Shown here: piece by piece, positions 1-64,000 of the stretch
Position numbering within the stretch: the stretch's first letter is position 1
Layout: the number at the start of each line of letters is the position of its first letter
IMG/VR virus record: IMGVR_UViG_3300034092_001898
Coordinates: 13,246 to 77,245 of that record
Source: a virus
Length of the DNA stretch: 64,000 bases
Reading direction: 5' to 3' (one strand)
Program-made: the position numbers and the translations under genes
Notes under the pieces: generated by a model
Database searches by the model: none
Seen by the model: only the letters and a program-made list of their open reading frames with translations
What the model was told of the DNA's origin: nothing

Positions 1-11
1 GCCTGGAAGTA

Positions 12-836
12 TTGCTTCCCCATCGCGGCACTTGCCTCTTGCAGCACGTCAACCTCGGCGCATTGTCCATCATGCAGCCTGAACAGTTTATCAATGCGTT
101 CAAGCAAGGCATGGGGCAACTGTGTGAACTGCACGGCAAGACTGGTGTTGGCAACACTGGCGAATACCTACCTCCTTCCATTGATCGTCAAGTGGGCCTT
201 GGTCTGTTGGGATTGGCGAATTGCCTTGCCATTCATGGCATTAGCTATGCGGACTTTGCCAATGCCTTGGAGGGTGGCCCTGACAATGCAGACGCCAACC
301 GCCTAGTTGACCTGATGCGCTCAGGCATTAACGAGGCTGCGCAAATTGCTCGCGCCAACGAAATGGAACGTGCTTTTTGCATTGCTCCCACTGCCTCTTG
401 TGCCTATCGCCACCTTGACAGCAAAGGTTTCACTACTGCCCCTGAAATTGCACCGCCCATTGGTCGTATTGTTGACCGCGACAGCGGCACTTTCAACGTA
501 GAGCCTTTCAATCATGGTGAAGTGGAAATTGCATCAGAAGTGGGGTGGGATGTTTACAAGCGCGTCGCCAATGGCATTGTTAGCATGATGCAAGCGACTG
601 GTCTGTTCCACGGTTATTCCTACAACTGGTGGTCAGACATGGTTCAATGTGACGAAGCGTTCCTTCGTGATTGGCTGGTCAGTCCACAAACCAGCCTATA
701 TTATGCCCTGCCTGTAATGCCAAATGTTCAAGCAAAAGATGATGCCTATGTGGCATTAGATGACGAGTTCAAGGAATTGCTTGGCTTGCAAGACGAATTG
801 CCGCAAGGGCAGCAATGCACATCCTGTAGCGAATAA
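12..836 (+). CDS. nrdA: Ribonucleotide reductase class I alpha subunit, C-terminal part (truncated by window start)
   Basis: GTCLLQHVNLG, RQVGLGLLGLAN, IAPTASC, TSLYY (Tyr pair typical of class I) and C-terminal CTSC redox pair; followed by a ferritin-like beta subunit. Confidence 0.92.
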   Translation: MLPHRGTCLLQHVNLGALSIMQPEQFINAFKQGMGQLCELHGKTGVGNTGEYLPPSIDRQVGLGLLGLANCLAIHGISYADFANALEGGPDNADANRLVDLMRSGINEAAQIARANEMERAFCIAPTASCAYRHLDSKGFTTAPEIAPPIGRIVDRDSGTFNVEPFNHGEVEIASEVGWDVYKRVANGIVSMMQATGLFHGYSYNWWSDMVQCDEAFLRDWLVSPQTSLYYALPVMPNVQAKDDAYVALDDEFKELLGLQDELPQGQQCTSCSE

Positions 837-859
837 TACAGGCTCCCGTTATTAACCAT

Positions 860-885
860 GGGGGCTCTAATCCGGCCCCCTTTTT
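860..885 (+). terminator. Intrinsic terminator-like hairpin between the RNR genes
   Basis: GGGGGC-9 nt-GCCCCC followed by TTTTT. Confidence 0.6.
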
Positions 886-907
886 AGTCCCTATTGCTTT
901 TTCCATC

Positions 908-1648
908 GTGACTTCTTCTGCTTTGGCTTCCCCTTATTTCAACATGATTAGCAAAAAGCGGCCATGGTCTGCAGTGGCCGTGGACAAAGGCACCGTGAAG
1001 GAAGGTGCTAGCGACACGTTGTTTCGTGCTTTGGCCCTGAGAGCCCTGGAACTGCCCGTAGCTGAGCTTTTGGAGCAAGGTATGGCAAAAGAGCTTCCTG
1101 CTACGCCAGGCGTCGTAGAGGCGCTACTGAGCAATCAAGCAGACGAGGAGCGGCACGATGAAGCCTTGAACTACGTTGCTCTTGCCCATGGCACCAATGA
1201 AGCAGCAGAGAGGGAAGTTGCATCCATTCGTAAGGCTTGGATGGATCATCCTGCCCATCCAATTCTTAAGGCTGCAATTTTGGAGCGGTCCATCTTTTTC
1301 GTGGCACTACCATTCTTTCGTTTCAATGGCGACATTGGCATGAGGACTGTCAGCCAAGACATTAGCCGTGATGAGCAAGTGCATGTGGGCGTCAATAGCT
1401 TGCTGGCCACAGAACTGAACGAAGCGACAACGAATAGTCTCAATCGCTTGCGGCGTGCCACTGCCTTATGGCTTTTTGATGGCCTTACTGCCAATGCTGA
1501 TAAGTGGCTGGATAAAGATTTTTGGCTGCAGCAAAGTGATAGCCTGTACGAGAAAGGCAAAGCTCCTGACATGGCTGAATCGCGTGCGAGTCGGATGATT
1601 GCGTTTTTTGAGTCGCCATCCACTTCGCAACCAAGTTACGGGCGGTGA
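908..1648 (+). CDS. nrdB: Ribonucleotide reductase beta subunit (short cyanophage type, ferritin-like)
   Basis: Dimetal ligands LELPV, DEERH, ILERS, RDEQVH; directly downstream of the alpha subunit. Confidence 0.85.
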   Translation: MTSSALASPYFNMISKKRPWSAVAVDKGTVKEGASDTLFRALALRALELPVAELLEQGMAKELPATPGVVEALLSNQADEERHDEALNYVALAHGTNEAAEREVASIRKAWMDHPAHPILKAAILERSIFFVALPFFRFNGDIGMRTVSQDISRDEQVHVGVNSLLATELNEATTNSLNRLRRATALWLFDGLTANADKWLDKDFWLQQSDSLYEKGKAPDMAESRASRMIAFFESPSTSQPSYGR

Positions 1649-1661
1649 GCTACAATGGCTT

Positions 1662-1729
1662 GCGATAGAGGCTGATCCTCTGTGTCTATTGGGCGCATAG
1701 CCCAAAAGGCGGCACGATCGGTCCATCGC
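1662..1729 (+). ncRNA. Candidate structured ncRNA with pseudoknot
   Basis: TACAAT -10 box at 1651-1656; nested stems GCGAT/ATCGC, AGAGG/CCTCT, GTGTC/GGCAC, TTGGGC/GCCCAA; CTGATC complementary to GATCGG. Confidence 0.45.
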
Positions 1730-1972
1730 CATTCTTGCTTGCAAGCCCCAAGCAGTGCTATGATTGTGGGCCATAAGGGACGCCTTATGTCAGTTGGTCC
1801 ACTGGTGAGCCCTCGACCCATTTGGCAAGCTCAACGGACTACGGTATGGGTTCCACCGACATGGACTTTCGAGCCCCTCTGAAACGGACCCTCCTACGCT
1901 TTCTGGCGCTGCTGCCGCAATGGTTCCTTTGGCGCAGGCGCTTCACCGGAACCGCCACTTCACGTTGACGCA

Positions 1973-2587
1973 ATGACGTTTCCCATCACCACCACTCTCC
2001 GCCGCATCTTTGAGGCAACTCCTTGGGAAGCAGGCAGGCAGCAGGCGCTGGCTGCTGCTAGCAAGACTGAGCCAGACGACGAACCGATTACTTTTTCAGC
2101 AATCGTTGAAACCGTAGATTTTGATGACGCGCTCTGGTACTGCCGTGCTGAGCCGCAACATTCTCGCCTCTGGCGACTCTACGCAGTCTGGTGCGCGAGG
2201 CAGGTCCAGCATCTAATGGTCGATCCTCGCAGTTTTGCGGCCATAGACGTGGCCGAACGCCATGCCAATGGCATGGCCACGGATGAGGAGTTGTGCACCG
2301 CATGGTCCGACGCAGATGACGCCGCATGGGCCGCATATGACGCCGCATGGGCCGCCGCAGACGCAGCCGCAGACGCAGATAAAGTCGCAGGTGACGCCGC
2401 ATGGGCCGCATATGACGCCGCATGGGCCGCCGCAGAGGCCGCCGCAAATGACGCCGCATGTGCCGCTGCATATGCCGCCGCATGGGCCGCCGCATCGGAC
2501 GTTGAACGGACCGGCCAGCGCTCCGTCTTCGTCCAACTGGTGACAACTGGCACGCTGCCGCCAGTTAAAGAGGAGACGTACGAATGA
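1973..2587 (+). CDS. Phage protein with Ala-rich AAWAA repeats
   Basis: DALWYCR..RLYAVWCARQVQHLM..AIDVAERHANG followed by AAWAA repeats; 45-nt direct repeat at 2317 and 2392. Confidence 0.8.
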   Translation: MTFPITTTLRRIFEATPWEAGRQQALAAASKTEPDDEPITFSAIVETVDFDDALWYCRAEPQHSRLWRLYAVWCARQVQHLMVDPRSFAAIDVAERHANGMATDEELCTAWSDADDAAWAAYDAAWAAADAAADADKVAGDAAWAAYDAAWAAAEAAANDAACAAAYAAAWAAASDVERTGQRSVFVQLVTTGTLPPVKEETYE

Positions 2588-2958
2588 CCTACCCCTTGAT
2601 CACCGTTGCCATGCAGGTTCGCGGCAAGGGTCGGCGCAACGTGAGAATCACGCCTTGTTGGGCCGGTGAGGGCCTCGCTGTCCATAAGTCTGTGACCCTC
2701 GACGGCAACGACAATCCCGTGTTCGTTGACATCGGCCCTAACATCTGGACCCTAACCCACGTTCACACAGGCATGAGGGCGGGAATGTTTCACGGCAACG
2801 TCGATCAAGCAATAGCTTTCGCCCGTCAATGGGATCAGGCGTTTGCTGCAGTGACCACCACCGAGGTTCCGCAACTGCTGGCCCGAAACTATCGGGAGGC
2901 GCTCTGCCAGGCGCAAGATGAACCCAGCGTGGCGGACATTTTTGAGTCGGGAGTCTGA
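2584..2958 (+). CDS. Hypothetical protein
   Basis: ATGA overlap with the previous gene; GAGGAG SD upstream; WTLTHVHTG motif common in phage proteins. Confidence 0.7.
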   Translation: MTYPLITVAMQVRGKGRRNVRITPCWAGEGLAVHKSVTLDGNDNPVFVDIGPNIWTLTHVHTGMRAGMFHGNVDQAIAFARQWDQAFAAVTTTEVPQLLARNYREALCQAQDEPSVADIFESGV

Positions 2959-2961
2959 GCT

Positions 2962-3057
2962 ATGCTTAACCCCGACTTCTACCCCACTCCACTGTCCACC
3001 ATCCGCCCCATGGTTCTTCCCATTTCCCCCTCCACCCAGTCCGAGCTAACAGGATAA
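2962..3057 (+). pseudogene. 31-aa remnant resembling the N-terminus of a DNA methyltransferase
   Basis: MLNPDFYPTPLSTIRPMV; the (D/Q)FYPTP motif begins many N6-adenine MTases; the frame ends inside the tRNA-like element. Confidence 0.35.
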
Positions 3058-3107
3058 GACGGTTCCGCCGCTGCGGAACGATGCAGGTTCAAGTCCTGCT
3101 TGGGTGC
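3033..3107 (+). tRNA. Degenerate tRNA-like element (non-canonical anticodon arm)
   Basis: Acceptor CACCCAG/TTGGGTG, perfect T arm GCAGG-TTCAAGT-CCTGC, D-loop-like AACAGGATAAGAC; anticodon stem GTTCCG/CGGAAC closes a 6-nt loop; D stem imperfect; no CCA. Confidence 0.55.
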
Positions 3108-3164
3108 TATGATTCTCCAGGACAGGGATCTCCTCCATCCCCGGTTCGTTTTGACAGAACCTCA

Positions 3165-3196
3165 GGTCTCGGGATTCCAGTCCCGGGGCCTTTTTT
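3165..3196 (+). terminator. Intrinsic terminator
   Basis: GGTCTCGGGA/TCCCGGGGCC stem followed by T6. Confidence 0.75.
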
Positions 3197-3250
3197 GTTG
3201 CGCCCCAGCCCTTTGTATGGTATCCTCGTAAGGCATACCGAAACAAGGCA

Positions 3251-3709
3251 ATGGTGAAGTTTGGCAAGGACACTTTGAAACTAGGACAGCAATGGAAACG
3301 GGCTGATGGGCAAGTGGCTATTGTTAAGGTCATTGAGGATGATAAAGCTAAGCTTGAGTGCGAAGACGCCTATCTTATCGACTACCATTATGCTGATGGC
3401 GGCCAAAGCCAATTTCATTGCACCATGCCAGGCAGTAAACTTGTCCAGCCTATAGACGACGGAGAACCTAAAAGTGCTCCAGTTGGTGATAGCATTGAGG
3501 ACGGCGTTGTCCCTGCCGAAGAAGAGCCAATCGTACTAGAACAAGAAGTGATTGTTAATACCGCCCTCAGTAATATCATTGGGAATTACCCCGGCATTGG
3601 CTATGCAGTGGTGCGAATTGCAGGCTTGCAAATTGAAGTGGACTTTGAAGAACGCTCCCTAACAATTCAAGACAACCCCAATCCCCATGACGCTTTTCCT
3701 AATATCTGA
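3251..3709 (+). CDS. Hypothetical protein with GQxWxxxDG beta module
   Basis: LKLGQQWKRADG, shared with ORFs at 56559 and 57234; TGGTATCCT extended -10 upstream. Confidence 0.7.
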   Translation: MVKFGKDTLKLGQQWKRADGQVAIVKVIEDDKAKLECEDAYLIDYHYADGGQSQFHCTMPGSKLVQPIDDGEPKSAPVGDSIEDGVVPAEEEPIVLEQEVIVNTALSNIIGNYPGIGYAVVRIAGLQIEVDFEERSLTIQDNPNPHDAFPNI

Positions 3710-4223
3710 TACACATTTCGGCCACGCCAAAGCCTGCTCTTTCCTGGACGCCAATGGCAACAAGACACGACCATGGGATACCGCAGAGGCCATGGATGAG
3801 GCAATGGTAGAACGGTGGAATGCAGTTGTCAAACCGCAAGACACTGTGTATCACCTAGGCGATGTTGCAATTCCGCGAAAGTCACTTCAGATCCTTGGTC
3901 GTCTTAATGGCAAGAAAGCATTGATCCGGGGAAACCACGACATTTTCAATCTTTCCGACTACACCGCTTTCTTTTATGAGGTTCGGGGAGCCTTCGTAAA
4001 CAAGGATCACTACCTATTCTCCCATATTCCTTGCCATCGTGGCTCAGTAGAGCGGTATCGTGGCAACATTCATGGCCACCTGCATACAGGACGAATTACA
4101 CTACCTGACGGCACCATTGATCCGCTTTACTATTCGGTGTGCGTGGAGCACACTAATTTCACGCCAATCGCCTGGGAAGTAGTGAAGGCCGAAATGGAAT
4201 CCCTCCAGTCAGATTTGAACTGA
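3687..4223 (+). CDS. Calcineurin-like metallophosphoesterase
   Basis: SDTHFGH, LGD, RGNHD, SH and HGHLH motifs. Confidence 0.92.
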   Translation: MTLFLISDTHFGHAKACSFLDANGNKTRPWDTAEAMDEAMVERWNAVVKPQDTVYHLGDVAIPRKSLQILGRLNGKKALIRGNHDIFNLSDYTAFFYEVRGAFVNKDHYLFSHIPCHRGSVERYRGNIHGHLHTGRITLPDGTIDPLYYSVCVEHTNFTPIAWEVVKAEMESLQSDLN

Positions 4224-4400
4224 CACTATGCGCCTTTTAAGGGCGCTGCCTCTTCCGGTTGGGCTATGGAGGGGAAAGTTGTTCGGTCCAGTACACTGCG
4301 GCCCCAGCAGCCAAAAGCCGCCGATTCAATCTAATTGCTTCACGAGTGGGCAGGCAAGCCTCATAACGCTTGCCTTGCAACGAATAGCAAAGCCTGACCA

Positions 4401-4637
4401 TCAGCAGTCGTAAATCCGACATTCAATCATAGTGGGATCTTCCCTACACTTTCTGTCCCAAAACAAGTCCCTATCGTTTTCCTCCATTGCTCGATGATAG
4501 TCCGCAAGGCATTGCGAATACTCGCTGGTCAGGTGGAAAGACGGGTTGCCACTATCCACGTTATCGCAAGTGTCATAAGCAGCATCAACAAGTTCAAGCC
4601 AGGCTGCTTCTGCTTTTGCGCTGAGCATCTGGATCAT
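4401..4637 (-). CDS. CP12-like protein (start reassigned to the internal ATG)
   Basis: C-terminus WDRKCREDPTMIECRIYDC matches the CP12 C-x8-CRxYD signature; about 78 aa. Confidence 0.6.
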   Translation of the reverse strand: MIQMLSAKAEAAWLELVDAAYDTCDNVDSGNPSFHLTSEYSQCLADYHRAMEENDRDLFWDRKCREDPTMIECRIYDC

Positions 4638-4874
4638 GGGAAGCGGCGAGTCGTTCAGCCGTAGTCTAGCCTGCCTCTGCAGCCTGACGCCGCGCCTCTC
4701 TTTCAGCTTTTCGTAACTTAGGCAAAAGTTTGGGTTCATAGAAATGATCCGCTGCCAGCAGTTGCAATGCTGTTTGCTTGTCGGCATCAAGCAGTGCCAG
4801 CAGAAAAGTGATTTCTTTTGCCTCTAAGTCAACAAGCACCTTACCACAGGAAAACTATTGCCATACTAATGGCA

Positions 4875-6254
4875 TCAGCGAACCAGAGAATTGATCCAGT
4901 CAATATCATCGCCTTCCGATGCCACCATGATGGCGGCAGCCAATGCAAAGGGAAAGTCGTCTACGTTTGCTTCCTTACCACCAGTCACTGTCCATTGCCC
5001 CGATTGGCGATACACCACGCTAAGGTTTTTGATTTGCTTGATTGCGACTTCGTGAGGGTACAGGCTAATCAGGCCAGCATTAAACAACTGCCGCATCTTG
5101 CTAAAAGCCTTCATTTTCGTAGAAACGCTCCAGGTTAGTTCGCTAATTGGAAAGCTCTCCGCAAGTGTTTGAATGGTGGAGGCACTATTGAATTGATCAA
5201 GAACGATCTCTTTGAAGCCGTAAGCCTTATGGTGCTCCACAATCCATTGCTCTACACCCTTAATGTTGACTTCTCTTTTGCCATTGATTTCAAAGTCGGC
5301 ATCAAAAGAATGAAACTTGTCCACGATTAGCATTTCGCCTTCATAGTGAACAATGGCCGCAGTGTAGTTGTCGCGGCCAACACCACCTTTAGCAGGGTCT
5401 AGAGCCAAGTAGTAGGTGCTTTGAAAGTCGCGTTGTGGCAGTAAGATACCACGCTTTTTGTCTACGGCAGCCTCCACCACTTCTGGAGCCAGCAAGGCGG
5501 ATAGATTCTTGGAGAACTGAGCACCATATTCCACCCAAAACTTTTCCGGGTCGCGTTTAAGTTCTGCCTCCAAGAAGCTACAGCCCCATGGCAAGTTGGG
5601 ATTGATTTCCCATGTTGGAATGTTGATGGCCTGCATGAACTTGTATTCACCACTTTGCGCCTCGCAGTAGTGTTCATAGAACAGGCCGTCCGTGAGCCAC
5701 GGGGATGAAAGTTCTAGGATTCGTCCATTGTCACCAAATTGGGCAATCGAGGGAGAGAGAGCAGTGTAAATGGCCTTGGCTCCACGGTTGGCGTCACCTT
5801 CAATGCTGAACGCAAGTTCATCCATGATGACCATGACCACGGCTTTACCGCGAGAAGCACGCGCTGAAGCTGGGATTGCCTGGAACACGCAACCATTGCT
5901 AATTTCAATCTCAGTGGCCGTTTCCCTGATGATTTCTTTGGCGAACTGGCTGTCAATCAGCAGTTGTCGAATGTTGTTCAGTGCGAGCTTGGCTTGGCTT
6001 TGGTCGTTGGCAATGGTGACAACATACCATTTTTCCTTTTTTCTTACCTTGCGCCTGTAGCGTTCCTCTAGGGCAAAGCAAACGTAGAGGGCTGCCACGG
6101 CGGCAAGCAGAGTTTTGCCTGATCTGCGCCCAAGAGCCCAAACACCATGCGTTTTAGTGCCATTAAAGTATTCGTCAACAATCTCCTTTTGCTTGTCCCA
6201 CAAGGTAAGACCTAGTGCGTATTCAGCAAACTGCGAGCACTTGAGCATTGTCAA
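4875..6254 (-). CDS. terL: Terminase large subunit
   Basis: Walker A GRRSGKT, Walker B MVIMDE, LSSP coupling motif, RNase H-like LALDPA...DD. Confidence 0.93.
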   Translation of the reverse strand: MTMLKCSQFAEYALGLTLWDKQKEIVDEYFNGTKTHGVWALGRRSGKTLLAAVAALYVCFALEERYRRKVRKKEKWYVVTIANDQSQAKLALNNIRQLLIDSQFAKEIIRETATEIEISNGCVFQAIPASARASRGKAVVMVIMDELAFSIEGDANRGAKAIYTALSPSIAQFGDNGRILELSSPWLTDGLFYEHYCEAQSGEYKFMQAINIPTWEINPNLPWGCSFLEAELKRDPEKFWVEYGAQFSKNLSALLAPEVVEAAVDKKRGILLPQRDFQSTYYLALDPAKGGVGRDNYTAAIVHYEGEMLIVDKFHSFDADFEINGKREVNIKGVEQWIVEHHKAYGFKEIVLDQFNSASTIQTLAESFPISELTWSVSTKMKAFSKMRQLFNAGLISLYPHEVAIKQIKNLSVVYRQSGQWTVTGGKEANVDDFPFALAAAIMVASEGDDIDWINSLVR

Positions 6255-6828
6255 AGGTGGCTATTGGCGATAGTGCGGACTGTGGAATAAAGTATGCCTT
6301 GCGGCCTTGCCTCGGAGTGTAGGCGTATTGTGGCTGCATAGCTTTTTCGCTGTTAATCCAGCCATGAATGAACAACTGCTCGGGATTCATCCAAGTAACT
6401 AGAATATAGCGCTTACCTGGCTTGTCAGAAAGTTGCACGATTAGGTCCCGATCATGACCTTTGCGTGTCTTAACGTCAATGTCTGGTGGTAGGTCAATGG
6501 AGTCACGCTTAGCCTCTATCTCCTGATAAAGAAAGTCTTTTAGCCCTAGGTGCTTGGCTACTGCCATTTCGCCCATGGCGCCAATGATGTGCATTTCAAG
6601 GGCCTTGTCTCCGGTTCTAGCCCCACCATTCCTCCCCCATAGGCCCTTGGCTTCATTTGTTGCCTGGCGTCGATTGGCCTCCGCGATGGCGTCAGCGACC
6701 TCTTCTTCAGTCAGAACGATTGACAGGGGCACGAAAAAAGCGCAACCGCCATTATCATAACGGGAACTAGAGTGGGAGAAACAAGCCAACAATATGACCA
6801 CACTAAACACAGCCAACGGTGGCCCCAT
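6223..6828 (-). CDS. Conserved phage protein, possible PD-(D/E)xK fold (true start probably internal)
   Basis: GAMGEMAVAKHLG...D...IDVKTR pattern. Confidence 0.55.
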   Translation of the reverse strand: MGPPLAVFSVVILLACFSHSSSRYDNGGCAFFVPLSIVLTEEEVADAIAEANRRQATNEAKGLWGRNGGARTGDKALEMHIIGAMGEMAVAKHLGLKDFLYQEIEAKRDSIDLPPDIDVKTRKGHDRDLIVQLSDKPGKRYILVTWMNPEQLFIHGWINSEKAMQPQYAYTPRQGRKAYFIPQSALSPIATFDNAQVLAVC

Positions 6829-8878
6829 TGTGCCCCTTGGGCACTTTGATGGTGACGGCTATAGGGCTGACGGCCTTGCAAATGTCTTTACTGGCATGGG
6901 AACCAGTCGGGATAAGTCGCAAGCCACCACAACTCAGCCAATCATTTTCTTGACACAAGAAGAACTGGAAGGGTTGTATGGAGAATGGATACCGCGACGA
7001 GTGGTGGATATTGTTGCCGATCAATCCACTCGCAAAGGCTTTCGCATCCTCTTTGGCGGTGATGGCGTTAAAGCCAAGGAAGTGGTGGGGATGGAGCAGG
7101 TTATTGAAGACCTAATGATCCTGGAGCACTTTAACCTCGCCAGCAAAAACGAAAGACTTTATGGCGGGGCAGCAATTCTGCTCTACATCAACGATGGTCG
7201 GAGCGCTGATCAGCCTGTCAACAAGAATGGCATCATAGAAGTGGAAGGAATGGAAGTGCTTGACCGCTATCAAATTGCTCCAGTAATTAGCGAAGACAGT
7301 CTCTACGACTACGCGAAAGCCACTCATTACCAAATCATTTCAGGCGACCTCATTCAACAGCCATCGCTCTTAAGGATTCATAAAGATCGCATTTTGCGTT
7401 TTGATGGCATGTGGCTCCCATACCGGATTCGACAGAGGAACTATGGGTGGGGCCTGAGCAGTTTGCAGCCAATTTACGATAGCTTTCGCCACTACTGGAC
7501 TGGCATTCATTCATCGTCCATGCTTTTAAGTGAGTTTGACATCTTTGTCCACAAGATCCGCAACTTGTCTCAAATGCTTGCCAATGGCAAAGAGGCTGAC
7601 GTGAAAAATAGGCTAATCCTGAATGACATGAGCAAGAGCGTGTATCGGGGATTTGCCATTGACGCAGAAAAAGAGGAGCTTGAGTTTATCAGTCGGCAAT
7701 TCTCTGGCATTGGAGAAGTATTAGAGAAACTGCGAGTAGACATTATTGGCGCTTCGCAGATTCCCCATACGATCCTGTTTGGTGAAAGCCCAAGTGGAAT
7801 TGGGGCCACTGGCCGCAGTGAGGAGCGAGATTTTGCCAAGCTCTTGGGCGACTATCAGAGCAGTCACTTCCGCCGCCCATTGAAAAAGCTCATGGAATAC
7901 CTTTTGCTCAGCAAGCAAGGTCCGACCAATGGGCAAATCCCCGATTCGTGGCGGATTAAGTTCAATGATCTGTTTGAACTAAACGAACGGGAGAAGGCTG
8001 ACGTAAGAGCGCGAGTGGCCGCCGTTGATGGCCGTTACATCCAACTTGGTGTGCTGCATCCCAAGGAGGTGGCTGATGCCCGATATGGCGGCAGCGAATG
8101 GACAATGGAACTGACGCTTGACCCATCGCTACCTCGTGAACTGCCTCAGGCGACACAAGGCAAGCCTGTACCGCCTGGTGGTCGTGATCCGTTGAATGAG
8201 GAAAATGGTACGTTGCCAATGGACGGAAGCCGGGAGGTGCAAGACAGTGAAGCTGGTTTGTTCATGCCACGGGACTTAGAGGAGCGACGTGGAGACGTGA
8301 AGTTCACTGACGAGAGCCTGCACAGTCAAGCCGTATCGGCAGCAAAAAGCAAGTTTAAGGTTTGGCCATCGGCCTATGCGAGTGGCTATGTCGTTCAACA
8401 ATACAAAGTTCTCTATAAGAAAAAACACGGTTCACTCTCAGGCGCTTTCAAGGGGGACGATGGTGAAATCCATGCCGATGACCTTGATAAGTGGTTTCAA
8501 GAGAAGTGGGTGAGGATTGGTGGCAATGGTGAAATCATGGGGCCTTGTGGTGGTCGCAGCGAAGGGGAAGGCAAGCCCAAGTGCCTCCCAAAAGCAAAGG
8601 CCGAAGCGATGAGCCAGGAGGAGCGTCAAACGATTGTTTCTCGCAAACGCAAAGCCGATCCCGACCCAGGAAGGAAAGGGGCTGCGCGAATGGTGAGCAG
8701 CAAGGTTGACGCCATTGATCCATTGAAGGTGGAGGGCACCATTATTGGCGGCATTGACGAAGCCGCCCTGATCGAGGAGGCCGACATTCGGGCGGCGCTG
8801 GAGGAATGGAAACAAGAGGCGCCGGAGAGGTACAAAACGCTGCTGGAAGCCACTGATCTTGACCCGCAGCAACAATGA
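6794..8878 (+). CDS. Portal protein (DUF1073 type) with C-terminal DUF5872-like extension
   Basis: ADGLANVFTGMG, RLYGGAAI, RIHKDRILRF, IPHTILFGESPSG; C-terminal WPSAYASG..KWFQEKWV..PKCLP. Confidence 0.88.
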   Translation: MTTLNTANGGPIVPLGHFDGDGYRADGLANVFTGMGTSRDKSQATTTQPIIFLTQEELEGLYGEWIPRRVVDIVADQSTRKGFRILFGGDGVKAKEVVGMEQVIEDLMILEHFNLASKNERLYGGAAILLYINDGRSADQPVNKNGIIEVEGMEVLDRYQIAPVISEDSLYDYAKATHYQIISGDLIQQPSLLRIHKDRILRFDGMWLPYRIRQRNYGWGLSSLQPIYDSFRHYWTGIHSSSMLLSEFDIFVHKIRNLSQMLANGKEADVKNRLILNDMSKSVYRGFAIDAEKEELEFISRQFSGIGEVLEKLRVDIIGASQIPHTILFGESPSGIGATGRSEERDFAKLLGDYQSSHFRRPLKKLMEYLLLSKQGPTNGQIPDSWRIKFNDLFELNEREKADVRARVAAVDGRYIQLGVLHPKEVADARYGGSEWTMELTLDPSLPRELPQATQGKPVPPGGRDPLNEENGTLPMDGSREVQDSEAGLFMPRDLEERRGDVKFTDESLHSQAVSAAKSKFKVWPSAYASGYVVQQYKVLYKKKHGSLSGAFKGDDGEIHADDLDKWFQEKWVRIGGNGEIMGPCGGRSEGEGKPKCLPKAKAEAMSQEERQTIVSRKRKADPDPGRKGAARMVSSKVDAIDPLKVEGTIIGGIDEAALIEEADIRAALEEWKQEAPERYKTLLEATDLDPQQQ

Positions 8879-9552
8879 TGCAAGAGCTATCTCCCGTTTC
8901 TCTTTTCGCTGATTCCATTGCCCTTAGCGCCAGGCTTGACGAGGAATGGTCCTACGATCCGCGCACAGGTCGCTACAGGGCTGCCAATGGCCGCTTCCTA
9001 AGCGGGGCCACCGTTGAGGCACTTGTTGATGGAAGGATTCGTAAAACCAAAAGTGACTTGAGGGCCTTAACTGCATCTTTGGCCGATGGCACTTTAAGCA
9101 TAGAGCAATGGCAAGTGCAAGCAAGGGCTGAAATCAAGCGTGCTCACATTCAGGCGGCATTGGTCGGGAATGGTGGTATGCAGGGGATGGATGCGGCAGC
9201 GTGGGGCCGTGTTGGCTGGCGACTTAGGGAGGAGTACCGCTATCTAGAGGGCTTTGCCAAGGACCTCCTAGAGCAGAGAGTGTCAGTGCCAATGGCCTTG
9301 GCTCGAATCAGCCTCTACGCCGATAGTGTCAGGGGCTCGTATTGGACCGGCACCACTATTCGCCAGGAAAAGCAGGGCTATACGCTGATGAAACGCATTC
9401 TCGATCCACAGGCCCAGCATTGCGAAGACTGCCTTCGCTATGCCGCTGCGGGAATGGTGGCCCTGGGGGCACTGCCAATGCCAGGACAGCGTTGTGAATG
9501 TAAGGCGAGATGTCGTTGCAGCATTCGGTATTATCGTTCGCAAATGCCGTAA
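8875..9552 (+). CDS. Head morphogenesis / minor capsid protein (Mu gpF-like C-terminus)
   Basis: HCEDC...PG..CEC..RCRCSI; located directly after the portal. Confidence 0.7.
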   Translation: MMQELSPVSLFADSIALSARLDEEWSYDPRTGRYRAANGRFLSGATVEALVDGRIRKTKSDLRALTASLADGTLSIEQWQVQARAEIKRAHIQAALVGNGGMQGMDAAAWGRVGWRLREEYRYLEGFAKDLLEQRVSVPMALARISLYADSVRGSYWTGTTIRQEKQGYTLMKRILDPQAQHCEDCLRYAAAGMVALGALPMPGQRCECKARCRCSIRYYRSQMP

Positions 9553-9586
9553 AGACCACTACTATGGTGGCAGTTATTCATTCCTT

Positions 9587-10807
9587 GTGGCACGGATTCT
9601 CTATTGCGGCGACATTGGCGCCCAGACAGGTTTTGGGCGTGTAGCAGAGGAGCTTATTCCTCGCTTGACGGATAAGCATGAAATCTATGGCCTAGCCGTG
9701 AATTGGCATGGCGATCCGTCGCCCATGCAGCAGTATTGCCGCATGTATCCTGCCCATGCTGGCGGGCCTGATCCATTTGGCTCCCATCGGATCGCAGACT
9801 TGGCCGCAGCCATCAAGCCGGATCTTGTGTGGATGACTAACGATCTGTGGTGCCTGCCCCCTCTGCTTTCGGCATTGAAGCCAGTACGGGAGCAAGTGCC
9901 AATGAAAGTGTATGGCTATGTGCCCATTGACTCTTACGGTATCTTTCCGGAGTTCATGCCACATCTTGACGGGCTTGACGGCCTCGGCACTTATACGCAG
10001 TTCGGCAAAGAGGAGATCGTAAAAGCTGGATACTCTGGCATCATTGACGTGATTCCTCATGGCGTAGACCGTTCCAAGTTCTTTCCATTGGACCGCAATG
10101 AAGCTCGACAAGCCATGGGCATTGGGAAAGATGACTTTGTGGTCTTTAATGGCAATCGCAATCAGCCGCGCAAGCGCATTGACATTACCATTAAGGGCTT
10201 TATTCGTTTTGCCAAGAACCGCCCTAATGCAAGGCTGTGGCTTCACATGGGAACCAAGGATCAAGGGTGGGACATTATCCCCTTGTTCAATCGTGTGGCG
10301 CGAGACTATGGGTATGATCCGGCTGGTCGCCTGATCCTGACCAATCACAACTTCAGCGTTAACAACTGCCTGTCCATTGCCGACCTTAACCGGGCGTACA
10401 ATGCCGCTGATATTGGTGTCAACACTTGCATTGCTGAAGGCTGGGGGCTTGTCAACTTTGAGCAGGCTGCTACTGGTGTAGCACAACTTGTGCCGGATCA
10501 CACCAGCCTGAAGGAGATTTTCTATGGCGTCAAACGCATTGATTGCCTTGAGGCCGAGACTGATCGTGGTTATGGATTGGAGCGCCCCATTCCATCTGCT
10601 GTAAGCATGGCCGAGCGGCTTGCGGAATACTATGAAAATCCTCAGGCACTGCAAGATGCGGGAGAATGGTGTTTCAGTCGTGCCACTGATCCAGCTTATG
10701 ACTGGAATACGATTGTTAAGCAAATGACTGGCATCATTGATCGCTGTCTGAACGAACAGCCAACACCTATTTTCAAGGGCTTTGGCACTCCCGTGAGGCT
10801 GGGATGA
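9587..10807 (+). CDS. Glycosyltransferase, GT-B fold (GT4-like)
   Basis: TGFGRV, IPHGVD, NRNQPRKRID, EGWGLVNFEQAATG; GTG start chosen within ORF 9440. Confidence 0.92.
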   Translation: MARILYCGDIGAQTGFGRVAEELIPRLTDKHEIYGLAVNWHGDPSPMQQYCRMYPAHAGGPDPFGSHRIADLAAAIKPDLVWMTNDLWCLPPLLSALKPVREQVPMKVYGYVPIDSYGIFPEFMPHLDGLDGLGTYTQFGKEEIVKAGYSGIIDVIPHGVDRSKFFPLDRNEARQAMGIGKDDFVVFNGNRNQPRKRIDITIKGFIRFAKNRPNARLWLHMGTKDQGWDIIPLFNRVARDYGYDPAGRLILTNHNFSVNNCLSIADLNRAYNAADIGVNTCIAEGWGLVNFEQAATGVAQLVPDHTSLKEIFYGVKRIDCLEAETDRGYGLERPIPSAVSMAERLAEYYENPQALQDAGEWCFSRATDPAYDWNTIVKQMTGIIDRCLNEQPTPIFKGFGTPVRLG

Positions 10808-11520
10808 TGCAAGTTTCACAGATTTTTCTTAATGAAGCGAATAGCCTTGAGCTATCGCCTCAGTTGCAATACGCAACGGGTACGGTCAAGGCTTTGTTTC
10901 CTGGTGCTGATTACAGGCTCTACGGAAAAGAAGACCTGCGCAGTTTAATCAAGAGCCATTACGACGAAGAAGTGCTGTGGGCATTTGACACTCTCCGCCC
11001 CTATTCATATAAGGCTGACCTTGGCCGCTTTTGTATCTTGAACGCTTTGGGCGGCTGGTATTTTGACATTGGAGTCAGGGGCGCTGCTCCGGTTGAGATT
11101 GGCGAGAGGATCAAGTTCTTGGCCTTTCGTGACATTCAGCGCTTTAGCTTTACGAGCTTTGCTTGTGCTACTACCGTTCTTTATTCCCAACGCAACAATC
11201 ATGCCCTGTCCATTGCGATTCGTCAAATCGTAGAGAATTGCAAACGGGAATACTATGGCATCACTCCATTGTGCCCCACTGGCCCGACGCTGCTTGGACA
11301 GGCACTTGCCAGGCATGGTAGCGATGCGGACTATGTGTTTGGTGATTACATGGAGTTGACGCCTTCGCATGAGCAAAAGAATCGTGCTTTCGTGCTGCCT
11401 AATGGCACAATTATGGCTTGGAGCAAACCTGCCGGTGGTGGCGACCTGACCGCTCTTGGAGCCACTGGTGTCAATAATTACAACGAGCTTTGGGCCGCAC
11501 GCAAGGTGTACGCAGCATGA
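10804..11520 (+). CDS. Glycosyltransferase, GT-A DXD sugar-binding type (GT32/Och1-like)
   Basis: YKADLGRFCILNALGGWYFDI and TGPTLLG motifs. Confidence 0.85.
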   Translation: MMQVSQIFLNEANSLELSPQLQYATGTVKALFPGADYRLYGKEDLRSLIKSHYDEEVLWAFDTLRPYSYKADLGRFCILNALGGWYFDIGVRGAAPVEIGERIKFLAFRDIQRFSFTSFACATTVLYSQRNNHALSIAIRQIVENCKREYYGITPLCPTGPTLLGQALARHGSDADYVFGDYMELTPSHEQKNRAFVLPNGTIMAWSKPAGGGDLTALGATGVNNYNELWAARKVYAA

Positions 11521-12170
11521 ACCATCTAACTGAACTCGCCAACAGCTACAACAGCGACAAAGGTAACGTCTACAAATGCGCCCATTATTACACTCAGCAC
11601 TACGAAAAAGTATTTAATAAGTATAAAAATAAGACTGACTTTTCTTTGTTGGAAATCGGGCTAAATCGTGACGATTGCAGTGAAGTACCGTCGCTTCGCA
11701 TGTACCGAGATTACTTTGGGAAAGAGGCCAAATTGTCAGGCTTTGATATTCGCCCAGAATTTAAAGCTTTTGAAAGCGCAGGCTTTGAAATCTTTACAGG
11801 CGACCAATCTTCACCAGATAGTCTTAGCCAATGCTTGATTAATCAATATGACATCATTATTGACGATGGCTCCCATGCATCTTCGCACCAACAAATTAGT
11901 CTTCGTGAGCTATGGCAAGCAGTGAAACCAGGGGGTATTTATGTGATTGAAGATTTGCACTGGCAGCCTTTTTCTGAATCGTGCTCTAGGACTGTGGCAG
12001 TGGCGGACCGCTGGAGTGCGGGCGACTTGAAACCTTCTACATTTTTTCCATTGCAATGGATGGATCAATTCAAAAAAGATTTAAAGCACATTGAATTGCT
12101 TCCTTCCGCGAGCCCTCTGCATCCTGCTGATCTCACTCAAAAAGCTCTCCTCTTCCTTTGGAAACAATGA
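11517..12170 (+). CDS. Class I SAM-dependent methyltransferase (sugar O-methyltransferase-like)
   Basis: SDK..H.Y..HY, LLEIG, GDQS, DIIIDDGSH, PGGIYVIEDL. Confidence 0.85.
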   Translation: MNHLTELANSYNSDKGNVYKCAHYYTQHYEKVFNKYKNKTDFSLLEIGLNRDDCSEVPSLRMYRDYFGKEAKLSGFDIRPEFKAFESAGFEIFTGDQSSPDSLSQCLINQYDIIIDDGSHASSHQQISLRELWQAVKPGGIYVIEDLHWQPFSESCSRTVAVADRWSAGDLKPSTFFPLQWMDQFKKDLKHIELLPSASPLHPADLTQKALLFLWKQ

Positions 12171-13465
12171 CAACTAGCTGGGACTGTTTTGACACCTTGG
12201 TAACAAGGGCTCGCTTTGATCCCTTGACAGTCTTTGACTGGATGGGGGAGGAATATAGCCTTGCAAATTTTACGCAACGGCGAAAAGCAGCAGAGAGTAG
12301 GGCGCCCAATACCTTGTCGTCTATCTATGAAGAACTGGCTAAAGATTTTCAATGGACGACAGAGGAGAAAGAATATTACAAACAGAAAGAAATTGAAGCT
12401 GAATTGAAGCATTGTCTTCCCATTGAAGAGAATTTACGAAATGTGAAAGATGGGGACTTAATTGTCAGTGACATGTATTTGCCTCGTGAGGCAATCGAAG
12501 GTATTCTGAGAAAGAATGGCATGGATAAAGCCGTTTCTTTCTATGTGAGCACTGGAGGTAAAAGCTCTGGCACCATTTGGCCACATCTTCCGCCTATTGA
12601 TCTGCACGTAGGGGATAATGTTCACTCGGACGTGAGCAGTCCTCGCAGTCATGGCATCAATGCCTTGCACTACACAGACATGCATTTCTCTCCCCACGAG
12701 CAAGCGGTGGGTGGAGAGCTAGCCCTGCTAATGAGAGTGGTGCGCCTTGCCAATCCTTACACCCCATGCACTGACTTCCATCGTCTCTGGTTTGAGCAGG
12801 CGCAGCTTAATGTGCCAGCGTTGGTACTAGCAGCAGCCTCGTTGCCTAAAGAAAACCTAGCTTTTGTCTGGCGTGACTGCGTGCATTTGCAGCGTATTCA
12901 CCAGCAATTGCATGGCACCCACAATGTTCAGTTTCATTGCTCAAGAGTGGCAATGGCAAGCGGAGGAGCCGAATGGAAGAAATATGCAGAGAACACCGCT
13001 AAAGGGAGAGTCATTGTTGACTTGCAGGGCAGTGGCAGGAGCGTTGTCCAATATTGGCGCGATAATTTCCAAGAAGCGCCGCAGTTGCTTTACATAACGG
13101 GAATGATGACACATGGTCATGCTTTAATTACAACTCCCACCGATGTGATTGAAAGGTTTAATTCTTCCTCCCTTGGGTCAATGGCGCAGTTTCCTGAGCG
13201 CTTTAAAAATGAGTTTGAAGAAGAGTTTTTGCAATGCCAAAAGAAAGCCATCGACAAGGCTATAGAGTACATGCCATTCTTTAATTTAAAAGAAGAAAAT
13301 CTTCCTCTTCTGGGCTCCATCATTCAACTGATGTATCATTCAAAAACTCCTTTGTTGACACCCCATCAAAGCAATCATTGTTCTGGCCATAAAGAGATGG
13401 ACTGGCCCGCCGATAGATACTTGGACGATAAGATGGCTATATCAAGAGTTTTTGGTCATGACTAA
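12167..13465 (+). CDS. HAD-superfamily hydrolase of the type found in polysaccharide loci
   Basis: SWDCFDTLV, VSDMYL, GK, HVGDNVHSD. Confidence 0.8.
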   Translation: MTTSWDCFDTLVTRARFDPLTVFDWMGEEYSLANFTQRRKAAESRAPNTLSSIYEELAKDFQWTTEEKEYYKQKEIEAELKHCLPIEENLRNVKDGDLIVSDMYLPREAIEGILRKNGMDKAVSFYVSTGGKSSGTIWPHLPPIDLHVGDNVHSDVSSPRSHGINALHYTDMHFSPHEQAVGGELALLMRVVRLANPYTPCTDFHRLWFEQAQLNVPALVLAAASLPKENLAFVWRDCVHLQRIHQQLHGTHNVQFHCSRVAMASGGAEWKKYAENTAKGRVIVDLQGSGRSVVQYWRDNFQEAPQLLYITGMMTHGHALITTPTDVIERFNSSSLGSMAQFPERFKNEFEEEFLQCQKKAIDKAIEYMPFFNLKEENLPLLGSIIQLMYHSKTPLLTPHQSNHCSGHKEMDWPADRYLDDKMAISRVFGHD

Positions 13466-13495
13466 TAAGCAAAAACAAGCCAAAGTTGCCAAGGT

Positions 13496-14017
13496 TTAGT
13501 CCTGATCTGCGACAATATGATTCCATTGCCGATTTTTTTCAATATGACTAATTGTTGTTCGTGTTACGTTTATTGCTTTTGCAAGCATGTTTCGGGACAG
13601 GGACGGATTGGCAAGTAATATATTTTTAATGGCGGCTACTTGTTCTTCTGATAATTTGCTCCGACCATTGTTGATTCCTTTATGAGTGCCATGAAGAATA
13701 GAATCTTGGCAATTCTTCTCTGGCGTACCCCAAATTAAATTAATGGCTCTATTGTCGTAGCGATTGCCATTCAAATGACGAACAACTTCAAAGTCTTTGG
13801 GCTTGCCATGAAAAGCTTCGCAAACAAGCCTGTGAACCTGTCGAGTTAACCCAGATACGCCGCTGGGATAAAGACCTACCTTTCCGTAAGGACCAGAAAA
13901 ATTCACCTTAAGAAGAATCCGCCTGTCGTCTTTGTACTTACAAACGCGACCTTCACTGCTGACCTCATAGAGTCCGTCGGTTTCCGCTATGGGCATCCAG
14001 GTTTCCTCGTTAGACAT
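13496..14017 (-). CDS. NUMOD4/HNH homing endonuclease
   Basis: ETWMPI..YEVSSEGRV (NUMOD4), VHRLV..AF..VRHLNGNRYDN (HNH), C-terminal HTH; AT-rich and antisense to the head operon. Confidence 0.9.
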   Translation of the reverse strand: MSNEETWMPIAETDGLYEVSSEGRVCKYKDDRRILLKVNFSGPYGKVGLYPSGVSGLTRQVHRLVCEAFHGKPKDFEVVRHLNGNRYDNRAINLIWGTPEKNCQDSILHGTHKGINNGRSKLSEEQVAAIKNILLANPSLSRNMLAKAINVTRTTISHIEKNRQWNHIVADQD

Positions 14018-14059
14018 TGAATCGTCTTGCTAGAATTAAAGAAAGTATAGCATGGAACA

Positions 14060-14299
14060 ATGAGTTCAAGGAAGCAAAGGCAAAAAATTGCTCGTGTTTT
14101 GCGCGAGTTCAAGGCTGGTACGCTCAAAAGCAGTACCGGAGAGAAAGTGGCCAATCAGCGTCAAGCGATTGCCATTGCCCTTTCCGAGGCTGGCATGAGT
14201 AAGGAAGGCAAAAGCGATGAATACTGGGATTCTTACGTCCTAACGCTCGCGGAGGAGGAGGAAGAGGAGGAAGAGGAGGAATACATCCCAAAGGACTGA
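14060..14299 (+). CDS. Small DUF6496-like head-region protein; 0-frame product of a -1 frameshift gene
   Basis: KIARVLREFKAGTLKSS..QAIAIALSEAG, poly-Glu, ends C.CCA.AAG.GAC.TGA. Confidence 0.75.
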   Translation: MSSRKQRQKIARVLREFKAGTLKSSTGEKVANQRQAIAIALSEAGMSKEGKSDEYWDSYVLTLAEEEEEEEEEEYIPKD

Positions 14300-14646
14300 G
14301 CCTTGACGCGGCTAGCTTTGCCCCTCCATCGTCCGTGAGGGCTGCAGCGCGTCGAGGCCTGGAACTACGCAAGAAGCACGGCAAGGGCGGATTGACCACG
14401 CAAGAGGCTGGTGAGCAAGGAATTGGCAGTGGAGTGGCACGAGCCACGAGTTTAGCCAATGGAGAGGCGCTGAGCTACGAAACCATTAAGCGCATGGCGG
14501 CCTTTTTTTCGCGGCATGAGAAGAACAAAGGGGGAGGGGAGGATGATGCTGGTTACATTGCCTGGCTTTTGTGGGGCGGTGATTCGGGAAGAGTGTGGGC
14601 CAATCGCGTCATTGGGCAACAGGAAAGGAAGCGGGCCGCCCGTTAA
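14293..14646 (+). CDS. -1 frame extension (FxPPxxV..ARRGLE..WGGD domain)
   Basis: Open from the slippery site; the FAPPSSV lead-in lies upstream of the GTG at 14335. Confidence 0.7.
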   Translation, partial: GLSLDAASFAPPSSVRAAARRGLELRKKHGKGGLTTQEAGEQGIGSGVARATSLANGEALSYETIKRMAAFFSRHEKNKGGGEDDAGYIAWLLWGGDSGRVWANRVIGQQERKRAAR

Positions 14647-14672
14647 GATGGCCTCAATCATCCGTCGTTGCA

Positions 14673-14987
14673 ATGGAAAGTCCTGACCTTGACTATTTTG
14701 ACGATGGCGAGGATGAGGATTTTAGTGTAGAAGACGCCTTGCGTGTTCTGAGCCTCAATTCTCACCGCAATACAACGCGATGGGCAGTGGTCAGCAAGCA
14801 ACTGTTTGTCAATGGTCGTGCCACTGAGGATCAAAACTATGTGGAACCACAGTACGAAAGGCCAGATCCTGAGTTTGAGGAGCACCATCGCATGTTGATC
14901 TTTGAGGCAATCGCAGTGGCCAAAGCCTACATCATGGCCGGGATTGAAGCCGAGATTCAGCAGACGAGGGAATCTTCAGGGCTATAA
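14673..14987 (+). CDS. Hypothetical acidic protein
   Basis: ATG at 14673 within ORF 14595; coding-like composition. Confidence 0.6.
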   Translation: MESPDLDYFDDGEDEDFSVEDALRVLSLNSHRNTTRWAVVSKQLFVNGRATEDQNYVEPQYERPDPEFEEHHRMLIFEAIAVAKAYIMAGIEAEIQQTRESSGL

Positions 14988-15249
14988 AGTTTGGATAGCC
15001 GAGAAGCCATAGCACAGACATCGTGAAAAGGCCACTCAAGGTGGCAATTTGCACTGCACTGGGCTCCAGGTCTCCGCTTTCCATCCGAGAGTAGGAGGAC
15101 TGACTAATTTCCAGCCTTGCGGCCACATTGCGTTGTGAGAGGCCGCTATTGAGCCGTGCTTGCTTGATGCGAGACGCAACGGCAATGCGCCGTTGGGAAT
15201 GGGGCAACTTGAGCAAATTGACTTGGTGATTCTCCATTGCTTGATTCAC
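14932..15249 (-). CDS. XRE-family HTH transcriptional regulator
   Basis: RIKQARLNSGLSQRNVA..ISQSSYSRMESG..WLLG; divergent from the capsid operon. Confidence 0.88.
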   Translation of the reverse strand: MNQAMENHQVNLLKLPHSQRRIAVASRIKQARLNSGLSQRNVAARLEISQSSYSRMESGDLEPSAVQIATLSGLFTMSVLWLLGYPNFIALKIPSSAESRLQSRP

Positions 15250-15298
15250 TATTGAATCATGTTAATAGTGGTGATGCTAGTTTGCATAGGATTGTTAT

Positions 15299-16486
15299 AT
15301 GAGCAATACTTCTTTTCGCTACGACGTAGCGCCGATTGAGAAGTACGAGCTAACCCCCGAGGGTTATCTGCGGCTTCATGCCACAATCGCTCGCACTGGC
15401 GTTCAGCATTACTCCAATGCTGACGGTTCAATTCGGCGTGAATATCGTGCCGCTGAAGATGTGGCGCTCCCTGAAAGTCTTGCTTCTTTTGCGGGCAAGA
15501 GCGTAACTGACGAACATCCCCCGGTCCTGCTTGATAGCGCCAACACCACAAACTATCAAAAGGGCTTCACTGGCTCTGAGATTGTTTATGACAATGGTTT
15601 TGTCCGAGCAGTTATGACAATTACAGACCAAGAACTGATCGACAAGATTCAACGGGGTGATGCTACGGAAGTTAGCGCAGGCTATCGAGTGTCCTTTGAT
15701 GCCAACCCTGGCACCACTCCTGATGGTGAACCGTATGACGGTCGCCAAAAGGAAATCATTGGCAATCATGTAGCCGTTGTTAAGACCGGGCGAGCAGGCC
15801 CGCAAGTGAAATTGCATCTTGACCGACAGGATGCCGCCGATCCTTCTCTTCTCAATTCTGGAGATTCTCTTATGACTACCGCAAAGGTGGTCTTTGATGG
15901 CGCTGACTTTGAAGTGAGTGAGGGCGTTGCCCTTGCTGTCAACAAAGAACGCGCTGATGCAAAGACCTCTTACGAGGCCATGAAAAAGCAGTACGACGAA
16001 ATGTGTGGCAAAGCCTCCAAACTTAAGGAGGAAATGGATGCCATGGAAAAGGAAATGAAAGGCAAAATGGATGCCGCTGATGGTCGTGCTGATGCCCTCG
16101 CTGTTGAAACTGAATCGCTCAGGGCTGAACTGGAAGCGGCTAAAGCCGTGAATGTTGACAGCCTTGTCGAAGAGCGCATTGCCCTGATCGAAAAGGCCAA
16201 GCCTGTCCTTGACAGCGCTTATTCCTTTGCTGGCAAGTCCGCTCGTGAAATCATGGTCGATGCCGTTAAGGCAGTTCGTGGTGATTCCATGAATCTGTCT
16301 GAACGGTCTGACGACTACGTTCAAGCCGCTTTTGACACCATTTCCGTTGACGACCGTAAGGATTCGTCTACTGGTCCTCTGCGCAATGCCGTCGCATCCG
16401 TGATGGCAACCATTCCCCAGGACACGTATCAGGAAACGGTGGGAAAAGCCTACCTCCGTCCTCTCACCGCTTCTAAAGGAGCCTGA
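15299..16486 (+). CDS. DUF2213 prohead protease/scaffold
   Basis: TPEGYL, ARTGVQHY, VTDEHP, EVSAGY, NHVAVVKTGRAG; coiled-coil C-terminus. Confidence 0.9.
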   Translation: MSNTSFRYDVAPIEKYELTPEGYLRLHATIARTGVQHYSNADGSIRREYRAAEDVALPESLASFAGKSVTDEHPPVLLDSANTTNYQKGFTGSEIVYDNGFVRAVMTITDQELIDKIQRGDATEVSAGYRVSFDANPGTTPDGEPYDGRQKEIIGNHVAVVKTGRAGPQVKLHLDRQDAADPSLLNSGDSLMTTAKVVFDGADFEVSEGVALAVNKERADAKTSYEAMKKQYDEMCGKASKLKEEMDAMEKEMKGKMDAADGRADALAVETESLRAELEAAKAVNVDSLVEERIALIEKAKPVLDSAYSFAGKSAREIMVDAVKAVRGDSMNLSERSDDYVQAAFDTISVDDRKDSSTGPLRNAVASVMATIPQDTYQETVGKAYLRPLTASKGA

Positions 16487-16489
16487 CCC

Positions 16490-17050
16490 ATGGCCGTTGC
16501 TTTCACTGCGTCTGGCACCCCCACTGTGGGCGGTGTGCAGACTTCCTATCCCCTCGTTCACGACGCCTTCCTGGAAGGTCAACTGGCCGATGCCCGCAAC
16601 AAGGTGATTGACTCTTTCGTCAATGAAACCTCTGGCGTGGTGGCTTTCGGCAACCTGCTGGTTTGGAATAGTGGCAGCACTACTGCTGATTCCGCTCGCA
16701 CCATCTCCGGCACCACTGGCACTGTTGTTGGCCTGAACATTCTCACTTACGTTGACGAAACTGCCCGTGACGCCAATAGCCGCCCCGGCGCGAAAGATCG
16801 TCAACTGATGAACGTTTTGCGTCAAGGTGCTGCTGTGGTTTATGTCCATGGCGCCGTTGATCCTTCTACTCCTGTTCGTGTCATTCACACCGCTTCCGGT
16901 GTGCAGTATGCCGGTCAATTCTCGGCTTCTGCCGTTAGTGGCCGCACCGCCACTCTTTCTAATGCCGCCTACCTGTCCAAGACCACTGGCAGTGGACTGG
17001 CAGTGCTGGAACTGAATGGCCCCACTTTCACTCTCACCGCCAACACCTGA
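16490..17050 (+). CDS. Head decoration/cement protein
   Basis: Between protease and capsid; EGQLAD, VAFG, NVLRQG; rich in small residues. Confidence 0.8.
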   Translation: MAVAFTASGTPTVGGVQTSYPLVHDAFLEGQLADARNKVIDSFVNETSGVVAFGNLLVWNSGSTTADSARTISGTTGTVVGLNILTYVDETARDANSRPGAKDRQLMNVLRQGAAVVYVHGAVDPSTPVRVIHTASGVQYAGQFSASAVSGRTATLSNAAYLSKTTGSGLAVLELNGPTFTLTANT

Positions 17051-17057
17051 GGTAACT

Positions 17058-17972
17058 ATGTCTGATTATCGTATGGACGAGGCGGGACTGTTTCTTCAGC
17101 GCCAACTGGAGTACATTCGCCCGCAAGTGTTTGAGACGGCTTACGCCGACATCAAATACCCCACCCTTTTGCCTGTCACCAGTGAGGCTGGCCCCGGCGC
17201 CCAGCAGTTCACCTATCGGGTGATGGACAGCACCGGTAAGTTTGACTTCATTGCTGACAATGCTGATGACCTGCCGCGCTCTGACGTGAGCCAGGTCGAG
17301 AAGTCAATCTACTTCCGCTCCATCGGTGGTTCGTTTGGCTACACCGTCCAAGAACTGCGTGCCGCTCAAATGGCCAACGTGGCTCTTGAGTCGCGTCGTG
17401 CTGCAGCGGTTCGCCGGGCTTACGAAGAGAAAGTGGAAGACATCGCCATGTTTGGTGATGTTTCCACTAATCTCACTGGCTTCTTCAACAACCCCACTGT
17501 GGATGTTGTGACTGCCGACAAGTGGTTTGACACCGCAAGTGTCACCACCACTGAAATGCTTGAACTGCTGAACTATGGTTCCACTGCCATTGTGAATGGT
17601 TCAAACATGAAGGAGCAGCCTGACACCCTGCTGCTTCCTTGGGTTGACTATCAAAAGGTCTCCTCCACTCGCAACAGTGATTCCAGTGATCTCACCGTCC
17701 TGGAATACTTCCTGCGCACCAACCCCTACATCCGCAACATTGAGCCCATCCTGCAACTGGACAACAGCAAGACCACGGGCAAGCTCAACACCCGTCGGAT
17801 GGTGTTCTACAAGCGGGACCCTGAAAAGCTCCAACTGCACATTCCGCAGCCCCTGGAACTGTTCCCGCCCCAGCAACGCAACCTGCAGTACATCGTTCCC
17901 GCCCATGCTCGCGTGGGTGGCGTAGCGATTTACTACTCCAAGAGCGTTGTCTACGTGCAGCGCAGCACCTGA
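17058..17972 (+). CDS. Major capsid protein (DUF2184 type)
   Basis: FLQRQLEYI, YTVQELRAAQ, GFFNNP, PDTLLLP, ARVGGV; strong codon bias. Confidence 0.9.
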   Translation: MSDYRMDEAGLFLQRQLEYIRPQVFETAYADIKYPTLLPVTSEAGPGAQQFTYRVMDSTGKFDFIADNADDLPRSDVSQVEKSIYFRSIGGSFGYTVQELRAAQMANVALESRRAAAVRRAYEEKVEDIAMFGDVSTNLTGFFNNPTVDVVTADKWFDTASVTTTEMLELLNYGSTAIVNGSNMKEQPDTLLLPWVDYQKVSSTRNSDSSDLTVLEYFLRTNPYIRNIEPILQLDNSKTTGKLNTRRMVFYKRDPEKLQLHIPQPLELFPPQQRNLQYIVPAHARVGGVAIYYSKSVVYVQRST

Positions 17973-18020
17973 TCCCTGCAAGGGGCGTTAAGCTAATTGG
18001 TGACTGTTTCTCCCAAGCAA

Positions 18021-18407
18021 ATGCTGATTGCCTATCGCCCCGAGCTTGAAAACCCCCCGCGAGAAGGTGGCTTTGGTGTCATCGTAGATCAAGGGTTAGT
18101 ACAACTGGCTCCTGGTCTCAATGCAGACGTACCTGAGCAAGCATGGCAGCAAGCCCGCAATAATGCAGAAGTTAAGCGACTGATGCGCATTGGGGCAATC
18201 GAGGAAGTAGTAGAACAAGCAAACGTGCCTGAGGTCAGCGACAACGTGGAACTGCTTTCCAATTTGCCACTGACTGAAGCCCTGCGAACCATTGAGCTAA
18301 TCCATGATGCAGAACTGCTGCTGAACTGGAAAAAGCAAGAAGGTCGGGTGCGAGTGCGGAACGCAATCGTCCGTCGTCGTACTGCCATCGCTGAAGGTCG
18401 TGCCTAA
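18021..18407 (+). CDS. Hypothetical protein following the capsid gene
   Basis: Operon position; EGRVRVRNAI C-terminal helix. Confidence 0.65.
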   Translation: MLIAYRPELENPPREGGFGVIVDQGLVQLAPGLNADVPEQAWQQARNNAEVKRLMRIGAIEEVVEQANVPEVSDNVELLSNLPLTEALRTIELIHDAELLLNWKKQEGRVRVRNAIVRRRTAIAEGRA

Positions 18408-18712
18408 TGGTCACTTACTCCGGGTTTTTGGATCGGTTTCCCGAGTTCATCCCCCATCCATCGGGGATTGTCCTCGGGGCTATTGCGGAAGCCTCGGCGG
18501 ATGTTAGCGAAAGCGTGTTTGGCTCACAGTCAGATCGCGCCATCAAGCATCTTGCAGCCCACATCATTGCCTCGCAACTTGTCCAAATGGGAGCGCAAAT
18601 TGGTGCCACTGACGGCAAGGTCTATGGGAAAGGGCTAGAGGCAACGCAATATGGACAGGAGTATCTAAGGATGCTCAACAGTTGTTCTTCCACCATTGGT
18701 TTTGTTGTGTGA
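18407..18712 (+). CDS. Head-tail adaptor (DUF4054-like)
   Basis: FLDRFPEF, HLAAH, TQYGQEY. Confidence 0.85.
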   Translation: MVTYSGFLDRFPEFIPHPSGIVLGAIAEASADVSESVFGSQSDRAIKHLAAHIIASQLVQMGAQIGATDGKVYGKGLEATQYGQEYLRMLNSCSSTIGFVV

Positions 18713-18716
18713 AGAG

Positions 18717-19103
18717 ATGAATGGACTATCGCCACTGGCAAACGCAACCCTTATCTGGGAAGTGGCTAGTGGCTACGCCCTAGATCCTTTCACTCAAAAC
18801 TATCGCCCGGTTTCCAGTGGTGTGGTGTACTACGCCACCCTCAAGCAAAAGAACAATCCACGGTATGACTACCTTTTAGGTGCTGATCATACTGCTGTGT
18901 ATATGGAAGGGCGCTTGACTGGTCCATTGGCACTTTCGGGAGTTAGTGCTGGTGCTTCAGCCAAAGCAACAATCAATGGAAGGGAAGGACGATTTGAACT
19001 ACTGCCTAACGAACATCTTGTGGAACACTATTGGCAGTTTCTAGGACAACCAATCAGGGGAGTGTTTAGACTGATTGGTAAAGGAAGCGTCTTGAACGCT
19101 TAA
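18717..19103 (+). CDS. Putative head closure/neck protein
   Basis: Position between adaptor and tail tube; beta-rich. Confidence 0.5.
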   Translation: MNGLSPLANATLIWEVASGYALDPFTQNYRPVSSGVVYYATLKQKNNPRYDYLLGADHTAVYMEGRLTGPLALSGVSAGASAKATINGREGRFELLPNEHLVEHYWQFLGQPIRGVFRLIGKGSVLNA

Positions 19104-19135
19104 CCATTTTCCCCCTCCTTTGTTTTTTTAAGACA

Positions 19136-19714
19136 ATGCTCTTCCATCCGACTGAACTGGTTAAGAGCCAAGACGTTATCCTGCGTGTTGGCTCCATCAC
19201 CGGCACCGCCCGTCCTATCATCACTCAATCTGGCGCCACTTTCACGGTTAGCGGTGCTCCCACTCTCTATACGCTCCAGGCTGCTACTACTGCCAGCATT
19301 GCTTTCAATGATGGCAATACCGAGTTTTATCTTCTCGGCGGCGGTGGCTTCTCCGACAGCGTGATTGTCACTGCTGGCTTGACTGTTTCCGTCACTTCCT
19401 ATTTCCAAAAGGACGTTGATGGCACCACGTTCCTGCCGAATAGCTTTGATGAGGCATTCCAGATTGTTACCACTGCCCGGTACGACAAGAACGCTGAAGT
19501 CTACTTTGAAATCAACAAAGAGCTTGGCGCTTCTGGCACTACGTTCTACTACGACCGAGTGGCTGGCGTGTCGCGGGTGATGAACTACAACGAAAGCTAT
19601 CCTGCAGACAACCTTGTCGAAGTCACCTTTGACCTTGTGAGCCGCAGCCGCTACGGCATTCACCAGTCTGCGACCAGCAGTGGCAGCATCATTCCGATCG
19701 CTCCCAACTCCTGA
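19136..19714 (+). CDS. Major tail tube protein
   Basis: High-expression codon bias, beta-rich, ends YPADNLVEVTFDLVS, followed by a terminator. Confidence 0.75.
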   Translation: MLFHPTELVKSQDVILRVGSITGTARPIITQSGATFTVSGAPTLYTLQAATTASIAFNDGNTEFYLLGGGGFSDSVIVTAGLTVSVTSYFQKDVDGTTFLPNSFDEAFQIVTTARYDKNAEVYFEINKELGASGTTFYYDRVAGVSRVMNYNESYPADNLVEVTFDLVSRSRYGIHQSATSSGSIIPIAPNS

Positions 19715-19739
19715 TAGTCCTTTCCATCGTTCCTTTGTT

Positions 19740-19770
19740 AGCCTCCCCATAGCGGGAGGCTTTTTATTTT
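19740..19770 (+). terminator. Intrinsic terminator
   Basis: AGCCTCCC/GGGAGGCT followed by a T-run. Confidence 0.85.
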
Positions 19771-20176
19771 GACCAATCTTGAACTACGGCAAAAGCTAGA
19801 GGCAGTGTTAAGTTGTCCACCTAACCTCATTGGCACTTACACGCTGCCCAATGGCCAAGCAATTCCGGCTATCTACATGACAGGAACGCAAGGTGTACCG
19901 GCAGACTGGAAAGTGCAGGGCCTTGAAGTGACAATGGAGGAAATGCCAAGGCGATCACCAATGGCGGGAGTGGGAATCGTCGTCAGCCGTATGGCATGGG
20001 TGGTGATGCTAGTGAACTACAATGGCGGCACCAATGCGTTGGATCAGGCAGTGAGCAGGCTAGAGCGAGTGTTTCCCGATGCCACTTTCTCTCCATCGCC
20101 CGAAACGGACATTGCATATGGTCAGTATCGAATTGTCATCCCTGATGTGCAAGTGAGACCAGTGCTGCGGCCATGA
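19769..20176 (+). CDS. Putative tail terminator-like protein
   Basis: Size and position in the tail module. Confidence 0.45.
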   Translation: MTNLELRQKLEAVLSCPPNLIGTYTLPNGQAIPAIYMTGTQGVPADWKVQGLEVTMEEMPRRSPMAGVGIVVSRMAWVVMLVNYNGGTNALDQAVSRLERVFPDATFSPSPETDIAYGQYRIVIPDVQVRPVLRP

Positions 20177-20394
20177 AAATGCTGTCAAGCGATTGCGGTA
20201 GCGCATGGCTTTTCAATGTAAAGAGAGAAGAGGATCAGCTAGTTGCTGGCCTTGCCTGCTTCGTCAGCAATTCTCCGGAGCAAGTCATTGTGCAATGGAG
20301 AGGCGAAAGGCTAATCCTTGGACTTCCCCATCGTGCCGTGTCTAATCCCATGCCGTGTCGTGTGCTGAATGCTAGACTTGCGCTGCTTAATTGA
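20173..20394 (+). CDS. Hypothetical protein
   Basis: ATGA-coupled ORF. Confidence 0.5.
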   Translation: MKMLSSDCGSAWLFNVKREEDQLVAGLACFVSNSPEQVIVQWRGERLILGLPHRAVSNPMPCRVLNARLALLN

Positions 20395-20399
20395 TTTTC

Positions 20400-20921
20400 A
20401 TGAGCCAATACAGCGAGTTTTTCTTGATTGGCAGCCCAAAGTATGCTGCCATTGCTGCTGCTTTGCGGCTTCGCAGTTACGGCAGTTGGCTGACTGAGGA
20501 ACTGTGGCTGCGTGATGCGCAGACCAAAAAGCGGGCTGGGTTTTCAATGAAGGCCATTCGTTTGGCGCGACGCATTGCGGCACAGAAAGGCATTAGCGAG
20601 GACGATGCGTTTGACCTCCTTCAGTCTGATGGCCCCGAAAGGCAAGAGGTGCTGGGGGACTTTGCAGAAGAAGCGGCAGCGTTGTTTGCTCTCCTTCCAT
20701 CGCCTCAAGAGCAATTTGAGGAACTGGTGACAAAGTTCTTCCAGAATCGCGGGGAGGTGAAAAAGGGCACGGAATGGACCTCTACGCCCGACTGGAGCCG
20801 GGAGGACACTGGCAAGCTCACCAAGACCATGCTCGATGCCGTAGAGGCTTTCATGGCCCAGGAGGAGGGCTCTAGCAATACTGAGACCGAAGAGGACGAC
20901 GCCCCAAAGGAACAAGGCTAG
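20400..20921 (+). CDS. Tail assembly chaperone (gpG-like)
   Basis: Acidic tail ending C.CCA.AAG; upstream of the tape measure. Confidence 0.75.
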   Translation: MSQYSEFFLIGSPKYAAIAAALRLRSYGSWLTEELWLRDAQTKKRAGFSMKAIRLARRIAAQKGISEDDAFDLLQSDGPERQEVLGDFAEEAAALFALLPSPQEQFEELVTKFFQNRGEVKKGTEWTSTPDWSREDTGKLTKTMLDAVEAFMAQEEGSSNTETEEDDAPKEQG

Positions 20922-21325
20922 AGCGGCTAGAAAGATACACTGAAGCCACGTTAGCCCAGTCCACGGATTGGGCTGCGTTGTATTGCCGCATTCAGGCACT
21001 TGCCATTGCCGATCCCATGTTTCATGCGGAGCGGTTTGGGAAGGTGCCAATCAAGTTGTTGCAAGCCATGCTGGAGCAGGCCAGCACAGAGCAGCAACGC
21101 CTAATTAACGCCCACAGCATGAGCACGGCCAAGCTCGCCGTAACAGTTGTTCGGGCACTAGGCGGGAAAACGGCACAAGCTAAAGTGGATGACTTCTTGC
21201 CATTTGAGCAAGCTAAGCCTAATGCCATCAGTAGCGAAACCAAGGAGGCCCTGCAATGGGCGCTGAAAACTCATAGGCTTCCCCCTGTTATCGTGGGACT
21301 AATTGGGGCGGAACTAGCACGCTAA
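20909..21325 (+). CDS. Tail assembly chaperone -1 frameshift extension (gpGT-like)
   Basis: Slippery heptamer at 20903-20909; the -1 frame is open into ORF 20978-21325. Confidence 0.75.
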   Translation, partial: GTRLERLERYTEATLAQSTDWAALYCRIQALAIADPMFHAERFGKVPIKLLQAMLEQASTEQQRLINAHSMSTAKLAVTVVRALGGKTAQAKVDDFLPFEQAKPNAISSETKEALQWALKTHRLPPVIVGLIGAELAR

Positions 21326-21831
21326 TGGCACGCAATAATTACGACTCCATGCGCATGATCGCTAAGACCATTTCACTACCGAGTGAAGTGTTCAAAGAGC
21401 TTATGGATAGGGTATCAGTGGAGTTTCAAGGGGCATTTGAGCTTGACTATTCTTATGATCGCCCAGAAGGGATTAGCGTGATCCGAGAGAATGGAGTGCC
21501 AAAGATTGTTAGGGGCAGCACGGGAACGTTAAGGGAAAATGGCGACCACTTGTCAGAAGAAGGCGATTTGCCTTATGCTCCACGCGACATTGTGGACTTG
21601 GGCGCATTGCAAGATAGCCAACAGCGCATCGACATGCCCAATGCGACGCTGTTTCGATGGACAGGCAATGGAGAAAGAGACTATGCCTTGTTTGTGCATG
21701 ATGGCTATACGCCAAAGCTACTGGGCAGAGATTGCAGGCCAGTGCCAGGAAGGCCGTGGACTTTGCCAGTGCTGCTTAGAATGAGAACAACGATTGCCGA
21801 AACCAAAAAGCGGCGACTTAGAGGAGGCTGA
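21325..21831 (+). CDS. Tail completion/neck protein (HK97 gp10-like)
   Basis: PRDIVDLGALQDS, YALFVHDG, PGRPWT. Confidence 0.65.
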   Translation: MARNNYDSMRMIAKTISLPSEVFKELMDRVSVEFQGAFELDYSYDRPEGISVIRENGVPKIVRGSTGTLRENGDHLSEEGDLPYAPRDIVDLGALQDSQQRIDMPNATLFRWTGNGERDYALFVHDGYTPKLLGRDCRPVPGRPWTLPVLLRMRTTIAETKKRRLRGG

Positions 21832-21833
21832 TT

Positions 21834-24800
21834 GTGCCTAACGCGGGATACGAAGTTTTATTCACTACCAATGCCCAAAAGGTAGAGCGGGAGATTAAAA
21901 GCCTGCATCGGCAAGTTGGAATGCCGATCGTTCCGAAGGTAGAGCGGGAGATTAAAAGCCTGCATCGGCAAGTTGGAATGCCGATCATTCCGACTGTTGA
22001 CCTTTCGGAACTCAAGGCGCTCAATGCTGAGCTTGATCTAAAGCAACGTCACCTTCGCCAGACCATTGCGTATTTCAAGCAGAACCAGATCAAAGCGAGC
22101 ATGGATTTGTCCATGCCTGCTCTTACGCCAGCGGCACTACAGAAAGCGCTGCCGTCTGCTGAAATCAAGAAAGTCGCTCAGCAACAAGCCAAGCAACTTC
22201 AGGACGCCTTTCGATCTGTTGGTGGGCAATCAGCAGTTATTGATGTTGAAATTAAAGACTTAAGCCCTGCGAGTATTGAGGTTGTCAGGAAAAGGCTCGT
22301 CCAGTTAACTCAGCTTACAAAGCGGCGGAGGACAGAGCTTGAGCAAATGGCCGCTGTTGCGCAAGAAAAAGGGATTGCCCTTCCAAGTTTGCAAGGTGTT
22401 GCAAAGCCAACAATTAAGCAATTCCAACAAGCCTTGACGCAAGGCTTCCAGGAAGCGGGAGATGATGCGCTTATTGGTTTTGTCAATAGCTTGGCTGCGG
22501 GGAATACAAAGGCGGGAAAGGCAGCGGCAGGTCTTGGCGCGGCAGTGCTGCGAGAGCTTAAACAAGTTCTCAGGATTCAATCACCGTCAAAAGAGACAGA
22601 AGAGGATGGGCGGAATGTCGTTGACGGACTGACCCTGGGTATCAGCAGGCAGGCCGACAAAGCAGTTCAAGCGGCCCGTAACTTAGCCAAAGAAGTGGCT
22701 GCGGCTATGGACCCAGCCAACATCCCGCAAGGCCCTCGGCGGCAGGCTGCTGCCGCAGCAATGCGCACACCGGACCTCTCTGGTTCGTGGTTCTCTCAAC
22801 CTGCACCGCCGCGTCAGATCGCTGATCCATGGGCCGATGCTCCGCTTTCGAGAAGAGAGCGTGAAGCTCAAATGCGAGCACAATTAAAGGCTATTGGGAT
22901 TGTGCATCTTGAGCAGAAAGCTCTTGATGACCTTGCTGCTTCCTACAATCGCGTAACCAATGCTAAGGCCAATACTGCTACGGCGGGTAATCAAGGAATT
23001 GCAGGGTTATTGCCTGCTGCTGGGCAATCTTCTGCGTCTCGGATGATTTCTGACGGCCTAGCTGGAACTTTCTTGCGGGCGCCAGACATTTCCAAGCTCA
23101 AGGCAGACGCCAAAAAGATTGAGGGAAGTAATCGCTCTTTACTTGAGTTAGGTGATCGTCTTGCCGCGACCACCATGCGGCCTGGATATTACCGTCGCGC
23201 CATTCGTCGGGTTGGCATTGAGAACTTGCCAGTTGACATTGTAGGGGCAGCGAATGAGCGATCCGAAAAGCCCGTAGAAGCGATGGTGAGGCGAATCATT
23301 GGCCAAAAGGGCGAATTGGAACGAGCGCTGGATCAAGCGTTTAAGTCGCCAGGGAAGGCGATTGCCAATAATGGGGCAAAGGCTGGAAAGGACTTTGCAG
23401 AAAAGCTTGCCGATGGTATTAACAGTGGTGTTGCCAATGTCGTAGCGGCGGCAAGGAGACTTTCTGGCCGACTGAACACCGCAGCGGGGGGAAGTGGTGC
23501 TGGTGGTACTGGTGGTGGAACGGGCGGGCGCGGGGGAGGCGGCGGAGGGCAAGGCCCGCAAGGTCCAGGCGACAGCGATTTACCCTTCCTCCCTGGGCGC
23601 AGACTGGGCGATGTGAGAGTGAGTGGCCGCAGGATTAAAGGCTTGTATAGCGAGCTACAGCAAATAGATCGACTAATTAACAAGACTCCCATTACAGACG
23701 ATCTTTTCTCTAGGCTACAAGCTCGTGCCGGTGTTACCCAAGGCCAGATTGAGCGTGCTCAAAACATTGGGCAAGTGCAGCGACTGCGAACAAGCTCTGA
23801 GTTCTTTGAGGAAGGTTCGCTTATTCGTGTTAATAAGGCACTTCAAGCCTTGCAGATTGAGGCGTCTGAAATCAAGCCGAACACGAAAGAATGGAATGAA
23901 TATCAAAAACAAATTGCCGCATTGGGTCGTCACCTAGAAAAGACTGGAGAATCCGCACGACTTATCTCGCTGAATGAGCTTAGCAAGTCAGTTCCCCAAG
24001 CTTCTCTTACTGCATTAAGCAGCAAGCTAGAGGCATTACGGCTTCAAGTGAAAGACTTAGAACCCAATACTGAACCTTGGCGAAGAATACAAAATCAAAT
24101 CAATCAGACCACGCTGGCCTTGGAAAGGGCGAATAGAGCGGAACAGCGAAGCATGTTGATGGCGCGAGAGCAATCCGCCCCCGAAGGTTCAGTGGCGCAA
24201 CTGCAAGCAAGAATTGCAAGGCGTCAAATGGTCTTGGAACGTCTCTCTCCAGACACGGCCAAGTATTCTGGCTTCTCCCGAAAAATCCAACAGGATGAAT
24301 TGCGCGTAGAACGCATCACCCGCAAGCCTCTCACGATGGGAGAGAGGAGCGGCGCTGCGGCTGGCGCGGTACTGTACGGTGGTGGCCTTGCCGGAAGCCC
24401 GCTGAGCGCTGTTGGCGGTCTTGCTGGCGGTCTTGCTGGCGGCATTCCCGGTTCATTTACTGGTGCCGCTATTGGCCAAACGGCTGATCAACTTGTCGCC
24501 GCTGCCAGTGCCTCTGCCACCTACGCGGCTTCGTTGTCTCGCCTTAGGATTGCTCTTGCTGGCGTCAGTGGTAGTTTGGAAAACTACCAAGCCAACCTCA
24601 AGGCTATCAATAGCATCAGCAATACGTTTGGCATGAGCCTTGACAAGGTGATTCAGCCTTATACCAAACTGCAAGCCTCTGTGTTGGCGGCAGGCTATAG
24701 CGCACAAACTACAAAAGAAATCTTTGAAGGCGTTACTGCCGCCTCCATTGCAACTGGCGGTAGTGCAGAAGACCTTGAAGGCTCCATGCGTGCCGTTACG

Positions 24801-27779
24801 CAGATCTTTGCAAAAGGCACTGTCCAAAGCGAAGAACTTGTCGGTCAGTTGTCGGAGCGCATTCCGGGTGCGTTTGCTTTGTTTGCAAAGTTCAACAACA
24901 TGAGTACGGCTTCGCTCAAGGAAGCATTAGAGCGAGGGCAAGTGGGGCTAGACAATTTCATCAAGTTCAACAAGGGACTACTTGAAACCTATGGGCGGTC
25001 GGCACGAGAAATTGCCAAAGGTCCTGAATACGCTGGGCAGCGTTTAGAGGCTGCCTTGAAAAGGCTCCAAGCCTCTGTTGGTGCAGCGCTTGCCCCGACT
25101 GGCGCCGCCTTTCAGGACTGGGCCGCTGGTGTTGTAGATGCCTTTGAGCGCGTCATCAAGAAAGCGCAAGAGTATAAACTGCTGAGCAGCCAACTTTCGC
25201 CCGGCGGCATTGTCGAAGAAATCTTGATAGGAAAGCGTACCGAGCAAAGCCTGCTTGATGACATCAAAAAGGCAAGGGCTCAACTTAAAGCAATGAAGGA
25301 AGAACTCAAGGCAACTACCCCTGGGCTTTCATACGGGCCTTTTGGTGTTATCAAGAGTCCCTACGATGTAAAGAAAAATGAAGTTACGGAAAAAGAGAAG
25401 CAACTTACCACCCTGAGCGCAGCGGAAGCAATGTTAAGGCGCCAAGAGGAACTGACTAGGAATGAAGCAAAAGAACAGGTCATAGCGGCGGCTGAGGAGC
25501 GCAAAAAGCAATTCGCCTCCTTGGCTCAAAGCTATGGCGAATTGATGAGCCAAAGAGACAAGGATTTAGCGCAAACCAGAAAGGATCACGAAAACGACTT
25601 GCAAGAATTGAGAAAGAATCATGCAAAAGAAATGCTTGATTTTGAGGACACGCTTGCGGAGGAGCGGCGATCCACTGAGCTTGAAATTGCAAGAACTCGT
25701 CGTAGTATTGAAAATGATGCCTATGACATTGCCGCGCAAGAGCAAATCTTACTGGCAAAAGCAAGAGGTGAAGATACCGCCGTCATGGAGAAAGAGCAAA
25801 CTTTTAGGCAGCGAGTGCGTGCAGACAGGGAAGCAGTACTTCAACTAGAAGAAAGTCAGATCACAAAGCAGGAAAACCGCCAAAAAGCTCTTGATAAGAT
25901 GCGTAAGCAAAATGCCGAAGAAATCAATCAACGGGCGGAAGCACATGCAAAGCGAATTAAGAGCATAGGCGAAGAATACGCAAAAAACGTGTCCAAGTTT
26001 CTCACAAAAGCAGCCGTTGATAGTGGGCAAACACTAGAGAAAACCACCCAAAGGATTACGCTGCAACACATTATGTTGCTCATGGCCACGCAGCGGGTGC
26101 AGGGCGGCCTACATCCTTACAAAGACGCTAGTGGCAAAATTGCCGACGAAATCCAGCGCCTACAGAATAAAATTGACGAATTAGGCGGCGACTTCAAGGC
26201 TTTTCGCTCGCCCGCCCCATCGGACACTTCACCCAAGCAACTGGGCCAAGGCGGCCCGGACATGCCTGACTGGGTAATAGCGCAGGCTCAAAACAAGCCA
26301 GTCCCTGAATCCTCAAAGTTGTACCCCGCTGACAACAGGCAATACACTCCGCATCCCTATGCTATTGCAGGGCGAGATGCCAGCGGAAGGCTAATCATTG
26401 GCCCTAGGCCAGGCGCGACTCCTCCGACGCCAGGGATGGAGCAAACGAGGGCCACTGATGCGCAACAACTGCAAAATGAAAAAGAATCACGGACCAGTGC
26501 TCGCACGAAAGACCTGATGCAGAGGTATAATGACTTGCTGGAGCCGCTAGTGCAAGCCAAGAAAACGACTGGCGAGCAAAATGATCTTATTGATATTCAA
26601 GCGGATCTTCTACATAGAGGTGTCAATCCAGCGCTGATTGAATCTCTATCTATTTCCATGCAGCAAGGCAGGCAAGCGAGAGAAGGGATTAGACAAGAGC
26701 AAGAAGACTATGCAAAAAAGTTGGCCAAGGGCGATCTTGACCAACAGCAATATGGAGAATTGATGCAGCTTGCAAGCAAGCTGAACGAGACACTAAAAGA
26801 GACGCTGGCATTGTCCGATCAAGAAATAGCCAAAAACAAGCAAATCGGAGTTGCACTTAGGACTAATCTGGATATAGCCCAAAGAAGTGCATTGTTACGA
26901 GCAGCACCTGGCCTGCAAACAAAAACAGCGGAATTGATGCTGGAGGGCATGTGGGATTCGGGGAAAGCCTCAAGGTTCGCCAAGGTTTTAATGAACCTAG
27001 AAGGGAATGAGCGCATTAAGGCTCAATTCACCAATCTTGGAGAAACACTTAATTCGACACTCGGAAATGCCATCGTGAATGTGACTGCAGATTGGGGTAA
27101 TTTCTCTGAGGCGCTTCAAGACTCCGCAAAAACGTTACAGGATGCCTTCAAGCAACTTGCGAATGCAATCATTAACGAAATGACTCGCGCATTGGTCAAC
27201 AAGGCTGTTGGGTGGCTTATGCGAGTTGCTGGTTTTGGGGCACCATTGGTGGGCGAAGGTCTTCGTGGCGACACCGGCATTGACTTTTCGCAGTTCATGC
27301 CTCGTGGCGACACCGGCATTGACTTTTCGCAGTTCATGCCTCGTGGCGACACTGGTATTGATCTGTCACAGTTTATACCTGGTGGCGACACTGGCATTGA
27401 CTTTTCGCAGTTTATACCTGGCGGCGACACCGGCATTGACTTTTCGCAGTTTATGCTTGACAATCAAAAGGCTTTTAAGTTTGCCAATGGAGGAATTGTT
27501 ACTGGCCCGACTCTTGGCCTTATTGGTGAGGGGCGCTACAACGAAGCCATCATTCCAATGCCCAACAATCGGGCAGTGCCAGTGGACTTAAAGGGAAGTG
27601 TCGGCGGCAATTATTCCACCTCCATTGCAGTCAATGTCAACAATTCTTCTACTGGCGCTACTGCCGAATCGCAAATCACTGGCGATCAAGGCAATAAGCT
27701 TGCTGGAGTGCTGGATAAAGCCGTCAAGCAAGCTATCCTTAGTGAACAACGGCCTGGAGGACTCCTATATCGCCAATGA
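21834..27779 (+). CDS. Tape measure protein
   Basis: 1981 aa, helical; IQSPSK, QIFAKGTVQSEELVGQLSERIPGA, FANGGIVTGPT..GEG..EAIIP, EQRPGGLL. Confidence 0.95.
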   Translation: MPNAGYEVLFTTNAQKVEREIKSLHRQVGMPIVPKVEREIKSLHRQVGMPIIPTVDLSELKALNAELDLKQRHLRQTIAYFKQNQIKASMDLSMPALTPAALQKALPSAEIKKVAQQQAKQLQDAFRSVGGQSAVIDVEIKDLSPASIEVVRKRLVQLTQLTKRRRTELEQMAAVAQEKGIALPSLQGVAKPTIKQFQQALTQGFQEAGDDALIGFVNSLAAGNTKAGKAAAGLGAAVLRELKQVLRIQSPSKETEEDGRNVVDGLTLGISRQADKAVQAARNLAKEVAAAMDPANIPQGPRRQAAAAAMRTPDLSGSWFSQPAPPRQIADPWADAPLSRREREAQMRAQLKAIGIVHLEQKALDDLAASYNRVTNAKANTATAGNQGIAGLLPAAGQSSASRMISDGLAGTFLRAPDISKLKADAKKIEGSNRSLLELGDRLAATTMRPGYYRRAIRRVGIENLPVDIVGAANERSEKPVEAMVRRIIGQKGELERALDQAFKSPGKAIANNGAKAGKDFAEKLADGINSGVANVVAAARRLSGRLNTAAGGSGAGGTGGGTGGRGGGGGGQGPQGPGDSDLPFLPGRRLGDVRVSGRRIKGLYSELQQIDRLINKTPITDDLFSRLQARAGVTQGQIERAQNIGQVQRLRTSSEFFEEGSLIRVNKALQALQIEASEIKPNTKEWNEYQKQIAALGRHLEKTGESARLISLNELSKSVPQASLTALSSKLEALRLQVKDLEPNTEPWRRIQNQINQTTLALERANRAEQRSMLMAREQSAPEGSVAQLQARIARRQMVLERLSPDTAKYSGFSRKIQQDELRVERITRKPLTMGERSGAAAGAVLYGGGLAGSPLSAVGGLAGGLAGGIPGSFTGAAIGQTADQLVAAASASATYAASLSRLRIALAGVSGSLENYQANLKAINSISNTFGMSLDKVIQPYTKLQASVLAAGYSAQTTKEIFEGVTAASIATGGSAEDLEGSMRAVTQIFAKGTVQSEELVGQLSERIPGAFALFAKFNNMSTASLKEALERGQVGLDNFIKFNKGLLETYGRSAREIAKGPEYAGQRLEAALKRLQASVGAALAPTGAAFQDWAAGVVDAFERVIKKAQEYKLLSSQLSPGGIVEEILIGKRTEQSLLDDIKKARAQLKAMKEELKATTPGLSYGPFGVIKSPYDVKKNEVTEKEKQLTTLSAAEAMLRRQEELTRNEAKEQVIAAAEERKKQFASLAQSYGELMSQRDKDLAQTRKDHENDLQELRKNHAKEMLDFEDTLAEERRSTELEIARTRRSIENDAYDIAAQEQILLAKARGEDTAVMEKEQTFRQRVRADREAVLQLEESQITKQENRQKALDKMRKQNAEEINQRAEAHAKRIKSIGEEYAKNVSKFLTKAAVDSGQTLEKTTQRITLQHIMLLMATQRVQGGLHPYKDASGKIADEIQRLQNKIDELGGDFKAFRSPAPSDTSPKQLGQGGPDMPDWVIAQAQNKPVPESSKLYPADNRQYTPHPYAIAGRDASGRLIIGPRPGATPPTPGMEQTRATDAQQLQNEKESRTSARTKDLMQRYNDLLEPLVQAKKTTGEQNDLIDIQADLLHRGVNPALIESLSISMQQGRQAREGIRQEQEDYAKKLAKGDLDQQQYGELMQLASKLNETLKETLALSDQEIAKNKQIGVALRTNLDIAQRSALLRAAPGLQTKTAELMLEGMWDSGKASRFAKVLMNLEGNERIKAQFTNLGETLNSTLGNAIVNVTADWGNFSEALQDSAKTLQDAFKQLANAIINEMTRALVNKAVGWLMRVAGFGAPLVGEGLRGDTGIDFSQFMPRGDTGIDFSQFMPRGDTGIDLSQFIPGGDTGIDFSQFIPGGDTGIDFSQFMLDNQKAFKFANGGIVTGPTLGLIGEGRYNEAIIPMPNNRAVPVDLKGSVGGNYSTSIAVNVNNSSTGATAESQITGDQGNKLAGVLDKAVKQAILSEQRPGGLLYRQ
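21879..21993 (+). repeat. 57-nt tandem duplication in the tape measure N-terminus
   Basis: KVEREIKSLHRQVGMPI(V/I)P twice, near-identical DNA. Confidence 0.95.
27264..27458 (+). repeat. Five 39-nt tandem repeats in the tape measure C-terminus
   Basis: (R/G)GDTGID(F/L)SQF(M/I)(P/L) five times. Confidence 0.95.
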
Positions 27780-28477
27780 CGCTTGCTCCTAGTGGCATCA
27801 TCAACGAAGCACGGAGTCTTGTTGAGGATACCCGCCTAGACCTTTTCATTATTGATGGATCTGCCGTGTTCCCTAGCGCCGGTCCCGCTATTCAGTATCT
27901 TGTCAGCCCTGAGCAATCTGGCGGCCAGACCATTGAATACGTGGACGATGGCGGCACACTTCGCACTTACCTTCCCGTGCCAATTTCTGCCGCTGGCTTT
28001 GAGCTAACTGGCAGTAACCGCCTCCCCTCTCCATCGCTCACGATTGCCAATGTTGACCGCGCTTTTACCGTTCTTTCGGAAAGCTACGATGACTTGCTTG
28101 GATTTCGCTTTGTGCGGCTTTCTACTTACGCCAAGTTTGTCCGTCGCATTGGTGGCGGAGCGGTACAGGGTTCCTATGATGCGAGTGCGCATCATGCGCC
28201 AGACGAATGGTACATCAATCGCAAGGCAGAAGAAACCAAATTAACAATCACCTGGGAATTGGCCTCTGTGTTCGACAATGAGGGGATAACTATTCCGCGA
28301 CGACGCATCTATGCCAATTATTGCCCATTCGTTTATCGCGGTCCAGAGTGCCAATGGGCGGGAGCAGAGCCTGGCGGGGAATCAACCTGCAATAAGAGCT
28401 TAGAAGCGTGCGAGCGTAGGTTTGGAAATGCTGGGCTACGATTGCGGTTTGGGGGATTCCCTACGGCACAGGTTTGA
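27776..28477 (+). CDS. Minor tail protein L (lambda gpL-like)
   Basis: LPSPSLTIAN, IPRR..C..YRGPEC..C.K.L..C..RF..FGGFP. Confidence 0.9.
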   Translation: MTLAPSGIINEARSLVEDTRLDLFIIDGSAVFPSAGPAIQYLVSPEQSGGQTIEYVDDGGTLRTYLPVPISAAGFELTGSNRLPSPSLTIANVDRAFTVLSESYDDLLGFRFVRLSTYAKFVRRIGGGAVQGSYDASAHHAPDEWYINRKAEETKLTITWELASVFDNEGITIPRRRIYANYCPFVYRGPECQWAGAEPGGESTCNKSLEACERRFGNAGLRLRFGGFPTAQV

Positions 28478-28824
28478 CCATGGAGATTACACCGACCATT
28501 CTTAAGGCCATTGCAGCACATGGTCAAGAGGATGCACCAAATGAGGCGTGTGGCGTGTTAGCGAATGAAATGGCTATCCCATGTATCAACACTTCTCCAT
28601 GGCCAACCAAGCGCTTTGAGATGAATCCAACGGTTTGGCTTGATTATGACGTAGAGGGTTTTTATCACAGCCATCCAGAAGGAGAGCAAGGCTTTAGTGA
28701 GCAGGATTTGCAAATGGCCAAGTTCCTTGGTATTCCCTCCATCGTCTACATCGTTATCACTGATACAGTGGAGATACTTAGTGAAGACGGCAGTTTTTCA
28801 CGAATTGAGGGAATCAGCCAATAA
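28474..28824 (+). CDS. JAB/MPN-domain tail tip protein (gpK N-domain only)
   Basis: PNEACG, YHSHP, SEQD; no NlpC/P60 domain. Confidence 0.85.
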   Translation: MTMEITPTILKAIAAHGQEDAPNEACGVLANEMAIPCINTSPWPTKRFEMNPTVWLDYDVEGFYHSHPEGEQGFSEQDLQMAKFLGIPSIVYIVITDTVEILSEDGSFSRIEGISQ

Positions 28825-31385
28825 TGAAAATTGTTCTAAAGGGCATTGCTGGCGAACGGTTTGGGGCGGAGCATAGCCTGAATGTACGCACACCGCAAGA
28901 AGCGTTGCAAGCCCTGTCAATTCTGGTGCCAGGTTTTCGCAATTTCTTAACAGTAAGCCATGAACATGGCATCTACTGGAAAGTATTGACGAACCATTGG
29001 GGGCAGGGCATTGAATATGGCCAACTGACCATGCAATGCAGCGAAATGGTGCTGGTGCCCATTATTAGTGGTGCAGCACCTGGAGGCTTCTTTGATAGCA
29101 GCCTAGGGCGGATTCTGACTGGCGCAGCACTCGTGGTCACGTCATTCCTGCTGGCCCCTGCAGCGGCTGGTACGGCTGCCACGTTAATCAAGAGCGGCCT
29201 ATTCACGTTGGGTGGCTCCATGGTCCTCGGAGGCATTGTGCAAGCCCTCACGCCTGGAGTGCCGCAACGCAAGACCAGTAGCTCTGGAGAGCGCAAGGAC
29301 ACAGACGCAGTGGTGTTTGATCGTGCTGCTGATACCACGTCTCAAGGCGTGCCAATCCCCGTGCTTTATGGAAGGTACTTAGTGAGGAGTGCGCCCGTAT
29401 TATCCTCTTATGTTTCAGATGACAATAAGGGCTATTGGCTGGGGCTGGTATCAGAAGGGCCAATCAAAGGCTTTGTTGGTGTTGGCCCCATCGCAGACAA
29501 TGTTTATGTTAATGGCGCCAGATTTTCTGGCTTTGCTGGCTACAACGCGCAGTTTGTTGACGGCAATCAATCTTCCAGTGGTGATTACATTACGCTGGTC
29601 AAAAGTGCTGGCTTCCACATTCCAGTGCAGCAAGACTTTGTGGCGGGCAATTATGCACCAACTGTTCGCAGTTTCACTCAAAAATACGCAGATCGAATCA
29701 GGCTTAGATTTCGCTATGGTCCGGTGTATGCACAAGTTACGCGAACTACTGGTATTAACACCAACAATGATGTTGTAACCAAGATCTCCTACTTGCCCGT
29801 CAATGGCAGCAGCGACATCACTTGGACGCCCATTGGATGGAATGTCAAACTACTTGCAAATGGTGTGCCATTTAGGGATGATAACTATTACGAAGCCGGG
29901 CCAGCTTTGGCCACTAAGATTCGCAACATTTCGTATGATTGCACGGGACGGGACATGCCAATCTCATTGTCAGTGCAGCGCATTGACACTCCAATTCCCG
30001 AAGGACAGGAAACTAGCATCACCACTGGCAAGACCAGTAGCACTCAAGTCAACCTGACCAAAGGAGATTTTCAATGGGTGAGTGCTGATGTGGAATGGGA
30101 CGAAAGACTGCTGTATCCCACGTCCGCATTGTTGGCACTGGAGTTCAACACAACGGACTTTACCAGTATTCCGCAAATTGGCATCTTGGCCGAAGGGCGC
30201 ATTGTTCCCACCATTGATTCCTCTCTCAACGTTTCATACGAATACAGCAATAATCCGGCCTATGTACTGCTGGACTTACTCACTAATCCTCGCTTCGGCC
30301 TTGGTGGAAGGTCTTATACACTTGCTGGCACTGGAACAGTAGTGAATCAGCCTGGCATCAAAATGACTAATGTGAGCTTGGCCGCATTCAAGAAGGCTGC
30401 TGACTATTGCGACCGCAATAACGTACGCTTTAATGCCTATCTAGATAGTGATGCCGATTCCTATGAAGTGGTACAGAATGTTGCATCAATGTTTCAAGCG
30501 CAGGCTTTCTATGCTGGCAATTCCATTTTCCCGACCGTTGATGATGTGGTCAATGATGAAGACTTTAGGTTATTTTCTGAGGCCAATGTCCTGCAGGAGG
30601 AGAGCGATGGTGAAATCACAACTCCAGCATTCCGCTATGAAGGCACTGCAAGAGCGGCGCGGCAAACTGCCGTGCAGGTTAGCTACAACGATGAGCGCGA
30701 CTTCTTTGCTGAAAAGAAAGTATTGGTGGAAGATCGTGAAGCTATTGCCCGCTATGGCTATCGCCTAACCGAAATCCGGGCATTCGGAGCCACCACAATT
30801 CAACAAGCCGAACGAGCGGGCAGGTATTTTCTGGCCACCAATTTGGCCAATGGTGAAACCGTATCGTTTTCGCTGTCCAGTGAAGGCGCTTTGCTTTTGC
30901 CTGGCGACCCCATTTTGATTGCCGATCCATTGAAGCATGGTTCTCGTCTTGGAGGGCGAATTATTAGCGCCACGGCATCTTCAATCGTCATTGATGGCGA
31001 CTTGCCAGGTGGACTTACGGGCTATAACCTTTGGACCTATGGCAGCACTGGCGTAGCACAGCGCGTACCTGTTGCGTCAATCGTTGACCGTACGATCACT
31101 ACCACCCAGCCCTTTCCATTGCTCCCTACCCCGCAGCAGAATTGGCTCATTGCTCGTGATCGTTCTGACGCAATGTTTAGGGCATACAAGGTGCAATCCG
31201 TTAAGGAAGGCGCCGGCGGGTCCTATGACGTGGTGGCAATTCGATACGATGAGGCCAAGTTTGATTATGTGAACAATGGTCAAGGTAGCCCAGCATCGGC
31301 GCAACGTGCTGCACTACGTCGCCACGATACGGACAACCTTGCGATAGCAACAAACGACATTAGCTTTACGATCAAAGCACAATGA
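28824..31385 (+). CDS. Tail tip protein: gpI-like N-terminus fused to gpJ-like body
   Basis: LVPIISGA..QGVPIPVLYG (gpI), then VSEGPIKG, SNNPAYVLLDLLTNPRFGLG, LLPGDPILIAD (gpJ). Confidence 0.88.
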   Translation: MKIVLKGIAGERFGAEHSLNVRTPQEALQALSILVPGFRNFLTVSHEHGIYWKVLTNHWGQGIEYGQLTMQCSEMVLVPIISGAAPGGFFDSSLGRILTGAALVVTSFLLAPAAAGTAATLIKSGLFTLGGSMVLGGIVQALTPGVPQRKTSSSGERKDTDAVVFDRAADTTSQGVPIPVLYGRYLVRSAPVLSSYVSDDNKGYWLGLVSEGPIKGFVGVGPIADNVYVNGARFSGFAGYNAQFVDGNQSSSGDYITLVKSAGFHIPVQQDFVAGNYAPTVRSFTQKYADRIRLRFRYGPVYAQVTRTTGINTNNDVVTKISYLPVNGSSDITWTPIGWNVKLLANGVPFRDDNYYEAGPALATKIRNISYDCTGRDMPISLSVQRIDTPIPEGQETSITTGKTSSTQVNLTKGDFQWVSADVEWDERLLYPTSALLALEFNTTDFTSIPQIGILAEGRIVPTIDSSLNVSYEYSNNPAYVLLDLLTNPRFGLGGRSYTLAGTGTVVNQPGIKMTNVSLAAFKKAADYCDRNNVRFNAYLDSDADSYEVVQNVASMFQAQAFYAGNSIFPTVDDVVNDEDFRLFSEANVLQEESDGEITTPAFRYEGTARAARQTAVQVSYNDERDFFAEKKVLVEDREAIARYGYRLTEIRAFGATTIQQAERAGRYFLATNLANGETVSFSLSSEGALLLPGDPILIADPLKHGSRLGGRIISATASSIVIDGDLPGGLTGYNLWTYGSTGVAQRVPVASIVDRTITTTQPFPLLPTPQQNWLIARDRSDAMFRAYKVQSVKEGAGGSYDVVAIRYDEAKFDYVNNGQGSPASAQRAALRRHDTDNLAIATNDISFTIKAQ

Positions 31386-31732
31386 AAACAGTCACGATCA
31401 CTTGGCAGCCTCCATCGTTCCTGCCCTACACGGTCCTGTCCAATGTCATGCCTGGCGCAGTGTGGGCTGCAAGCACTGCAGATCCCAGGATTGGTAGTTA
31501 CATTGTTGAACGTCGCTATCGACTGAGTGATGATTTTGAACGAGTAGGCGAGGTGACAAGTCCTTCTATTGACATCTCATTAGAAGATGCCTACGAATTG
31601 CAGGTAAGGGTGCAGACCGTGTTGGTGAATGGAGATAAAACCAGTTTTGCAACGACTGGCTTGCGGCCTATCATGGGAATGGAGGCTTTGTTTAAGGAGC
31701 CTACCAACGTCTTTCTATTGGCCATTGTCTAA
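31382..31732 (+). CDS. FN3-like tail tip protein
   Basis: TITWQPP..YIVERR..YELQVRV. Confidence 0.55.
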   Translation: MKTVTITWQPPSFLPYTVLSNVMPGAVWAASTADPRIGSYIVERRYRLSDDFERVGEVTSPSIDISLEDAYELQVRVQTVLVNGDKTSFATTGLRPIMGMEALFKEPTNVFLLAIV

Positions 31733-32394
31733 TGACTGCTGTTCTTTCACTGGGCGTGGAATATGGCCTGACCGTAAGGAAGGAATATCAAGCGCGTGTT
31801 TTTACGATTGCGCAATCGTCTGGCACCACTCCGGCAGAAGTGTTCAAGGAGGGACGGCAATACGAAATCAAAACCGTGCCAATTCCTGATGCGGCAGCAG
31901 TCAAGTTGGATGAGCAACTGGCGGCGTTGAATGGCGGGCTGTTCGTATCCCAATTTTTCATGGACGAAGTGCCGTATTACTACCGCCTTGATCCTGATGA
32001 ATGGTCGTGGCAAACGATTGGACCGAATGCAAACATTGTCTCTTTCGCCGCAAAACGATATTTTCCTGAAGCCTACGAAGTGACAGTACAAGGTAGCGCT
32101 ACGCTGAGGATAAGGCGTGCCGGTTTTGGGGATGGCTACGAGCAAATCAGTAGCGATGGCATCAATCCGAGAGGGCAGGCCTATGAGATTACTACTGTCC
32201 CACTAATTGAAAGCCATGCTCAAGCCCTTGATGCTGCACTGTCCAGTCTTAATGGCTCTTATTTCTGGAGCCGGATTGGCAGCGACACTCAGCCTTGCAA
32301 ATACCGTCTTGATCCTTTCTCCTGGAATACCGGCTATGAAGGCCCCAATCGCACCAGTTTTACTTTTAAGGTGAAGCGAGCTTTTGACCCATAG
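31732..32394 (+). CDS. Minor tail protein M-like with two tandem domains
   Basis: FGDGYEQ..DGINP; internal duplication (YEI.TVP..LD..L..LNG..YRLDP..W). Confidence 0.75.
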   Translation: MTAVLSLGVEYGLTVRKEYQARVFTIAQSSGTTPAEVFKEGRQYEIKTVPIPDAAAVKLDEQLAALNGGLFVSQFFMDEVPYYYRLDPDEWSWQTIGPNANIVSFAAKRYFPEAYEVTVQGSATLRIRRAGFGDGYEQISSDGINPRGQAYEITTVPLIESHAQALDAALSSLNGSYFWSRIGSDTQPCKYRLDPFSWNTGYEGPNRTSFTFKVKRAFDP

Positions 32395-32427
32395 GCTTGT
32401 TACAATCAGCATTGACAGTGAAAGATT

Positions 32428-32832
32428 ATGCCTCCTCTCTACGGTCGTGATGCCAACGGCAATGATGCCTATATCAATGCGGCTGGGAGCGGCACGGCAA
32501 GTTCTCCGTATTCCACGGTGCATGATGCCGTGGCATTTGGCCTGCTGAGCGCTCAAGTTGATGGTGCGGCCAGCGCAGACGTAGTGACAGCCGTGAGCGG
32601 CTACAAGGTGCGAGTGCTGGGACTGGCCCTAACGGCTGATGCGCCGTGCTCTTTGCGGTTCCAGACGGGCGGAAGCGGCAATCTGACTCCACGGTTGCGA
32701 GTGCCTTCGGGCGGTACCGTCACCATCAGTAACGACTTGGGGCTTTTTGATACCACGGCGGGCGACAAGTTGAACGTGGTACTGAGCGGTGTTGCCAATT
32801 ATGGCGTTCTTTGCACCTACCGCTTGATTTGA
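32428..32832 (+). CDS. Putative virion structural protein
   Basis: Beta-rich, Ser-Gly-rich, in the structural operon. Confidence 0.65.
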   Translation: MPPLYGRDANGNDAYINAAGSGTASSPYSTVHDAVAFGLLSAQVDGAASADVVTAVSGYKVRVLGLALTADAPCSLRFQTGGSGNLTPRLRVPSGGTVTISNDLGLFDTTAGDKLNVVLSGVANYGVLCTYRLI

Positions 32833-32834
32833 TT

Positions 32835-33539
32835 ATGAGCACCTTCCTGCCATTGCGGGACATTCCGCAAATTGACATTACGCTGTTTGAGCGTGATTAC
32901 TTTGATGGCATTGGTTTTGTGTTGCAGGATGACAATGGAGACCCTATCGACCTTTCCAGTGCCACAATTTGTGCCTCAATTTATCAAACTACGGCTTCTG
33001 GAACCAGCAGCATTGTCACGTCGTTTAACGTGCAAAAGGAGGAGCCATTCACAAATGGAGCCTTGAACCTGTGGCTTTCGTCGGCTCAAACGCAGACCGT
33101 ATGGTCAGCCTATCAAGGTTACACGACTGGCAACTACCACTTGTTTGTTCCATCGGCTTATGCCAATGAGCAAAGCACAATGGAGCAAACCAACTTGACT
33201 TGGGACTTGCGAATTGAGGTGCCGGAGAAGGCGGCAGATCTTTTGGCCGTTGCTAGTGGTGTTTTTACAGCACAAACTGCGCCACGCATCGCCTCTACAG
33301 ATCGTTTGGCTTTTAGCGGCACCACATCCTCGGGACTGAATTGCAACTTCACCACTGCGAGCCCATTGTACTCTGGGGCCACAAGTGTCAGCCAAGTGTC
33401 TCCCTATCGCTTTACCATTGCTTCTCTTTCTGGTACCACGAATAGTGCATTGGGCGGAGCTTTGTATAAGCTGAAGCAAGACACGGTTATAGTGGGAAAG
33501 ATAGTGGTCGCACAGACCGTCTCTAACTGTTTTGCATAA
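32835..33539 (+). CDS. Putative fibre/baseplate adaptor (BppU-N-like)
   Basis: LQDDNGDPIDLS..L.LSSAQT..WDL. Confidence 0.55.
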   Translation: MSTFLPLRDIPQIDITLFERDYFDGIGFVLQDDNGDPIDLSSATICASIYQTTASGTSSIVTSFNVQKEEPFTNGALNLWLSSAQTQTVWSAYQGYTTGNYHLFVPSAYANEQSTMEQTNLTWDLRIEVPEKAADLLAVASGVFTAQTAPRIASTDRLAFSGTTSSGLNCNFTTASPLYSGATSVSQVSPYRFTIASLSGTTNSALGGALYKLKQDTVIVGKIVVAQTVSNCFA

Positions 33540-33541
33540 CC

Positions 33542-35281
33542 ATGGCTGATTTGAGGGAAGGCATTAGCGTTGTCACGGTAGGAAGAACGACGCCCATCCC
33601 TCCAGGGCCTCAGCCTGCCGCCAAGAGCCTTCCGGTGGTGCTGGCCACGGACACTGAGGCTGTGCCAGTGCGAGTGGCGAACCAGCAGATCACAGAGGTT
33701 TCGCTGAGTCTGCTTGGTGTCCCCCGCTCAGAGGTGGCGCTTGGAATCTTCGCGGACGTGACCACCTATGACATTAACCAAAACGAATGGCAGAGCCGAG
33801 GTGGACTTGGCACCATTGCGAGCGCAGGAACCACCACGCATATTCCCGCTGAAAGCGCAGCCAAAGTTGCCTGTAGCGCTGCCACGACGCCACGCAATCA
33901 ACTGCTGAGCAGCAAGCGCTTCTTCCGCTATCAGCCTGGCCGTGTGAGTAGCTCCACGTTTGGCGTGAGGATGACGATTAGTGCCGACGGTGGTGACATT
34001 AAGAAGTGGGGATCATTTGACAGCAATGATGGTTACTACTTTGAAGTGCAGGGAGGCTCACAGACTGGCACCGATAAGGAGACAAACTTTTATGTGGTGA
34101 GACGAACAAGCGCTTTTGCGTCTTACTCAACACTGGCGCCCAATACTGCCGCTGGAGAGATTGGCACGATTGGCAGCAGCCTGGTCATCAAGCGTGATGG
34201 TCTCACCTATGTTCATGCAGGGCTCTACGACGAAAGCCTGCGAGTGGCTGGCGGGACTGGCGGCAGCACCATTGAAACAGGTTCTGCATTGTCCTTCTCT
34301 GTGCCTGCAGACTATCGCTACACCTATGAGTATCGAGTACCACGAAAGTATTTCTCCTCTGACCGCATGGACGGTCTTACCAGCACTCAATACTATGCCG
34401 ACGAAGTGCCCGGCAAGGCATCGTTTGGCCTGACGTTTGGTGGCACGGCTAGCGCACCAATTCCGAATTACACCAATGGCGACGTGGTGGAAGATGAGGA
34501 TGGCAATGTAGTTGCCGATGAATCGCTCTGGGATTTGAACTTCTCACGAGTGACCATGTATAAGATTGAATACTCGTGGTACGGTGCCGTTGGTGCCAAG
34601 TTTCTAGCCTATGTTCCCGACAAGGACGATCCGTCTCAGGCGCGATGGGTGGCCATTCACCACCTTCGCGTCAGCAACCAAATCATCACCCCGAGTCTGG
34701 GTAATCCCACTCTGCCTCTGAGTTACTACGTTCAGAAGCAAAGCAGCGCCAATGAAGTAGCGTTGTTCAAGTATGGCGCAAGTTACTACATTGATGGTGG
34801 CGACAAGGGGACTATTGTTGCTCGTTCCATCGCTAATTCTGCCGACCGCGCCATTACGGTATCTGGCGAAGCGCTGATTGCGTTGCAGGTTAAGAATGCC
34901 ATCAATTCCATTCGCAATCGGATGCAGGTATATCCCACTCGACTGAGTGTAGGGGTGAATGGAAGGGCCGTAGTTTCGCTGGTCAAGAATCCAACGCTCG
35001 TGTCCGGCGTCCCAACCTTTACTAGCGCCAATGCTTTGAGTCCAATCAACACTTTCATAGGCACCAGTGTTCCGATCGTAAGTGGCGGCACAACTGTTGC
35101 CACGTTCTATGCAGGCGATGGAGGGAACGAATACGACCTTTCGCCTTATTTTGCGTTTAACAAGGACTACCTTTCTTTCCCATTGGCTGCCACTTCTGGC
35201 GATACGCTGTATGTTTTTGTTCGTGGTGCTGCGGCTACCATTAGTGGCAGTGCTGCTATCACTTGGGAAGAGCAGGTGTGA
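33542..35281 (+). CDS. Virion structural protein (RYQPGR/WYGA family)
   Basis: SKRFFRYQPGR, IEYSWYGA, YIDGGD. Confidence 0.75.
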   Translation: MADLREGISVVTVGRTTPIPPGPQPAAKSLPVVLATDTEAVPVRVANQQITEVSLSLLGVPRSEVALGIFADVTTYDINQNEWQSRGGLGTIASAGTTTHIPAESAAKVACSAATTPRNQLLSSKRFFRYQPGRVSSSTFGVRMTISADGGDIKKWGSFDSNDGYYFEVQGGSQTGTDKETNFYVVRRTSAFASYSTLAPNTAAGEIGTIGSSLVIKRDGLTYVHAGLYDESLRVAGGTGGSTIETGSALSFSVPADYRYTYEYRVPRKYFSSDRMDGLTSTQYYADEVPGKASFGLTFGGTASAPIPNYTNGDVVEDEDGNVVADESLWDLNFSRVTMYKIEYSWYGAVGAKFLAYVPDKDDPSQARWVAIHHLRVSNQIITPSLGNPTLPLSYYVQKQSSANEVALFKYGASYYIDGGDKGTIVARSIANSADRAITVSGEALIALQVKNAINSIRNRMQVYPTRLSVGVNGRAVVSLVKNPTLVSGVPTFTSANALSPINTFIGTSVPIVSGGTTVATFYAGDGGNEYDLSPYFAFNKDYLSFPLAATSGDTLYVFVRGAAATISGSAAITWEEQV

Positions 35282-37752
35282 CTGTTTCGGGGTACTACCA
35301 AATTGCAGAAGATCAGCAGCCAGCAGGCTATGGGCTTGTTGACTCTGAACTGATTGACTTCACCACGGGCGATACGCTTATCGACTTGGACGATGGCCTG
35401 CCGCTAACTGGAGACACGCAAGAAACTGTCATTAGCGCATCTGGAGCTTTTCCGGTAGCCCTGATGAACAGTGCTGCCATTCCAGTGGAGGTGGTGAACC
35501 AGTCGGTTAGCGAGGTGGAGATTGGCCTGCTGGGTGTCCCTAGGGCTGAAACGGCACTTGGCATTTTGGGACTGGTCAACACTTATGGCTTGGACCTGAC
35601 TTTATGGGGGCTTGCGCCAGGCGGTCTATCGCTGTATCAGTATTTCCGCGATCCAAACACTTGGACTTTTCAAGTGAAGGATGGCATTGAGTATGGCTGG
35701 TTTGCGCGACACCTTCCCAAGGAAGCGGCTTTACAGGTTTATGCTTTGCCTCCAGAGAAGAGCTACGAATATCTAGAAGATGATGGTACTGGCCGGTATC
35801 CTGGAGGCTACACCGATGGGGTGATTACAAACTACATTGAAAGCAAGCGCACGTTCAGGTATCAGCCCGGTCGGATTACTGGTGTGACGATGGGCGTACG
35901 AATGTCCACTGATAGTAATTGGCCTGGAGAATCCATCTCTTGGGGGTGCCGCAATTCCTACGGCGATGGCTATTACTTTAGGCTGGACAAGGGTACTGAT
36001 TTGTATGTGGTCAGGGAATCACCGGGCTTGCCAACACTTGTAGTACCAAGAGAACAATGGAATGGCGATCCTGTCACTGTTGAGGCTGGCGATACGGGGT
36101 GGAATCTTGACGTGTCAAAAGTGACAATGTTCAAGATTGAGTTTGGCTGGTATGGCGCCATTGGAGCCACCTTGTTCGCCTATGTGCCTATTGACCATGA
36201 CAATGCACGATGGGTGAAGTTACATTCATTTAGAGCAGAGAACCAGAACACTGTACCGAGCCTGAGAAGTCCGTATCTGAGGATTTTTATTCAGGCAACA
36301 CAAACTGCTGGTGCAAGCACTCCGGCCTTCGTTAACTTGTACGGTAGTAGCGTCTACATTGATGGTGGCGATGATGGCACACTACAAACCGCCAGTGCTT
36401 CAACACCAACAGCAGCAACAATCACCAATCAGGCTCGTTCAATTATTGGCCTACTGCCTGCCACTAGGATCAATGACATTCCGAATCAGAAAACACTATT
36501 CCCGACATCGCTATCATTTTCCTCCGACTTGCCAGCCAGGCTTGATCTGATGGTCGTGAATCCTGGAATTGGCAATAGTGAAAGCTATGGCTATGGCCAT
36601 GGTACGACGATTAGCCGCCCTGCTGCAAGTGGCTTTGCAGTGGTGCGCACTAACGCCACCACGTTGACTGGTGTAATCCCCACTGGCCTACCATTTACGC
36701 CAGCCACTGCCCATGGCTATTTGTATTCTGGCTATCCAGTGAAAGTGGTGGCTAGTGGGCTGAACAACTATTTCGCCACTACGCTAAACGCTACAACGAT
36801 TGGCACCAACCGCAATGTACCAGCAGGCACCACATCTGTTGCTTTAGCCGCTTTTGACGCCTATGCCATTGGCAATAATGCTGAAATTGTGAGTGGCGAT
36901 GGAGTGGACCTAGGGGGTTCTAGGCAATATACCGGCAAGCTCTACTTCACTCGACCCAGCGGCAATACTGGCGGCATCTATTGGCGTCTTGGGCTGTGGT
37001 TAAATGCCAGTGGCACGTACCTGCCTGGAGTGTCCACTGTTTCTTGGCTCGCCACGGCTTTCCCTGGCATTGATTACACGCTGTCTGGTGAAGAGATTGG
37101 GGAAGTGGCATTGCCGCCAGAGACTTTCCGGCAAGTTAGCTTTTCGATTGTTGAAAGTGGAGGAGTGGCGACTGTGCGGGGACGACTGTTCCGACAGTTG
37201 GCTGCGTCTCCTCCTCCGGTTACGATTACAGGCTCACCATTTCCTATAAAGGTCGTAGCCGAACTCTACCCTGGCTCTTCACTGAGCGACGTGGTTCTGT
37301 CTATGGCTGCCATGCCAGACGGCTACTTAGGGCTGGCCGGAGAAGATTTCGCCAATGCCTATGATCGCTTTGCTGTGGTGCCAGGATCAGGGCGAACTTT
37401 AGCCATTTCGGGCTGGACGACAAGTGGCAATATCACTCAATCCGCTGTTGGTGGAGCCAATTATGTTGCCAACAAGTTTGAAACGCCACTAAATCTTCCC
37501 TTGACTGGCGCCCTCGTGGACCTGCAAGGGCGCCGCACGCCCTACAGCCTCTCTTCCATCGCATCGTTCTTTGCCGCCAGTGGAGAGAGCCGTACTGTGC
37601 CATTGTCGGCTTATTTTGGCCCGGATAAAACATTCCTTGCTGGCGGTGCTGACACTCCTTATGGCCTAGGGGCATTGTTCGTTGTGGCATCTGCGAGAGT
37701 GTCAGGCCAGACTGGTAATGTATTTGCATCAATTAACTGGAGCGAACAATGA
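35278..37752 (+). CDS. Virion structural protein, paralog of 33542
   Basis: LLGVPR, SKRTFRYQPGR, IEFGWYGA, YIDGGD, ends WSEQ. Confidence 0.75.
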   Translation: MTVSGYYQIAEDQQPAGYGLVDSELIDFTTGDTLIDLDDGLPLTGDTQETVISASGAFPVALMNSAAIPVEVVNQSVSEVEIGLLGVPRAETALGILGLVNTYGLDLTLWGLAPGGLSLYQYFRDPNTWTFQVKDGIEYGWFARHLPKEAALQVYALPPEKSYEYLEDDGTGRYPGGYTDGVITNYIESKRTFRYQPGRITGVTMGVRMSTDSNWPGESISWGCRNSYGDGYYFRLDKGTDLYVVRESPGLPTLVVPREQWNGDPVTVEAGDTGWNLDVSKVTMFKIEFGWYGAIGATLFAYVPIDHDNARWVKLHSFRAENQNTVPSLRSPYLRIFIQATQTAGASTPAFVNLYGSSVYIDGGDDGTLQTASASTPTAATITNQARSIIGLLPATRINDIPNQKTLFPTSLSFSSDLPARLDLMVVNPGIGNSESYGYGHGTTISRPAASGFAVVRTNATTLTGVIPTGLPFTPATAHGYLYSGYPVKVVASGLNNYFATTLNATTIGTNRNVPAGTTSVALAAFDAYAIGNNAEIVSGDGVDLGGSRQYTGKLYFTRPSGNTGGIYWRLGLWLNASGTYLPGVSTVSWLATAFPGIDYTLSGEEIGEVALPPETFRQVSFSIVESGGVATVRGRLFRQLAASPPPVTITGSPFPIKVVAELYPGSSLSDVVLSMAAMPDGYLGLAGEDFANAYDRFAVVPGSGRTLAISGWTTSGNITQSAVGGANYVANKFETPLNLPLTGALVDLQGRRTPYSLSSIASFFAASGESRTVPLSAYFGPDKTFLAGGADTPYGLGALFVVASARVSGQTGNVFASINWSEQ

Positions 37753-38954
37753 CACTTCCTGGCTTGGTTCGAGCTAACAATTTATCTGACCTCACGAATG
37801 TCAGTGAGGCGTGGGACAATCTAGCCCAAGATCTTGACTATTCATACAATGCGCAGAGAGCCAATTACGTTAACAATTCTGCCGTAATTCGACAGGACGA
37901 AAAAAGTAACGTAACAGTGGCACAAGCCAGTGGTATTCCATTGAGCCATGGCGGGCAGTATGTCTACAAGATCACAGAACAGGCTGGCACTGCGATTCCT
38001 TTTCCGTTTGGCTATCTTCGCGCTGCGGCAACAAGTGCAAATTACGCAAACCTTGACTGGCGACTCAATGTAAGCAATGGGCCAGTAGTGGGATCAATTT
38101 TGCTTAAGGCAGGCACGCATAGCTTTGTTGGCATGGCGTTGCGACCTGGGAATGGTGGCAACTTCTTCAAGGACACCAACTATCCCTTTTTTGGTATTGA
38201 CTTGCTTACGGGCAATCGCCAAGATTGCTTTGGTACCGGCAAGCCCTATGAAATCATGGGAGCCGTAGAAGAGGAGGACGGATGGTGGCGAGTGTCCATG
38301 AGCAGCATTTGCCAGCAAGCGTATGGCACTGCTTCGATTGACTTAATCTTTTTGCAGCAGGGCAATTTAGCAGTGGTGCCCAATGCGTCATCCACTGATG
38401 GCAGCAAGTTCTTTTATGCGGCATTGCCACAGATTGAAACTGGCCACGAACCATCGCCAATCATTATCACAGTCAGTGAGCAGCCAGTATCACAAGCGAC
38501 TGTTGCAACGTCGGCCAGTGGCTTGAGCTTTGGTGGAGAGGACATTAGTGCCATTCGTGGTCTAAGCAATGTTGGCACCACCAATCTTTTGCTGGCATCA
38601 TCATTGCTCAGAGCAGCGCAACCACGCATTAGTCAACTTCAAGCGTCAGGCCAAGCGGCAGTTGCTTCGGGGGCTAATTGCCTGCCCATTGTTTCTCCGT
38701 CGTCTACTGGCAATTACGTCGTCAGCGGTCTTGTCGCCAGCGGCTATAGCGTCAATGGAAATGCAATCAATACCGTATCTGTTAGCCCTTTGTCTGGCAC
38801 AACAGCCACTGTGCCACTGCAAGTTGATGGCCTCATTCCTCAGGCATGGAAGGCCGATACAGCATTTGCGTCAGGCAGTCTTTCGTCGCCAAGTCTTGCA
38901 ATTCCCATTGAGTATGATGGTTTTTACGTGGCCATCGTTGTGGGGCAAGCATAA
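37749..38954 (+). CDS. Fibre/spike protein
   Basis: GLVRANNLSDL N-terminus; GWWRVS..PQIE carbohydrate-binding-like domain. Confidence 0.7.
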   Translation: MTLPGLVRANNLSDLTNVSEAWDNLAQDLDYSYNAQRANYVNNSAVIRQDEKSNVTVAQASGIPLSHGGQYVYKITEQAGTAIPFPFGYLRAAATSANYANLDWRLNVSNGPVVGSILLKAGTHSFVGMALRPGNGGNFFKDTNYPFFGIDLLTGNRQDCFGTGKPYEIMGAVEEEDGWWRVSMSSICQQAYGTASIDLIFLQQGNLAVVPNASSTDGSKFFYAALPQIETGHEPSPIIITVSEQPVSQATVATSASGLSFGGEDISAIRGLSNVGTTNLLLASSLLRAAQPRISQLQASGQAAVASGANCLPIVSPSSTGNYVVSGLVASGYSVNGNAINTVSVSPLSGTTATVPLQVDGLIPQAWKADTAFASGSLSSPSLAIPIEYDGFYVAIVVGQA

Positions 38955-40300
38955 TGGCAAGACGCTATGGACTGAGAGCCAGTTCTAATCTTGCAGACGT
39001 TGCCAATAATACGCTTTGCGTTGAAAATCTCAACCTTCGTATTGCTGACTTTGTTTCTATTGCTGGCATCAGCGCTACTGGCGTTACTCCTAGCGATTTC
39101 GCTGCACTGCAGGGGCTTCGTGCGCCACTAGAGGCTCAGATCACGGGGTTCGCCCCTATTGCTGCAGCGCTTCTATCGGGACTGGCCTTGAAAGCCCTGC
39201 GGACTGGAGATTACATCAGTGGCACGCTCACCGTTAATGGGATTGTCTCTGGGGACCGGGCCTTCATTCGCACCACTGGCAGTGGGGCTGTCTACAGTGC
39301 TGCATCAGGGAGTTTCTTTTCGCCCATTAGTGGCAGTACGTTTTCCGGCGGTGGCTTTTACCTTTCTGGCCCAACACGGATTAGCGGCCTCAACACTGGC
39401 AGTGGCTTGGGCAACTACACTGGCACCACTTTTTCATGGCAGCCTCATTACGAAGACTACAAAGTGTATCAGCGCATCACCAATAGCTCTGACACTCTTT
39501 TCGCTATTCGCACCAAACTGCCTCCTCCGACTGTTTTTAGTGGCTGCCAACTGTGGCTTGATGCTGAGAAAAGTTCGGTTTCGTACTTTGCGGCCAATCG
39601 GATTAGCCAATGGAATAGCCTGATTAGTGGTGGACCAAGCGCAGCGCAATTAACAAGCGGCAATGCTCCGTACTATCTGGTTTCTGGCATCGTTGACAGC
39701 GGCATCCTGAAACCCGGCATCAACTTTACTGGCACTGACTTTTTCTCCCTAAGTTCACTTGGCGGATTCTTTCCCGATGGGGCTACGGTTGTCATCATGG
39801 CCCAAGTTGAAGATGCAGACTACTGCTTGTTAGGTAACAACTCAAGCAATGCCGGACGTTGGCGCACCACTTCGGGCAATGGCACTTGGCCGCTATTTTG
39901 CGCTTCGCCCATTGATCGCTTCCCTGCAGTTATGCCTGCCAATGGAACATTTGTGTTTGGTATTAGAGCATCACAAGCCTACGGGTTAGAAATTAGGAGC
40001 AATGGACAGCGGTTAGATTATGCCTCCCCATCAGGTTTTGAATATCAAGCCAGTGGAGAATACCTGCTAGGTACTGCTCCTGGTGGCGCCGGACGTTTCG
40101 GGGGAAAGGTGTTCGCCGTGGTGGCCTTTAATCGAGTGCTGCCAGATAGGGAATTGCGCACCGTGGAGGAGTATTGCCTGTGGCGCTATAATTCAGTCTA
40201 TAACCCTGATGCCACGCAAACTTTGCAGTTAGAGGATGGTTCCTTCCTGCAACTTGAAACTGCATCTGGTACCACTGATTTCGTCGTAGATCTAGGCTGA
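38954..40300 (+). CDS. Fibre protein with LamG/ConA-like domain
   Basis: GLRASSNLAD; QLWLDA..ISQW..FNRVL..VEEY. Confidence 0.75.
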   Translation: MARRYGLRASSNLADVANNTLCVENLNLRIADFVSIAGISATGVTPSDFAALQGLRAPLEAQITGFAPIAAALLSGLALKALRTGDYISGTLTVNGIVSGDRAFIRTTGSGAVYSAASGSFFSPISGSTFSGGGFYLSGPTRISGLNTGSGLGNYTGTTFSWQPHYEDYKVYQRITNSSDTLFAIRTKLPPPTVFSGCQLWLDAEKSSVSYFAANRISQWNSLISGGPSAAQLTSGNAPYYLVSGIVDSGILKPGINFTGTDFFSLSSLGGFFPDGATVVIMAQVEDADYCLLGNNSSNAGRWRTTSGNGTWPLFCASPIDRFPAVMPANGTFVFGIRASQAYGLEIRSNGQRLDYASPSGFEYQASGEYLLGTAPGGAGRFGGKVFAVVAFNRVLPDRELRTVEEYCLWRYNSVYNPDATQTLQLEDGSFLQLETASGTTDFVVDLG

Positions 40301-40689
40301 TGACAAAACTGAGCCAACTAGCAGTGATTTCCGGCTCGGCATTAGCCGATAACGACCTGCTGTTTGTCAATGATGTAAGTGATGCGTCATTACCGAGCAA
40401 GGCTTTAACGATTAGCGGCCTGAAGCAAGCGATTGCTTTGGCTTTTGTGGGCACCAATCCTGAGGACATTCCCCTCAATCAGCATCTTGGCGATCTTGCG
40501 TTTCTTGACACCTTCCAGCCCACGATTGTTAGTGGCCTTAACGTAAGCTCTGACGTAGCCTCTAGCGGTGTTCGCACAGCCACCTTCACTGCCACTAATG
40601 CTCCAGGGGCTTCTAACGTCGTGGTAAGGCAATGGTTGCCAGTAGTGATCACTGGCGTCACTCATTACCTTCCATTGTTTGCTCCTTAA
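40300..40689 (+). CDS. Small fibre-associated protein
   Basis: TKLSQL, GTNPEDIPLNQHLGDLAF. Confidence 0.65.
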   Translation: MTKLSQLAVISGSALADNDLLFVNDVSDASLPSKALTISGLKQAIALAFVGTNPEDIPLNQHLGDLAFLDTFQPTIVSGLNVSSDVASSGVRTATFTATNAPGASNVVVRQWLPVVITGVTHYLPLFAP

Positions 40690-41996
40690 TGCCTGCTGGT
40701 TATCCTACGGTTAGGCCACTGCAAATGCTTGATTACGCAAATCAAGCAAACATTGACTCGCGCTTTGTTTTTACGCGATCTACAACTGGCTCTTACGTTG
40801 ATGCTTCTGGCATTCAACAAGTTGTCGGAGTCAATGAACCGCGACCATCGTACCATCCGCTAACGGGAGCCTATCAGGGCTTGCTACTGGAAAGCGCAGG
40901 CACCAACTTGCTGCCATGGAGCAATGACATTACAGCATCTGGCTGGTATTACGCTCCGCAAAATGGCGCTATTGGTTCAGGGTACACGGGCATTGGGGGG
41001 CTTCCCACGGCTTATCGTGTTGCGGAAGGCAGTGTACCTGGGACATGGTTTATTGCCACTTCTGTTGCCATTAGCGGCCAAACTAATTATGGAGTATCGG
41101 CGTTTCTGAAAAGCGATGGCGTGAGCCGTGGCTATTTGCAGTTTGTTGGTGTTGATGCAAGCGGAGTGGTGAAAGGCAATGTGGTGGTTTATTTTGACCT
41201 ACGCCGAGAGCTTGTATTCCCAGAAAACTATGGCGTCAACACAGATACAGCGCTGCTAGAAAAACGCAAAAATGGGTGGTTTCGCGTAGGGGGAACTGGC
41301 CCAATCGCATCCGGCGCGGTACTGGGAGTAGTGAACTTAGTGCTGCAACGTGACGATGGAAGCCTATTTTATCAAGGGAATGGACAAGGCTTGCTGACGG
41401 ATGGTTTTCAAGTGGATGCCAATGGCAGCAATGCCTACATTTCTTCGTTCATTGCCACGTCAGGAACGGCTCTTACTCGCGCTGCAGATGCCATAACAAG
41501 CGCCAGCAATCAACTTGATGATTGGTACGTTCAGAGCGGAGCCACTTTTTATCAAGATGCCTTGGTACTGAATGACGACTTTTATGGCAGTGGGCGTTAC
41601 ATTTTTCAAGCACTTGCAGTCGCCACTTCAGCAAGAGCAGAATTACGTATTAACGCTGCCTCCAATGGAGCGCGAATCGCCGGAATAGTCGCTAGTGGAG
41701 TTGTTGCTGATTTTTCGATTGGTTCTTTTGCTCCTGGCAATGGCCTTGAATCATGGGAAGCGCCAGCATCAGGCTCCGGGACAAGCCGAACCATTGCCAC
41801 TCGCTCTGCATTTAGCTTTTCTCCATCGGGACTTTTCTTGGCCTTTAATGGCCAATCTGTTACAACGTCTGGCCTTGTTCCATCTGGCGTTAATCGACTT
41901 AGCTTACAGCCCGCTAATGCCGGGAAAGTTATTCTACGTCGTGCTACCATCTACCCATTGCTCACCAATAGTGAGGCGCTACTGTTAACACAATGA
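40689..41996 (+). CDS. Spike/fibre protein
   Basis: FTRSTTGSYVD..GLLLE..TNLL..GWFR..SFIAT..TRAAD. Confidence 0.75.
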   Translation: MPAGYPTVRPLQMLDYANQANIDSRFVFTRSTTGSYVDASGIQQVVGVNEPRPSYHPLTGAYQGLLLESAGTNLLPWSNDITASGWYYAPQNGAIGSGYTGIGGLPTAYRVAEGSVPGTWFIATSVAISGQTNYGVSAFLKSDGVSRGYLQFVGVDASGVVKGNVVVYFDLRRELVFPENYGVNTDTALLEKRKNGWFRVGGTGPIASGAVLGVVNLVLQRDDGSLFYQGNGQGLLTDGFQVDANGSNAYISSFIATSGTALTRAADAITSASNQLDDWYVQSGATFYQDALVLNDDFYGSGRYIFQALAVATSARAELRINAASNGARIAGIVASGVVADFSIGSFAPGNGLESWEAPASGSGTSRTIATRSAFSFSPSGLFLAFNGQSVTTSGLVPSGVNRLSLQPANAGKVILRRATIYPLLTNSEALLLTQ

Positions 41997-43780
41997 CAAG
42001 GGGACTTGTACGAGCCAATAATTTTTCGGACTTGACCGACAAGGATCAGGCCGTTACAAATCTCGGCCTATCTTCCGTTGATTATGCCGCCTTAAAAGGA
42101 CTCTATACCACGGCAGGAATTGATTTTGCCGTGATTGGCGAGATTGGCAATAGCCAAGGCAACTATCAAGCACAACTCGATGGAGTGTCCAGCACGTTTT
42201 CTGGTATCGTCCTGTCAGGTTATGTTAATCGCTCTGGCAATAGCGCCATTACTGGTAACTGGTCCCATAGTGGCATTATTGATATTGTGAGCGGCCTGCC
42301 CAGCGGTTATCCAGCCTCAACAGACAGCCTGTTTTCCCTTTCCATTGAAAACGGAGAGGCAGTTATTGTTGCGTCCGGATTGATTGCAAGCGGACTATCG
42401 TATAATGGAGTGAGACAATCAAGCTCAACCGTACAACGAGCACTTCCACCAAGCGGCTTTAGTCCATTGCATTTGATTCCTTTACAAGTTGGTGGCCAAG
42501 GGTATTTCGCGGAAGCGGGAGAAAGCCCTAGCTTTCATATTGCCCCGGCTCGACTTGGCCATGCTCTTGACCTTGTTACTGGCAATTTGATCGGCACCTA
42601 CAACTCAGCATCCCCGGCTATGGCCGTCGGTTCCGACGGGCTGCTGTTCACCCCAGCAGCGAATGCGCCGGTCATTGAATACAACCCCGTGACTCGGGCG
42701 TGCCTGGGAACGAGGATCTGGGGGGTGGTGACGAATCAGATCCGCAACAATACGATGGTCGGCGCGGCAACGGGAATACCGGGAACGATGCCGATTAACT
42801 GGAGCGATGTCCCGACCAGCAATGGATTGAGTCGGCAAATTGTCGGGATCGGAACAGAGGCTGGAATCACCTACATAGCCATCCGATACTCTGGAACAAC
42901 AACGGCAACGGCAAGCACCGTTCTGCAGCCTGAATTAAGCGCCGTTGTTGTAGCCGCAACCGGTCAATCATGGACTGCAAGTTCATGGCTTGCATTAGCT
43001 GGCGGCTCAGCGAATGGACTGACAATAGTTCAACGGGTTACCGGCCGCTCCTCTGGCGGTAGCTTCCTTGAGAACACTGATACAACAATAACGCCGAGTT
43101 CGACACTGACTCGCTATGCAGCGTCAAAAACAATGACGAATGCGTCAACATTAAGAGTTTCCTGCGACATTGTCCTTTCCTACAACTCTGGCGCCGCCAT
43201 TGACATCACCCTCCGCATCGGCCTGCCTCAGCTAGAGCAATCGGCAACCATGGGGCCAGTGGTGCCGACGTCAGGACTTATCGCCAGCAGCACCGCCGAT
43301 GTGTGGTCAATCACGGGCGCGGATTTCAACAGGATCTACAATCAATCGGCGGTGACGTTCTACTTTGACGGATCCTACGTTCAGGCCGGCCCCTCATCGT
43401 TTCCCAGGATGATTGCCGCAGTGGGATCAAACCCTAACACTGATGAGGTTAGTATTTATGGCCGCGTCAATACTGGCAGTGGGGATGGTCGCTTTTACGG
43501 CAGTTCTACAATTGCTGGGACAAGTCAATTCACGCTTGGCGAGTTCACATCCCCAGTGATGAATAGCGGCAAAGCGGCGGCGGCTTTCGCCTTGAATGAT
43601 GCCGCTATGTTCGACGGCCAGGTGTTAACGACTGACAACACCGGGACTCTGCCAGTAGCGCAGGAGCTACGGATTATGGGCCAAGCACGTTTTCAGCCAA
43701 TGCCCAACGGCTACATCCGCGAGCTTGCAATTTTCCGCAGCCGTCGGCCTAACGCCAACCTCCAGGCGCTGACAACATGA
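41993..43780 (+). CDS. Spike/fibre protein with probably exchanged C-terminal domain
   Basis: GLVRANNFSDL; TNQIRN, LRIGLPQLE, LQALT. Confidence 0.75.
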   Translation: MTRGLVRANNFSDLTDKDQAVTNLGLSSVDYAALKGLYTTAGIDFAVIGEIGNSQGNYQAQLDGVSSTFSGIVLSGYVNRSGNSAITGNWSHSGIIDIVSGLPSGYPASTDSLFSLSIENGEAVIVASGLIASGLSYNGVRQSSSTVQRALPPSGFSPLHLIPLQVGGQGYFAEAGESPSFHIAPARLGHALDLVTGNLIGTYNSASPAMAVGSDGLLFTPAANAPVIEYNPVTRACLGTRIWGVVTNQIRNNTMVGAATGIPGTMPINWSDVPTSNGLSRQIVGIGTEAGITYIAIRYSGTTTATASTVLQPELSAVVVAATGQSWTASSWLALAGGSANGLTIVQRVTGRSSGGSFLENTDTTITPSSTLTRYAASKTMTNASTLRVSCDIVLSYNSGAAIDITLRIGLPQLEQSATMGPVVPTSGLIASSTADVWSITGADFNRIYNQSAVTFYFDGSYVQAGPSSFPRMIAAVGSNPNTDEVSIYGRVNTGSGDGRFYGSSTIAGTSQFTLGEFTSPVMNSGKAAAAFALNDAAMFDGQVLTTDNTGTLPVAQELRIMGQARFQPMPNGYIRELAIFRSRRPNANLQALTT

Positions 43781-44169
43781 GCCACTATTTCACGCTACAT
43801 TTTGCCTCAGAAGAAGACGCCATTCAAGCCGTGGCAGGCTTAAACTTGCTGCCATTGGAAATAGTTGATGGCGCTACAACTGAACTGCCAGACTCAATAG
43901 TCATCTCTCAAGCCGGAGGGCGCTTGCGTGGAGCGGCTCGTATCATCTCTGGTGTTGCCATTCCCGGCGAATACAACCCAGAAACTCAAGAGGAAATGAA
44001 ACCGCCTATTCCTATTCCTGGTACGTTTGTGGATATTGTCCTCAACCGCAACATCCTCCCATCACAACTCAAGCCCTATCGCGTGCCTTATGGCAGTGCA
44101 GGACACGTTTGGGCTAATAGCACGATGGAGGAAGGGGCATGCCCCCCCCTCTTGCCTCGGCTAACATAA
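43777..44169 (+). CDS. Putative fibre assembly chaperone
   Basis: Follows the fibre gene; LHFASEEDA..G.Y...PP..IPG. Confidence 0.5.
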   Translation: MSHYFTLHFASEEDAIQAVAGLNLLPLEIVDGATTELPDSIVISQAGGRLRGAARIISGVAIPGEYNPETQEEMKPPIPIPGTFVDIVLNRNILPSQLKPYRVPYGSAGHVWANSTMEEGACPPLLPRLT

Positions 44170-44188
44170 ACAAAACAGGACTTGCATC

Positions 44189-44704
44189 ATGCTTCGCATT
44201 AGGAACGGGGAACAACTGGAGCGTCAGTTAATGACCAGCGATGGTCAAGAGGCGAGAATCGCTTTTAGTCGCCCTGGCACTACTTTCACTTATTCTGGCA
44301 ACGTTGTTGTTGGCTCTACGGCATCTGGCGTATTTGAAGTGGTGACGAGCGGCGAAGCGAACATGAGCTTGTTCGTGACCAATGCTCGCGTAAAAATGGT
44401 CCGTAGCGGTGTGCCATCGGGGTATTCGGCAATGCGACTGCATTGGTTCAATGCTGCACCATCAGGTATTAACGATGGATCGGCGCTAGTAGTTAGCAGT
44501 GGCGATAGTGAAAAGTACAAAGGCTACAGCGACCTCATTGGTGTAGTAGATTTGGGGCAAACGATTGTATCTCAAGGCGCTTTGCTGAATAAGCAGATCT
44601 TGCTCAACAGTCCTTCGGTGTGGCTGGCCCTCACTCCTGGCACGGTGTTTGCTGCAGCCTCTGGTACGCCTTATCAAGTGGAACTTGACTACTTTATAGT
44701 TTGA
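44189..44704 (+). CDS. Putative virion protein
   Basis: RLHWFNAAP; Ser-Gly-rich. Confidence 0.6.
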   Translation: MLRIRNGEQLERQLMTSDGQEARIAFSRPGTTFTYSGNVVVGSTASGVFEVVTSGEANMSLFVTNARVKMVRSGVPSGYSAMRLHWFNAAPSGINDGSALVVSSGDSEKYKGYSDLIGVVDLGQTIVSQGALLNKQILLNSPSVWLALTPGTVFAAASGTPYQVELDYFIV

Positions 44705-44982
44705 TGGAAGATCAATACTGGCGGTTTGCTACTGAGTCGGAAGCCATTGGCGCTTTAATGCAAGCCAGGATTATTGCTAGCGGCTCTACTGCCGCCACGG
44801 TTGGCGTCTTGGATTTTGTGGGGACGATTGCTTATGGCGGAAAGTTTGACTACGAAGCTCGACGTTTGACTTCCCCTCCATTGGCCTTTTCTGGCTATCA
44901 CGTTAATTATCGTGGGCCAGTCGTAGCAGGTCTCGCTAAGTATCGCGTGTTTCCCTCTGCTCCATCGCGGAAGTTTGCATAA
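44701..44982 (+). CDS. Putative fibre chaperone, related to 43777
   Basis: WRFATESEA..GYHVN..P..PSRKFA. Confidence 0.55.
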   Translation: MMEDQYWRFATESEAIGALMQARIIASGSTAATVGVLDFVGTIAYGGKFDYEARRLTSPPLAFSGYHVNYRGPVVAGLAKYRVFPSAPSRKFA

Positions 44983-45320
44983 TGGAACCAGCCTGCTTTC
45001 CAATTACCATCACTCAAGGCGCCACTTTTGATTTGGAAGTGGCGTGGCAAGATTCCAATGAAATTGGCATCAACATGTCAGGCTGGACGCTAAAAGCTGA
45101 TCTTTACAATCGCCTTGGCACGCAAAAGCTCGCCTCCTTTGTTTTGCCATGGTCCAATCAGGCCAGTGGTATTTTTAGGCTCACCATGGCAGCCAGCACT
45201 ACAAGTGGCATTACTGAAAACGGCCAATACGATGTTTTTGCCACTGATCCATCTGGGCGAGTGTATTGTCCCCTGGAGGGCTCTGCCCATCTCAATCCCA
45301 GCCTTTCGTTTCGGCCATGA
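44982..45320 (+). CDS. BppU-N-like adaptor protein
   Basis: ITITQGATF..YDV..LEG. Confidence 0.65.
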   Translation: MEPACFPITITQGATFDLEVAWQDSNEIGINMSGWTLKADLYNRLGTQKLASFVLPWSNQASGIFRLTMAASTTSGITENGQYDVFATDPSGRVYCPLEGSAHLNPSLSFRP

Positions 45321-45832
45321 CCATCATTGCTAACGTTACAAACAACAGCGTAGTATTGCGGGAGCCAGGGCCTGCTGGCGCTCAAGGGATACCGGGATCC
45401 AGCGTTAGGTATCAAGCGCAAATTATTCACCTTCCCATTGTTACAATTTCCGGCATAGTGCAAAACGTTTATAGCCCAGTGGCTATGAGTGGTACGTTTG
45501 ACTCAGGGGTGGCCAGTGGTATTGTTGTAGGATCAGGCTTTAGCTTGCGCAATAACACTAACGCCACACTCATTTTCAATGCTAGTGCAGTAGCGGAAGC
45601 CACTGCTAACAACAACGAAAACCTAGGCTTGCGCCTCACTAAGAATGGTGTCACCATTGCCAATAGTGAAACCAGTGCTCACGTTAGCAATTCGAGTGCT
45701 GCGTCTTTGCTGATTGTCCCATCCTTTTACTTGGAGCTTGCCCATGGCGATGAAGTAGGATTGGCCGTGACCAATTTTTCGGCTAACGTCAATATCAGCC
45801 TGCAGCGAACACGGCTAACCCTTAGCGTTTAA
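45317..45832 (+). CDS. Putative virion protein (short collagen-like segment and beta domain)
   Basis: PGPAGAQGIPG followed by a beta-rich domain. Confidence 0.6.
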   Translation: MTIIANVTNNSVVLREPGPAGAQGIPGSSVRYQAQIIHLPIVTISGIVQNVYSPVAMSGTFDSGVASGIVVGSGFSLRNNTNATLIFNASAVAEATANNNENLGLRLTKNGVTIANSETSAHVSNSSAASLLIVPSFYLELAHGDEVGLAVTNFSANVNISLQRTRLTLSV

Positions 45833-46926
45833 TAGTCCCAGCGCACGCGAGGACGACCGGGCCTAATGCCAAGGTGGACAAAGCCTTTCGGCGCACCATA
45901 GCCCAGGCTGTAAGGCCAGTTGCTATCGCACCAATCTTGCACAGCGTAAATACTCTTGCCAGTCACGAGGAAGTCCACGGCGCCAGTATCCGGGGCATCG
46001 TATAGATGTTCAGACTGGCTGGCTCCTCCGACGGCACGATTGATGGCCAGAGGGCGATAACCTGATGTGATCTCGATGGGCGCACCAAACTCAGCCCGCA
46101 CTTTCTCTAAGAACTCAGCAATCAATCGCGCTGTGGCACATTGATGACTGGCCACGAACCGTCTTGCTTCCTGATACAATGCAAACTCGCCATAGGTGAC
46201 ATGAGGCGTGATTTGCATGGTGAAGGGGCTGGACGGCACAAAGGCTGCAGGAGCCGCTTGGGGCGGGGCTGGAGGCTTGGGCAGCCCCTGACTCCATAGA
46301 TCTCCCTCTGCTGCCCTACGACGCCTCAGGCCAGCCTCTGTGGACGTACCCGGATTCACATAAAGAGCCATTGCCGCTGGCACTTTGTCCCACGCAAAAT
46401 CAGCAAGTCGTTTTGTGATCGTCTCAAATCCAACGAGCCCATAGAAGTTCCAGCCAACGTTATAGGCAAAACTCATTAAGGCTCCCTTTTGACCATCGTT
46501 CATTTTGTCCCAACCTGGAATGGTGCGCTTCAAGGTGGGCAGTACAAAGTTCTCTAGGGTATTGCTCAGCATGGCATCGGCTACGTTTTGCGTGATGCGG
46601 TCGCCTTTCTTGACTGGAGCACCATCGAAATGCTTTGTGTTGCCCCAGCCAATCGTCCACACCCCCACCCCATCGTCGTAAGCCTCAAGCTCACAACCCT
46701 CAAACTCCTGCACTAGCGCCAGCCCTTTAGCCGGGATAGTGGAGGGAGAAGGGTTGGGGGCTGTTTGCTTGCCAGCACTAGACCATGTGGCAAACCATGG
46801 CTGGCTCCTATCCATTGGATTAGGGGCGCCTTTAGCCAGCGCTTCATCAAGCTCTACAAGGGCTGCATCCTGAAGAGGCAGCCCCTTGTAGAACCGGACA
46901 ATATCACGCACCAATACCCGAGACAT
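45829..46926 (-). CDS. Endolysin: GH24 lysozyme fused to peptidase M15A
   Basis: EFEG..AYDDGVGVWTIGWG..GLRRRR; ITSGYR..N..VGGA..SEH..AVDF..FVHLG. Confidence 0.92.
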   Translation of the reverse strand: MSRVLVRDIVRFYKGLPLQDAALVELDEALAKGAPNPMDRSQPWFATWSSAGKQTAPNPSPSTIPAKGLALVQEFEGCELEAYDDGVGVWTIGWGNTKHFDGAPVKKGDRITQNVADAMLSNTLENFVLPTLKRTIPGWDKMNDGQKGALMSFAYNVGWNFYGLVGFETITKRLADFAWDKVPAAMALYVNPGTSTEAGLRRRRAAEGDLWSQGLPKPPAPPQAAPAAFVPSSPFTMQITPHVTYGEFALYQEARRFVASHQCATARLIAEFLEKVRAEFGAPIEITSGYRPLAINRAVGGASQSEHLYDAPDTGAVDFLVTGKSIYAVQDWCDSNWPYSLGYGAPKGFVHLGIRPGRPRVRWDY

Positions 46927-47072
46927 CAGCGACGATACGGGGCGAACAGGGCTTTGGCAACAGCGATAATCAATTCCACTTGCGAATTGGGCTTGATCGG
47001 CAGCATTGCAATGATGGTTTCAATGGCGCCAACAATTACGGCACCAATGGCCATGTATTCAAGGGCAGTCAT
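46926..47072 (-). CDS. Small holin-like membrane protein (48 aa, not in the ORF track)
   Basis: MTALEYMAIGAVIVGAIETIIAMLPIKPNSQVELIIAVAKALFAPYRR; stop overlaps the endolysin start. Confidence 0.65.
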   Translation of the reverse strand: MTALEYMAIGAVIVGAIETIIAMLPIKPNSQVELIIAVAKALFAPYRR

Positions 47073-47096
47073 TAGAAAGACGCAACTACCAATAGC

Positions 47097-47348
47097 TTAG
47101 CGCTTAATCTCCAAGATTCGCACTCGATCTATTAGGTTATCAACGTCAACAGAATCAGCCTTGCCATCCACCTTGCCAGTTAAGGCGTCTACGAGCTTCG
47201 TGATTGTTTCGATTTGAGTGTTAATCCTGACTTGCTGTTGTCCCACAGCAATTAAAGTGCCGCCACTAGCCAGCAAAATGGCTGCTGTGACAGTGCTTGT
47301 CAAGGAGCTTAGCCATTCCTGCCATGACTTGTCGGTAGGGTCTGCCAT
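47097..47348 (-). CDS. Membrane-anchored coiled-coil protein (lysis cassette)
   Basis: Hydrophobic segment followed by coiled coil ending RVRILE. Confidence 0.6.
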   Translation of the reverse strand: MADPTDKSWQEWLSSLTSTVTAAILLASGGTLIAVGQQQVRINTQIETITKLVDALTGKVDGKADSVDVDNLIDRVRILEIKR

Positions 47349-47428
47349 TGCCGCATTTCCATTCCTCCATTCTATCTGAAAGTTGCCCTTTAACTTTGTT
47401 GTAGGCTAAGGGCAGTGGCGAGGATTCA

Positions 47429-47878
47429 ATGGAAGTGGCCTACCACCCTGACGATTTGCTCAACAACTTGATTGAACTTCGTCCAGGTGATGCCCGTAAG
47501 CGATTCCGCAAAGCTATTTTTGACGACTATCCTTTGCGTGGTCCGTTGGGCCATTGCTGTTGCGCTTATTGCGGCAAGTGGAATGAAAAGCTAACGCTAG
47601 ATCACGTCATTCCCAAAAGCAAAGGCGGTCCTCATTATTCTCGCTATAACCTTGTGCCTGCCTGTAATCGCTGCAATGTCATCAAGGCTAGTGATGATGT
47701 TTTGGAGTTTTGGCGCCCTCAGGAATGGTGGTCGGCTGAAAGGGAAGCCGTTTTGTTTCGATGGGTGATGGTTAATTCGTGGATGGCCGGACGGCTGGCG
47801 GAGGCAGATGATCTGCCTCCAGCGCAGCCACTAATCATTCCATTCCCTGTTCCGCCATTTGATCAATTAAGCGATTGA
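47429..47878 (+). CDS. HNH endonuclease
   Basis: CAYCG..LTLDHVIPKSKGG..NLVPACNRCN. Confidence 0.9.
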   Translation: MEVAYHPDDLLNNLIELRPGDARKRFRKAIFDDYPLRGPLGHCCCAYCGKWNEKLTLDHVIPKSKGGPHYSRYNLVPACNRCNVIKASDDVLEFWRPQEWWSAEREAVLFRWVMVNSWMAGRLAEADDLPPAQPLIIPFPVPPFDQLSD

Positions 47879-48071
47879 GATACCAACGCGCTTTTTCTGC
47901 ATCTTGCCTTGGCTTGCCTTTATACCAAAGCCTTAGAAGGTACTTCAGGACTTGGCCGTGGAGGAAAGCCAGGTTGGCCAAGGGGGCGACTTTGATTGCA
48001 TCTTCGATTGTGATAATTGCCTCTTGAGAGCCTTGCTTGTAGTGACTGGGATGATTAACGGGATCGCTCAT
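47835..48071 (-). CDS. DUF3310 protein
   Basis: DPVNHPSHY..KYL.R..K...D.EKARWYL. Confidence 0.88.
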   Translation of the reverse strand: MSDPVNHPSHYKQGSQEAIITIEDAIKVAPLANLAFLHGQVLKYLLRLWYKGKPRQDAEKARWYLNRLIDQMAEQGME

Positions 48072-48075
48072 GGAA

Positions 48076-48789
48076 TCAGACGTTGATGGGGCTGTTGGCC
48101 ACAAGGGCAAAAACGTGGGGGAACCGAGACGCGGCAAGTTCTGTGAGGGCTTTGGCATACTGTTGAATTTCGTACTGAGCACCATCTTCTTGACGTAGGG
48201 CAATGAAATGCAGCAGTGCTTGCAGGGAGCAAGTCCAAGTGAAACTTGTGTAGAGACATGCTGGCAGTACAGCGCGAGCCTGTTCTTTTGCTACCCCCAT
48301 TTCAATGAGATTAACGTAGCTTTCAACAGCAATACCAACGGCACGACTATAAAGAGCACTCGCTTTGTGTTGCGCGTCGATTTCACCATTGCTTGCCTGC
48401 TTATTGTTTGTGGATTGAGCGCGAAACACCAATGGTGCATAGTATTCGTTGTCCTTTGCTTGACAGTAGCGAAAGCTTTTTTCGTTCCAGCCAAGTTGAT
48501 CATCAACATAAGTGCAGGCAACAACGTGCTTCCACCATTGACGGGCAATGAATAGTGGTGCCTTAACATGAAAGCGCAAAACACTTCCTCGCAACGGGGA
48601 AGTGTGGTTATTGGTTAGAAGGAATGAAAGAAGCCCCTGCTCCTTTTCCCCAAAGTGTTGCGAATGGCGATCATAGCTTTGCTTGGCATCATTCACAATC
48701 GCCAAGTCGTCGCCCATTGCGTCTAGCAATTCCACTTTGCCAATGCCGTCCCCTAGCGGGAACCGCTGATCTCCCCTTTCACTAGCCAT
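48076..48789 (-). CDS. thyX: Flavin-dependent thymidylate synthase
   Basis: MGDD..IVN.A, H.SP, APLFIARQWWKH, WNEKSFRY, KEQARAVLP, AQYEIQ. Confidence 0.9.
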   Translation of the reverse strand: MASERGDQRFPLGDGIGKVELLDAMGDDLAIVNDAKQSYDRHSQHFGEKEQGLLSFLLTNNHTSPLRGSVLRFHVKAPLFIARQWWKHVVACTYVDDQLGWNEKSFRYCQAKDNEYYAPLVFRAQSTNNKQASNGEIDAQHKASALYSRAVGIAVESYVNLIEMGVAKEQARAVLPACLYTSFTWTCSLQALLHFIALRQEDGAQYEIQQYAKALTELAASRFPHVFALVANSPINV

Positions 48790-49124
48790 AAAGGCCGAAT
48801 GCGTTGCAATGGCACGATAGCACTAATCCGCACTCCATTGCTCCATCTGACCGTGGCACAACGCCTATTCCCGTGTTTCTCCAGCCCTTCTAGCGTGCCT
48901 TCAATGGCAGTGGCCATCCATCCTGCGGCAGTCCACTTCACCATCACTACAGCCTCTCCTGGCGTCCACTGGTAGCCCTTGGGTGATGGCGGGAGGTAGT
49001 GGCGGCGGGCAATCCACCCATCCGGTTTCGGTCCCCCCGCATTATCCACATGCTCAATTCTGTAGCAATAATGTGCCCTTCTGTCTAGCCTAGTCGTGTA
49101 GACCAAGCGTTTCTCAATCGTCAT
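48753..49124 (-). CDS. Hypothetical protein (start uncertain)
   Basis: Overlaps the thyX start; SH3-like C-terminus. Confidence 0.45.
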   Translation of the reverse strand: MTIEKRLVYTTRLDRRAHYCYRIEHVDNAGGPKPDGWIARRHYLPPSPKGYQWTPGEAVVMVKWTAAGWMATAIEGTLEGLEKHGNRRCATVRWSNGVRISAIVPLQRIRPLWLVKGEISGSR

Positions 49125-49476
49125 GGCCTTTACGTTTCCCGTTGTGGCTAGTTACAATGGCCGCAAGCTTCTAATTACCATGGGTCCTTTTGATCACACC
49201 GTCGAACGCGAGTTTTCCTTGGCCGCAGCCAAGACCGCAGTGGATAATTGCACTGACTTTAACGGCTTGAAGCAAAAAACCAAGGATCTCGTTGATGCCT
49301 ATGGCGCTTTGCAAACTGCTTTTCAAGGGCTGATGCTTGAAAACATCAGGTTTCGCCAGACGATTGAATCACAGGCTGCTGATCTAGCGGCGGCAGATGC
49401 TCTACTCCAGGAATGTGCTTCCCGGAACGGCTCAGGATGGTGGCGGCAATTAGCTCGTACCATCTTCGCTCGCTAA
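49123..49476 (+). CDS. Hypothetical coiled-coil protein
   Basis: Phage-like codon usage. Confidence 0.6.
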   Translation: MAFTFPVVASYNGRKLLITMGPFDHTVEREFSLAAAKTAVDNCTDFNGLKQKTKDLVDAYGALQTAFQGLMLENIRFRQTIESQAADLAAADALLQECASRNGSGWWRQLARTIFAR

Positions 49477-49855
49477 CCATTCGTGGCGTAACCAAAAAGA
49501 TTACCCATCCATCAGCAGATGCCAAGTTGTACTTAGTGGCATCACGCTCATAGCCCATTCCCTGTACGTGGCGGCCTCCCGTGTAGATGCCGCCTTGGAT
49601 TTCAATTCCAACTTTGCTTTCTTCGTGGGCAAAGTCCAGGCGATAGCGACGGCTGCGTTTACTTTTCCTTAATCTTTGCGCATAGTCATCCTCCCATGTT
49701 GGAATGTCGTCAAACTCGCTCAGTAGAGGAATGTTAGGAAAGTTGTAAGTCCATGCGCCCCAAAACTTTCGCTCTAAAGAACTTGCCTTGCTAGGTAGTG
49801 TCGGAGAGTTTTGCCTGGGCACGGGCTGCAAATAACTTCTTGATAGTCTAAACAA
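49346..49855 (-). CDS. Vsr/DUF559-like endonuclease
   Basis: RRYRLDFA..IEIQGG..GRH..D..KYN.A...GW. Confidence 0.8.
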   Translation of the reverse strand: MFRLSRSYLQPVPRQNSPTLPSKASSLERKFWGAWTYNFPNIPLLSEFDDIPTWEDDYAQRLRKSKRSRRYRLDFAHEESKVGIEIQGGIYTGGRHVQGMGYERDATKYNLASADGWVIFLVTPRMVSERRWYELIAATILSRSGKHIPGVEHLPPLDQQPVIQSSGET

Positions 49856-49875
49856 AAAGAGGGCCAGAGGCCCTC
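49854..49875 (-). terminator. Intrinsic terminator after the dCTP deaminase gene
   Basis: GAGGGCC-TCT-GGCCCTC-TTTTT on the minus strand. Confidence 0.65.
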
Positions 49876-49890
49876 AGTCATCACTTGCCT

Positions 49891-50472
49891 TCAGACCGTG
49901 GCTACCATCAGCGACTTTGCGCCCTGATACTGCCCCTCATACGGCTTTGCCACTTCTCCGCAATCGGCCATTACGATCTGGGCAATGCCTTCATTGGCCC
50001 AAATCCGGGCAAACATTGGCGTGGGGTTGACAATCGAAATCGTCAAGTGGCCACACCATCCCGGCTCGATGGGCGTGATATTGGCAATGATGCCAAGGCG
50101 GGCATAGGTGGACTTGCCGAAACCAAACGCCATGACGTGTGCGGGCATGGTAAATAGTTCCACAGAAGCCCCCAAAGCCGAACAATGGGGAGGCAGCCAG
50201 AAAAAGCTCCCTTCATCGGTGGTTTGCAGTTCTGCCGTGACTGGCTCAATCATGTGCCCAAGTTTGGGGCACAAAAACACCGGATAATCCTCCGGGGGCG
50301 TAAAGACAAGAAACCGCTCAGGGGACAACGTGATGTCATAGCCCGCTTGGCTCAGGCCAAAAGATACTGCCTTTTGCCCATTGTCATTCGTGCGCCGCTT
50401 CTCTCCATGGAAAGGAAAAAACACATCCTTGTCGTCCTGCAAGGCTTGCAGGGCTTTGTCGTTGTAGATCAT
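49891..50472 (-). CDS. dcd: dCTP deaminase
   Basis: SFGLSQAGYD, GKSTYARLG, TPIEPGW.G, EGIAQ, Y.GQYQ. Confidence 0.92.
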   Translation of the reverse strand: MIYNDKALQALQDDKDVFFPFHGEKRRTNDNGQKAVSFGLSQAGYDITLSPERFLVFTPPEDYPVFLCPKLGHMIEPVTAELQTTDEGSFFWLPPHCSALGASVELFTMPAHVMAFGFGKSTYARLGIIANITPIEPGWCGHLTISIVNPTPMFARIWANEGIAQIVMADCGEVAKPYEGQYQGAKSLMVATV

Positions 50473-50481
50473 GGTGAAGAA

Positions 50482-50892
50482 TTAAAGACTTTGGACTTTG
50501 TGCTTAAACTCAACCCATTCGGGCTCATGCCAGCAGTGGCTGCCTTTGCGCATTTCGTCGTCCATTACATAGTCTTTGGCTTCCTGCAAGGACGAAAACC
50601 AGCGAACGCCATTCTCAAGGCTGTTGATCAATTCATCAATTTCGGCGTAAGTTCCGCAAGCCTGCAGAGCATCGCAAACACAGCATGATCCAAAGCTGAA
50701 AACTAAAAAGCCAAAGCCTTTAGCGTCGTCTTGAAGGATTGCAACTGTGTCGCCTTGGTATGATCCAATGTCTGCCTCTGTCAGGACTGTCCCAAAACTG
50801 TGGATGATCGGATAGTAGTCTGCTACGAAAGGAAACTCGCCGCGATGATTGCGAGGGTACAGGGCTTCTGCTCGACTCATGGTTTCTGTCAT
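50482..50892 (-). CDS. Hypothetical phage protein
   Basis: SYQGD..FGSCCVCDALQ motif. Confidence 0.7.
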   Translation of the reverse strand: MTETMSRAEALYPRNHRGEFPFVADYYPIIHSFGTVLTEADIGSYQGDTVAILQDDAKGFGFLVFSFGSCCVCDALQACGTYAEIDELINSLENGVRWFSSLQEAKDYVMDDEMRKGSHCWHEPEWVEFKHKVQSL

Positions 50893-50973
50893 GGTGAAGG
50901 AATTGGGGAAAGGAGGGCCACTGCAATGCACAATGCAAGAAACAGCACTCCCACTACAAAACGGGCGGCTAGA

Positions 50974-51219
50974 TCAAAAAACGTCGCTTTCGTCATTCAC
51001 CCACATGGAGACATAGCCCTTGCCTTGGGTTGCATCCCGGTCTCCCTTGATTTTCACACTGCCAGTGTGAGAAGGGGAGTTGTCGCTACGACGCTCCCGA
51101 GCTTCCCAACAGGCGAAGTCTAGGCTGTAGCGACCACGCTCGTTAGGGCCTTTGGCTTTGAGCGCGTTGAGGAGTTCGGGCGTCAGGTCGATTGCGCCAC
51201 TGTACGGAGGACGAGCCAT
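50974..51219 (-). CDS. Putative small ssDNA-binding protein
   Basis: W..SDNSPSHTGSV with acidic-Phe tail; downstream of the exonuclease and Sak genes. Confidence 0.5.
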   Translation of the reverse strand: MARPPYSGAIDLTPELLNALKAKGPNERGRYSLDFACWEARERRSDNSPSHTGSVKIKGDRDATQGKGYVSMWVNDESDVF

Positions 51220-51264
51220 TTTCTTGGTTGGTGAGAAAGTGCCTTGCGGCTCGCCAATCGTAGC

Positions 51265-52020
51265 CTATCCCCTGTCCATTGTCAAGGTGAAAGGCTGGCC
51301 GCCAGGGTAGTGTTCCCCAAAATACTGTACGGTACGCTGCCGTACAAGGCCGCCTAGGGCTATTAGCTCCCCTCCATCGGCTTCAATGATCTGCCGTGAA
51401 GGCTTACTGTTGGGATCTTCTGGGTCATAAACGGCAATCACGCATAATGCGCGATCAATCTCAATGTCATACATTTGCTCAATCGCTTGCGCATAGCCGC
51501 CAAGTTGTTGACGATAATCGGCCAGTTGATAATCCGGCTTTTCCTTGTAGGAAGTTTTCCAGTCAATCAGCACATATTGTCCGCGAATAATGGCAAGTTG
51601 GTCAAACGTGCCAGTGTAACCAAAGCCAGGGCCAAAGCCATAAGCAATAGCACTTTCAGCCAGTACGCATTGGTCAATGGTCAAGAGAAAGTCATAAATG
51701 GCATCAAAGTATGGGCGATACTTGGGACTTAATTCAAGTGCCGTTTCAATGTCTTGTTCATCAAAGAAGTCTTCAATGACTTTGTGCATCCAAGTGCCGC
51801 GATCAGCAGCCATTTTGGTGCGACGATTTGCCTCTTCCGCTCCTACTCGTTTGCGCCAATTCATCAGCGCCATGATCTTGCCCACTGGAGCAGTGGCAGA
51901 CAAAACTGTAGTCATGCTGGGCAACACCCACCCCTCTGGGACTGAAGGCAGGCCAGGCGGCACGATGTAATGCCGCTTGCCATTGATGCTGATTCGATTG
52001 GGAGGGAAATGCTGAAGCAT
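51265..52020 (-). CDS. PD-(D/E)xK exonuclease (recombination)
   Basis: PSMTTVLS, WRKRVG, RGTWMH, YTGTFD, IDWKTS, QLGGYA. Confidence 0.9.
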   Translation of the reverse strand: MLQHFPPNRISINGKRHYIVPPGLPSVPEGWVLPSMTTVLSATAPVGKIMALMNWRKRVGAEEANRRTKMAADRGTWMHKVIEDFFDEQDIETALELSPKYRPYFDAIYDFLLTIDQCVLAESAIAYGFGPGFGYTGTFDQLAIIRGQYVLIDWKTSYKEKPDYQLADYRQQLGGYAQAIEQMYDIEIDRALCVIAVYDPEDPNSKPSRQIIEADGGELIALGGLVRQRTVQYFGEHYPGGQPFTLTMDRG

Positions 52021-52022
52021 GG

Positions 52023-52499
52023 TCAAGACGGGAGTAGGTAAGCATAGCGGCCAGCATAATGGCTGGACACCCATCGTCCGTCAAAGGTTTTGATAATCTT
52101 ATTGACCATGGATCTTAATTGACGTTTTTGCACGTTCCAGCTTAAGCCCACCCAGTATTCCCGCTTTGGTAATTTGAGCGCGTTGTAATCATCATGCAAT
52201 AGCCAATGGGCCACCATTGTATCAATGATGAAAAGCGAACCAGGTTTAAGGCTTGCTTCCTTTGGCAAGTAGCGTATGTCGGAAACAAAATGATCTCCAC
52301 ACGCAATCGTCATGATGACAAAGTATAGACTACCCATGTGTGAATCATCATGCGGCGGGCAACTGTAGCACCCTAGAAGGTCCGGTATGACATTGTTGAT
52401 TGCCAAGTCGTATTGGCGCCCCCCAAAAGTTAACTCAGTAGCGCGTCTTGGATAATTGCGCCTGTCAATGTCAGGTGCTTTGCATTGTGCGATTAGCAT
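52023..52499 (-). CDS. Cupin/2OG-Fe(II)-like protein
   Basis: PPHDD...LKPGSLFIID..HWL (HxD...H). Confidence 0.55.
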   Translation of the reverse strand: MLIAQCKAPDIDRRNYPRRATELTFGGRQYDLAINNVIPDLLGCYSCPPHDDSHMGSLYFVIMTIACGDHFVSDIRYLPKEASLKPGSLFIIDTMVAHWLLHDDYNALKLPKREYWVGLSWNVQKRQLRSMVNKIIKTFDGRWVSSHYAGRYAYLLPS

Positions 52500-52554
52500 T
52501 GTTCTTCGGGGATGATGATGGTTCCGGCAAAGGCCCGCGCAAGGCGGGCCATGG

Positions 52555-53058
52555 TCAAGACGGGAGTAAGCAAGCATAGCGGCTATCACCAGACCAGCGC
52601 GTCCATTGACCATGGAATTGGTCCACTACTGCCTTTACGAAAGATTTGAGCCCATCAGCACTGCCACTGGGATCTTGTTTGGGCACTTCCCATTGAATGC
52701 CAAGCCAATATCCTCGGCGCCTAAATCTTGATGAGGACTCCGGTTCTTGATAAAGCCAGTGCAATTCTTCGGGATCAACAATCACTAAGTCTCCCTTTGC
52801 AAGGGCGTATTCTTTTGGATATGCGGTGGCATCCGAGAGTACATGGTGATAGCTTTGGGCTACAAGTGTAACAAACCAAAAAAGTTTGTAACCATCATCG
52901 CAGTGCGGGACTGCTTGGTAGCATCCGACCAGCTTCGCCTCTATGTTGTTCACAGTAAAATTGCCTGGCAGCAAGCCAGTCTCAATCTCCTCTTTGTTTT
53001 GATGGAGGCACCACACTTCCTCTATTCGTGGTACTTTGCAATGGTTAGCAATTAGCAT
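52555..53058 (-). CDS. Cupin/2OG-Fe(II)-like protein, paralog of 52023
   Basis: VPHCD...LAKGDLVIVD..HWL. Confidence 0.55.
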   Translation of the reverse strand: MLIANHCKVPRIEEVWCLHQNKEEIETGLLPGNFTVNNIEAKLVGCYQAVPHCDDGYKLFWFVTLVAQSYHHVLSDATAYPKEYALAKGDLVIVDPEELHWLYQEPESSSRFRRRGYWLGIQWEVPKQDPSGSADGLKSFVKAVVDQFHGQWTRWSGDSRYACLLPS

Positions 53059-53119
53059 TGGTCTTCGGGGATAATGATGGTTCCGGCAAAGGCCCGCGCA
53101 AGGCGGGCCGCTGCCACGA

Positions 53120-53986
53120 TTACTTTTTTTCCTCTACGAATTTGGCAATAAAGGCAATCGCCTCTTGTGCGCCATTCTCTGCTTCAGCTTGCATTGCTTC
53201 CATTTGCTTGGTCATCGCAGCCTTTGTAATTTTGATGCCATTGTCCTTGACCCAGGTTGCCATCATTGTTTGACACAAAAGGCCAAACTGTTGGGGCGTT
53301 TTAAGGTCTACGGAAGTCTTCAGGCCCATTGTTTCCAATGCGCCCTTAGCCAAGACAATCACCGCTTGACGATCCATTCCAAAAATGCCAGCATTGGCAA
53401 GCGCAAGCGCTGCCGCACGGCCATCGAAAGGCGCACTGTCAGGCTGCTCACTGGTCTCGGCTGACCTTACGGACGCCGAAGCAGTAGCAGACTCTGGAGT
53501 GGAGGATACCTGAGTGGAATCATCGCGGGGAATGTCCTCCCCTGAATAGAGCTTCAAGCCCAATCCGGTGAACGTGGCGATTGTTTTTACTGTGGCACGC
53601 TGCACGTTGTCACTGATAGCCCTAGCATCCAAAGCCTGAATGGAGTTATGCTTGTTGTCCATGATTGGAAACACAAGCGCCGTTGTGCGCTTCACTCCAT
53701 CGGTGATGAAAGGCCGAAGGATATAGGCGCCAGGCTCTCCAAATACGGGCCAGCCATTTTTACTCTCCTCAAACTGAACATACAGTCCAGGAAAATGCTC
53801 GTAGAAGTAGCGGAATGCAAAAGGCCACGACAGATAGGAAAGGCCCTTGTAGTTCTTTTCGACGTGCTCACCAATAGGAAGTTCGTATGCAGCCTTGAAC
53901 TTTTCGTAGCTGATTTCCAAAGGTGCAAACAATCCCAAGGCGCGATCAGTCAAAGTGGCCAGAGCGGCATTTTGTTCATCAGTCAT
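53120..53986 (-). CDS. Sak/Rad52-like single-strand annealing protein (DUF1071)
   Basis: LSYLSW, FPIMDNKH, QRATVKTIA, GLGLKLYSGEDIP. Confidence 0.88.
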   Translation of the reverse strand: MTDEQNAALATLTDRALGLFAPLEISYEKFKAAYELPIGEHVEKNYKGLSYLSWPFAFRYFYEHFPGLYVQFEESKNGWPVFGEPGAYILRPFITDGVKRTTALVFPIMDNKHNSIQALDARAISDNVQRATVKTIATFTGLGLKLYSGEDIPRDDSTQVSSTPESATASASVRSAETSEQPDSAPFDGRAAALALANAGIFGMDRQAVIVLAKGALETMGLKTSVDLKTPQQFGLLCQTMMATWVKDNGIKITKAAMTKQMEAMQAEAENGAQEAIAFIAKFVEEKK

Positions 53987-54161
53987 GATTCCAGTTTTCA
54001 TTGCAAAGGACAAGCCCTTCATGGGCGGGAGTGGAGCGTAAAAGCCGCTCCAAGGTTTCGCTGCGGCTTAGGTCGGCACTAGCCGCCAGTGCGCATAGAC
54101 GGGATAGGGCTGTGGGGGTTAAGGCAAAATGGATTTTGCGCTTAGGTTGGTCGTAAAGCAT
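53979..54161 (-). CDS. Ribbon-helix-helix (CopG-like) protein
   Basis: KIHFALTPTALSRL..LSRSETLERLLR. Confidence 0.75.
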   Translation of the reverse strand: MLYDQPKRKIHFALTPTALSRLCALAASADLSRSETLERLLRSTPAHEGLVLCNENWNHD

Positions 54162-54313
54162 CAGCAGAACATCGGCAGGGGGGGGGATGGAGCCACCCCA
54201 CAATAGGCCAACTGGCCCCACCTTTCCCGTTTTCGGCCATAAGGCTTGCTTATGAGCCGGGGATGACCAAGGCTGGCGCGAGGTGCGACAATGGCAAAGC
54301 GCATTCCATTGCC

Positions 54314-56290
54314 ATGTCATTTTCAATCCTAGACCACTTGGACGCGCTGACTCCTGCCAAGGAAAGCGGAAAATACATTTGCCCAGCCTGTCAAGGCAAC
54401 AATCTTTCCATCAATAAAACCACAGGCGCATATACTTGCTTCCAGGACCCTTCACCTAGCCACCGCGCAGAAATTCGCAATATCCTAGCTCCTATGGAAC
54501 GATGGGAAAAGCCACGGCGACAATCAGGTTTTCACCAATTCCCTTACAAGAACAGGGCAGGCGAAACGATTGTTGTTGTCAACAGGAAAGACGATGGAGA
54601 AAATGACAGCAAACGCATCTGGCAAGATTTCCCTACCATCGACACCAATTCACCGTCAGCCAAGCTCCAACTTCAAGAGGCAAAAGCTACAATCCTGCCC
54701 TATCGCTATCACGAAGCCAAGGAAGTCAGCAATGAAAATGGCCTGCCAATCTTTATCGTTGAAGGAGAACTAAAGGCTGACGCCCTATGGGAGATTGGTC
54801 TACCAGCTATTAGCTTTCTTGGTGGTAGCAAGCAATATCGCAGTAATGGCGATTATTCCACCATCTTTCGTGACCATCGCCTCGTCCTGTGCCCTGATCG
54901 TGATGAGCCTGGAGTGGCCTTCATGCGGGAAGTTGAGGCTGACAATCCTGGTGCGCAATGGCTCTATGCCGATGGTGATTCGTGGGAGTGGGATAACCTC
55001 CCCAGTAAGAATGGCTATGACATTGGTGATTGGATTCAATCTGAAGGTGCAACAAAGGACGATTTGCTGTCCGCCATTGTCTCTAAAGGGCGCCACCACA
55101 ATGCTGACGGCAAGCCAGGTTATGACGAAATTATCTCCTCCATTGAGGACTTTGTTGGCCTATTTGGCAATAACGATGCCCGCATTTACTACGAAACTGC
55201 AGCATGGCTAGAGCGCAAGGGCATCAAAATGCCGCAGCAAAACATTGATAAGCTCGTAGAAGAAGCCAAGGGACGAGTTCATGGTCGTGAAAACATTGAA
55301 ACCATTGATGCCTTGACCATTGCCAATAACGATCAGTGCAGGGAATGGCTTATTGCTGGTATTGTGCCGCAGGGGACAGTAATGCTTTTGGCCGCTCAAG
55401 GAGGTTGCGGTAAAAGCAGTTTGCTTTACAACTGGGCCTTATGTATTGCACTAGGAAAACCATGGAGCAATAGACGATGCGCAAAGGGCAAGGTTTTGAT
55501 TATCCAAAGTGATGAACCATTGGTAGACACTACAGAAAAACTTGCCGTTATTGGCTATGGCGATGCTGGGTTAGAGCCTGGCATGATTGGCTTTTGGGAA
55601 AACTGGCGCTTTGCTCACATCAAGCAACTGGAGGAGTTTATCCGCAAGAATCGTCCTAGTTTTGTAGTCATTGATAGCTTGACTTCCTGCCTGTCCGGCA
55701 TGAACATTGACCTAACCAAAAGCTCTAGCGGAGACGTGATTTACGGCCTTCGTGATTTGGCCAATCAGTATCAATGCAGTATTGTTATCCTCCACCACTT
55801 GAATAAAAGTGGAGGGTTGCGTGATAGCAGCGCTTTCGTTGATAACGTGAGCGAAGTGATTAAGTTTAATCGGATGGAAGGTGGGTATGACAATAACCAG
55901 TTTACGATTGAATGGCTCAAGAGCCGCGCAGGACTAAGTGGTAAGCATATCCTGATTCGGGAGCCAATGAATTACGGTTGGCGCTATGGAGGGCCACTGG
56001 GAGGTAGTCTGGATGAACTAGAGGCAGTGGTCACGGCGTTGAGTACGAGGCGCAATGAAAGGCTGTCCTGCAGGCAAGTTGCGGCCATTATTGGCTCCTG
56101 GGACGTTGGTGGCACTCGCAAGATGCTAGAAGTCGCCAGGCGGCAGGGGCTAATCACTAGCTCATGGCAAACAGGCCCCAACGGAGAAAGGGATAGGCTT
56201 TATCAGGATTGGAGCTATTCGCCCTTTATCGAGAATCCAACTACAGAGACCAGCACAGAGCCGCAACCTGAGGACGACGATTTCTTCTAG
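54314..56290 (+). CDS. Primase-helicase (Zn finger, TOPRIM, AAA_25)
   Basis: CPAC..YTCF, IVEGELKAD, PDRDEPG, AQGGCGKS, VVIDSL, ILHHLNK. Confidence 0.92.
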   Translation: MSFSILDHLDALTPAKESGKYICPACQGNNLSINKTTGAYTCFQDPSPSHRAEIRNILAPMERWEKPRRQSGFHQFPYKNRAGETIVVVNRKDDGENDSKRIWQDFPTIDTNSPSAKLQLQEAKATILPYRYHEAKEVSNENGLPIFIVEGELKADALWEIGLPAISFLGGSKQYRSNGDYSTIFRDHRLVLCPDRDEPGVAFMREVEADNPGAQWLYADGDSWEWDNLPSKNGYDIGDWIQSEGATKDDLLSAIVSKGRHHNADGKPGYDEIISSIEDFVGLFGNNDARIYYETAAWLERKGIKMPQQNIDKLVEEAKGRVHGRENIETIDALTIANNDQCREWLIAGIVPQGTVMLLAAQGGCGKSSLLYNWALCIALGKPWSNRRCAKGKVLIIQSDEPLVDTTEKLAVIGYGDAGLEPGMIGFWENWRFAHIKQLEEFIRKNRPSFVVIDSLTSCLSGMNIDLTKSSSGDVIYGLRDLANQYQCSIVILHHLNKSGGLRDSSAFVDNVSEVIKFNRMEGGYDNNQFTIEWLKSRAGLSGKHILIREPMNYGWRYGGPLGGSLDELEAVVTALSTRRNERLSCRQVAAIIGSWDVGGTRKMLEVARRQGLITSSWQTGPNGERDRLYQDWSYSPFIENPTTETSTEPQPEDDDFF

Positions 56291-56302
56291 GGACTAAGCA
56301 AT

Positions 56303-56322
56303 GCCCCCTCACGGGGGCTTTA
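56303..56322 (+). terminator. Intrinsic terminator
   Basis: GCCCCC-TCAC-GGGGGC-TTT. Confidence 0.65.
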
Positions 56323-56354
56323 TTATTGGAAAGGACTTCATTAGCACGCTAGGC

Positions 56355-56519
56355 ATGGCCATCATTTACGACAACGGCTTTGGCAACAAAAAAGCCGAGG
56401 ATCAAACCCCGGCTCAAGAGAACAATGGAGCAAAGCCTAGTTCCAACAATCAGACAGAAAAGGCTGCAGAAGGATTGTACGCTCGACCAGTGAAAGCGGC
56501 AGAGACAAAAGCCGAATAA
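56355..56519 (+). CDS. Small hydrophilic protein
   Basis: ATG downstream of the terminator. Confidence 0.5.
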   Translation: MAIIYDNGFGNKKAEDQTPAQENNGAKPSSNNQTEKAAEGLYARPVKAAETKAE

Positions 56520-57219
56520 GGCACCAGCGTTTGCGAATAGCGAACGCCTCGGAAGGTTTCATGGTTTCCTCGCTGAAGCAGGAATGATGCGGCACTCGGC
56601 TACGTACGTGGCGCCATATCTATTGCCAACCATGGCTTGCCGATTTAGCGCAGCTTGCAAGCTGCTGGAGTTCAGGATTGGGGTCTCAAAGGCGCTCGGT
56701 ACCCCACCCCCATTGCTGTCATCGTCATCGACCACCATCACGTAGAACGCCTCTGCGCCAGAGAGGATTGCTGGGGGGATCTGGCTAGCTTTAGGGTCGC
56801 TGATCAGTTCAGCAAGGCGAACTGAAGTCAGTGCGCCGGGGACGCCGGGGGCTTCGCCATCGCTGGTGTACCAATAATCACCAATCAGCCACGAACCATT
56901 CGAGTCGCCATGTTTTACGACTCGCACCCTGCCATCCTCACAGCGCCAGACCTGGCCTATGGAGATGTCGGGGAACCGCCAGCCATGGCAGTGACGCCAG
57001 GGGGTGCCCAGTCCGACGTTAACACGGTGCATGTATGCCAACACGGTAGATTTAGGCGAAAGCTGAACTTTGACATCGTCGTTGTCATTCGCGTCCACCG
57101 GCAACGGCCGGCGGTCTGTGATCCACATGGAGTCTTGGTTATCAGTTGTCATGAGAAATGAAAAGAATAAGCGGCAGAGACAAAAGCCGAGTAAGGCATT
57201 GGCGTTTGCGAATAGCGAA
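56494..57219. repeat. 51-nt direct repeat flanking ORF 56559-57152
   Basis: AAGCGGCAGAGACAAAAGCCGA..GCGTTTGCGAATAGCGAA at 56494-56544 and 57169-57219. Confidence 0.9.
56559..57152 (-). CDS. Modular hypothetical protein
   Basis: WITDRRP domain, GQVW module and AECRIIP C-terminal domain. Confidence 0.75.
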   Translation of the reverse strand: MTTDNQDSMWITDRRPLPVDANDNDDVKVQLSPKSTVLAYMHRVNVGLGTPWRHCHGWRFPDISIGQVWRCEDGRVRVVKHGDSNGSWLIGDYWYTSDGEAPGVPGALTSVRLAELISDPKASQIPPAILSGAEAFYVMVVDDDDSNGGGVPSAFETPILNSSSLQAALNRQAMVGNRYGATYVAECRIIPASARKP

Positions 57220-57233
57220 TACTTCGGGATTAT

Positions 57234-57935
57234 TCATGGCTGTTGCGTGAGGAGAGGAATAATGCGGCATTCCGCAATGTAAGACACAGGATACTGTTGA
57301 GCCAGTTTAAGGCGCTGCTCCAGCGCGGCAGTCAGAGTGGTTGCCTCTGGAATGGGTGTTTCCCATACCAGTTTTTCCCCATCGAGATTATTGACTACCA
57401 CCACGTAGAATGGTTCATCACCATTCACAATCGCTGGAGGAATGTGGGGTGCGGAAGAATTAGTAGTGGAAACATCAGACGATGGAACCGAAATAACGAT
57501 TGGGCTGGACTTGGGGGTGGGCTCAGGGGAAGCAGGAGCAGCGTCACTAATCAGAGACACTAGCCGTAGATGACTGCCATCTTGCAGGGGCTCGCCATTG
57601 CCTTCGTAAAAAAAGCCATCTGCAACAAATAGTGTTTTACCCTGCTCAGTACACGTCCACTCTTCAAGTACCACATCCTTCCCGTCAGCCCTTTTCCAGG
57701 ATTGCCCGGCAGCAAGCCAAGGCACCAGCAAAGAGACAAGATCATCTTCGTGATTGCCAGAGCCAAGAAGGCTCCAGCCATTTAGGTTATGCCAGTGCTT
57801 ACCATAGAGATTTGTTAAAACACAAAACTCGTCGTCACGAGAAACAGAGAGAATCGTGCAAGTGTCGCCTTTCCTTGTGCGCCAAACTTGCCCAACTTGA
57901 AGACGGGGAAACTTGGCCATGGTCGAGTCAGTCAT
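57234..57935 (-). CDS. Modular hypothetical protein, paralog of 56559
   Basis: Two GQxW modules and AECRIIP C-terminal domain. Confidence 0.75.
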   Translation of the reverse strand: MTDSTMAKFPRLQVGQVWRTRKGDTCTILSVSRDDEFCVLTNLYGKHWHNLNGWSLLGSGNHEDDLVSLLVPWLAAGQSWKRADGKDVVLEEWTCTEQGKTLFVADGFFYEGNGEPLQDGSHLRLVSLISDAAPASPEPTPKSSPIVISVPSSDVSTTNSSAPHIPPAIVNGDEPFYVVVVNNLDGEKLVWETPIPEATTLTAALEQRLKLAQQYPVSYIAECRIIPLLTQQP

Positions 57936-58086
57936 GGGGAATGAAGTAGTGGCAGGGTTCGGAGGATGATTGCCGCATGGTAGCGGCTTGGCTATTTCCA
58001 TTGGCTCGTTGTTGCCAACGAGCGCAGTTTTGATGCCATGGACAGGAATGGTCCTGACATCGCGTGTAATCACGAGGTAGAATCAT
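57928..58086 (-). CDS. Small Cys-rich protein
   Basis: DYTRC...CP...CARW...C.YFI. Confidence 0.65.
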   Translation of the reverse strand: MILPRDYTRCQDHSCPWHQNCARWQQRANGNSQAATMRQSSSEPCHYFIPHD

Positions 58087-58125
58087 GTTGTCTTGCCTTA
58101 ATGATGCGGCTGAAGATTGTGGCAA

Positions 58126-58488
58126 TCAATCATTAGGAAGATCGACGACGCGAACCCATTGAAAGCCAGCGGTTGAGGTCCATGCCACGCCGTCCGTGTC
58201 AATGGCGATAAGGATTTCCTCGCCGTTGCTGACGTAGCCGTTGAGGCTTGCAAAGCGGCGGCGCGGCTGGGGCTCGGGCTCGGGCTCGGGCTCGGGCTCT
58301 TGCTTAGGCTGCACCGGCTCACCTGTATAGGCGTTAGTTGGGCGCCGGGAGGGGTCTGGATCTGGGAAGGTGATTGAGCGCGGATATTGGCCCCTGGGGA
58401 TGAAATCCGGCTTTGGCGTCGCGTGCCCGCCGTTGCCGTTGCCGCGCTGAATGCGACCTTCATCAAAGGGGATGAGAGGATCAGTCAT
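58126..58488 (-). CDS. Hypothetical protein with Glu-Pro repeat
   Basis: FDEGRIQRGNGNGG..PKP motif; EPEPEPEPEP. Confidence 0.65.
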   Translation of the reverse strand: MTDPLIPFDEGRIQRGNGNGGHATPKPDFIPRGQYPRSITFPDPDPSRRPTNAYTGEPVQPKQEPEPEPEPEPQPRRRFASLNGYVSNGEEILIAIDTDGVAWTSTAGFQWVRVVDLPND

Positions 58489-58667
58489 TTGCCGCCCCTT
58501 GGCAGTGGTGGCGTTCCACCACCTCCGTTGAGCCACCAGTGATCAAAGCCTCGCACAAGAAAATGGTCTGTTGTTTGGTCATAGAGTGTCTCCGGGGACC
58601 ACCCGGAGTGGGAGAACTGGGGTTTGGGAAATGGCGGGCTTGGCAGTTGCGCAAGCGACGCCTCCAA

Positions 58668-58696
58668 AAGGTAGCCCCACCGCCCTCCATTGTCAA
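58668..58696 (-). promoter_or_regulatory. Sigma70-type promoter, leftward
   Basis: TTGACA-17 nt-TACCTT on the minus strand. Confidence 0.6.
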
Positions 58697-58875
58697 GCGC
58701 CCTCCAAAACAGTGGCCCTATTGACATGCGATATACGATGGGAACGGAACCGAGTGCTGTCCTGCAGGCTCCTTCCGCCTAAGGGCTTCTCGCCTAGGCT
58801 TCCTTGGCTGGCCCGTTTCGGCCATCGCCGTCAGGCGAACGAGCTAAAGGGCCTTATGAGTCTCTGCTAATTCTC

Positions 58876-58904
58876 TTGACTTCTCCTACGCTGTCTTGTA
58901 GATT
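58876..58904 (+). promoter_or_regulatory. Sigma70-type promoter, rightward
   Basis: TTGACT-17 nt-TAGATT. Confidence 0.6.
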
Positions 58905-58916
58905 TTGCTTGCCTCA

Positions 58917-59165
58917 GTGATTTCCCGTCCTCGCCAGCCCGATCAACTGCCTTCTCTTGTTCACAATGGGCAAGAAATTAGCGTGATTCGCCACTATGGC
59001 TTTTCAAGCAACGGAGCAACTCGGATGCTCTATGCCACTACCGATAGCAATGGCGAAAGGCACTGGAGGAGGAGTTACGAGGAAATTGTCCACTTCATCA
59101 ACAAAAGCAATGACAGCAACACCCATGACCTCGGAGCAGTCAAAGGACTTGGAGTCCCTGATTAA
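58917..59165 (+). CDS. Hypothetical protein
   Basis: GTG just downstream of the promoter. Confidence 0.55.
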   Translation: MISRPRQPDQLPSLVHNGQEISVIRHYGFSSNGATRMLYATTDSNGERHWRRSYEEIVHFINKSNDSNTHDLGAVKGLGVPD

Positions 59166-59454
59166 GGAACTGAATGACATTAAGCTCAGGCAAAAAGCCC
59201 TAGAAGAGCGTGAGGTGCTTTGTAAGGCTGACATTCTTGGCGCACTACAAGCCATTGGTGAAACCAAGTTCGCATCCTCTTATGGTTCCGTGACACTGCA
59301 ATCAAGGAGCAGTCGGCTGTACGGGTCGGAGGTGACGGAGGCCGAGGCCGCCTACAAGCGGCTGAAGGGCCTGGCTGATGACATGGGCGATTATGAGCAA
59401 AAGCCTGGCAAAACCAGCGTAGTGTTTCGCCCCCTTAGCGAAGATGCAATCTAA
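59110..59454 (+). CDS. Coiled-coil phage protein
   Basis: Coiled coil followed by YGSVTL beta segment. Confidence 0.6.
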   Translation: MTATPMTSEQSKDLESLIKELNDIKLRQKALEEREVLCKADILGALQAIGETKFASSYGSVTLQSRSSRLYGSEVTEAEAAYKRLKGLADDMGDYEQKPGKTSVVFRPLSEDAI

Positions 59455-59509
59455 GGCTGATGCAAGGCTGTCTGCTATCATGGTGCCAAATTGCTGAATA
59501 GCGTCAGTC

Positions 59510-60256
59510 ATGCAGCGTCGTCAATACGATCCCGGAGACCCAACACTGGAAGAAGCCGTTGATGTGCTCAAGAAAAACGGTTTCACGGAAAAGGAGATTC
59601 AGGAAATCCGGGATCTTCCCCATCGTAACAGTCGCCTCAATTATGGTCCGCTCAACATACACAAACGGCGGCTAATGGTTAATCAACTTGTTGCTGCATC
59701 ATTCAGCAATGAGCAGATTAGCCAGATTCTGGTCATGAGCAAAGAAACTGTCAATGGTGATAGGGAATATGCACGAAAGCTCTATACGCAAAATATCCTA
59801 CAAACTGCTGACCTTCATCGGGCTAGATTGCTACAAGAAAGCATTGACCTTAAGAATCAGGCACTAGCGGCTTTTCACGAAAGTAAGAAAAAGATTAAGA
59901 CCACTACCAAGCGGAGCGGCGCCGAAGGAGGCGAAGACGAAGGAGGCGAAGACGAAGAGGTGGTAGTGACGGTAGAGGAGAGCGCTGGTGACGTTGGATT
60001 CCTTAACGTAGCCAAAAACCTTATTGCTGAGCAGGCTAGAATTGTTGGTCTTAACAACTTGCCCACGGCAGCAAAGGAGGAGAAAACTTATCAAGACTTC
60101 CTTAAAGACCTTTCTGCCACTTTGGCTAAGGCTGACGCTGATGCGGACGAGCAAAAGGCTAAAGAGCTTGCCATTGAAATCCAGTTCGCAGAGGCTGAAA
60201 ACATTGGCCCTGAAGGCACTCAACTGTTGCCCAGTGCTATTGACGAAAAGCTCTAA
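59510..60256 (+). CDS. HTH protein, possible terminase small subunit
   Basis: RR..V..L....S..QI..IL..S.ETV..D (HTH); AGDVGFL..QARIVGL. Confidence 0.45.
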   Translation: MQRRQYDPGDPTLEEAVDVLKKNGFTEKEIQEIRDLPHRNSRLNYGPLNIHKRRLMVNQLVAASFSNEQISQILVMSKETVNGDREYARKLYTQNILQTADLHRARLLQESIDLKNQALAAFHESKKKIKTTTKRSGAEGGEDEGGEDEEVVVTVEESAGDVGFLNVAKNLIAEQARIVGLNNLPTAAKEEKTYQDFLKDLSATLAKADADADEQKAKELAIEIQFAEAENIGPEGTQLLPSAIDEKL

Positions 60257-60283
60257 AAGGAATACGATGGTTGGGCGCCACTG

Positions 60284-60694
60284 ATGATAATGGATCATTC
60301 TGCCCCCTCCATTGCTTCCTATTTTCCTGCTGAATACAACGAACGGCAGCATACAGTGGTGATTCCGCGAGCATTGCATAGTGATGCCAAGGAAATTGGC
60401 CAAGAGAATCCATTGCCACACCCGGTATGGGGAAAGCTCTGTACCCGAGGGGAACAACTGGTGGTGTTAACCACTGACTTGTCTGACGTTGAGGAATTGG
60501 CTGATTTTGCGCTTGTTGAGTTGCATGAGCCGAGGAGGCAACCAAACAAATTACGGAAAGATGGATGTAAGGCCCTTTTGGATCGCTGCCATCGTGTTGC
60601 GGAATTGGAAGTGATTGGCTCTATTCATGTGCTGGCAAAGGCTTGGAGGCCATCCCCGCTGGTCGGAGCCAAGTTTGCCTATAAGGACGCCTAA
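60284..60694 (+). CDS. Hypothetical protein
   Basis: ORF in the same operon. Confidence 0.6.
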   Translation: MIMDHSAPSIASYFPAEYNERQHTVVIPRALHSDAKEIGQENPLPHPVWGKLCTRGEQLVVLTTDLSDVEELADFALVELHEPRRQPNKLRKDGCKALLDRCHRVAELEVIGSIHVLAKAWRPSPLVGAKFAYKDA

Positions 60695-60717
60695 TAGCTC
60701 CGCTCCATCGAACCCAG

Positions 60718-60746
60718 TTGACACCTAGGCAAAATGGGGCCACAAT
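60718..60746 (+). promoter_or_regulatory. Near-consensus sigma70 promoter heading the accessory array
   Basis: TTGACA-17 nt-CACAAT. Confidence 0.75.
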
Positions 60747-60784
60747 GGGCTCAGGGCAAAAGCCCGGTTCCTTGCACTCTCCCC

Positions 60785-61381
60785 GTGATCTTCGCAGGCA
60801 CTCGCAACGCTGACATCTTCGTCGGTACTGCCCAATCAGACCAGTTTTTCATCAATAACGTCGGTGACGTGATCACCGGAGGCAACAGCCAGGATCAGGT
60901 CAGTAGCTCGCTTTCGGATTACACCCTCGCTGCCGGACTGGGCAGCCTGGTGCTGCGCAGCGGCGCCATCAACGGCACCGGCAACGCCCTGACCAACAAC
61001 ATCGAAGGCAACGTGGGCGACAACATCCTTGACGGCGGTGCCGGCAATGATCTGATCCTCGGCGGTGCTGGCCGGGACACGTTCCTGTTCAGCCATGCCG
61101 GCCAGTCTCACGCTGACTCGCTGCAGGACTTTCAGGCTGGAGTCGATCGCATCGCCGTGCGTGGCTCGGCATTCGGACTGCTGCCCGGCCAGGCCTTCAG
61201 CTACGTCGAAGGATCTCGGGCGACCACGGCCCTGCCGACATTCCTGCGCCAGGGCACTGCTGGGTCTGCGCAGTCGATTTTCTTTGATCGAGACGGCACA
61301 GGTCCGGCGAAGGCACAACTGCTGTGCTCGTTCAGCCCGTTCGCTGGTAAGACGAGCGCCGCCGACTTCGCGATCCTCTGA
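60785..61381 (+). CDS. RTX/hemolysin-type Ca-binding repeat protein
   Basis: INGTGNALTNNIEGNVGDNILDGGAGNDLILGGAGRDTFLF..DFQAGVDRI..FDRDGTG. Confidence 0.88.
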   Translation: MIFAGTRNADIFVGTAQSDQFFINNVGDVITGGNSQDQVSSSLSDYTLAAGLGSLVLRSGAINGTGNALTNNIEGNVGDNILDGGAGNDLILGGAGRDTFLFSHAGQSHADSLQDFQAGVDRIAVRGSAFGLLPGQAFSYVEGSRATTALPTFLRQGTAGSAQSIFFDRDGTGPAKAQLLCSFSPFAGKTSAADFAIL

Positions 61382-61434
61382 GATCGCAGGCCCGCCCGGA
61401 GCCTATCCGGGCATTCCATTGATTTTCTCTCACC

Positions 61435-61725
61435 ATGGAAAACATTGTCATCAACGGAGTGCAATACACTCCAGTTCAGAAGCACGGTTCCCGTGCGGTC
61501 ATTGTTGTCGATCGCGGATGGATCTTCGCAGGTGACGTCACGCGCGGCGGTGGCAGGATCAAACTCAGCCGTTGCGTGTGGGTGTTCAAGTGGACATCGT
61601 GCGGCTTTGCGGCTGTCATCGAGGACCCATCAAAGGCCGACATCCGCCCTCACGCGGACATTGACATCCCGGCTGGCGCGGAGATTTTCTCTGTTCCAGT
61701 CAGCGACGACTGGGGGCTGAAGTGA
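61435..61725 (+). CDS. Small beta-barrel phage protein (DUF6948-like)
   Basis: VIVVDRGWIFAG..L..W.; the type usually paired with a GYG-repeat ORF. Confidence 0.65.
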   Translation: MENIVINGVQYTPVQKHGSRAVIVVDRGWIFAGDVTRGGGRIKLSRCVWVFKWTSCGFAAVIEDPSKADIRPHADIDIPAGAEIFSVPVSDDWGLK

Positions 61726-61991
61726 TTATCGGCTCCGGCGACGGCGACGGCTACGGCTACGGCGGCTACGGCTACGGCTACGGCTACGGCGGCTACGGCG
61801 GCGGCTACGGCTACGGCTACGGCGGCTACGGCGGCGGCTACGGCTACGGCTGCGGCGGCTACGGCTTCGGCGGCTACGGCTACGGCTACGGCTGCGGCTA
61901 CGGCTACGGCTACGGCTACGGCTACGGCTTCGGCGACGGTTTCGGCGAAGGCCTCGGGACTCCATCGCCCCATCGGGCTAGGCGGCCATGA
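61722..61991 (+). CDS. Gly/Tyr-rich low-complexity peptide
   Basis: GTGA coupling; GGCTAC repeats encoding GYGYG. Confidence 0.65.
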   Translation: MIIGSGDGDGYGYGGYGYGYGYGGYGGGYGYGYGGYGGGYGYGCGGYGFGGYGYGYGCGYGYGYGYGYGFGDGFGEGLGTPSPHRARRP

Positions 61992-62036
61992 CGGCCCGCC
62001 CGGAGCCTATCCGGGCATTCCTTTACATCTCCGAAA

Positions 62037-62780
62037 ATGAACCCACAAGACCTAGATCGAGTTCTAACCCAGCACCACGCCTGGGTGAATTCAGGCGGCA
62101 GGGAGGGGGCCAGCGCCGACCTCAGCGACGCCAATCTGCGCGGGGCCAACCTGCACGGGGCCGACCTGAAAGGGGCCGACCTCAGCGACGCCAATCTGCG
62201 CGGGGCCAACCTGCACGGGGCCGACCTGAAAGGGGCCGACCTCAGCGACGCCAATCTGCGCGGGGCCAACCTGCACGGGGCCGACCTGAAAGGGGCCGAC
62301 CTCAGCGACGCCAATCTGCACGGGGCCGACCTGAAAGGGGCCGACCTGCACGGGGCCAATCTGCGCGACGCCAACCTGCACGGGGCCAACCTGCGCGGGG
62401 CCAACCTGCGCGGGGCCGACCTGAAAGGGGCCAACCTGCGCTGGGCCAACCTGAAAGGGGCCAACCTGCGCTGGGCCGACCTGAAAGGGGCCGCTGGGAT
62501 TCCTGTTGCCGTTGACAGTGGCGACCGCTTGCGGGAAGTCGCTGCAGTGGCGACGGCCAGCCATGACGGGCTCTATATGGACTTGTGGCATACGTGCCCA
62601 ACAACGCATTGTATTGCTGGCTGGGCAATCCACTTGGCCGGCGAGCCAGGGCGGCTACTGGAGGAAATGCACGGCCCAGAACTAGCCGGGCGTATGCTGC
62701 TCGGCCATGAGGCCGCATTGCATTTCCATGATGACGACAACGATGCTCGCGCCTGGCTGCTTTCAGTGCTTAACAGTTGA
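62037..62780 (+). CDS. Pentapeptide-repeat protein with C-terminal THCIAGWA domain
   Basis: A(D/N)Lxx repeats including 60-nt tandem units. Confidence 0.92.
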   Translation: MNPQDLDRVLTQHHAWVNSGGREGASADLSDANLRGANLHGADLKGADLSDANLRGANLHGADLKGADLSDANLRGANLHGADLKGADLSDANLHGADLKGADLHGANLRDANLHGANLRGANLRGADLKGANLRWANLKGANLRWADLKGAAGIPVAVDSGDRLREVAAVATASHDGLYMDLWHTCPTTHCIAGWAIHLAGEPGRLLEEMHGPELAGRMLLGHEAALHFHDDDNDARAWLLSVLNS

Positions 62781-62832
62781 ACAGGCCCGCCCGGAGCCTA
62801 TCCGGGCATTCCATTCCTTCGCACGACAGATC

Positions 62833-63210
62833 ATGAACCTTCGAGAAATTCTCGCAAACGATGTAGGCGGGGCCGCAGGGCCAGGCGACTACTCTGACCT
62901 GGAAGACGACGACATGAGCCAGGTGCCGGTTGTGGATGACCACGATCGGCGGCTGAGAGAATTAGCCCAGGTTGTCCTGGCCTCGCCAGACCATCTTCAG
63001 ATGGAATCCTGGCACTCCGATTGTGGCACAAGCCACTGTATTGCCGGCTGGGCGATTCGGCTAGCCGGGGAGGAGGGGGCCAGGCTGGCGGCACTCAATG
63101 ACCCCGAGATAGCCGGTTACATCCTGCTGGGCCCCGAGGCCCACGGCTATTTCTACAGCAAGAAAGAGCATGCTATCGCCTGGCTGCAATCAGTGCTGGT
63201 TCGTCCCTGA
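62833..63210 (+). CDS. Paralog carrying only the HCIAGWA domain
   Basis: L.M..WH..C.T.HCIAGWA..AG..LLG.EA. Confidence 0.8.
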   Translation: MNLREILANDVGGAAGPGDYSDLEDDDMSQVPVVDDHDRRLRELAQVVLASPDHLQMESWHSDCGTSHCIAGWAIRLAGEEGARLAALNDPEIAGYILLGPEAHGYFYSKKEHAIAWLQSVLVRP

Positions 63211-63266
63211 CCGGAGCCTATCCGGGCATCATTCGACAATCACCACTAGCTATCCCTGTTTTTGGT

Positions 63267-63473
63267 ATGACACTTTCTGCTTTCTTGTTGTCTTACGGCT
63301 TCGCAACAGTCTTGACCATGGCCTTCGTGTTTGACTTTGAACACCACACCCCTCCAGTGGAGTGGTTGTCTTCATTTGCTGTTGGCCTTATCTGGTGGTT
63401 TTACTGGCCTTTCCAGGCTGGTGTTGTGCTTCGTATTGCTGCCAACAATCTCGGAGGCAAGAATCGTGGCTGA
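63267..63473 (+). CDS. Small two-TM membrane protein
   Basis: Two hydrophobic segments. Confidence 0.6.
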   Translation: MTLSAFLLSYGFATVLTMAFVFDFEHHTPPVEWLSSFAVGLIWWFYWPFQAGVVLRIAANNLGGKNRG

Positions 63474-63636
63474 GCAAACATTGGAACCCTGCCCGTTCTG
63501 TGGCAGCACAGATCTGGGGCTGTCTCCAGGGTGGGTAACCTCGTACATTCTCTGCGAAACCTGCGGCGCCTATGGGCCAGACGGGGCTGACAGGCAGTCC
63601 GCCGCTGAACGGTGGAACAGGAGGGCGCAGCCATGA
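63466..63636 (+). CDS. Lar-family restriction-alleviation Zn-ribbon protein
   Basis: LEPCPFCG..C..CGAYGP..A...WNRR. Confidence 0.85.
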   Translation: MAEQTLEPCPFCGSTDLGLSPGWVTSYILCETCGAYGPDGADRQSAAERWNRRAQP

Positions 63637-63935
63637 CCCCCGAAGTTCGCGGCCTGATCAGCCGCATGGCTGAGCAGTTAGATCAATTCGTAAGGCAGGT
63701 AACGGACAATCGCTGCCTTCAAAGCGACCTCGCTACCGAGGCCCGCGCTTTCCTGGCCCAGCCGGAATGGCAGCCGATGGAGACTGCGCCGACTGATGGG
63801 ACCCTGATTCTCGCCCACGACTATGACACCATTGCATGTGTGTTGTGGGACGGAGTGGAATGGGATGCCGATGGTATCTGCTTCTTTTCCGCTGGCTGGC
63901 AATACCTGCCGGAAATCCCGGAGGTGCCGCAATGA
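63633..63935 (+). CDS. DUF551-like protein
   Basis: WQPMETAPTDGTLIL..WQYLPE.P. Confidence 0.75.
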   Translation: MTPEVRGLISRMAEQLDQFVRQVTDNRCLQSDLATEARAFLAQPEWQPMETAPTDGTLILAHDYDTIACVLWDGVEWDADGICFFSAGWQYLPEIPEVPQ

Positions 63936-64000
63936 CCCGCTCTGAACAGTGGGAAATGAGTGCAGATCAGAGGTTTTGCTTTGATCTGTTAGCAGATTGC

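What the first reader, a model, noticed from the sequence alone, without database searches (positions are those of the whole stretch)
14251..14646. Second programmed -1 frameshift, in a head-region gene, with a full set of stimulators
Seen: ORF 14060 ends ATC CCA AAG GAC TGA, a canonical X.XXY.YYZ heptamer (C.CCA.AAG, 14287-14293). After a 6-nt spacer, GCCTTGACGCG (14300-14310) pairs with CGCGTCGAGGC (14348-14358; 11 bp, one G-U), enclosing a further GCCCCTC/GAGGGC stem. Poly-Glu codons put AGGAGG SD-like motifs upstream (14265, 14274). The -1 frame reads PKGLSLDAASFAPPSSVRAAARRGLE, so the downstream domain starts before its GTG. Predicted products: 79 aa and about 195 aa. Phage -1 frameshifts are best known in tail chaperones and capsid/tail extensions; I do not know of one in this gene pair.
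Basis: partly seen in the sequence, partly recalled or inferred. Interest (0 to 1): 0.75.

Follow-up and report, generated by a model that had tools for sequence, protein, structure and literature searches.

The report
Conserved -1 frameshift joining two head-module ORFs
A lake cyanophage, like more than 100 related phage contigs, appears to use a classic slippery-sequence ribosomal frameshift to make both a short protein and a long fusion from two ORFs currently annotated as separate genes; the mechanism is textbook, but this gene family was not known to use it.

Summary
ORF 14060-14299 (79 aa, DUF6496) ends ATC CCA AAG GAC TGA. C_CCA_AAG (14287-14293) is in the right phase. The -1 frame is open from 14221 to 14646. 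An 11-bp stem starts 6 nt after the heptamer.

In one window these features could occur by chance. The comparative evidence is what supports a frameshift:
- Of 164 related viral and metagenomic loci plus the window, 104 have the same -1 arrangement.
- All 104 carry an in-phase X_XXA_AAG heptamer (A, G or C as X), and 99 have exactly one codon between it and the stop.
- 37 loci carry the two domains as one in-frame ORF.
- Sequence after the 0-frame stop shows codon periodicity in the -1 frame.
- The window's GTG "start" is GTA, GTT or GTC in most relatives.
- The heptamer type changes at least 11 times on the tree.
- A hairpin 6 nt downstream is intact in 54 of 62 frameshift junctions but only 2 of 17 fused ones.

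Synechococcus phage S-CBS4 (gp018/gp019) has the same unannotated signal.

The SD-like stimulator is not established. The window clade uses its own hairpin, not the common one.

The downstream domain is an uncharacterised module. Elsewhere it is fused to portals, prohead proteases and polyvalent proteins.

Verdict: a real, probably undescribed member of the canonical -1 PRF class. No protein-level proof exists.

The parts
14060..14299 (+). 0-frame ORF: DUF6496 domain, acidic poly-Glu linker, then ...YIPKD*. This is the short product (79 aa).
   Evidence: ORF; PF20106 DUF6496, 33 bits against a cutoff of 24, E = 8e-8.
14265..14279 (+). Two AGGAGG motifs (14265-14270, 14274-14279) inside the Glu codons. 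The second ends 7 nt before the heptamer. Possible SD-like stimulator, unproven.
   Evidence: GGAGG at exactly 7 nt in 5 of 11 C-type and 11 of 21 G-type heptamer junctions, and in 0 of 37 A-type. Confounded by coding (Met-Glu-Asp, poly-Glu) and by shared ancestry.
14287..14293 (+). Slippery heptamer C_CCA_AAG in X_XXY_YYZ phase.
   Evidence: The homologous position in 104 of 104 -1-arranged relatives is A_AAA_AAG (61), G_GGA_AAG (29), C_CCA_AAG (13) or G_GGA_AAA (1).
14297..14299 (+). 0-frame stop TGA, one codon after the heptamer.
   Evidence: The one-codon spacing is kept in 99 of 104 relatives; in 5 the stop follows directly.
14300..14358 (+). Predicted stem-loop starting 6 nt after the heptamer. 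Outer arms are 14300-14310 and 14348-14358 (11 bp, one G-U). The inner helix is GCCCC(TC) at 14320-14326 with GAGGG(C) at 14337-14342.
   Evidence: MFE -32.8 kcal/mol, z -1.6 to -1.75. L005 keeps it (z -3.6). L085 pairs the same 5' arm with a nearer 3' arm.
14293..14646 (+). -1-frame continuation (GLSLDAASFAPPSSVR...): 117 codons plus stop. With residues 1-78 of the 0-frame ORF it gives the 195-aa trans-frame product. It contains an uncharacterised helical domain of about 100 aa.
   Evidence: translation; phrog_2859 positions 161-267, E = 1e-16; single-ORF homologues of 180-204 aa carrying PF20106 plus this domain; -1-frame periodicity.
14335..14337 (+). GTG (a Val codon of the fusion) that ORF callers take as the start of a separate 103-aa gene.
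   Evidence: only 12 of 38 unique -1 junctions have GTG here; the rest have GTA or GTT, and L085 has GTC. In 24 of 38 there is no ATG, GTG or TTG between the heptamer and the domain.

Best explanation
This is a programmed -1 ribosomal frameshift of the canonical tandem-slippage type.

Proposed mechanism (inferred):
- Ribosomes translating the DUF6496 ORF reach C_CCA_AAG (14287-14293), with CCA in the P site and AAG in the A site.
- A structure beginning 6 nt downstream (14300 onward) impedes them.
- A fraction slips back one base (CCA to CCC, AAG to AAA) and continues in the -1 frame to 14646.
- Non-shifted ribosomes read one more codon and stop at TGA, giving a 79-aa DUF6496 protein.
- Shifted ribosomes give a 195-aa DUF6496-linker-C-domain fusion.

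The signal is ancestral or at least widespread in S-CBS4-like cyanosiphoviruses of lakes and estuaries. Some lineages have replaced it with a plain in-frame fusion.

Shown here: the sequence anatomy, its conservation, the -1-frame coding signature, the fused homologues, and the lineage-specific maintenance of the hairpin.

Inferred, not shown: that slippage occurs, its efficiency, and the role of the two products.

The C-domain is probably a virion- or procapsid-associated module. In other phages the same domain (57-77% identical) is fused to portal proteins, XkdF prohead proteases, a capsid protein, 2H phosphoesterases, InPase and large polyvalent proteins. The frameshift would then set a fixed ratio between a DUF6496-only protein and a DUF6496 protein carrying this module.
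For: 1. Phase and anatomy are confirmed.

2. S-CBS4 gp018/gp019 have the same -1 relation, with A_AAA_AAG, one codon, then a stop. The -1 peptide upstream of the GTG is conserved: KKGLRGDAEGFAPPASVR against PKGLSLDAASFAPPSSVR.

3. Among 164 loci plus the window, 104 are -1-arranged, and all have an in-phase X_XXA_AAG; 99 have one codon before the stop. 37 are in-frame fused and 2 are irregular. The 7 loci where my N-terminal motif failed visibly carry heptamer, stop and hairpin as well.

4. The heptamer's first triplet varies (A, G, C, encoding K, G, P) while AAAG is invariant. The type changes at least 11 times on the tree, and the fused/-1 state changes only about 4 times. This indicates selection for slipperiness, not for the peptide.

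5. In the 54 nt after the 0-frame stop, entropy by -1-frame codon position is 0.46, 0.16 and 1.12 bits across 66 unique sequences.

6. A start codon is not conserved.

7. The hairpin GGGGNGA-N11-TNNCCCC lies 6 nt after the heptamer. 97% of cells are paired. One pair covaries (AU 16, CG 9, UG 4, GU 1), and 0 of 500 shuffles reach the observed score. All 7 bp are intact in 54 of 62 unique -1 junctions against 2 of 17 fused junctions that encode the same RGDxESFSPP peptide (Fisher p = 1e-8, not corrected for phylogeny).

8. Natural fused variants such as P0112 and P0051 (…SCGKK-ALRGDAESF…) read exactly as the predicted trans-frame product of their -1 relatives (…SCGKKR*).

9. There is no indel across 14285-14700 in contigs of 4 runs.
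Against: - There is no RNA, ribosome-profiling or peptide evidence; everything is comparative.
- Within the window alone the heptamer and fold are not above chance.
- The window clade lacks the common GGGG hairpin. Its substitute stem has no compensatory changes, and L085 uses a different 3' partner.
- A third clade (L042, L064, L093) shows no convincing structure at the usual spacing.
- The Fisher and shuffle tests ignore relatedness.
- In 12 of 38 junctions, including the window, a GTG exists, so some independent initiation cannot be excluded there.
- The function of both domains is unknown. There is no Pfam, NCBIfam or PDB match for the C-domain.
Confidence: 0.88

Rival explanations
1. These are two independent genes. 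The downstream domain is translated on its own from GTG 14335, or by termination-reinitiation after TGA 14297, and the heptamer is a coincidence.
For: A GTG is present in the window, and ORF callers and the S-CBS4 GenBank record annotate two genes. 12 of 38 unique junctions have GTG at this codon.
Against: - The codon is GTA, GTT or GTC in most relatives, and 24 of 38 have no start codon between heptamer and domain.
- The 16 codons upstream of it are conserved as protein, with -1-frame periodicity starting right after the 0-frame stop.
- No SD precedes the GTG.
- The heptamer is kept in phase in 104 of 104 loci while changing type.
Confidence: 0.05
2. The gene is really a single in-frame ORF, as in 37 relatives. 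The window carries an assembly or sequencing indel, or a recent inactivating frameshift mutation (pseudogene).
For: Many close homologues are single ORFs of 180-204 aa. Logan contigs break in the 14243-14284 repeat, so that stretch is not independently confirmed. L083 (fused) differs from L036 (-1) by one A in the A-run.
Against: - The same -1 offset, heptamer and stop spacing recur in 104 loci from many independent projects and in a cultured isolate.
- G_GGA_AAG and C_CCA_AAG are not homopolymer-error sites.
- A trinucleotide-type repeat would be expected to vary by multiples of 3.
- The 0-frame stop is placed identically.
- The hairpin is selectively kept in the -1 lineages.
- No indel appears at 14285-14700 in 4 runs.
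Confidence: 0.03
3. The frame change happens at the RNA level: RNA polymerase stutters on the A-run (transcriptional slippage) rather than the ribosome slipping.
For: 61 of 104 loci have A6 within A_AAA_AAG. Homopolymeric A runs are known slippage sites in some bacteria (my own knowledge: Thermus dnaX, IS elements).
Against: The window and 42 other loci have C_CCA_AAG or G_GGA_AAG, with no run longer than 3-4. All types keep exact X_XXY_YYZ phasing, which matters for tRNA re-pairing but not for polymerase stuttering. A hairpin at 6 nt is a ribosomal stimulator.
Confidence: 0.03

Closest known systems
E. coli dnaX gamma/tau -1 frameshift (A_AAA_AAG, upstream SD-like element, downstream hairpin)
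   Same: Most relatives use the identical heptamer A_AAA_AAG, and all use the ..A_AAG A-site slip. A hairpin starts about 6 nt downstream. Some have a GGAGG upstream. A stop lies close to the site. Two products share an N-terminus.
   Different: In dnaX the shifted ribosome terminates early (shift gives the short product); here the shift gives the long product. The gene family is unrelated. The SD-like element sits 7 nt from the heptamer, against about 10 in dnaX (my own knowledge), and its role is untested.
Lactobacillus phage A2 major head protein -1 frameshift (Garcia et al. 2004, cited in PMC10885494) and T7 gene 10A/10B
   Same: A -1 PRF in a phage head-module gene that adds a C-terminal extension to a fraction of the molecules. 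As I recall, not checked here, A2 uses a C_CCA_AA-type heptamer with a downstream stem-loop.
   Different: Those shift within the major capsid protein itself. Here the gene is a small DUF6496 protein between portal and protease, and the extension is a mobile domain also found on portals, proteases and polyvalent proteins. There is no sequence homology.
Tail assembly chaperone G/GT -1 frameshift of long-tailed phages
   Same: Conserved -1 PRF near the 3' end of a short ORF, giving short and long isoforms in a fixed ratio. The same phage has one with the same heptamer: C_CCA_AAG at 20903-20909, with the -1 frame open to 21325.
   Different: Different module (head, not tail). There is no homology to tail assembly chaperones. 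Many relatives have replaced the shift with an in-frame fusion.
Virion-packaged 'polyvalent protein' and portal/MuF-fused effector domains (Iyer et al. 2017, PMC5512222)
   Same: The C-domain is found fused to Phage_portal (PF04860, PF06381), XkdF protease (PF14550), 2H phosphoesterase (PF13563, PF02834), InPase (PF18823), LPD1 (PF18796), SNF2 helicase and ART domains. This is the same syntax Iyer et al. use to infer packaging into the head.
   Different: The domain itself is not a named Pfam family, and I did not find it described in that paper. Here it is delivered by frameshift onto DUF6496 rather than being fused to a portal or MuF.

Membership tests
Canonical -1 programmed ribosomal frameshift signal | X_XXY_YYZ heptamer with XXY and YYZ as 0-frame codons | tested here: met
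   C_CCA_AAG at 14287-14293 is in phase. It is in phase in 104 of 104 -1-arranged relatives.
Canonical -1 programmed ribosomal frameshift signal | The -1 frame is open across the site and encodes a conserved protein from the site onward | tested here: met
   Open from 14221 to 14646. Entropy by -1-frame codon position after the stop is 0.46, 0.16 and 1.12 bits. Fused homologues exist.
Canonical -1 programmed ribosomal frameshift signal | Stimulatory RNA structure 5-9 nt downstream, supported by conservation or covariation | tested here: met
   Family level: a 7-8 bp hairpin at 6 nt, with one covarying pair showing 4 pair types, intact in 54 of 62 -1 junctions against 2 of 17 fused. Window clade: a different stem at the same spacing, supported by thermodynamics only.
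Canonical -1 programmed ribosomal frameshift signal | Upstream SD-like stimulator | tested here: inconclusive
   AGGAGG ends 7 nt upstream. GGAGG at this exact spacing is present in about half of the G- and C-type junctions and in none of the A-type. It is confounded by coding and ancestry.
Canonical -1 programmed ribosomal frameshift signal | Trans-frame protein detected; efficiency measured | not testable with these tools
   No RNA-holding run is listed. I found no virion proteome for S-CBS4 gp018/gp019.
DUF6496 (PF20106), for the upstream ORF | Pfam HMM score above the gathering cutoff | tested here: met
   33 bits against 24, residues 5-44. Fused homologues also carry PF20106.
Tail assembly chaperone G/GT | Position immediately upstream of the tape measure gene, and homology to tail assembly chaperone families | tested here: not met
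   The locus lies between the portal (6794-8878) and the DUF2213 protease (15299-16486). There is no tail assembly chaperone hit. The phage's own chaperone pair is at 20391-21325, two ORFs upstream of the 1981-aa ORF at 21834.
Head-packaged, portal-fused cargo domain class (sensu Iyer et al. 2017), for the C-domain | Recurrent fusion to portal, MuF, protease or polyvalent proteins in other phages | tested here: met
   fusions to PF04860, PF06381+PF19197, PF14550, PF05065, PF13563, PF18823, PF18796, SNF2 and ART, at 57-77% identity.
Head-packaged, portal-fused cargo domain class (sensu Iyer et al. 2017), for the C-domain | Physical presence in the virion, or delivery into the host | not testable with these tools
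   This needs virion mass spectrometry.

The most novel reading that the evidence does not exclude
The frameshift is a stoichiometry device for capsid assembly or cargo loading. The short DUF6496 protein and the DUF6496-cargo fusion would co-assemble in a ratio fixed by heptamer and hairpin strength, as G/GT do in tails. This would load a defined number of copies of a highly conserved, mobile head-associated module into the procapsid. Lineages would tune or abolish the ratio by switching heptamer type, adding a GGAGG, swapping the hairpin, or fusing the frames. That would be a head-side counterpart of the tail chaperone frameshift, and would give a handle on the function of both DUF6496 and a very widespread unnamed phage domain.
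Probability: 0.3. Interest if true: 0.65.

Novelty: new member of a known kind. Interest (0 to 1): 0.55.

Why it matters
- It corrects the annotation of a cultured reference phage (S-CBS4 gp018/gp019) and of hundreds of metagenomic phage contigs, where one recoded gene is called as two hypothetical proteins.
- It adds a well-populated recoding family outside the tail chaperone, capsid, dnaX and IS classes. This family has a built-in natural control: sister lineages have fused the frames and let the hairpin decay. That makes it a good test set for PRF predictors and for studying how stimulators evolve (heptamer swaps, hairpin replacement).
- It links DUF6496 to a very conserved, promiscuous phage domain found on portals, prohead proteases and polyvalent proteins. 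This gives a concrete way to study both in a culturable system (S-CBS4 on Synechococcus CB0101).

Tried and rejected
- Expression data: the look-up of sequencing runs listed no RNA holder, so expression could not be assessed.
- Read check: read laying returned only Logan contigs, which break in the 14243-14284 GAG/GAA repeat. This gave no bridge across the repeat and no raw-read check.
- C-domain sequence searches: no hit in Pfam, NCBIfam or PDB. The only hit was phrog_2859, of unknown function.
- C-domain structure: an AlphaFold model of the fused homologue P0057 (pLDDT 79, all-helical) gave no PDB match by Foldseek (best E = 1.4). VIA-align gave only Z of 5.4 or less to generic helical folds. 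I draw no fold assignment from these.
- ESM Atlas: only unnamed viral clusters, plus a weak DUF6321 lead at 0.87. Not pursued.
- Portal tail: the C-domain is not detectably similar to the portal's C-terminal DUF5872 region.
- ORF 14673-14987: not similar to the C-terminal XkdF part of the Limnohabitans phage homologue.
- Literature: no paper mentions DUF6496, and none links S-CBS4 or cyanophages to this frameshift. The library is incomplete, so this is not proof of novelty.
- L042/L064/L093 clade: no convincing structure at 5-9 nt.
- Irregular loci: L071 and L084 appear as '+1' arrangements. Each differs from its -1 relatives by a local one-base change, and I treated them as noise.
- Not used: complex prediction and the search of protein representatives.

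Full report
**Observation**

The region reads as the first-stage reader described it.
- ORF 14060-14299 (79 aa) ends ATC CCA AAG GAC TGA.
- The heptamer C_CCA_AAG (14287-14293) has CCA and AAG as 0-frame codons.
- The -1 frame is closed by TGA at 14218-14220 and is then open to TAA at 14644-14646. It reads ...IHPKGLSLDAASFAPPSSVRAAARRGLE....
- The first ATG, GTG or TTG in that frame is GTG 14335.
- RNAfold reproduces the stem 14300-10/14348-58 with an inner GCCCC/GAGGG helix. MFE is -32.8 kcal/mol, but z is only -1.6 to -1.75 against dinucleotide shuffles.
- CCCAAAG is not enriched in the window: 12 found, 13.5 expected.

Taken alone, the window shows a plausible signal that is not a significant one.

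**What the two ORFs are**

The upstream ORF is a DUF6496 protein (PF20106, above the cutoff) followed by a poly-Glu linker. The downstream part matches no Pfam, NCBIfam or PDB sequence. It does match positions 161-267 of the 740-position phrog_2859, of unknown function.

The locus lies in the head module, in this order:
- terminase (4875-6254, minus strand);
- portal with a C-terminal DUF5872 (6794-8878);
- a glycosyltransferase/methyltransferase cluster;
- an antisense HNH gene (13496-14017);
- this locus;
- a small ORF and an antisense regulator;
- DUF2213 head-maturation protease (15299-16486);
- cement protein;
- major capsid protein.

The closest cultured relative is Synechococcus siphovirus S-CBS4. 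The window DNA is held by several lake-water metagenome runs.

**Comparative test: the decisive part**

In S-CBS4, gp018 and gp019 are annotated as two hypothetical proteins. They stand in the same -1 relation. gp018 ends AGA AAA AAG GGC TAA, which is A_AAA_AAG, one codon, then a stop. The -1 frame from the heptamer reads KKGLRGDAEGFAPPASVRSAARRGLE. This is collinear with the window's peptide upstream of the GTG.

A protein search found 685 homologues of 65-209 aa. Many, at 80-90% identity, are single ORFs of 180-204 aa carrying PF20106 plus the downstream domain. Others are 121-133-aa calls that run upstream of the Val codon in the -1 frame.

I fetched 80 viral and 80 metagenomic loci and classified them by script:
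- 104 have the -1 arrangement.
- 37 are in-frame fusions.
- 2 are irregular.
- The rest are truncated, or my N-terminal motif failed. All 7 of the latter that I printed also show heptamer, stop and hairpin.

Every one of the 104 has an in-phase heptamer: A_AAA_AAG 61, G_GGA_AAG 29, C_CCA_AAG 13, G_GGA_AAA 1. In 99 exactly one codon separates it from the stop; in 5 the stop follows directly. There are 81 distinct junction sequences.

On a tree of the downstream domain, built with the frameshift region excluded, the heptamer type changes at least 11 times. The -1/fused state needs only about 4 changes, and -1 forms occupy the deep branches, including the window and S-CBS4 clades. The first triplet thus drifts among K, G and P codons but always stays a homotriplet, and AAAG never changes. 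This is the signature of selection for tRNA re-pairing, not for a peptide.

**Is the stretch after the stop translated in the -1 frame?**

Across 66 unique junctions, mean column entropy in the 54 nt after the 0-frame stop is 0.46, 0.16 and 1.12 bits for -1-frame codon positions 1, 2 and 3.

The Val codon that is GTG in the window is GTA or GTT in 26 of 38 unique viral-contig junctions, and GTC in the window's 90%-identical relative L085. In 24 of 38 there is no start codon at all between heptamer and domain.

Natural in-frame variants (P0112, P0051...SCGKK-ALRGDAESF...) have exactly the sequence predicted for the trans-frame product of their -1 relatives (...SCGKKR*). Independent initiation and reinitiation are therefore not the conserved way to make the downstream domain.

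**Stimulators**

In 75 of 81 unique junctions the stop is followed directly by GGGGNGA-N11-TNNCCCC, 6 nt after the heptamer.
- On 34 distinct sequences, 97% of cells pair.
- The only pair free to vary under the coding constraints (third position of a Gly codon against first position of an Ala/Ser codon) shows AU 16, CG 9, UG 4, GU 1 and 4 mismatches.
- No shuffle of 500 reaches the observed covariation score, and slid controls collapse.

The fused lineages encode the same RGDxESFSPP peptide but let the helix decay, using CGA, CGT or AGA Arg codons, Gly-to-Asp changes, and TCT or TCG Ser codons. All 7 pairs are intact in 54 of 62 -1 junctions against 2 of 17 fused ones (Fisher p = 1e-8, uncorrected for phylogeny). 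One of the two intact fused cases, L083, appears to be a one-A insertion derivative of a -1 form (compare L036).

The window clade (window, L005/L006, L085) has replaced RG by SL. It lacks the GGGG arm. Instead it has GCCTTGACG starting at the same 6-nt spacing. In the window and L005 this arm pairs with CGCGTCGAGGC inside the conserved AARRGLE codons. In L085 it pairs perfectly with a nearer CGTCAAGGC. A strong hairpin at the right place is thus kept, but by different partners, and there are too few sequences to test covariation.

A third small clade (L042, L064, L093) shows nothing convincing at that spacing.

The SD-like element remains open. GGAGG ends exactly 7 nt before the heptamer in 5 of 11 C-type and 11 of 21 G-type junctions, and in 0 of 37 A-type. 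That would fit weaker heptamers needing help. But the motif arises from Met-Glu-Asp or poly-Glu codons and is shared by descent.

**Artefact check**

Contigs from four runs, from different listed studies, match 14285-14700 with no gap. Two of them carry 13 substitutions there, so they represent a different strain. All contigs end in the GAG/GAA repeat at 14243-14284, so the repeat length itself is unverified. A trinucleotide-type repeat should not change the frame, and the close relatives L005/L006 and L085, with different linkers, show the same arrangement.

**Function**

A fused homologue models as two helical units joined by a disordered acidic linker (pLDDT 79). It has no meaningful PDB match.

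In predicted viral structures and in longer database proteins, the C-domain recurs at 57-77% identity fused to:
- Phage_portal families;
- XkdF/S78 prohead protease (also in Limnohabitans phage DC31);
- a capsid protein;
- 2H phosphoesterase/LigT;
- InPase;
- LPD1;
- SNF2 helicases;
- ADP-ribosyltransferase-NUDIX proteins.

This is the architecture syntax from which Iyer et al. (PMC5512222) infer packaging into the head and delivery to the host. I therefore infer, without having shown it, that the long product is procapsid- or virion-associated, and that the frameshift fixes its ratio to the DUF6496-only product.

**Comparison with known systems, and novelty**

Mechanistically this is a textbook tandem-slippage site of the dnaX, IS or G/GT type. 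Head-gene precedents exist (T7 10A/10B; Lactobacillus phage A2, cited in PMC10885494). It is not a tail assembly chaperone. The phage's own chaperone frameshift is at 20903-20909, with the same heptamer.

I found no paper on DUF6496, or on a frameshift in this gene pair, in the library. S-CBS4 is annotated without it.

I class it as a new member of a known kind. It is well supported comparatively (confidence 0.88) and unproven biochemically. Another first-stage note in this scan (e1-6098420) flagged the same stretch.

Noticed in passing
window 20391-21325: Probable tail assembly chaperone G/GT frameshift. C_CCA_AAG at 20903-20909 is in phase at the end of ORF 20391-20921. The -1 frame is open from 20903 to 21325 (140 codons). 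The pair lies two ORFs upstream of the 1981-aa ORF at 21834-27779, presumably the tape measure protein. It uses the same heptamer as the head-module site.
   Followed up: partly
window 13459-13500 and 13496-14017 (minus strand): A 13-codon ORF, MTNKQKQAKVAKV*, resembles the N-terminus of DUF6496 proteins in relatives (for example P0051). It abuts the antisense HNH endonuclease gene that sits just upstream of ORF 14060. S-CBS4 has an HNH gene at the same place.
   Followed up: partly
L001 (S-CBS4, HQ698895) 2636-3288: GenBank annotates gp018 and gp019 as two hypothetical proteins. The data here indicate one recoded gene with A_AAA_AAG at L001 2932-2938.
   Followed up: yes
L083 vs L036; proteins P0112 and P0051: Some in-frame 'fused' variants differ from -1 relatives only by one extra A in the slippery A-run (A7 against A6), and keep the hairpin. 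They are either recent fusions or homopolymer miscalls or population variants. The older fused clades lack both heptamer and hairpin.
   Followed up: partly
proteins P0122-P0240: The roughly 100-aa downstream domain is unusually conserved (57-77% identity) across very different fusion partners: portals, XkdF protease, 2H phosphoesterase, InPase, SNF2, ART-NUDIX and topoisomerase I. It has no Pfam family.
   Followed up: partly
window 6794-8878: The portal protein (Phage_portal_3) carries a C-terminal extension of about 200 aa with DUF5872. It shows no detectable similarity to the frameshift-delivered domain.
   Followed up: partly
window 14243-14284: The GAG/GAA (poly-Glu) repeat breaks the Logan contigs of all four runs laid. 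Its length in the window is not independently confirmed.
   Followed up: no
L042, L064, L093 (heptamer at L042 1501): This is a small clade with C_CCA_AAG and one extra codon in the linker (PKGLTALDSLSF...). It shows no hairpin at the usual 6-nt spacing; the predicted structure starts about 20 nt downstream.
   Followed up: no

Follow-up and report, generated by a model that had tools for sequence, protein, structure and literature searches.

Ser-Gly is over-represented in the predicted outer virion proteins of an uncultured S-CBS4-like cyanosiphovirus

Type-I turns with a G1 bulge (3:5 beta-hairpins), capped as Asx-turns or ST-turns, are a general structural motif in which Asp and Asn precede the Gly no less often than Ser does. 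The dipeptide Ser-Gly (SG) is also, when flanked by acidic residues, the sequon of the eukaryotic proteoglycan xylosyltransferases. TibC and Aah, which act on TibA and AIDA-I, glycosylate Ser in the turns of a beta-helix (PMC4358343), and B736L of chlorovirus NY-2A (PDB 3OY2) is described among the chlorovirus capsid glycosylation enzymes (PMC9614988). According to the account in PMC12363180, which cites Freeman 2023, enzymes encoded by the mycobacteriophages Che8, Corndog and Myrna glycosylate the capsid and tail proteins of these phages.

Here we describe an uncultured 77-kb S-CBS4-like cyanosiphovirus, analysed in a window of 64,000 nucleotides (positions 13,246 to 77,245 of IMG/VR record IMGVR_UViG_3300034092_001898), whose predicted outer virion proteins are rich in SG and whose conserved head-module island is very probably responsible for a methylated sugar chain added to some target (Table 1; genes are named by their first coordinate). 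It shows both similarities to, and differences from, the systems above: (i) as in that account of the mycobacteriophages, glycosyltransferase genes lie beside or within the structural genes, with proteins of the capsid and tail as their proposed targets, but the host here is cyanobacterial, not actinobacterial. (ii) As in the surface proteins hyperglycosylated by TibC and Aah, which recognise a structural motif and not a strict sequon, many Ser residues occupy short inter-strand turns; however, the phage carries GT4-like and DXD-type enzymes, with no heptosyltransferase match in family searches, and the candidate targets of these are jelly-roll or fibre proteins instead of a beta-helix passenger domain. 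(iii) Like the chlorovirus, which glycosylates its own capsid, the phage encodes a GT-B enzyme, its GT4, whose nearest solved relative is B736L; B736L, however, has no assigned acceptor, and chlorovirus glycans are attached to Asn (N-linked) and not to Ser (O-linked). (iv) The xylosyltransferase sequon shares the Ser-specific dipeptide, but the phage flanks, hydrophobic and poor in charged residues, are the reverse of the acidic eukaryotic ones, which speaks against the analogy drawn in the preliminary description, and Pfam and PHROG searches gave no GT14-type enzyme. (v) The type-I turn with G1 bulge likewise places a small residue or Pro, then Ser, Asp or Asn, then Gly between strands (here A/P-S-G, between beta-branched and aromatic neighbours), and the phage SG lies in predicted hairpin loops and interchanges with Asp-Gly in homologues, but in the phage Ser dominates (SG 2.7x, DG 1.5x and NG 1.2x expected) across many unrelated proteins.

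Table 1. Genes of the glycan-enzyme island and of the outer virion proteins, with SG counts against shuffle expectation
Coordinates	Strand	Predicted product	Match or basis	SG observed vs expected
9587..10807	+	GT-B glycosyltransferase (GT4-like), first gene of the island	PHROG 2170 glycosyltransferase, E 2e-47	
10804..11520	+	small DXD-type (GT-A-like) glycosyltransferase	Pfam Gly_transf_sug PF04488, 21.4 bits (cut-off 23)	
11490..12170	+	SAM-dependent methyltransferase (Methyltransf_24-like)	Pfam E 2.7e-4, below cut-off; PHROG 21658, E 5e-17	
12158..13465	+	435-aa island protein, no assigned function	structural neighbours only	
16490..17050	+	capsid cement/decoration protein	Pfam Phage_cement PF22758, E 8.5e-14	7 in 186 aa vs 1.74, p 0.0008, z > 3; GS 2
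18696..19103	+	neck/tail protein		3 vs 0.83, z 2.5
19136..19714	+	putative tail tube protein	gene order alone	4 in 192 aa vs 1.67, z 2-3
32428..32832	+	small distal tail protein		5 in 134 aa vs 1.52, z 3.2
32811..33539	+	distal tail protein		6 vs 1.67, z 3.7; GS none
35263..37752	+	virion structural protein	PHROG 1645	15 vs 8.0, z 2-3
37749..38954	+	fibre-module protein		8 vs 4.4, z 1.9
38954..40300	+	fibre protein, strongest SG excess		19 in 448 aa vs 5.7, z 6.4; GS 5
40300..40689	+	small fibre-module protein		4 in 129 aa vs 0.81, z 3.9
40689..41996	+	lectin-like (ConA/laminin-G-type jelly-roll) baseplate or tail-fibre protein	PHROG 5939 tail protein, E 4.5e-40	15 in 435 aa vs 5.4, z > 3
41993..43780	+	tail fibre protein	PHROG 5939	15 vs 7.65, z 3.0
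44189..44704	+	small fibre-module protein		8 in 171 aa vs 2.1, z 4.6
44701..44982	+	small fibre-module protein		2 vs 0.68, z 1.8 (alone not significant)
44982..45320	+	small protein (annotated tail-fibre assembly)	PHROG 1084/3304	4 in 112 aa vs 0.88, z 3.5
45317..45832	+	tail fibre protein	PHROG 24754	5 in 171 aa vs 2.1, z 2.2

Expectations were taken from composition-preserving shuffles, 5000 per protein. In the pooled outer set, comprising 16 cement, tube and distal-tail proteins and partly decided after the data had been seen, SG occurs 121 times against 45.3 expected (z 11; about 2.5-2.7x), which makes it by far the most over-represented dipeptide, the second being AS (z 4). The corresponding observed and expected counts are 43/45 for the reverse GS, 42/38 for TG, 29/24 for NG and 30/20 for DG, and both the inner set (37/40.8) and the non-structural set (32/34.5) have an SG ratio of 0.9. 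The enrichment announced in the preliminary description thus survives correction for composition and is confirmed; its specificity for Ser followed by Gly and its restriction to outer virion proteins are supported. Among the 31 structural-operon genes, 8 reach a shuffle p <= 0.007, where about 0.2 would be expected. The control proteins stay at z < 1, the major capsid protein (MCP) has no SG in its 304 residues (clade mean 0.7), and neither the tail-tip J-like protein nor 33542-35281 (5 vs 5.6) is enriched in the shuffles. All earlier counts for 16490, 38954, 40689, 44189, 32428, 44982, 40300, 45317 and the tube were reproduced, as were the nine SG near the start of 41993 (first ~180 aa), which lie at residues 70-154; the earlier list had missed 32811 and 35263. 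The control counts held for MCP, protease (1), portal (5) and TerL (3), and were corrected for the tail tip (5, not 4) and the tape measure (12, not about 11).

The sites follow the pattern [IV]-[TV]-[A/I/P]-S-G-[YILVT]-[TV]. The preceding residue is indeed usually small or aliphatic (A 33, I 11, V 11, G 11, P 10 and T 9 of 121), with A enriched 2.6x and P 1.6x at -1; V, T and I are enriched at -2/-3 and Y, I, L and V at +2, charged residues are depleted upstream, and the Ser closes one hydrophobic strand and the Gly opens the next. The AF2 model of the cement protein (pLDDT 79) matches the Pam3 capsid chain 8hdt_G (TM 0.66/0.73) and places 7/7 SG in loops or the N-terminal arm. In the model of 40689 (pLDDT 81), whose nearest structure is the Pa193/E217 baseplate-fibre chain and which also resembles CBM/laminin-G folds, the inter-strand loops hold 12/15 SG, and five or more of these fall within hairpin connections of 2-5 residues. 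These loop positions fit an ordinary type-I-turn/G1-bulge hairpin. In the 40689 family the Gly of SG is better conserved than other Gly (0.87 vs 0.74) and the Ser better than other Ser (0.76 vs 0.58), and Thr seldom substitutes for this Ser. Site 40 of 40689 is DG in 6/7 distant homologues, and the cement sites are AG, GG, SA, AA or TA across 127 family members; these comparisons support the view that the excess was acquired by the lineage and is not dictated by the folds.

The island sits between the portal and protease genes in all relatives with enough flank, and the GT4 is found in every one of them. In the window the GT4 scores slightly below the cut-off for Pfam Glycos_transf_1 (24 bits), and B736L is its closest solved chain (E 5e-14, residues 11-302). 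The DXD enzyme matches the TpeL glucosyltransferase domain weakly (E 0.06); its identity across relatives is 61-91%, and S-CBS4, L046 and L071 lack it. The third gene is likely a sugar O-methyltransferase, its counterpart in the relative G002 also matching the rhamnosyl O-methyltransferase family. The 435-aa protein had no match in Pfam or PHROG searches; its Atlas structural neighbours, belonging to a domain that bacterial polysaccharide enzymes carry fused to HAD hydrolases, GT2, GT4 and RgpF, are taken as a lead only. Variable accessory genes of the island encode DUF4422, an FAD oxidoreductase, a xylose-isomerase-like protein and sugar C- and O-methyltransferases.

Does the excess follow the transferases? 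Proteins with strong SG excess were found in 4/8 GT4-bearing genomes tested and in 0/9 transferase-free ones. At Poisson P < 0.01 there are 5 proteins in the window, 5 in S-EIVl, 2 in G002, 2 in S-CBS4 and 1 in the Microcystis phage Mae-JY09, all GT4-bearing; the nine transferase-free genomes yield 1 ORF in ~450. S-EIVl is an unrelated phage that shares the GT4 (43% identity); one of its proteins, 562 aa long and non-homologous, carries 25 SG vs 7.4 in the same flanking context, and in Mae-JY09 the GT4 gene lies within the head module. However, the relative G001 carries both transferases at full length (59% and 72% identical) yet lacks an SG-rich tail protein, S-CBS4 combines the GT4 with a single-SG cement protein and unenriched fibres, TJE1 and G003 have zero proteins at that threshold, and in the structural proteins of lambda, which has no glycosyltransferase, SG is the top dipeptide (63 vs 38, ratio 1.6). 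Pooled ratios of GT4-bearing and GT4-free genomes overlap. The comparison, in which the GT4-bearing sample amounts to about four independent lineages and the window was itself chosen for its SG excess, makes the link suggestive only.

It is extremely improbable that the excess arises artificially, from composition, a DNA word, internal repeats or paralogy. Ten SG of 38954 do lie inside a quasi-repetitive stretch, and NNT Ser codons are favoured ahead of Gly (52% vs 29% elsewhere), but the excess persists in shuffles that preserve composition, SG is encoded by 22 different hexamers, the split between AGY and TCN codons is like that elsewhere (48% vs 44%), the five other reading frames give ratios of only 0.9-1.4, and the SG-rich proteins are not paralogous with one another; this reading is thus contradicted. 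Because both Ser codon families are in use, the bias operates at the amino-acid level, and its presence in many non-homologous proteins of one genome points to a lineage-level, not a fold-level, cause. The explanation we prefer, which we judge about evenly balanced between right and wrong, is that SG is a real, selected and lineage-specific way to build tight beta-strand connections in outer proteins. The Ser side chain would cap the turn, an ST-turn replacing the Asx-turn, the Gly would adopt the left-handed conformation of the G1 bulge, and Ser-Gly would be the structural equivalent of the Asp-Gly used elsewhere, minus the charge, with the fibre cassettes of the clade employing this habit to differing degrees. 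It agrees with A or P at -1, with the beta-branched or hydrophobic flanks and upstream charge depletion, with the predicted loop positions, with the Gly being better conserved than the Ser, with DG, AG, GG or SA at equivalent sites, and with lambda, the overlapping ratios, G001 and the SG-free MCP. Such a habit should, however, favour Asn-Gly and Asp-Gly equally or more, yet here they reach only 1.2x and 1.5x of expectation against 2.7x for SG; it sits uneasily with many non-homologous proteins being affected together and with the concentration of extreme proteins in GT4-bearing genomes, and an independent reason for the lineage's preference for Ser cannot be named.

A turn role and a sugar-acceptor role of the Ser are not mutually exclusive. 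The glycosylation proposed in the preliminary description is a possibility that we hold tentatively: Ser in hydrophobic-S-G-hydrophobic turns may be the acceptor for the phage's own glycosyltransferases, an O-glycosylation sequon specifying a glycan coat. Either transferase, GT4 or DXD, would begin the chain, with the other lengthening it and the methyltransferase adding the cap, on sites accumulated in outer virion proteins and recognised by their short strand-loop-strand shape, as by the autotransporter heptosyltransferases. This proposal is partly supported, by the enrichment, its Ser-Gly specificity, its outer location and acquisition by the lineage, by an island conserved in position whose accessory genes vary as expected of a surface glycan under diversifying selection, by the kinship with B736L, by the recurrence in Mae-JY09 and S-EIVl and the concentration of extreme proteins in GT4-bearing genomes, and by the mycobacteriophage and TibC/Aah precedents. 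Against it stand G001, S-CBS4, TJE1, G003 and lambda, an MCP that is the most abundant surface protein and has no SG, the unenriched J-like protein and 33542, the absence of TG enrichment, the flanks, the good fit to a turn, and the few lineages and selected window behind the comparison. It is unlikely, finally, that selection of Ser before Gly served some other surface property of the particle, such as fewer charges on long-lived extracellular fibres, turn hydration or flexibility, or a different Ser modification, with the island acting elsewhere, for example on the host envelope. The distal tail proteins are the lowest in D+E+K+R (13.6% vs 14.8-20% in the compared sets), charge is depleted beside SG and Ser-Gly stands where distant homologues have Asp-Gly, but the same proteins show no depletion of DG or NG (1.7x and 1.2x expected), charge content and SG excess are weakly related across nine sets, and a candidate enzyme for another Ser modification was not seen.

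Individual genes show how the sites are distributed. In 38954, residues 75-150 carry the ten SG at a spacing of 5-14 residues; in 35263, 13/15 lie in the C-terminal part (residues 456-829), the N-terminal part being a paralogue of 33542. Neither the tube protein, in a family search, nor 44189, in Pfam or PHROG searches, gave a match. In the tube protein S32-G, S39-G and S133-G are retained in 45-48 of 48 distinct relatives, and 18696 has a ratio of 2.7 in pooled relatives. The excess also recurs in homologues of 32428 (S-CBS4 gp41, 8 vs 2.0), 32811 (in G003, 7 vs 2.6) and 44982, for which S-CBS4 gp51 and two G002 genes are SG-rich too.

Pooled over the 16 cement, tube and distal-tail proteins of the outer set, the window encodes 121 Ser-Gly (SG) dipeptides against 45.3 expected (z 11), with the runner-up dipeptide at z 4 and GS, TG, NG and DG near expectation. 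Taken singly, with 5000 composition-preserving shuffles per protein, eight proteins exceed z 3, namely the cement protein (16490; bare numbers are the start coordinates of window genes), 32428, 32811, 38954, 40300, 40689, 44189 and 44982, and five further proteins fall at z 2-3. TerL, portal, protease, capsid protein, tape measure, the J-like tip protein and 33542 show no excess in the same shuffles, all being at expectation, and the observed/expected ratio (O/E) is 0.9 for the inner structural and non-structural proteins pooled. Every SG count in the preliminary description was reproduced to within one, and the enrichment that it reported persists after correction for composition; the observation stands confirmed, in a stronger form than was first stated.

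This bias acts on amino acids. A DNA-word or codon cause is excluded: 22 different hexamers encode SG, both Ser codon families are in use, AGY makes up 48% of the Ser codons in SG versus 44% elsewhere, and the O/E of SG in the other five reading frames is 0.9-1.4. Paralogy is likewise excluded, the enriched proteins not being paralogues of one another, and avoidance of the deamidation-prone Asn-Gly and Asp-Gly is not supported, neither dipeptide being below expectation. As a separate matter, T-ending Ser codons (TCT, AGT) account for 52% of those before Gly versus 29% elsewhere in the outer-protein genes, which is a codon-context effect at the T-GG junction.

The 121 sites have preferred neighbours: Ala (2.6-fold enriched), Ile and Pro are in excess at position -1, Val, Thr and Ile at -2 and -3, and Tyr, Ile, Leu, Val and Thr at +2, with charged residues depleted upstream (4-7% at -3 to -1 versus a background of 13%). 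In the textbook hairpin, two strands are joined by a small residue or Pro, then Ser, Asp or Asn, then a left-handed Gly. From its flanks, from the loops of the AF2 models and from a DG at one homologous site, the window motif appears to fit this turn, that is, a type-I turn with a G1 bulge (x-[A/P/S]-[S/D/N/T]-G between strands, with D, N and S interchanging at homologous sites). The cement protein matches Pfam Phage_cement (PF22758; 52.3 bits, cut-off 27), and its AF2 model (pLDDT 79) resembles the Pam3 capsid cement chain 8hdt_G (Foldseek E 1.3e-8, TM 0.66/0.73), so that profile and fold both place it with the phage cement proteins (Pam3 gp6, E217 gp24); a sequence search against PDB chains gave no useful match. 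All seven of its SG are predicted to lie in loops or in the N-terminal arm. The AF2 model of 40689 (pLDDT 81) consists of tandem lectin-like jelly-rolls, closest to a Pa193/E217 baseplate-fibre chain, and DSSP places 12 of its 15 SG in inter-strand loops, several of them in hairpins of 2-5 residues. Pfam gave no match for ten distal tail proteins.

These folds do not dictate SG. A library-wide search returned 260 relatives of the cement protein, whose 127 full-length representatives have a mean of 1.65 SG and an O/E of 1.34, compared with 7 SG in the window and 3-8 in typical members of the S-CBS4-like clade; where the window has its seven SG, the representatives mostly have AG, GG, SA, AA or TA. 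Distant homologues of the 40689 lectin domain come from RcapMu, a T5-like coliphage, Nonlabens and Rhizobium phages and the cyanomyovirus S-CAM4, and have SG O/E of 0.6-1.95. Site 40 of the domain, at which 18 of 19 close relatives have SG, is DG in 6 of 7 distant homologues. A fold-intrinsic requirement for SG is excluded by these 127 cement representatives and these seven phage homologues of the lectin domain. Since the distant homologues have other residues at the SG sites, this lineage has fixed Ser-Gly at turn sites that are elsewhere filled by small or acidic residues; judged from homologues and predicted models together, the motif was gained independently of the fold and is predicted to lie in loops of the virion proteins. 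Within the close 40689 family (48-100% identity), both residues of SG exceed other Ser and Gly in conservation, the Gly more so than the Ser, and Thr seldom replaces Ser. Among cultured phages, only one Vibrio phage and the Synechococcus siphovirus S-CBS4, whose head and tail proteins are 50-76% identical to those of the window, have relatives of the tube and cement proteins.

The transferase genes sit between portal and protease. The head genes start with TerL (minus strand), portal and a conserved 225-aa gene; next come a four-gene island and an HNH endonuclease, followed by protease, cement and major capsid protein. The tail genes run from the neck through tube and tape measure to the tail tip, beyond which lie ~13 kb of distal tail and fibre genes. 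The four island genes encode a GT4-like enzyme, a DXD-type enzyme, a methyltransferase and a 435-aa unknown. PHROG 2170 matches the GT4-like protein (E 2e-47), which scores 24.0 bits against Pfam Glycos_transf_1, below the 26.4 cut-off; its closest solved structure (E 5e-14 over ~290 residues) is chlorovirus B736L, a GDP-mannose-binding GT-B enzyme whose acceptor is not known (PMC9614988). The DXD enzyme has a sub-threshold DXD sugar-binding match, and found no match among 50,697 phage records. GT4 is present in all relatives with enough upstream sequence and the DXD enzyme in nearly all, accompanied by accessory genes that differ from relative to relative; among their products are DUF4422 proteins, a xylose-isomerase-like TIM barrel, an FAD oxidoreductase, and methyltransferases of both the sugar C- and the O-type. 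Given the enzyme matches and the varying accessory genes, the product of the island is very probably a methylated glycan that varies, made late in infection. When the window's island is compared with the relatives' loci L089, L092 and L096, the GT4 and DXD core is constant and the accessory genes vary, which resembles O-antigen-style diversification. In a second cyanophage lineage, that of the Microcystis siphovirus Mae-JY09, the head module also contains a transferase: a GT4-type gene (9787-10971 of its locus) has the capsid gene as its immediate neighbour on one side and the head-tail adaptor on the other.

The island can be set beside several known systems. As in mycobacteriophage-type virion glycosylation, the GT4-like and DXD genes lie within or next to the structural genes and are kept in relatives; a tblastn search of GT4 against the 50,697 phage records gave no mycobacteriophage match. 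The preliminary description had drawn a parallel with the Ser-Gly sequon of eukaryotic xylosyltransferases, which has acidic flanks, and the charge-depleted flanks of the window's SG contradict this parallel. An acceptor reading would be closer to the strand-loop-strand recognition of TibC and Aah (PMC4358343) than to that sequon. The acceptor of the autotransporter heptosyltransferases (BAHT) is a Ser in a short loop between short beta-strands, which the window's SG, by its flank statistics and the DSSP assignment of the AF2 models, resembles in acceptor shape only; Pfam and PHROG scans found no TibC/Aah-type heptosyltransferase in the island, only GT1/GT4-type, DXD-type and methyltransferase matches.

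That the Ser of SG is a real glycan acceptor, modified by these transferases as the preliminary description proposed, is possible but in our judgement unlikely. A single ORF caller and a single statistic were applied to 16 genomes, to which Mae-JY09 was added; ORFs with SG excess at Poisson P <0.01 numbered 5 in the window, 5 in S-EIVl, 2 in the relative G002, 2 in S-CBS4 and 1 in Mae-JY09, all GT4-bearing, and one among the ~450 ORFs of nine GT-free genomes (S-CBS2, lambda, SPP1, L5, RcapMu, P12024S, P106B, X2_25 and AKFV33). A PF00534 match was absent from all nine, and PF00535 and the DXD enzyme were also checked in S-CBS2, RcapMu, P12024S, P106B and X2_25. The most telling case for a link with the enzyme is S-EIVl, an Arctic cyanophage that is unrelated but has a GT4 of 43% identity to the window's: a 562-aa protein (78221..731 of its record, across the record start), with no window homologue, has 25 SG against 7.4 expected, and flanks like the window's. 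On the other side, G001, G003 and TJE1 bear GT4 and have no such ORF, and in G001 neither enzyme is impaired (59% and 72% identical, both intact) yet SG-rich tail proteins number zero. The cement protein of S-CBS4 has one SG and its large fibres are unenriched, and the window's own capsid protein has 0. Pooled O/E values overlap (1.09-1.73 with GT4, 0.70-1.65 without), the upper value without GT4 being that of lambda, which has no transferase and in whose structural proteins SG ranks first among dipeptides (63 vs 38). Among 80 IMG/VR loci there was no GT-free member of the S-CBS4-like clade. The association of SG excess with GT4 is only suggestive, since that excess was the reason for choosing the window and the genomes with GT4 come from about four independent lineages.

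To the alternative that Ser-Gly is a lineage-specific habit of turn building, without sugar, we give about an even chance, and some other selective reason for Ser takes up what probability remains. About as unlikely as the acceptor motif itself is its fullest form, in which the B736L-like GT4 and its partners, in S-CBS4-like cyanosiphoviruses and in S-EIVl, would attach O-glycans to cement, tube and fibre proteins, at Ser in hairpin turns of the type hydrophobic-Ser-Gly-hydrophobic, giving a methylated coat whose sites could be read from the genome. If glycosylation did hold, sequon-defined virion glycosylation would have its first case outside actinobacteriophages: the particles of cyanobacterial phages would bear a coat of self-made glycans, its sites predictable, with effects on adsorption, particle survival in water, grazing and host range, and virion glycosylation would be predictable from metagenome sequence. 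If turn building is all there is, the case counsels caution in reading sequons off dipeptide counts, and a marked bias (Ser for Asp, Asn or Ala before Gly) separates fibre cassettes within one phage clade.

Repeats occur in two of the SG-rich proteins of other genomes. In the 562-aa protein of S-EIVl, SG stands in a quasi-repeat, e.g. ANFTSGNYQTVSG and ANFTSGNFQNLSG. G002 encodes a 949-aa fibre protein (44213-47062 of the record) with 28 SG, many in a repeat of A-S-G-A-I-T type; this unit resembles the A-D-G-A-I/V-T repeats in fibres of other phages, Ser standing in place of their Asp.

Positions of features in the window
Feature	Position	Strand	Remark
GT4 (putative GT-B glycosyltransferase)	9587-10807		first gene of the island (9587-13465)
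DXD enzyme	10804-11520		small, GT-A-like
Methyltransferase	11490-12170		
435-aa unknown	12158-13465		
HNH/NUMOD4 homing endonuclease	13496-14017	minus	between glycan island and protease gene, on the opposite strand; S-CBS4 has a homing endonuclease at the equivalent place
Antisense ORF, 496 aa	15428-16918	minus	overlaps protease/cement genes
Cement protein	16490-17050		
Antisense ORF, 216 aa	19100-19750	minus	overlaps tube gene
Distal tail and fibre genes	32428-45832		
33542	33542-35281		tandem paralogue of the next gene, 40% identity over 175 aa
35263	35263-37752		SG excess only in the extra C-terminal 370 residues (13 of 15 SG)
Region of raised G+C	60001-64000		up to 0.59 vs ~0.51 elsewhere in the window

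The IMG/VR record behind the window is 77 kb long and rated complete, and the window covers 64 kb of it. The two antisense ORFs are probably spurious, and they mislead a longest-ORF gene caller.
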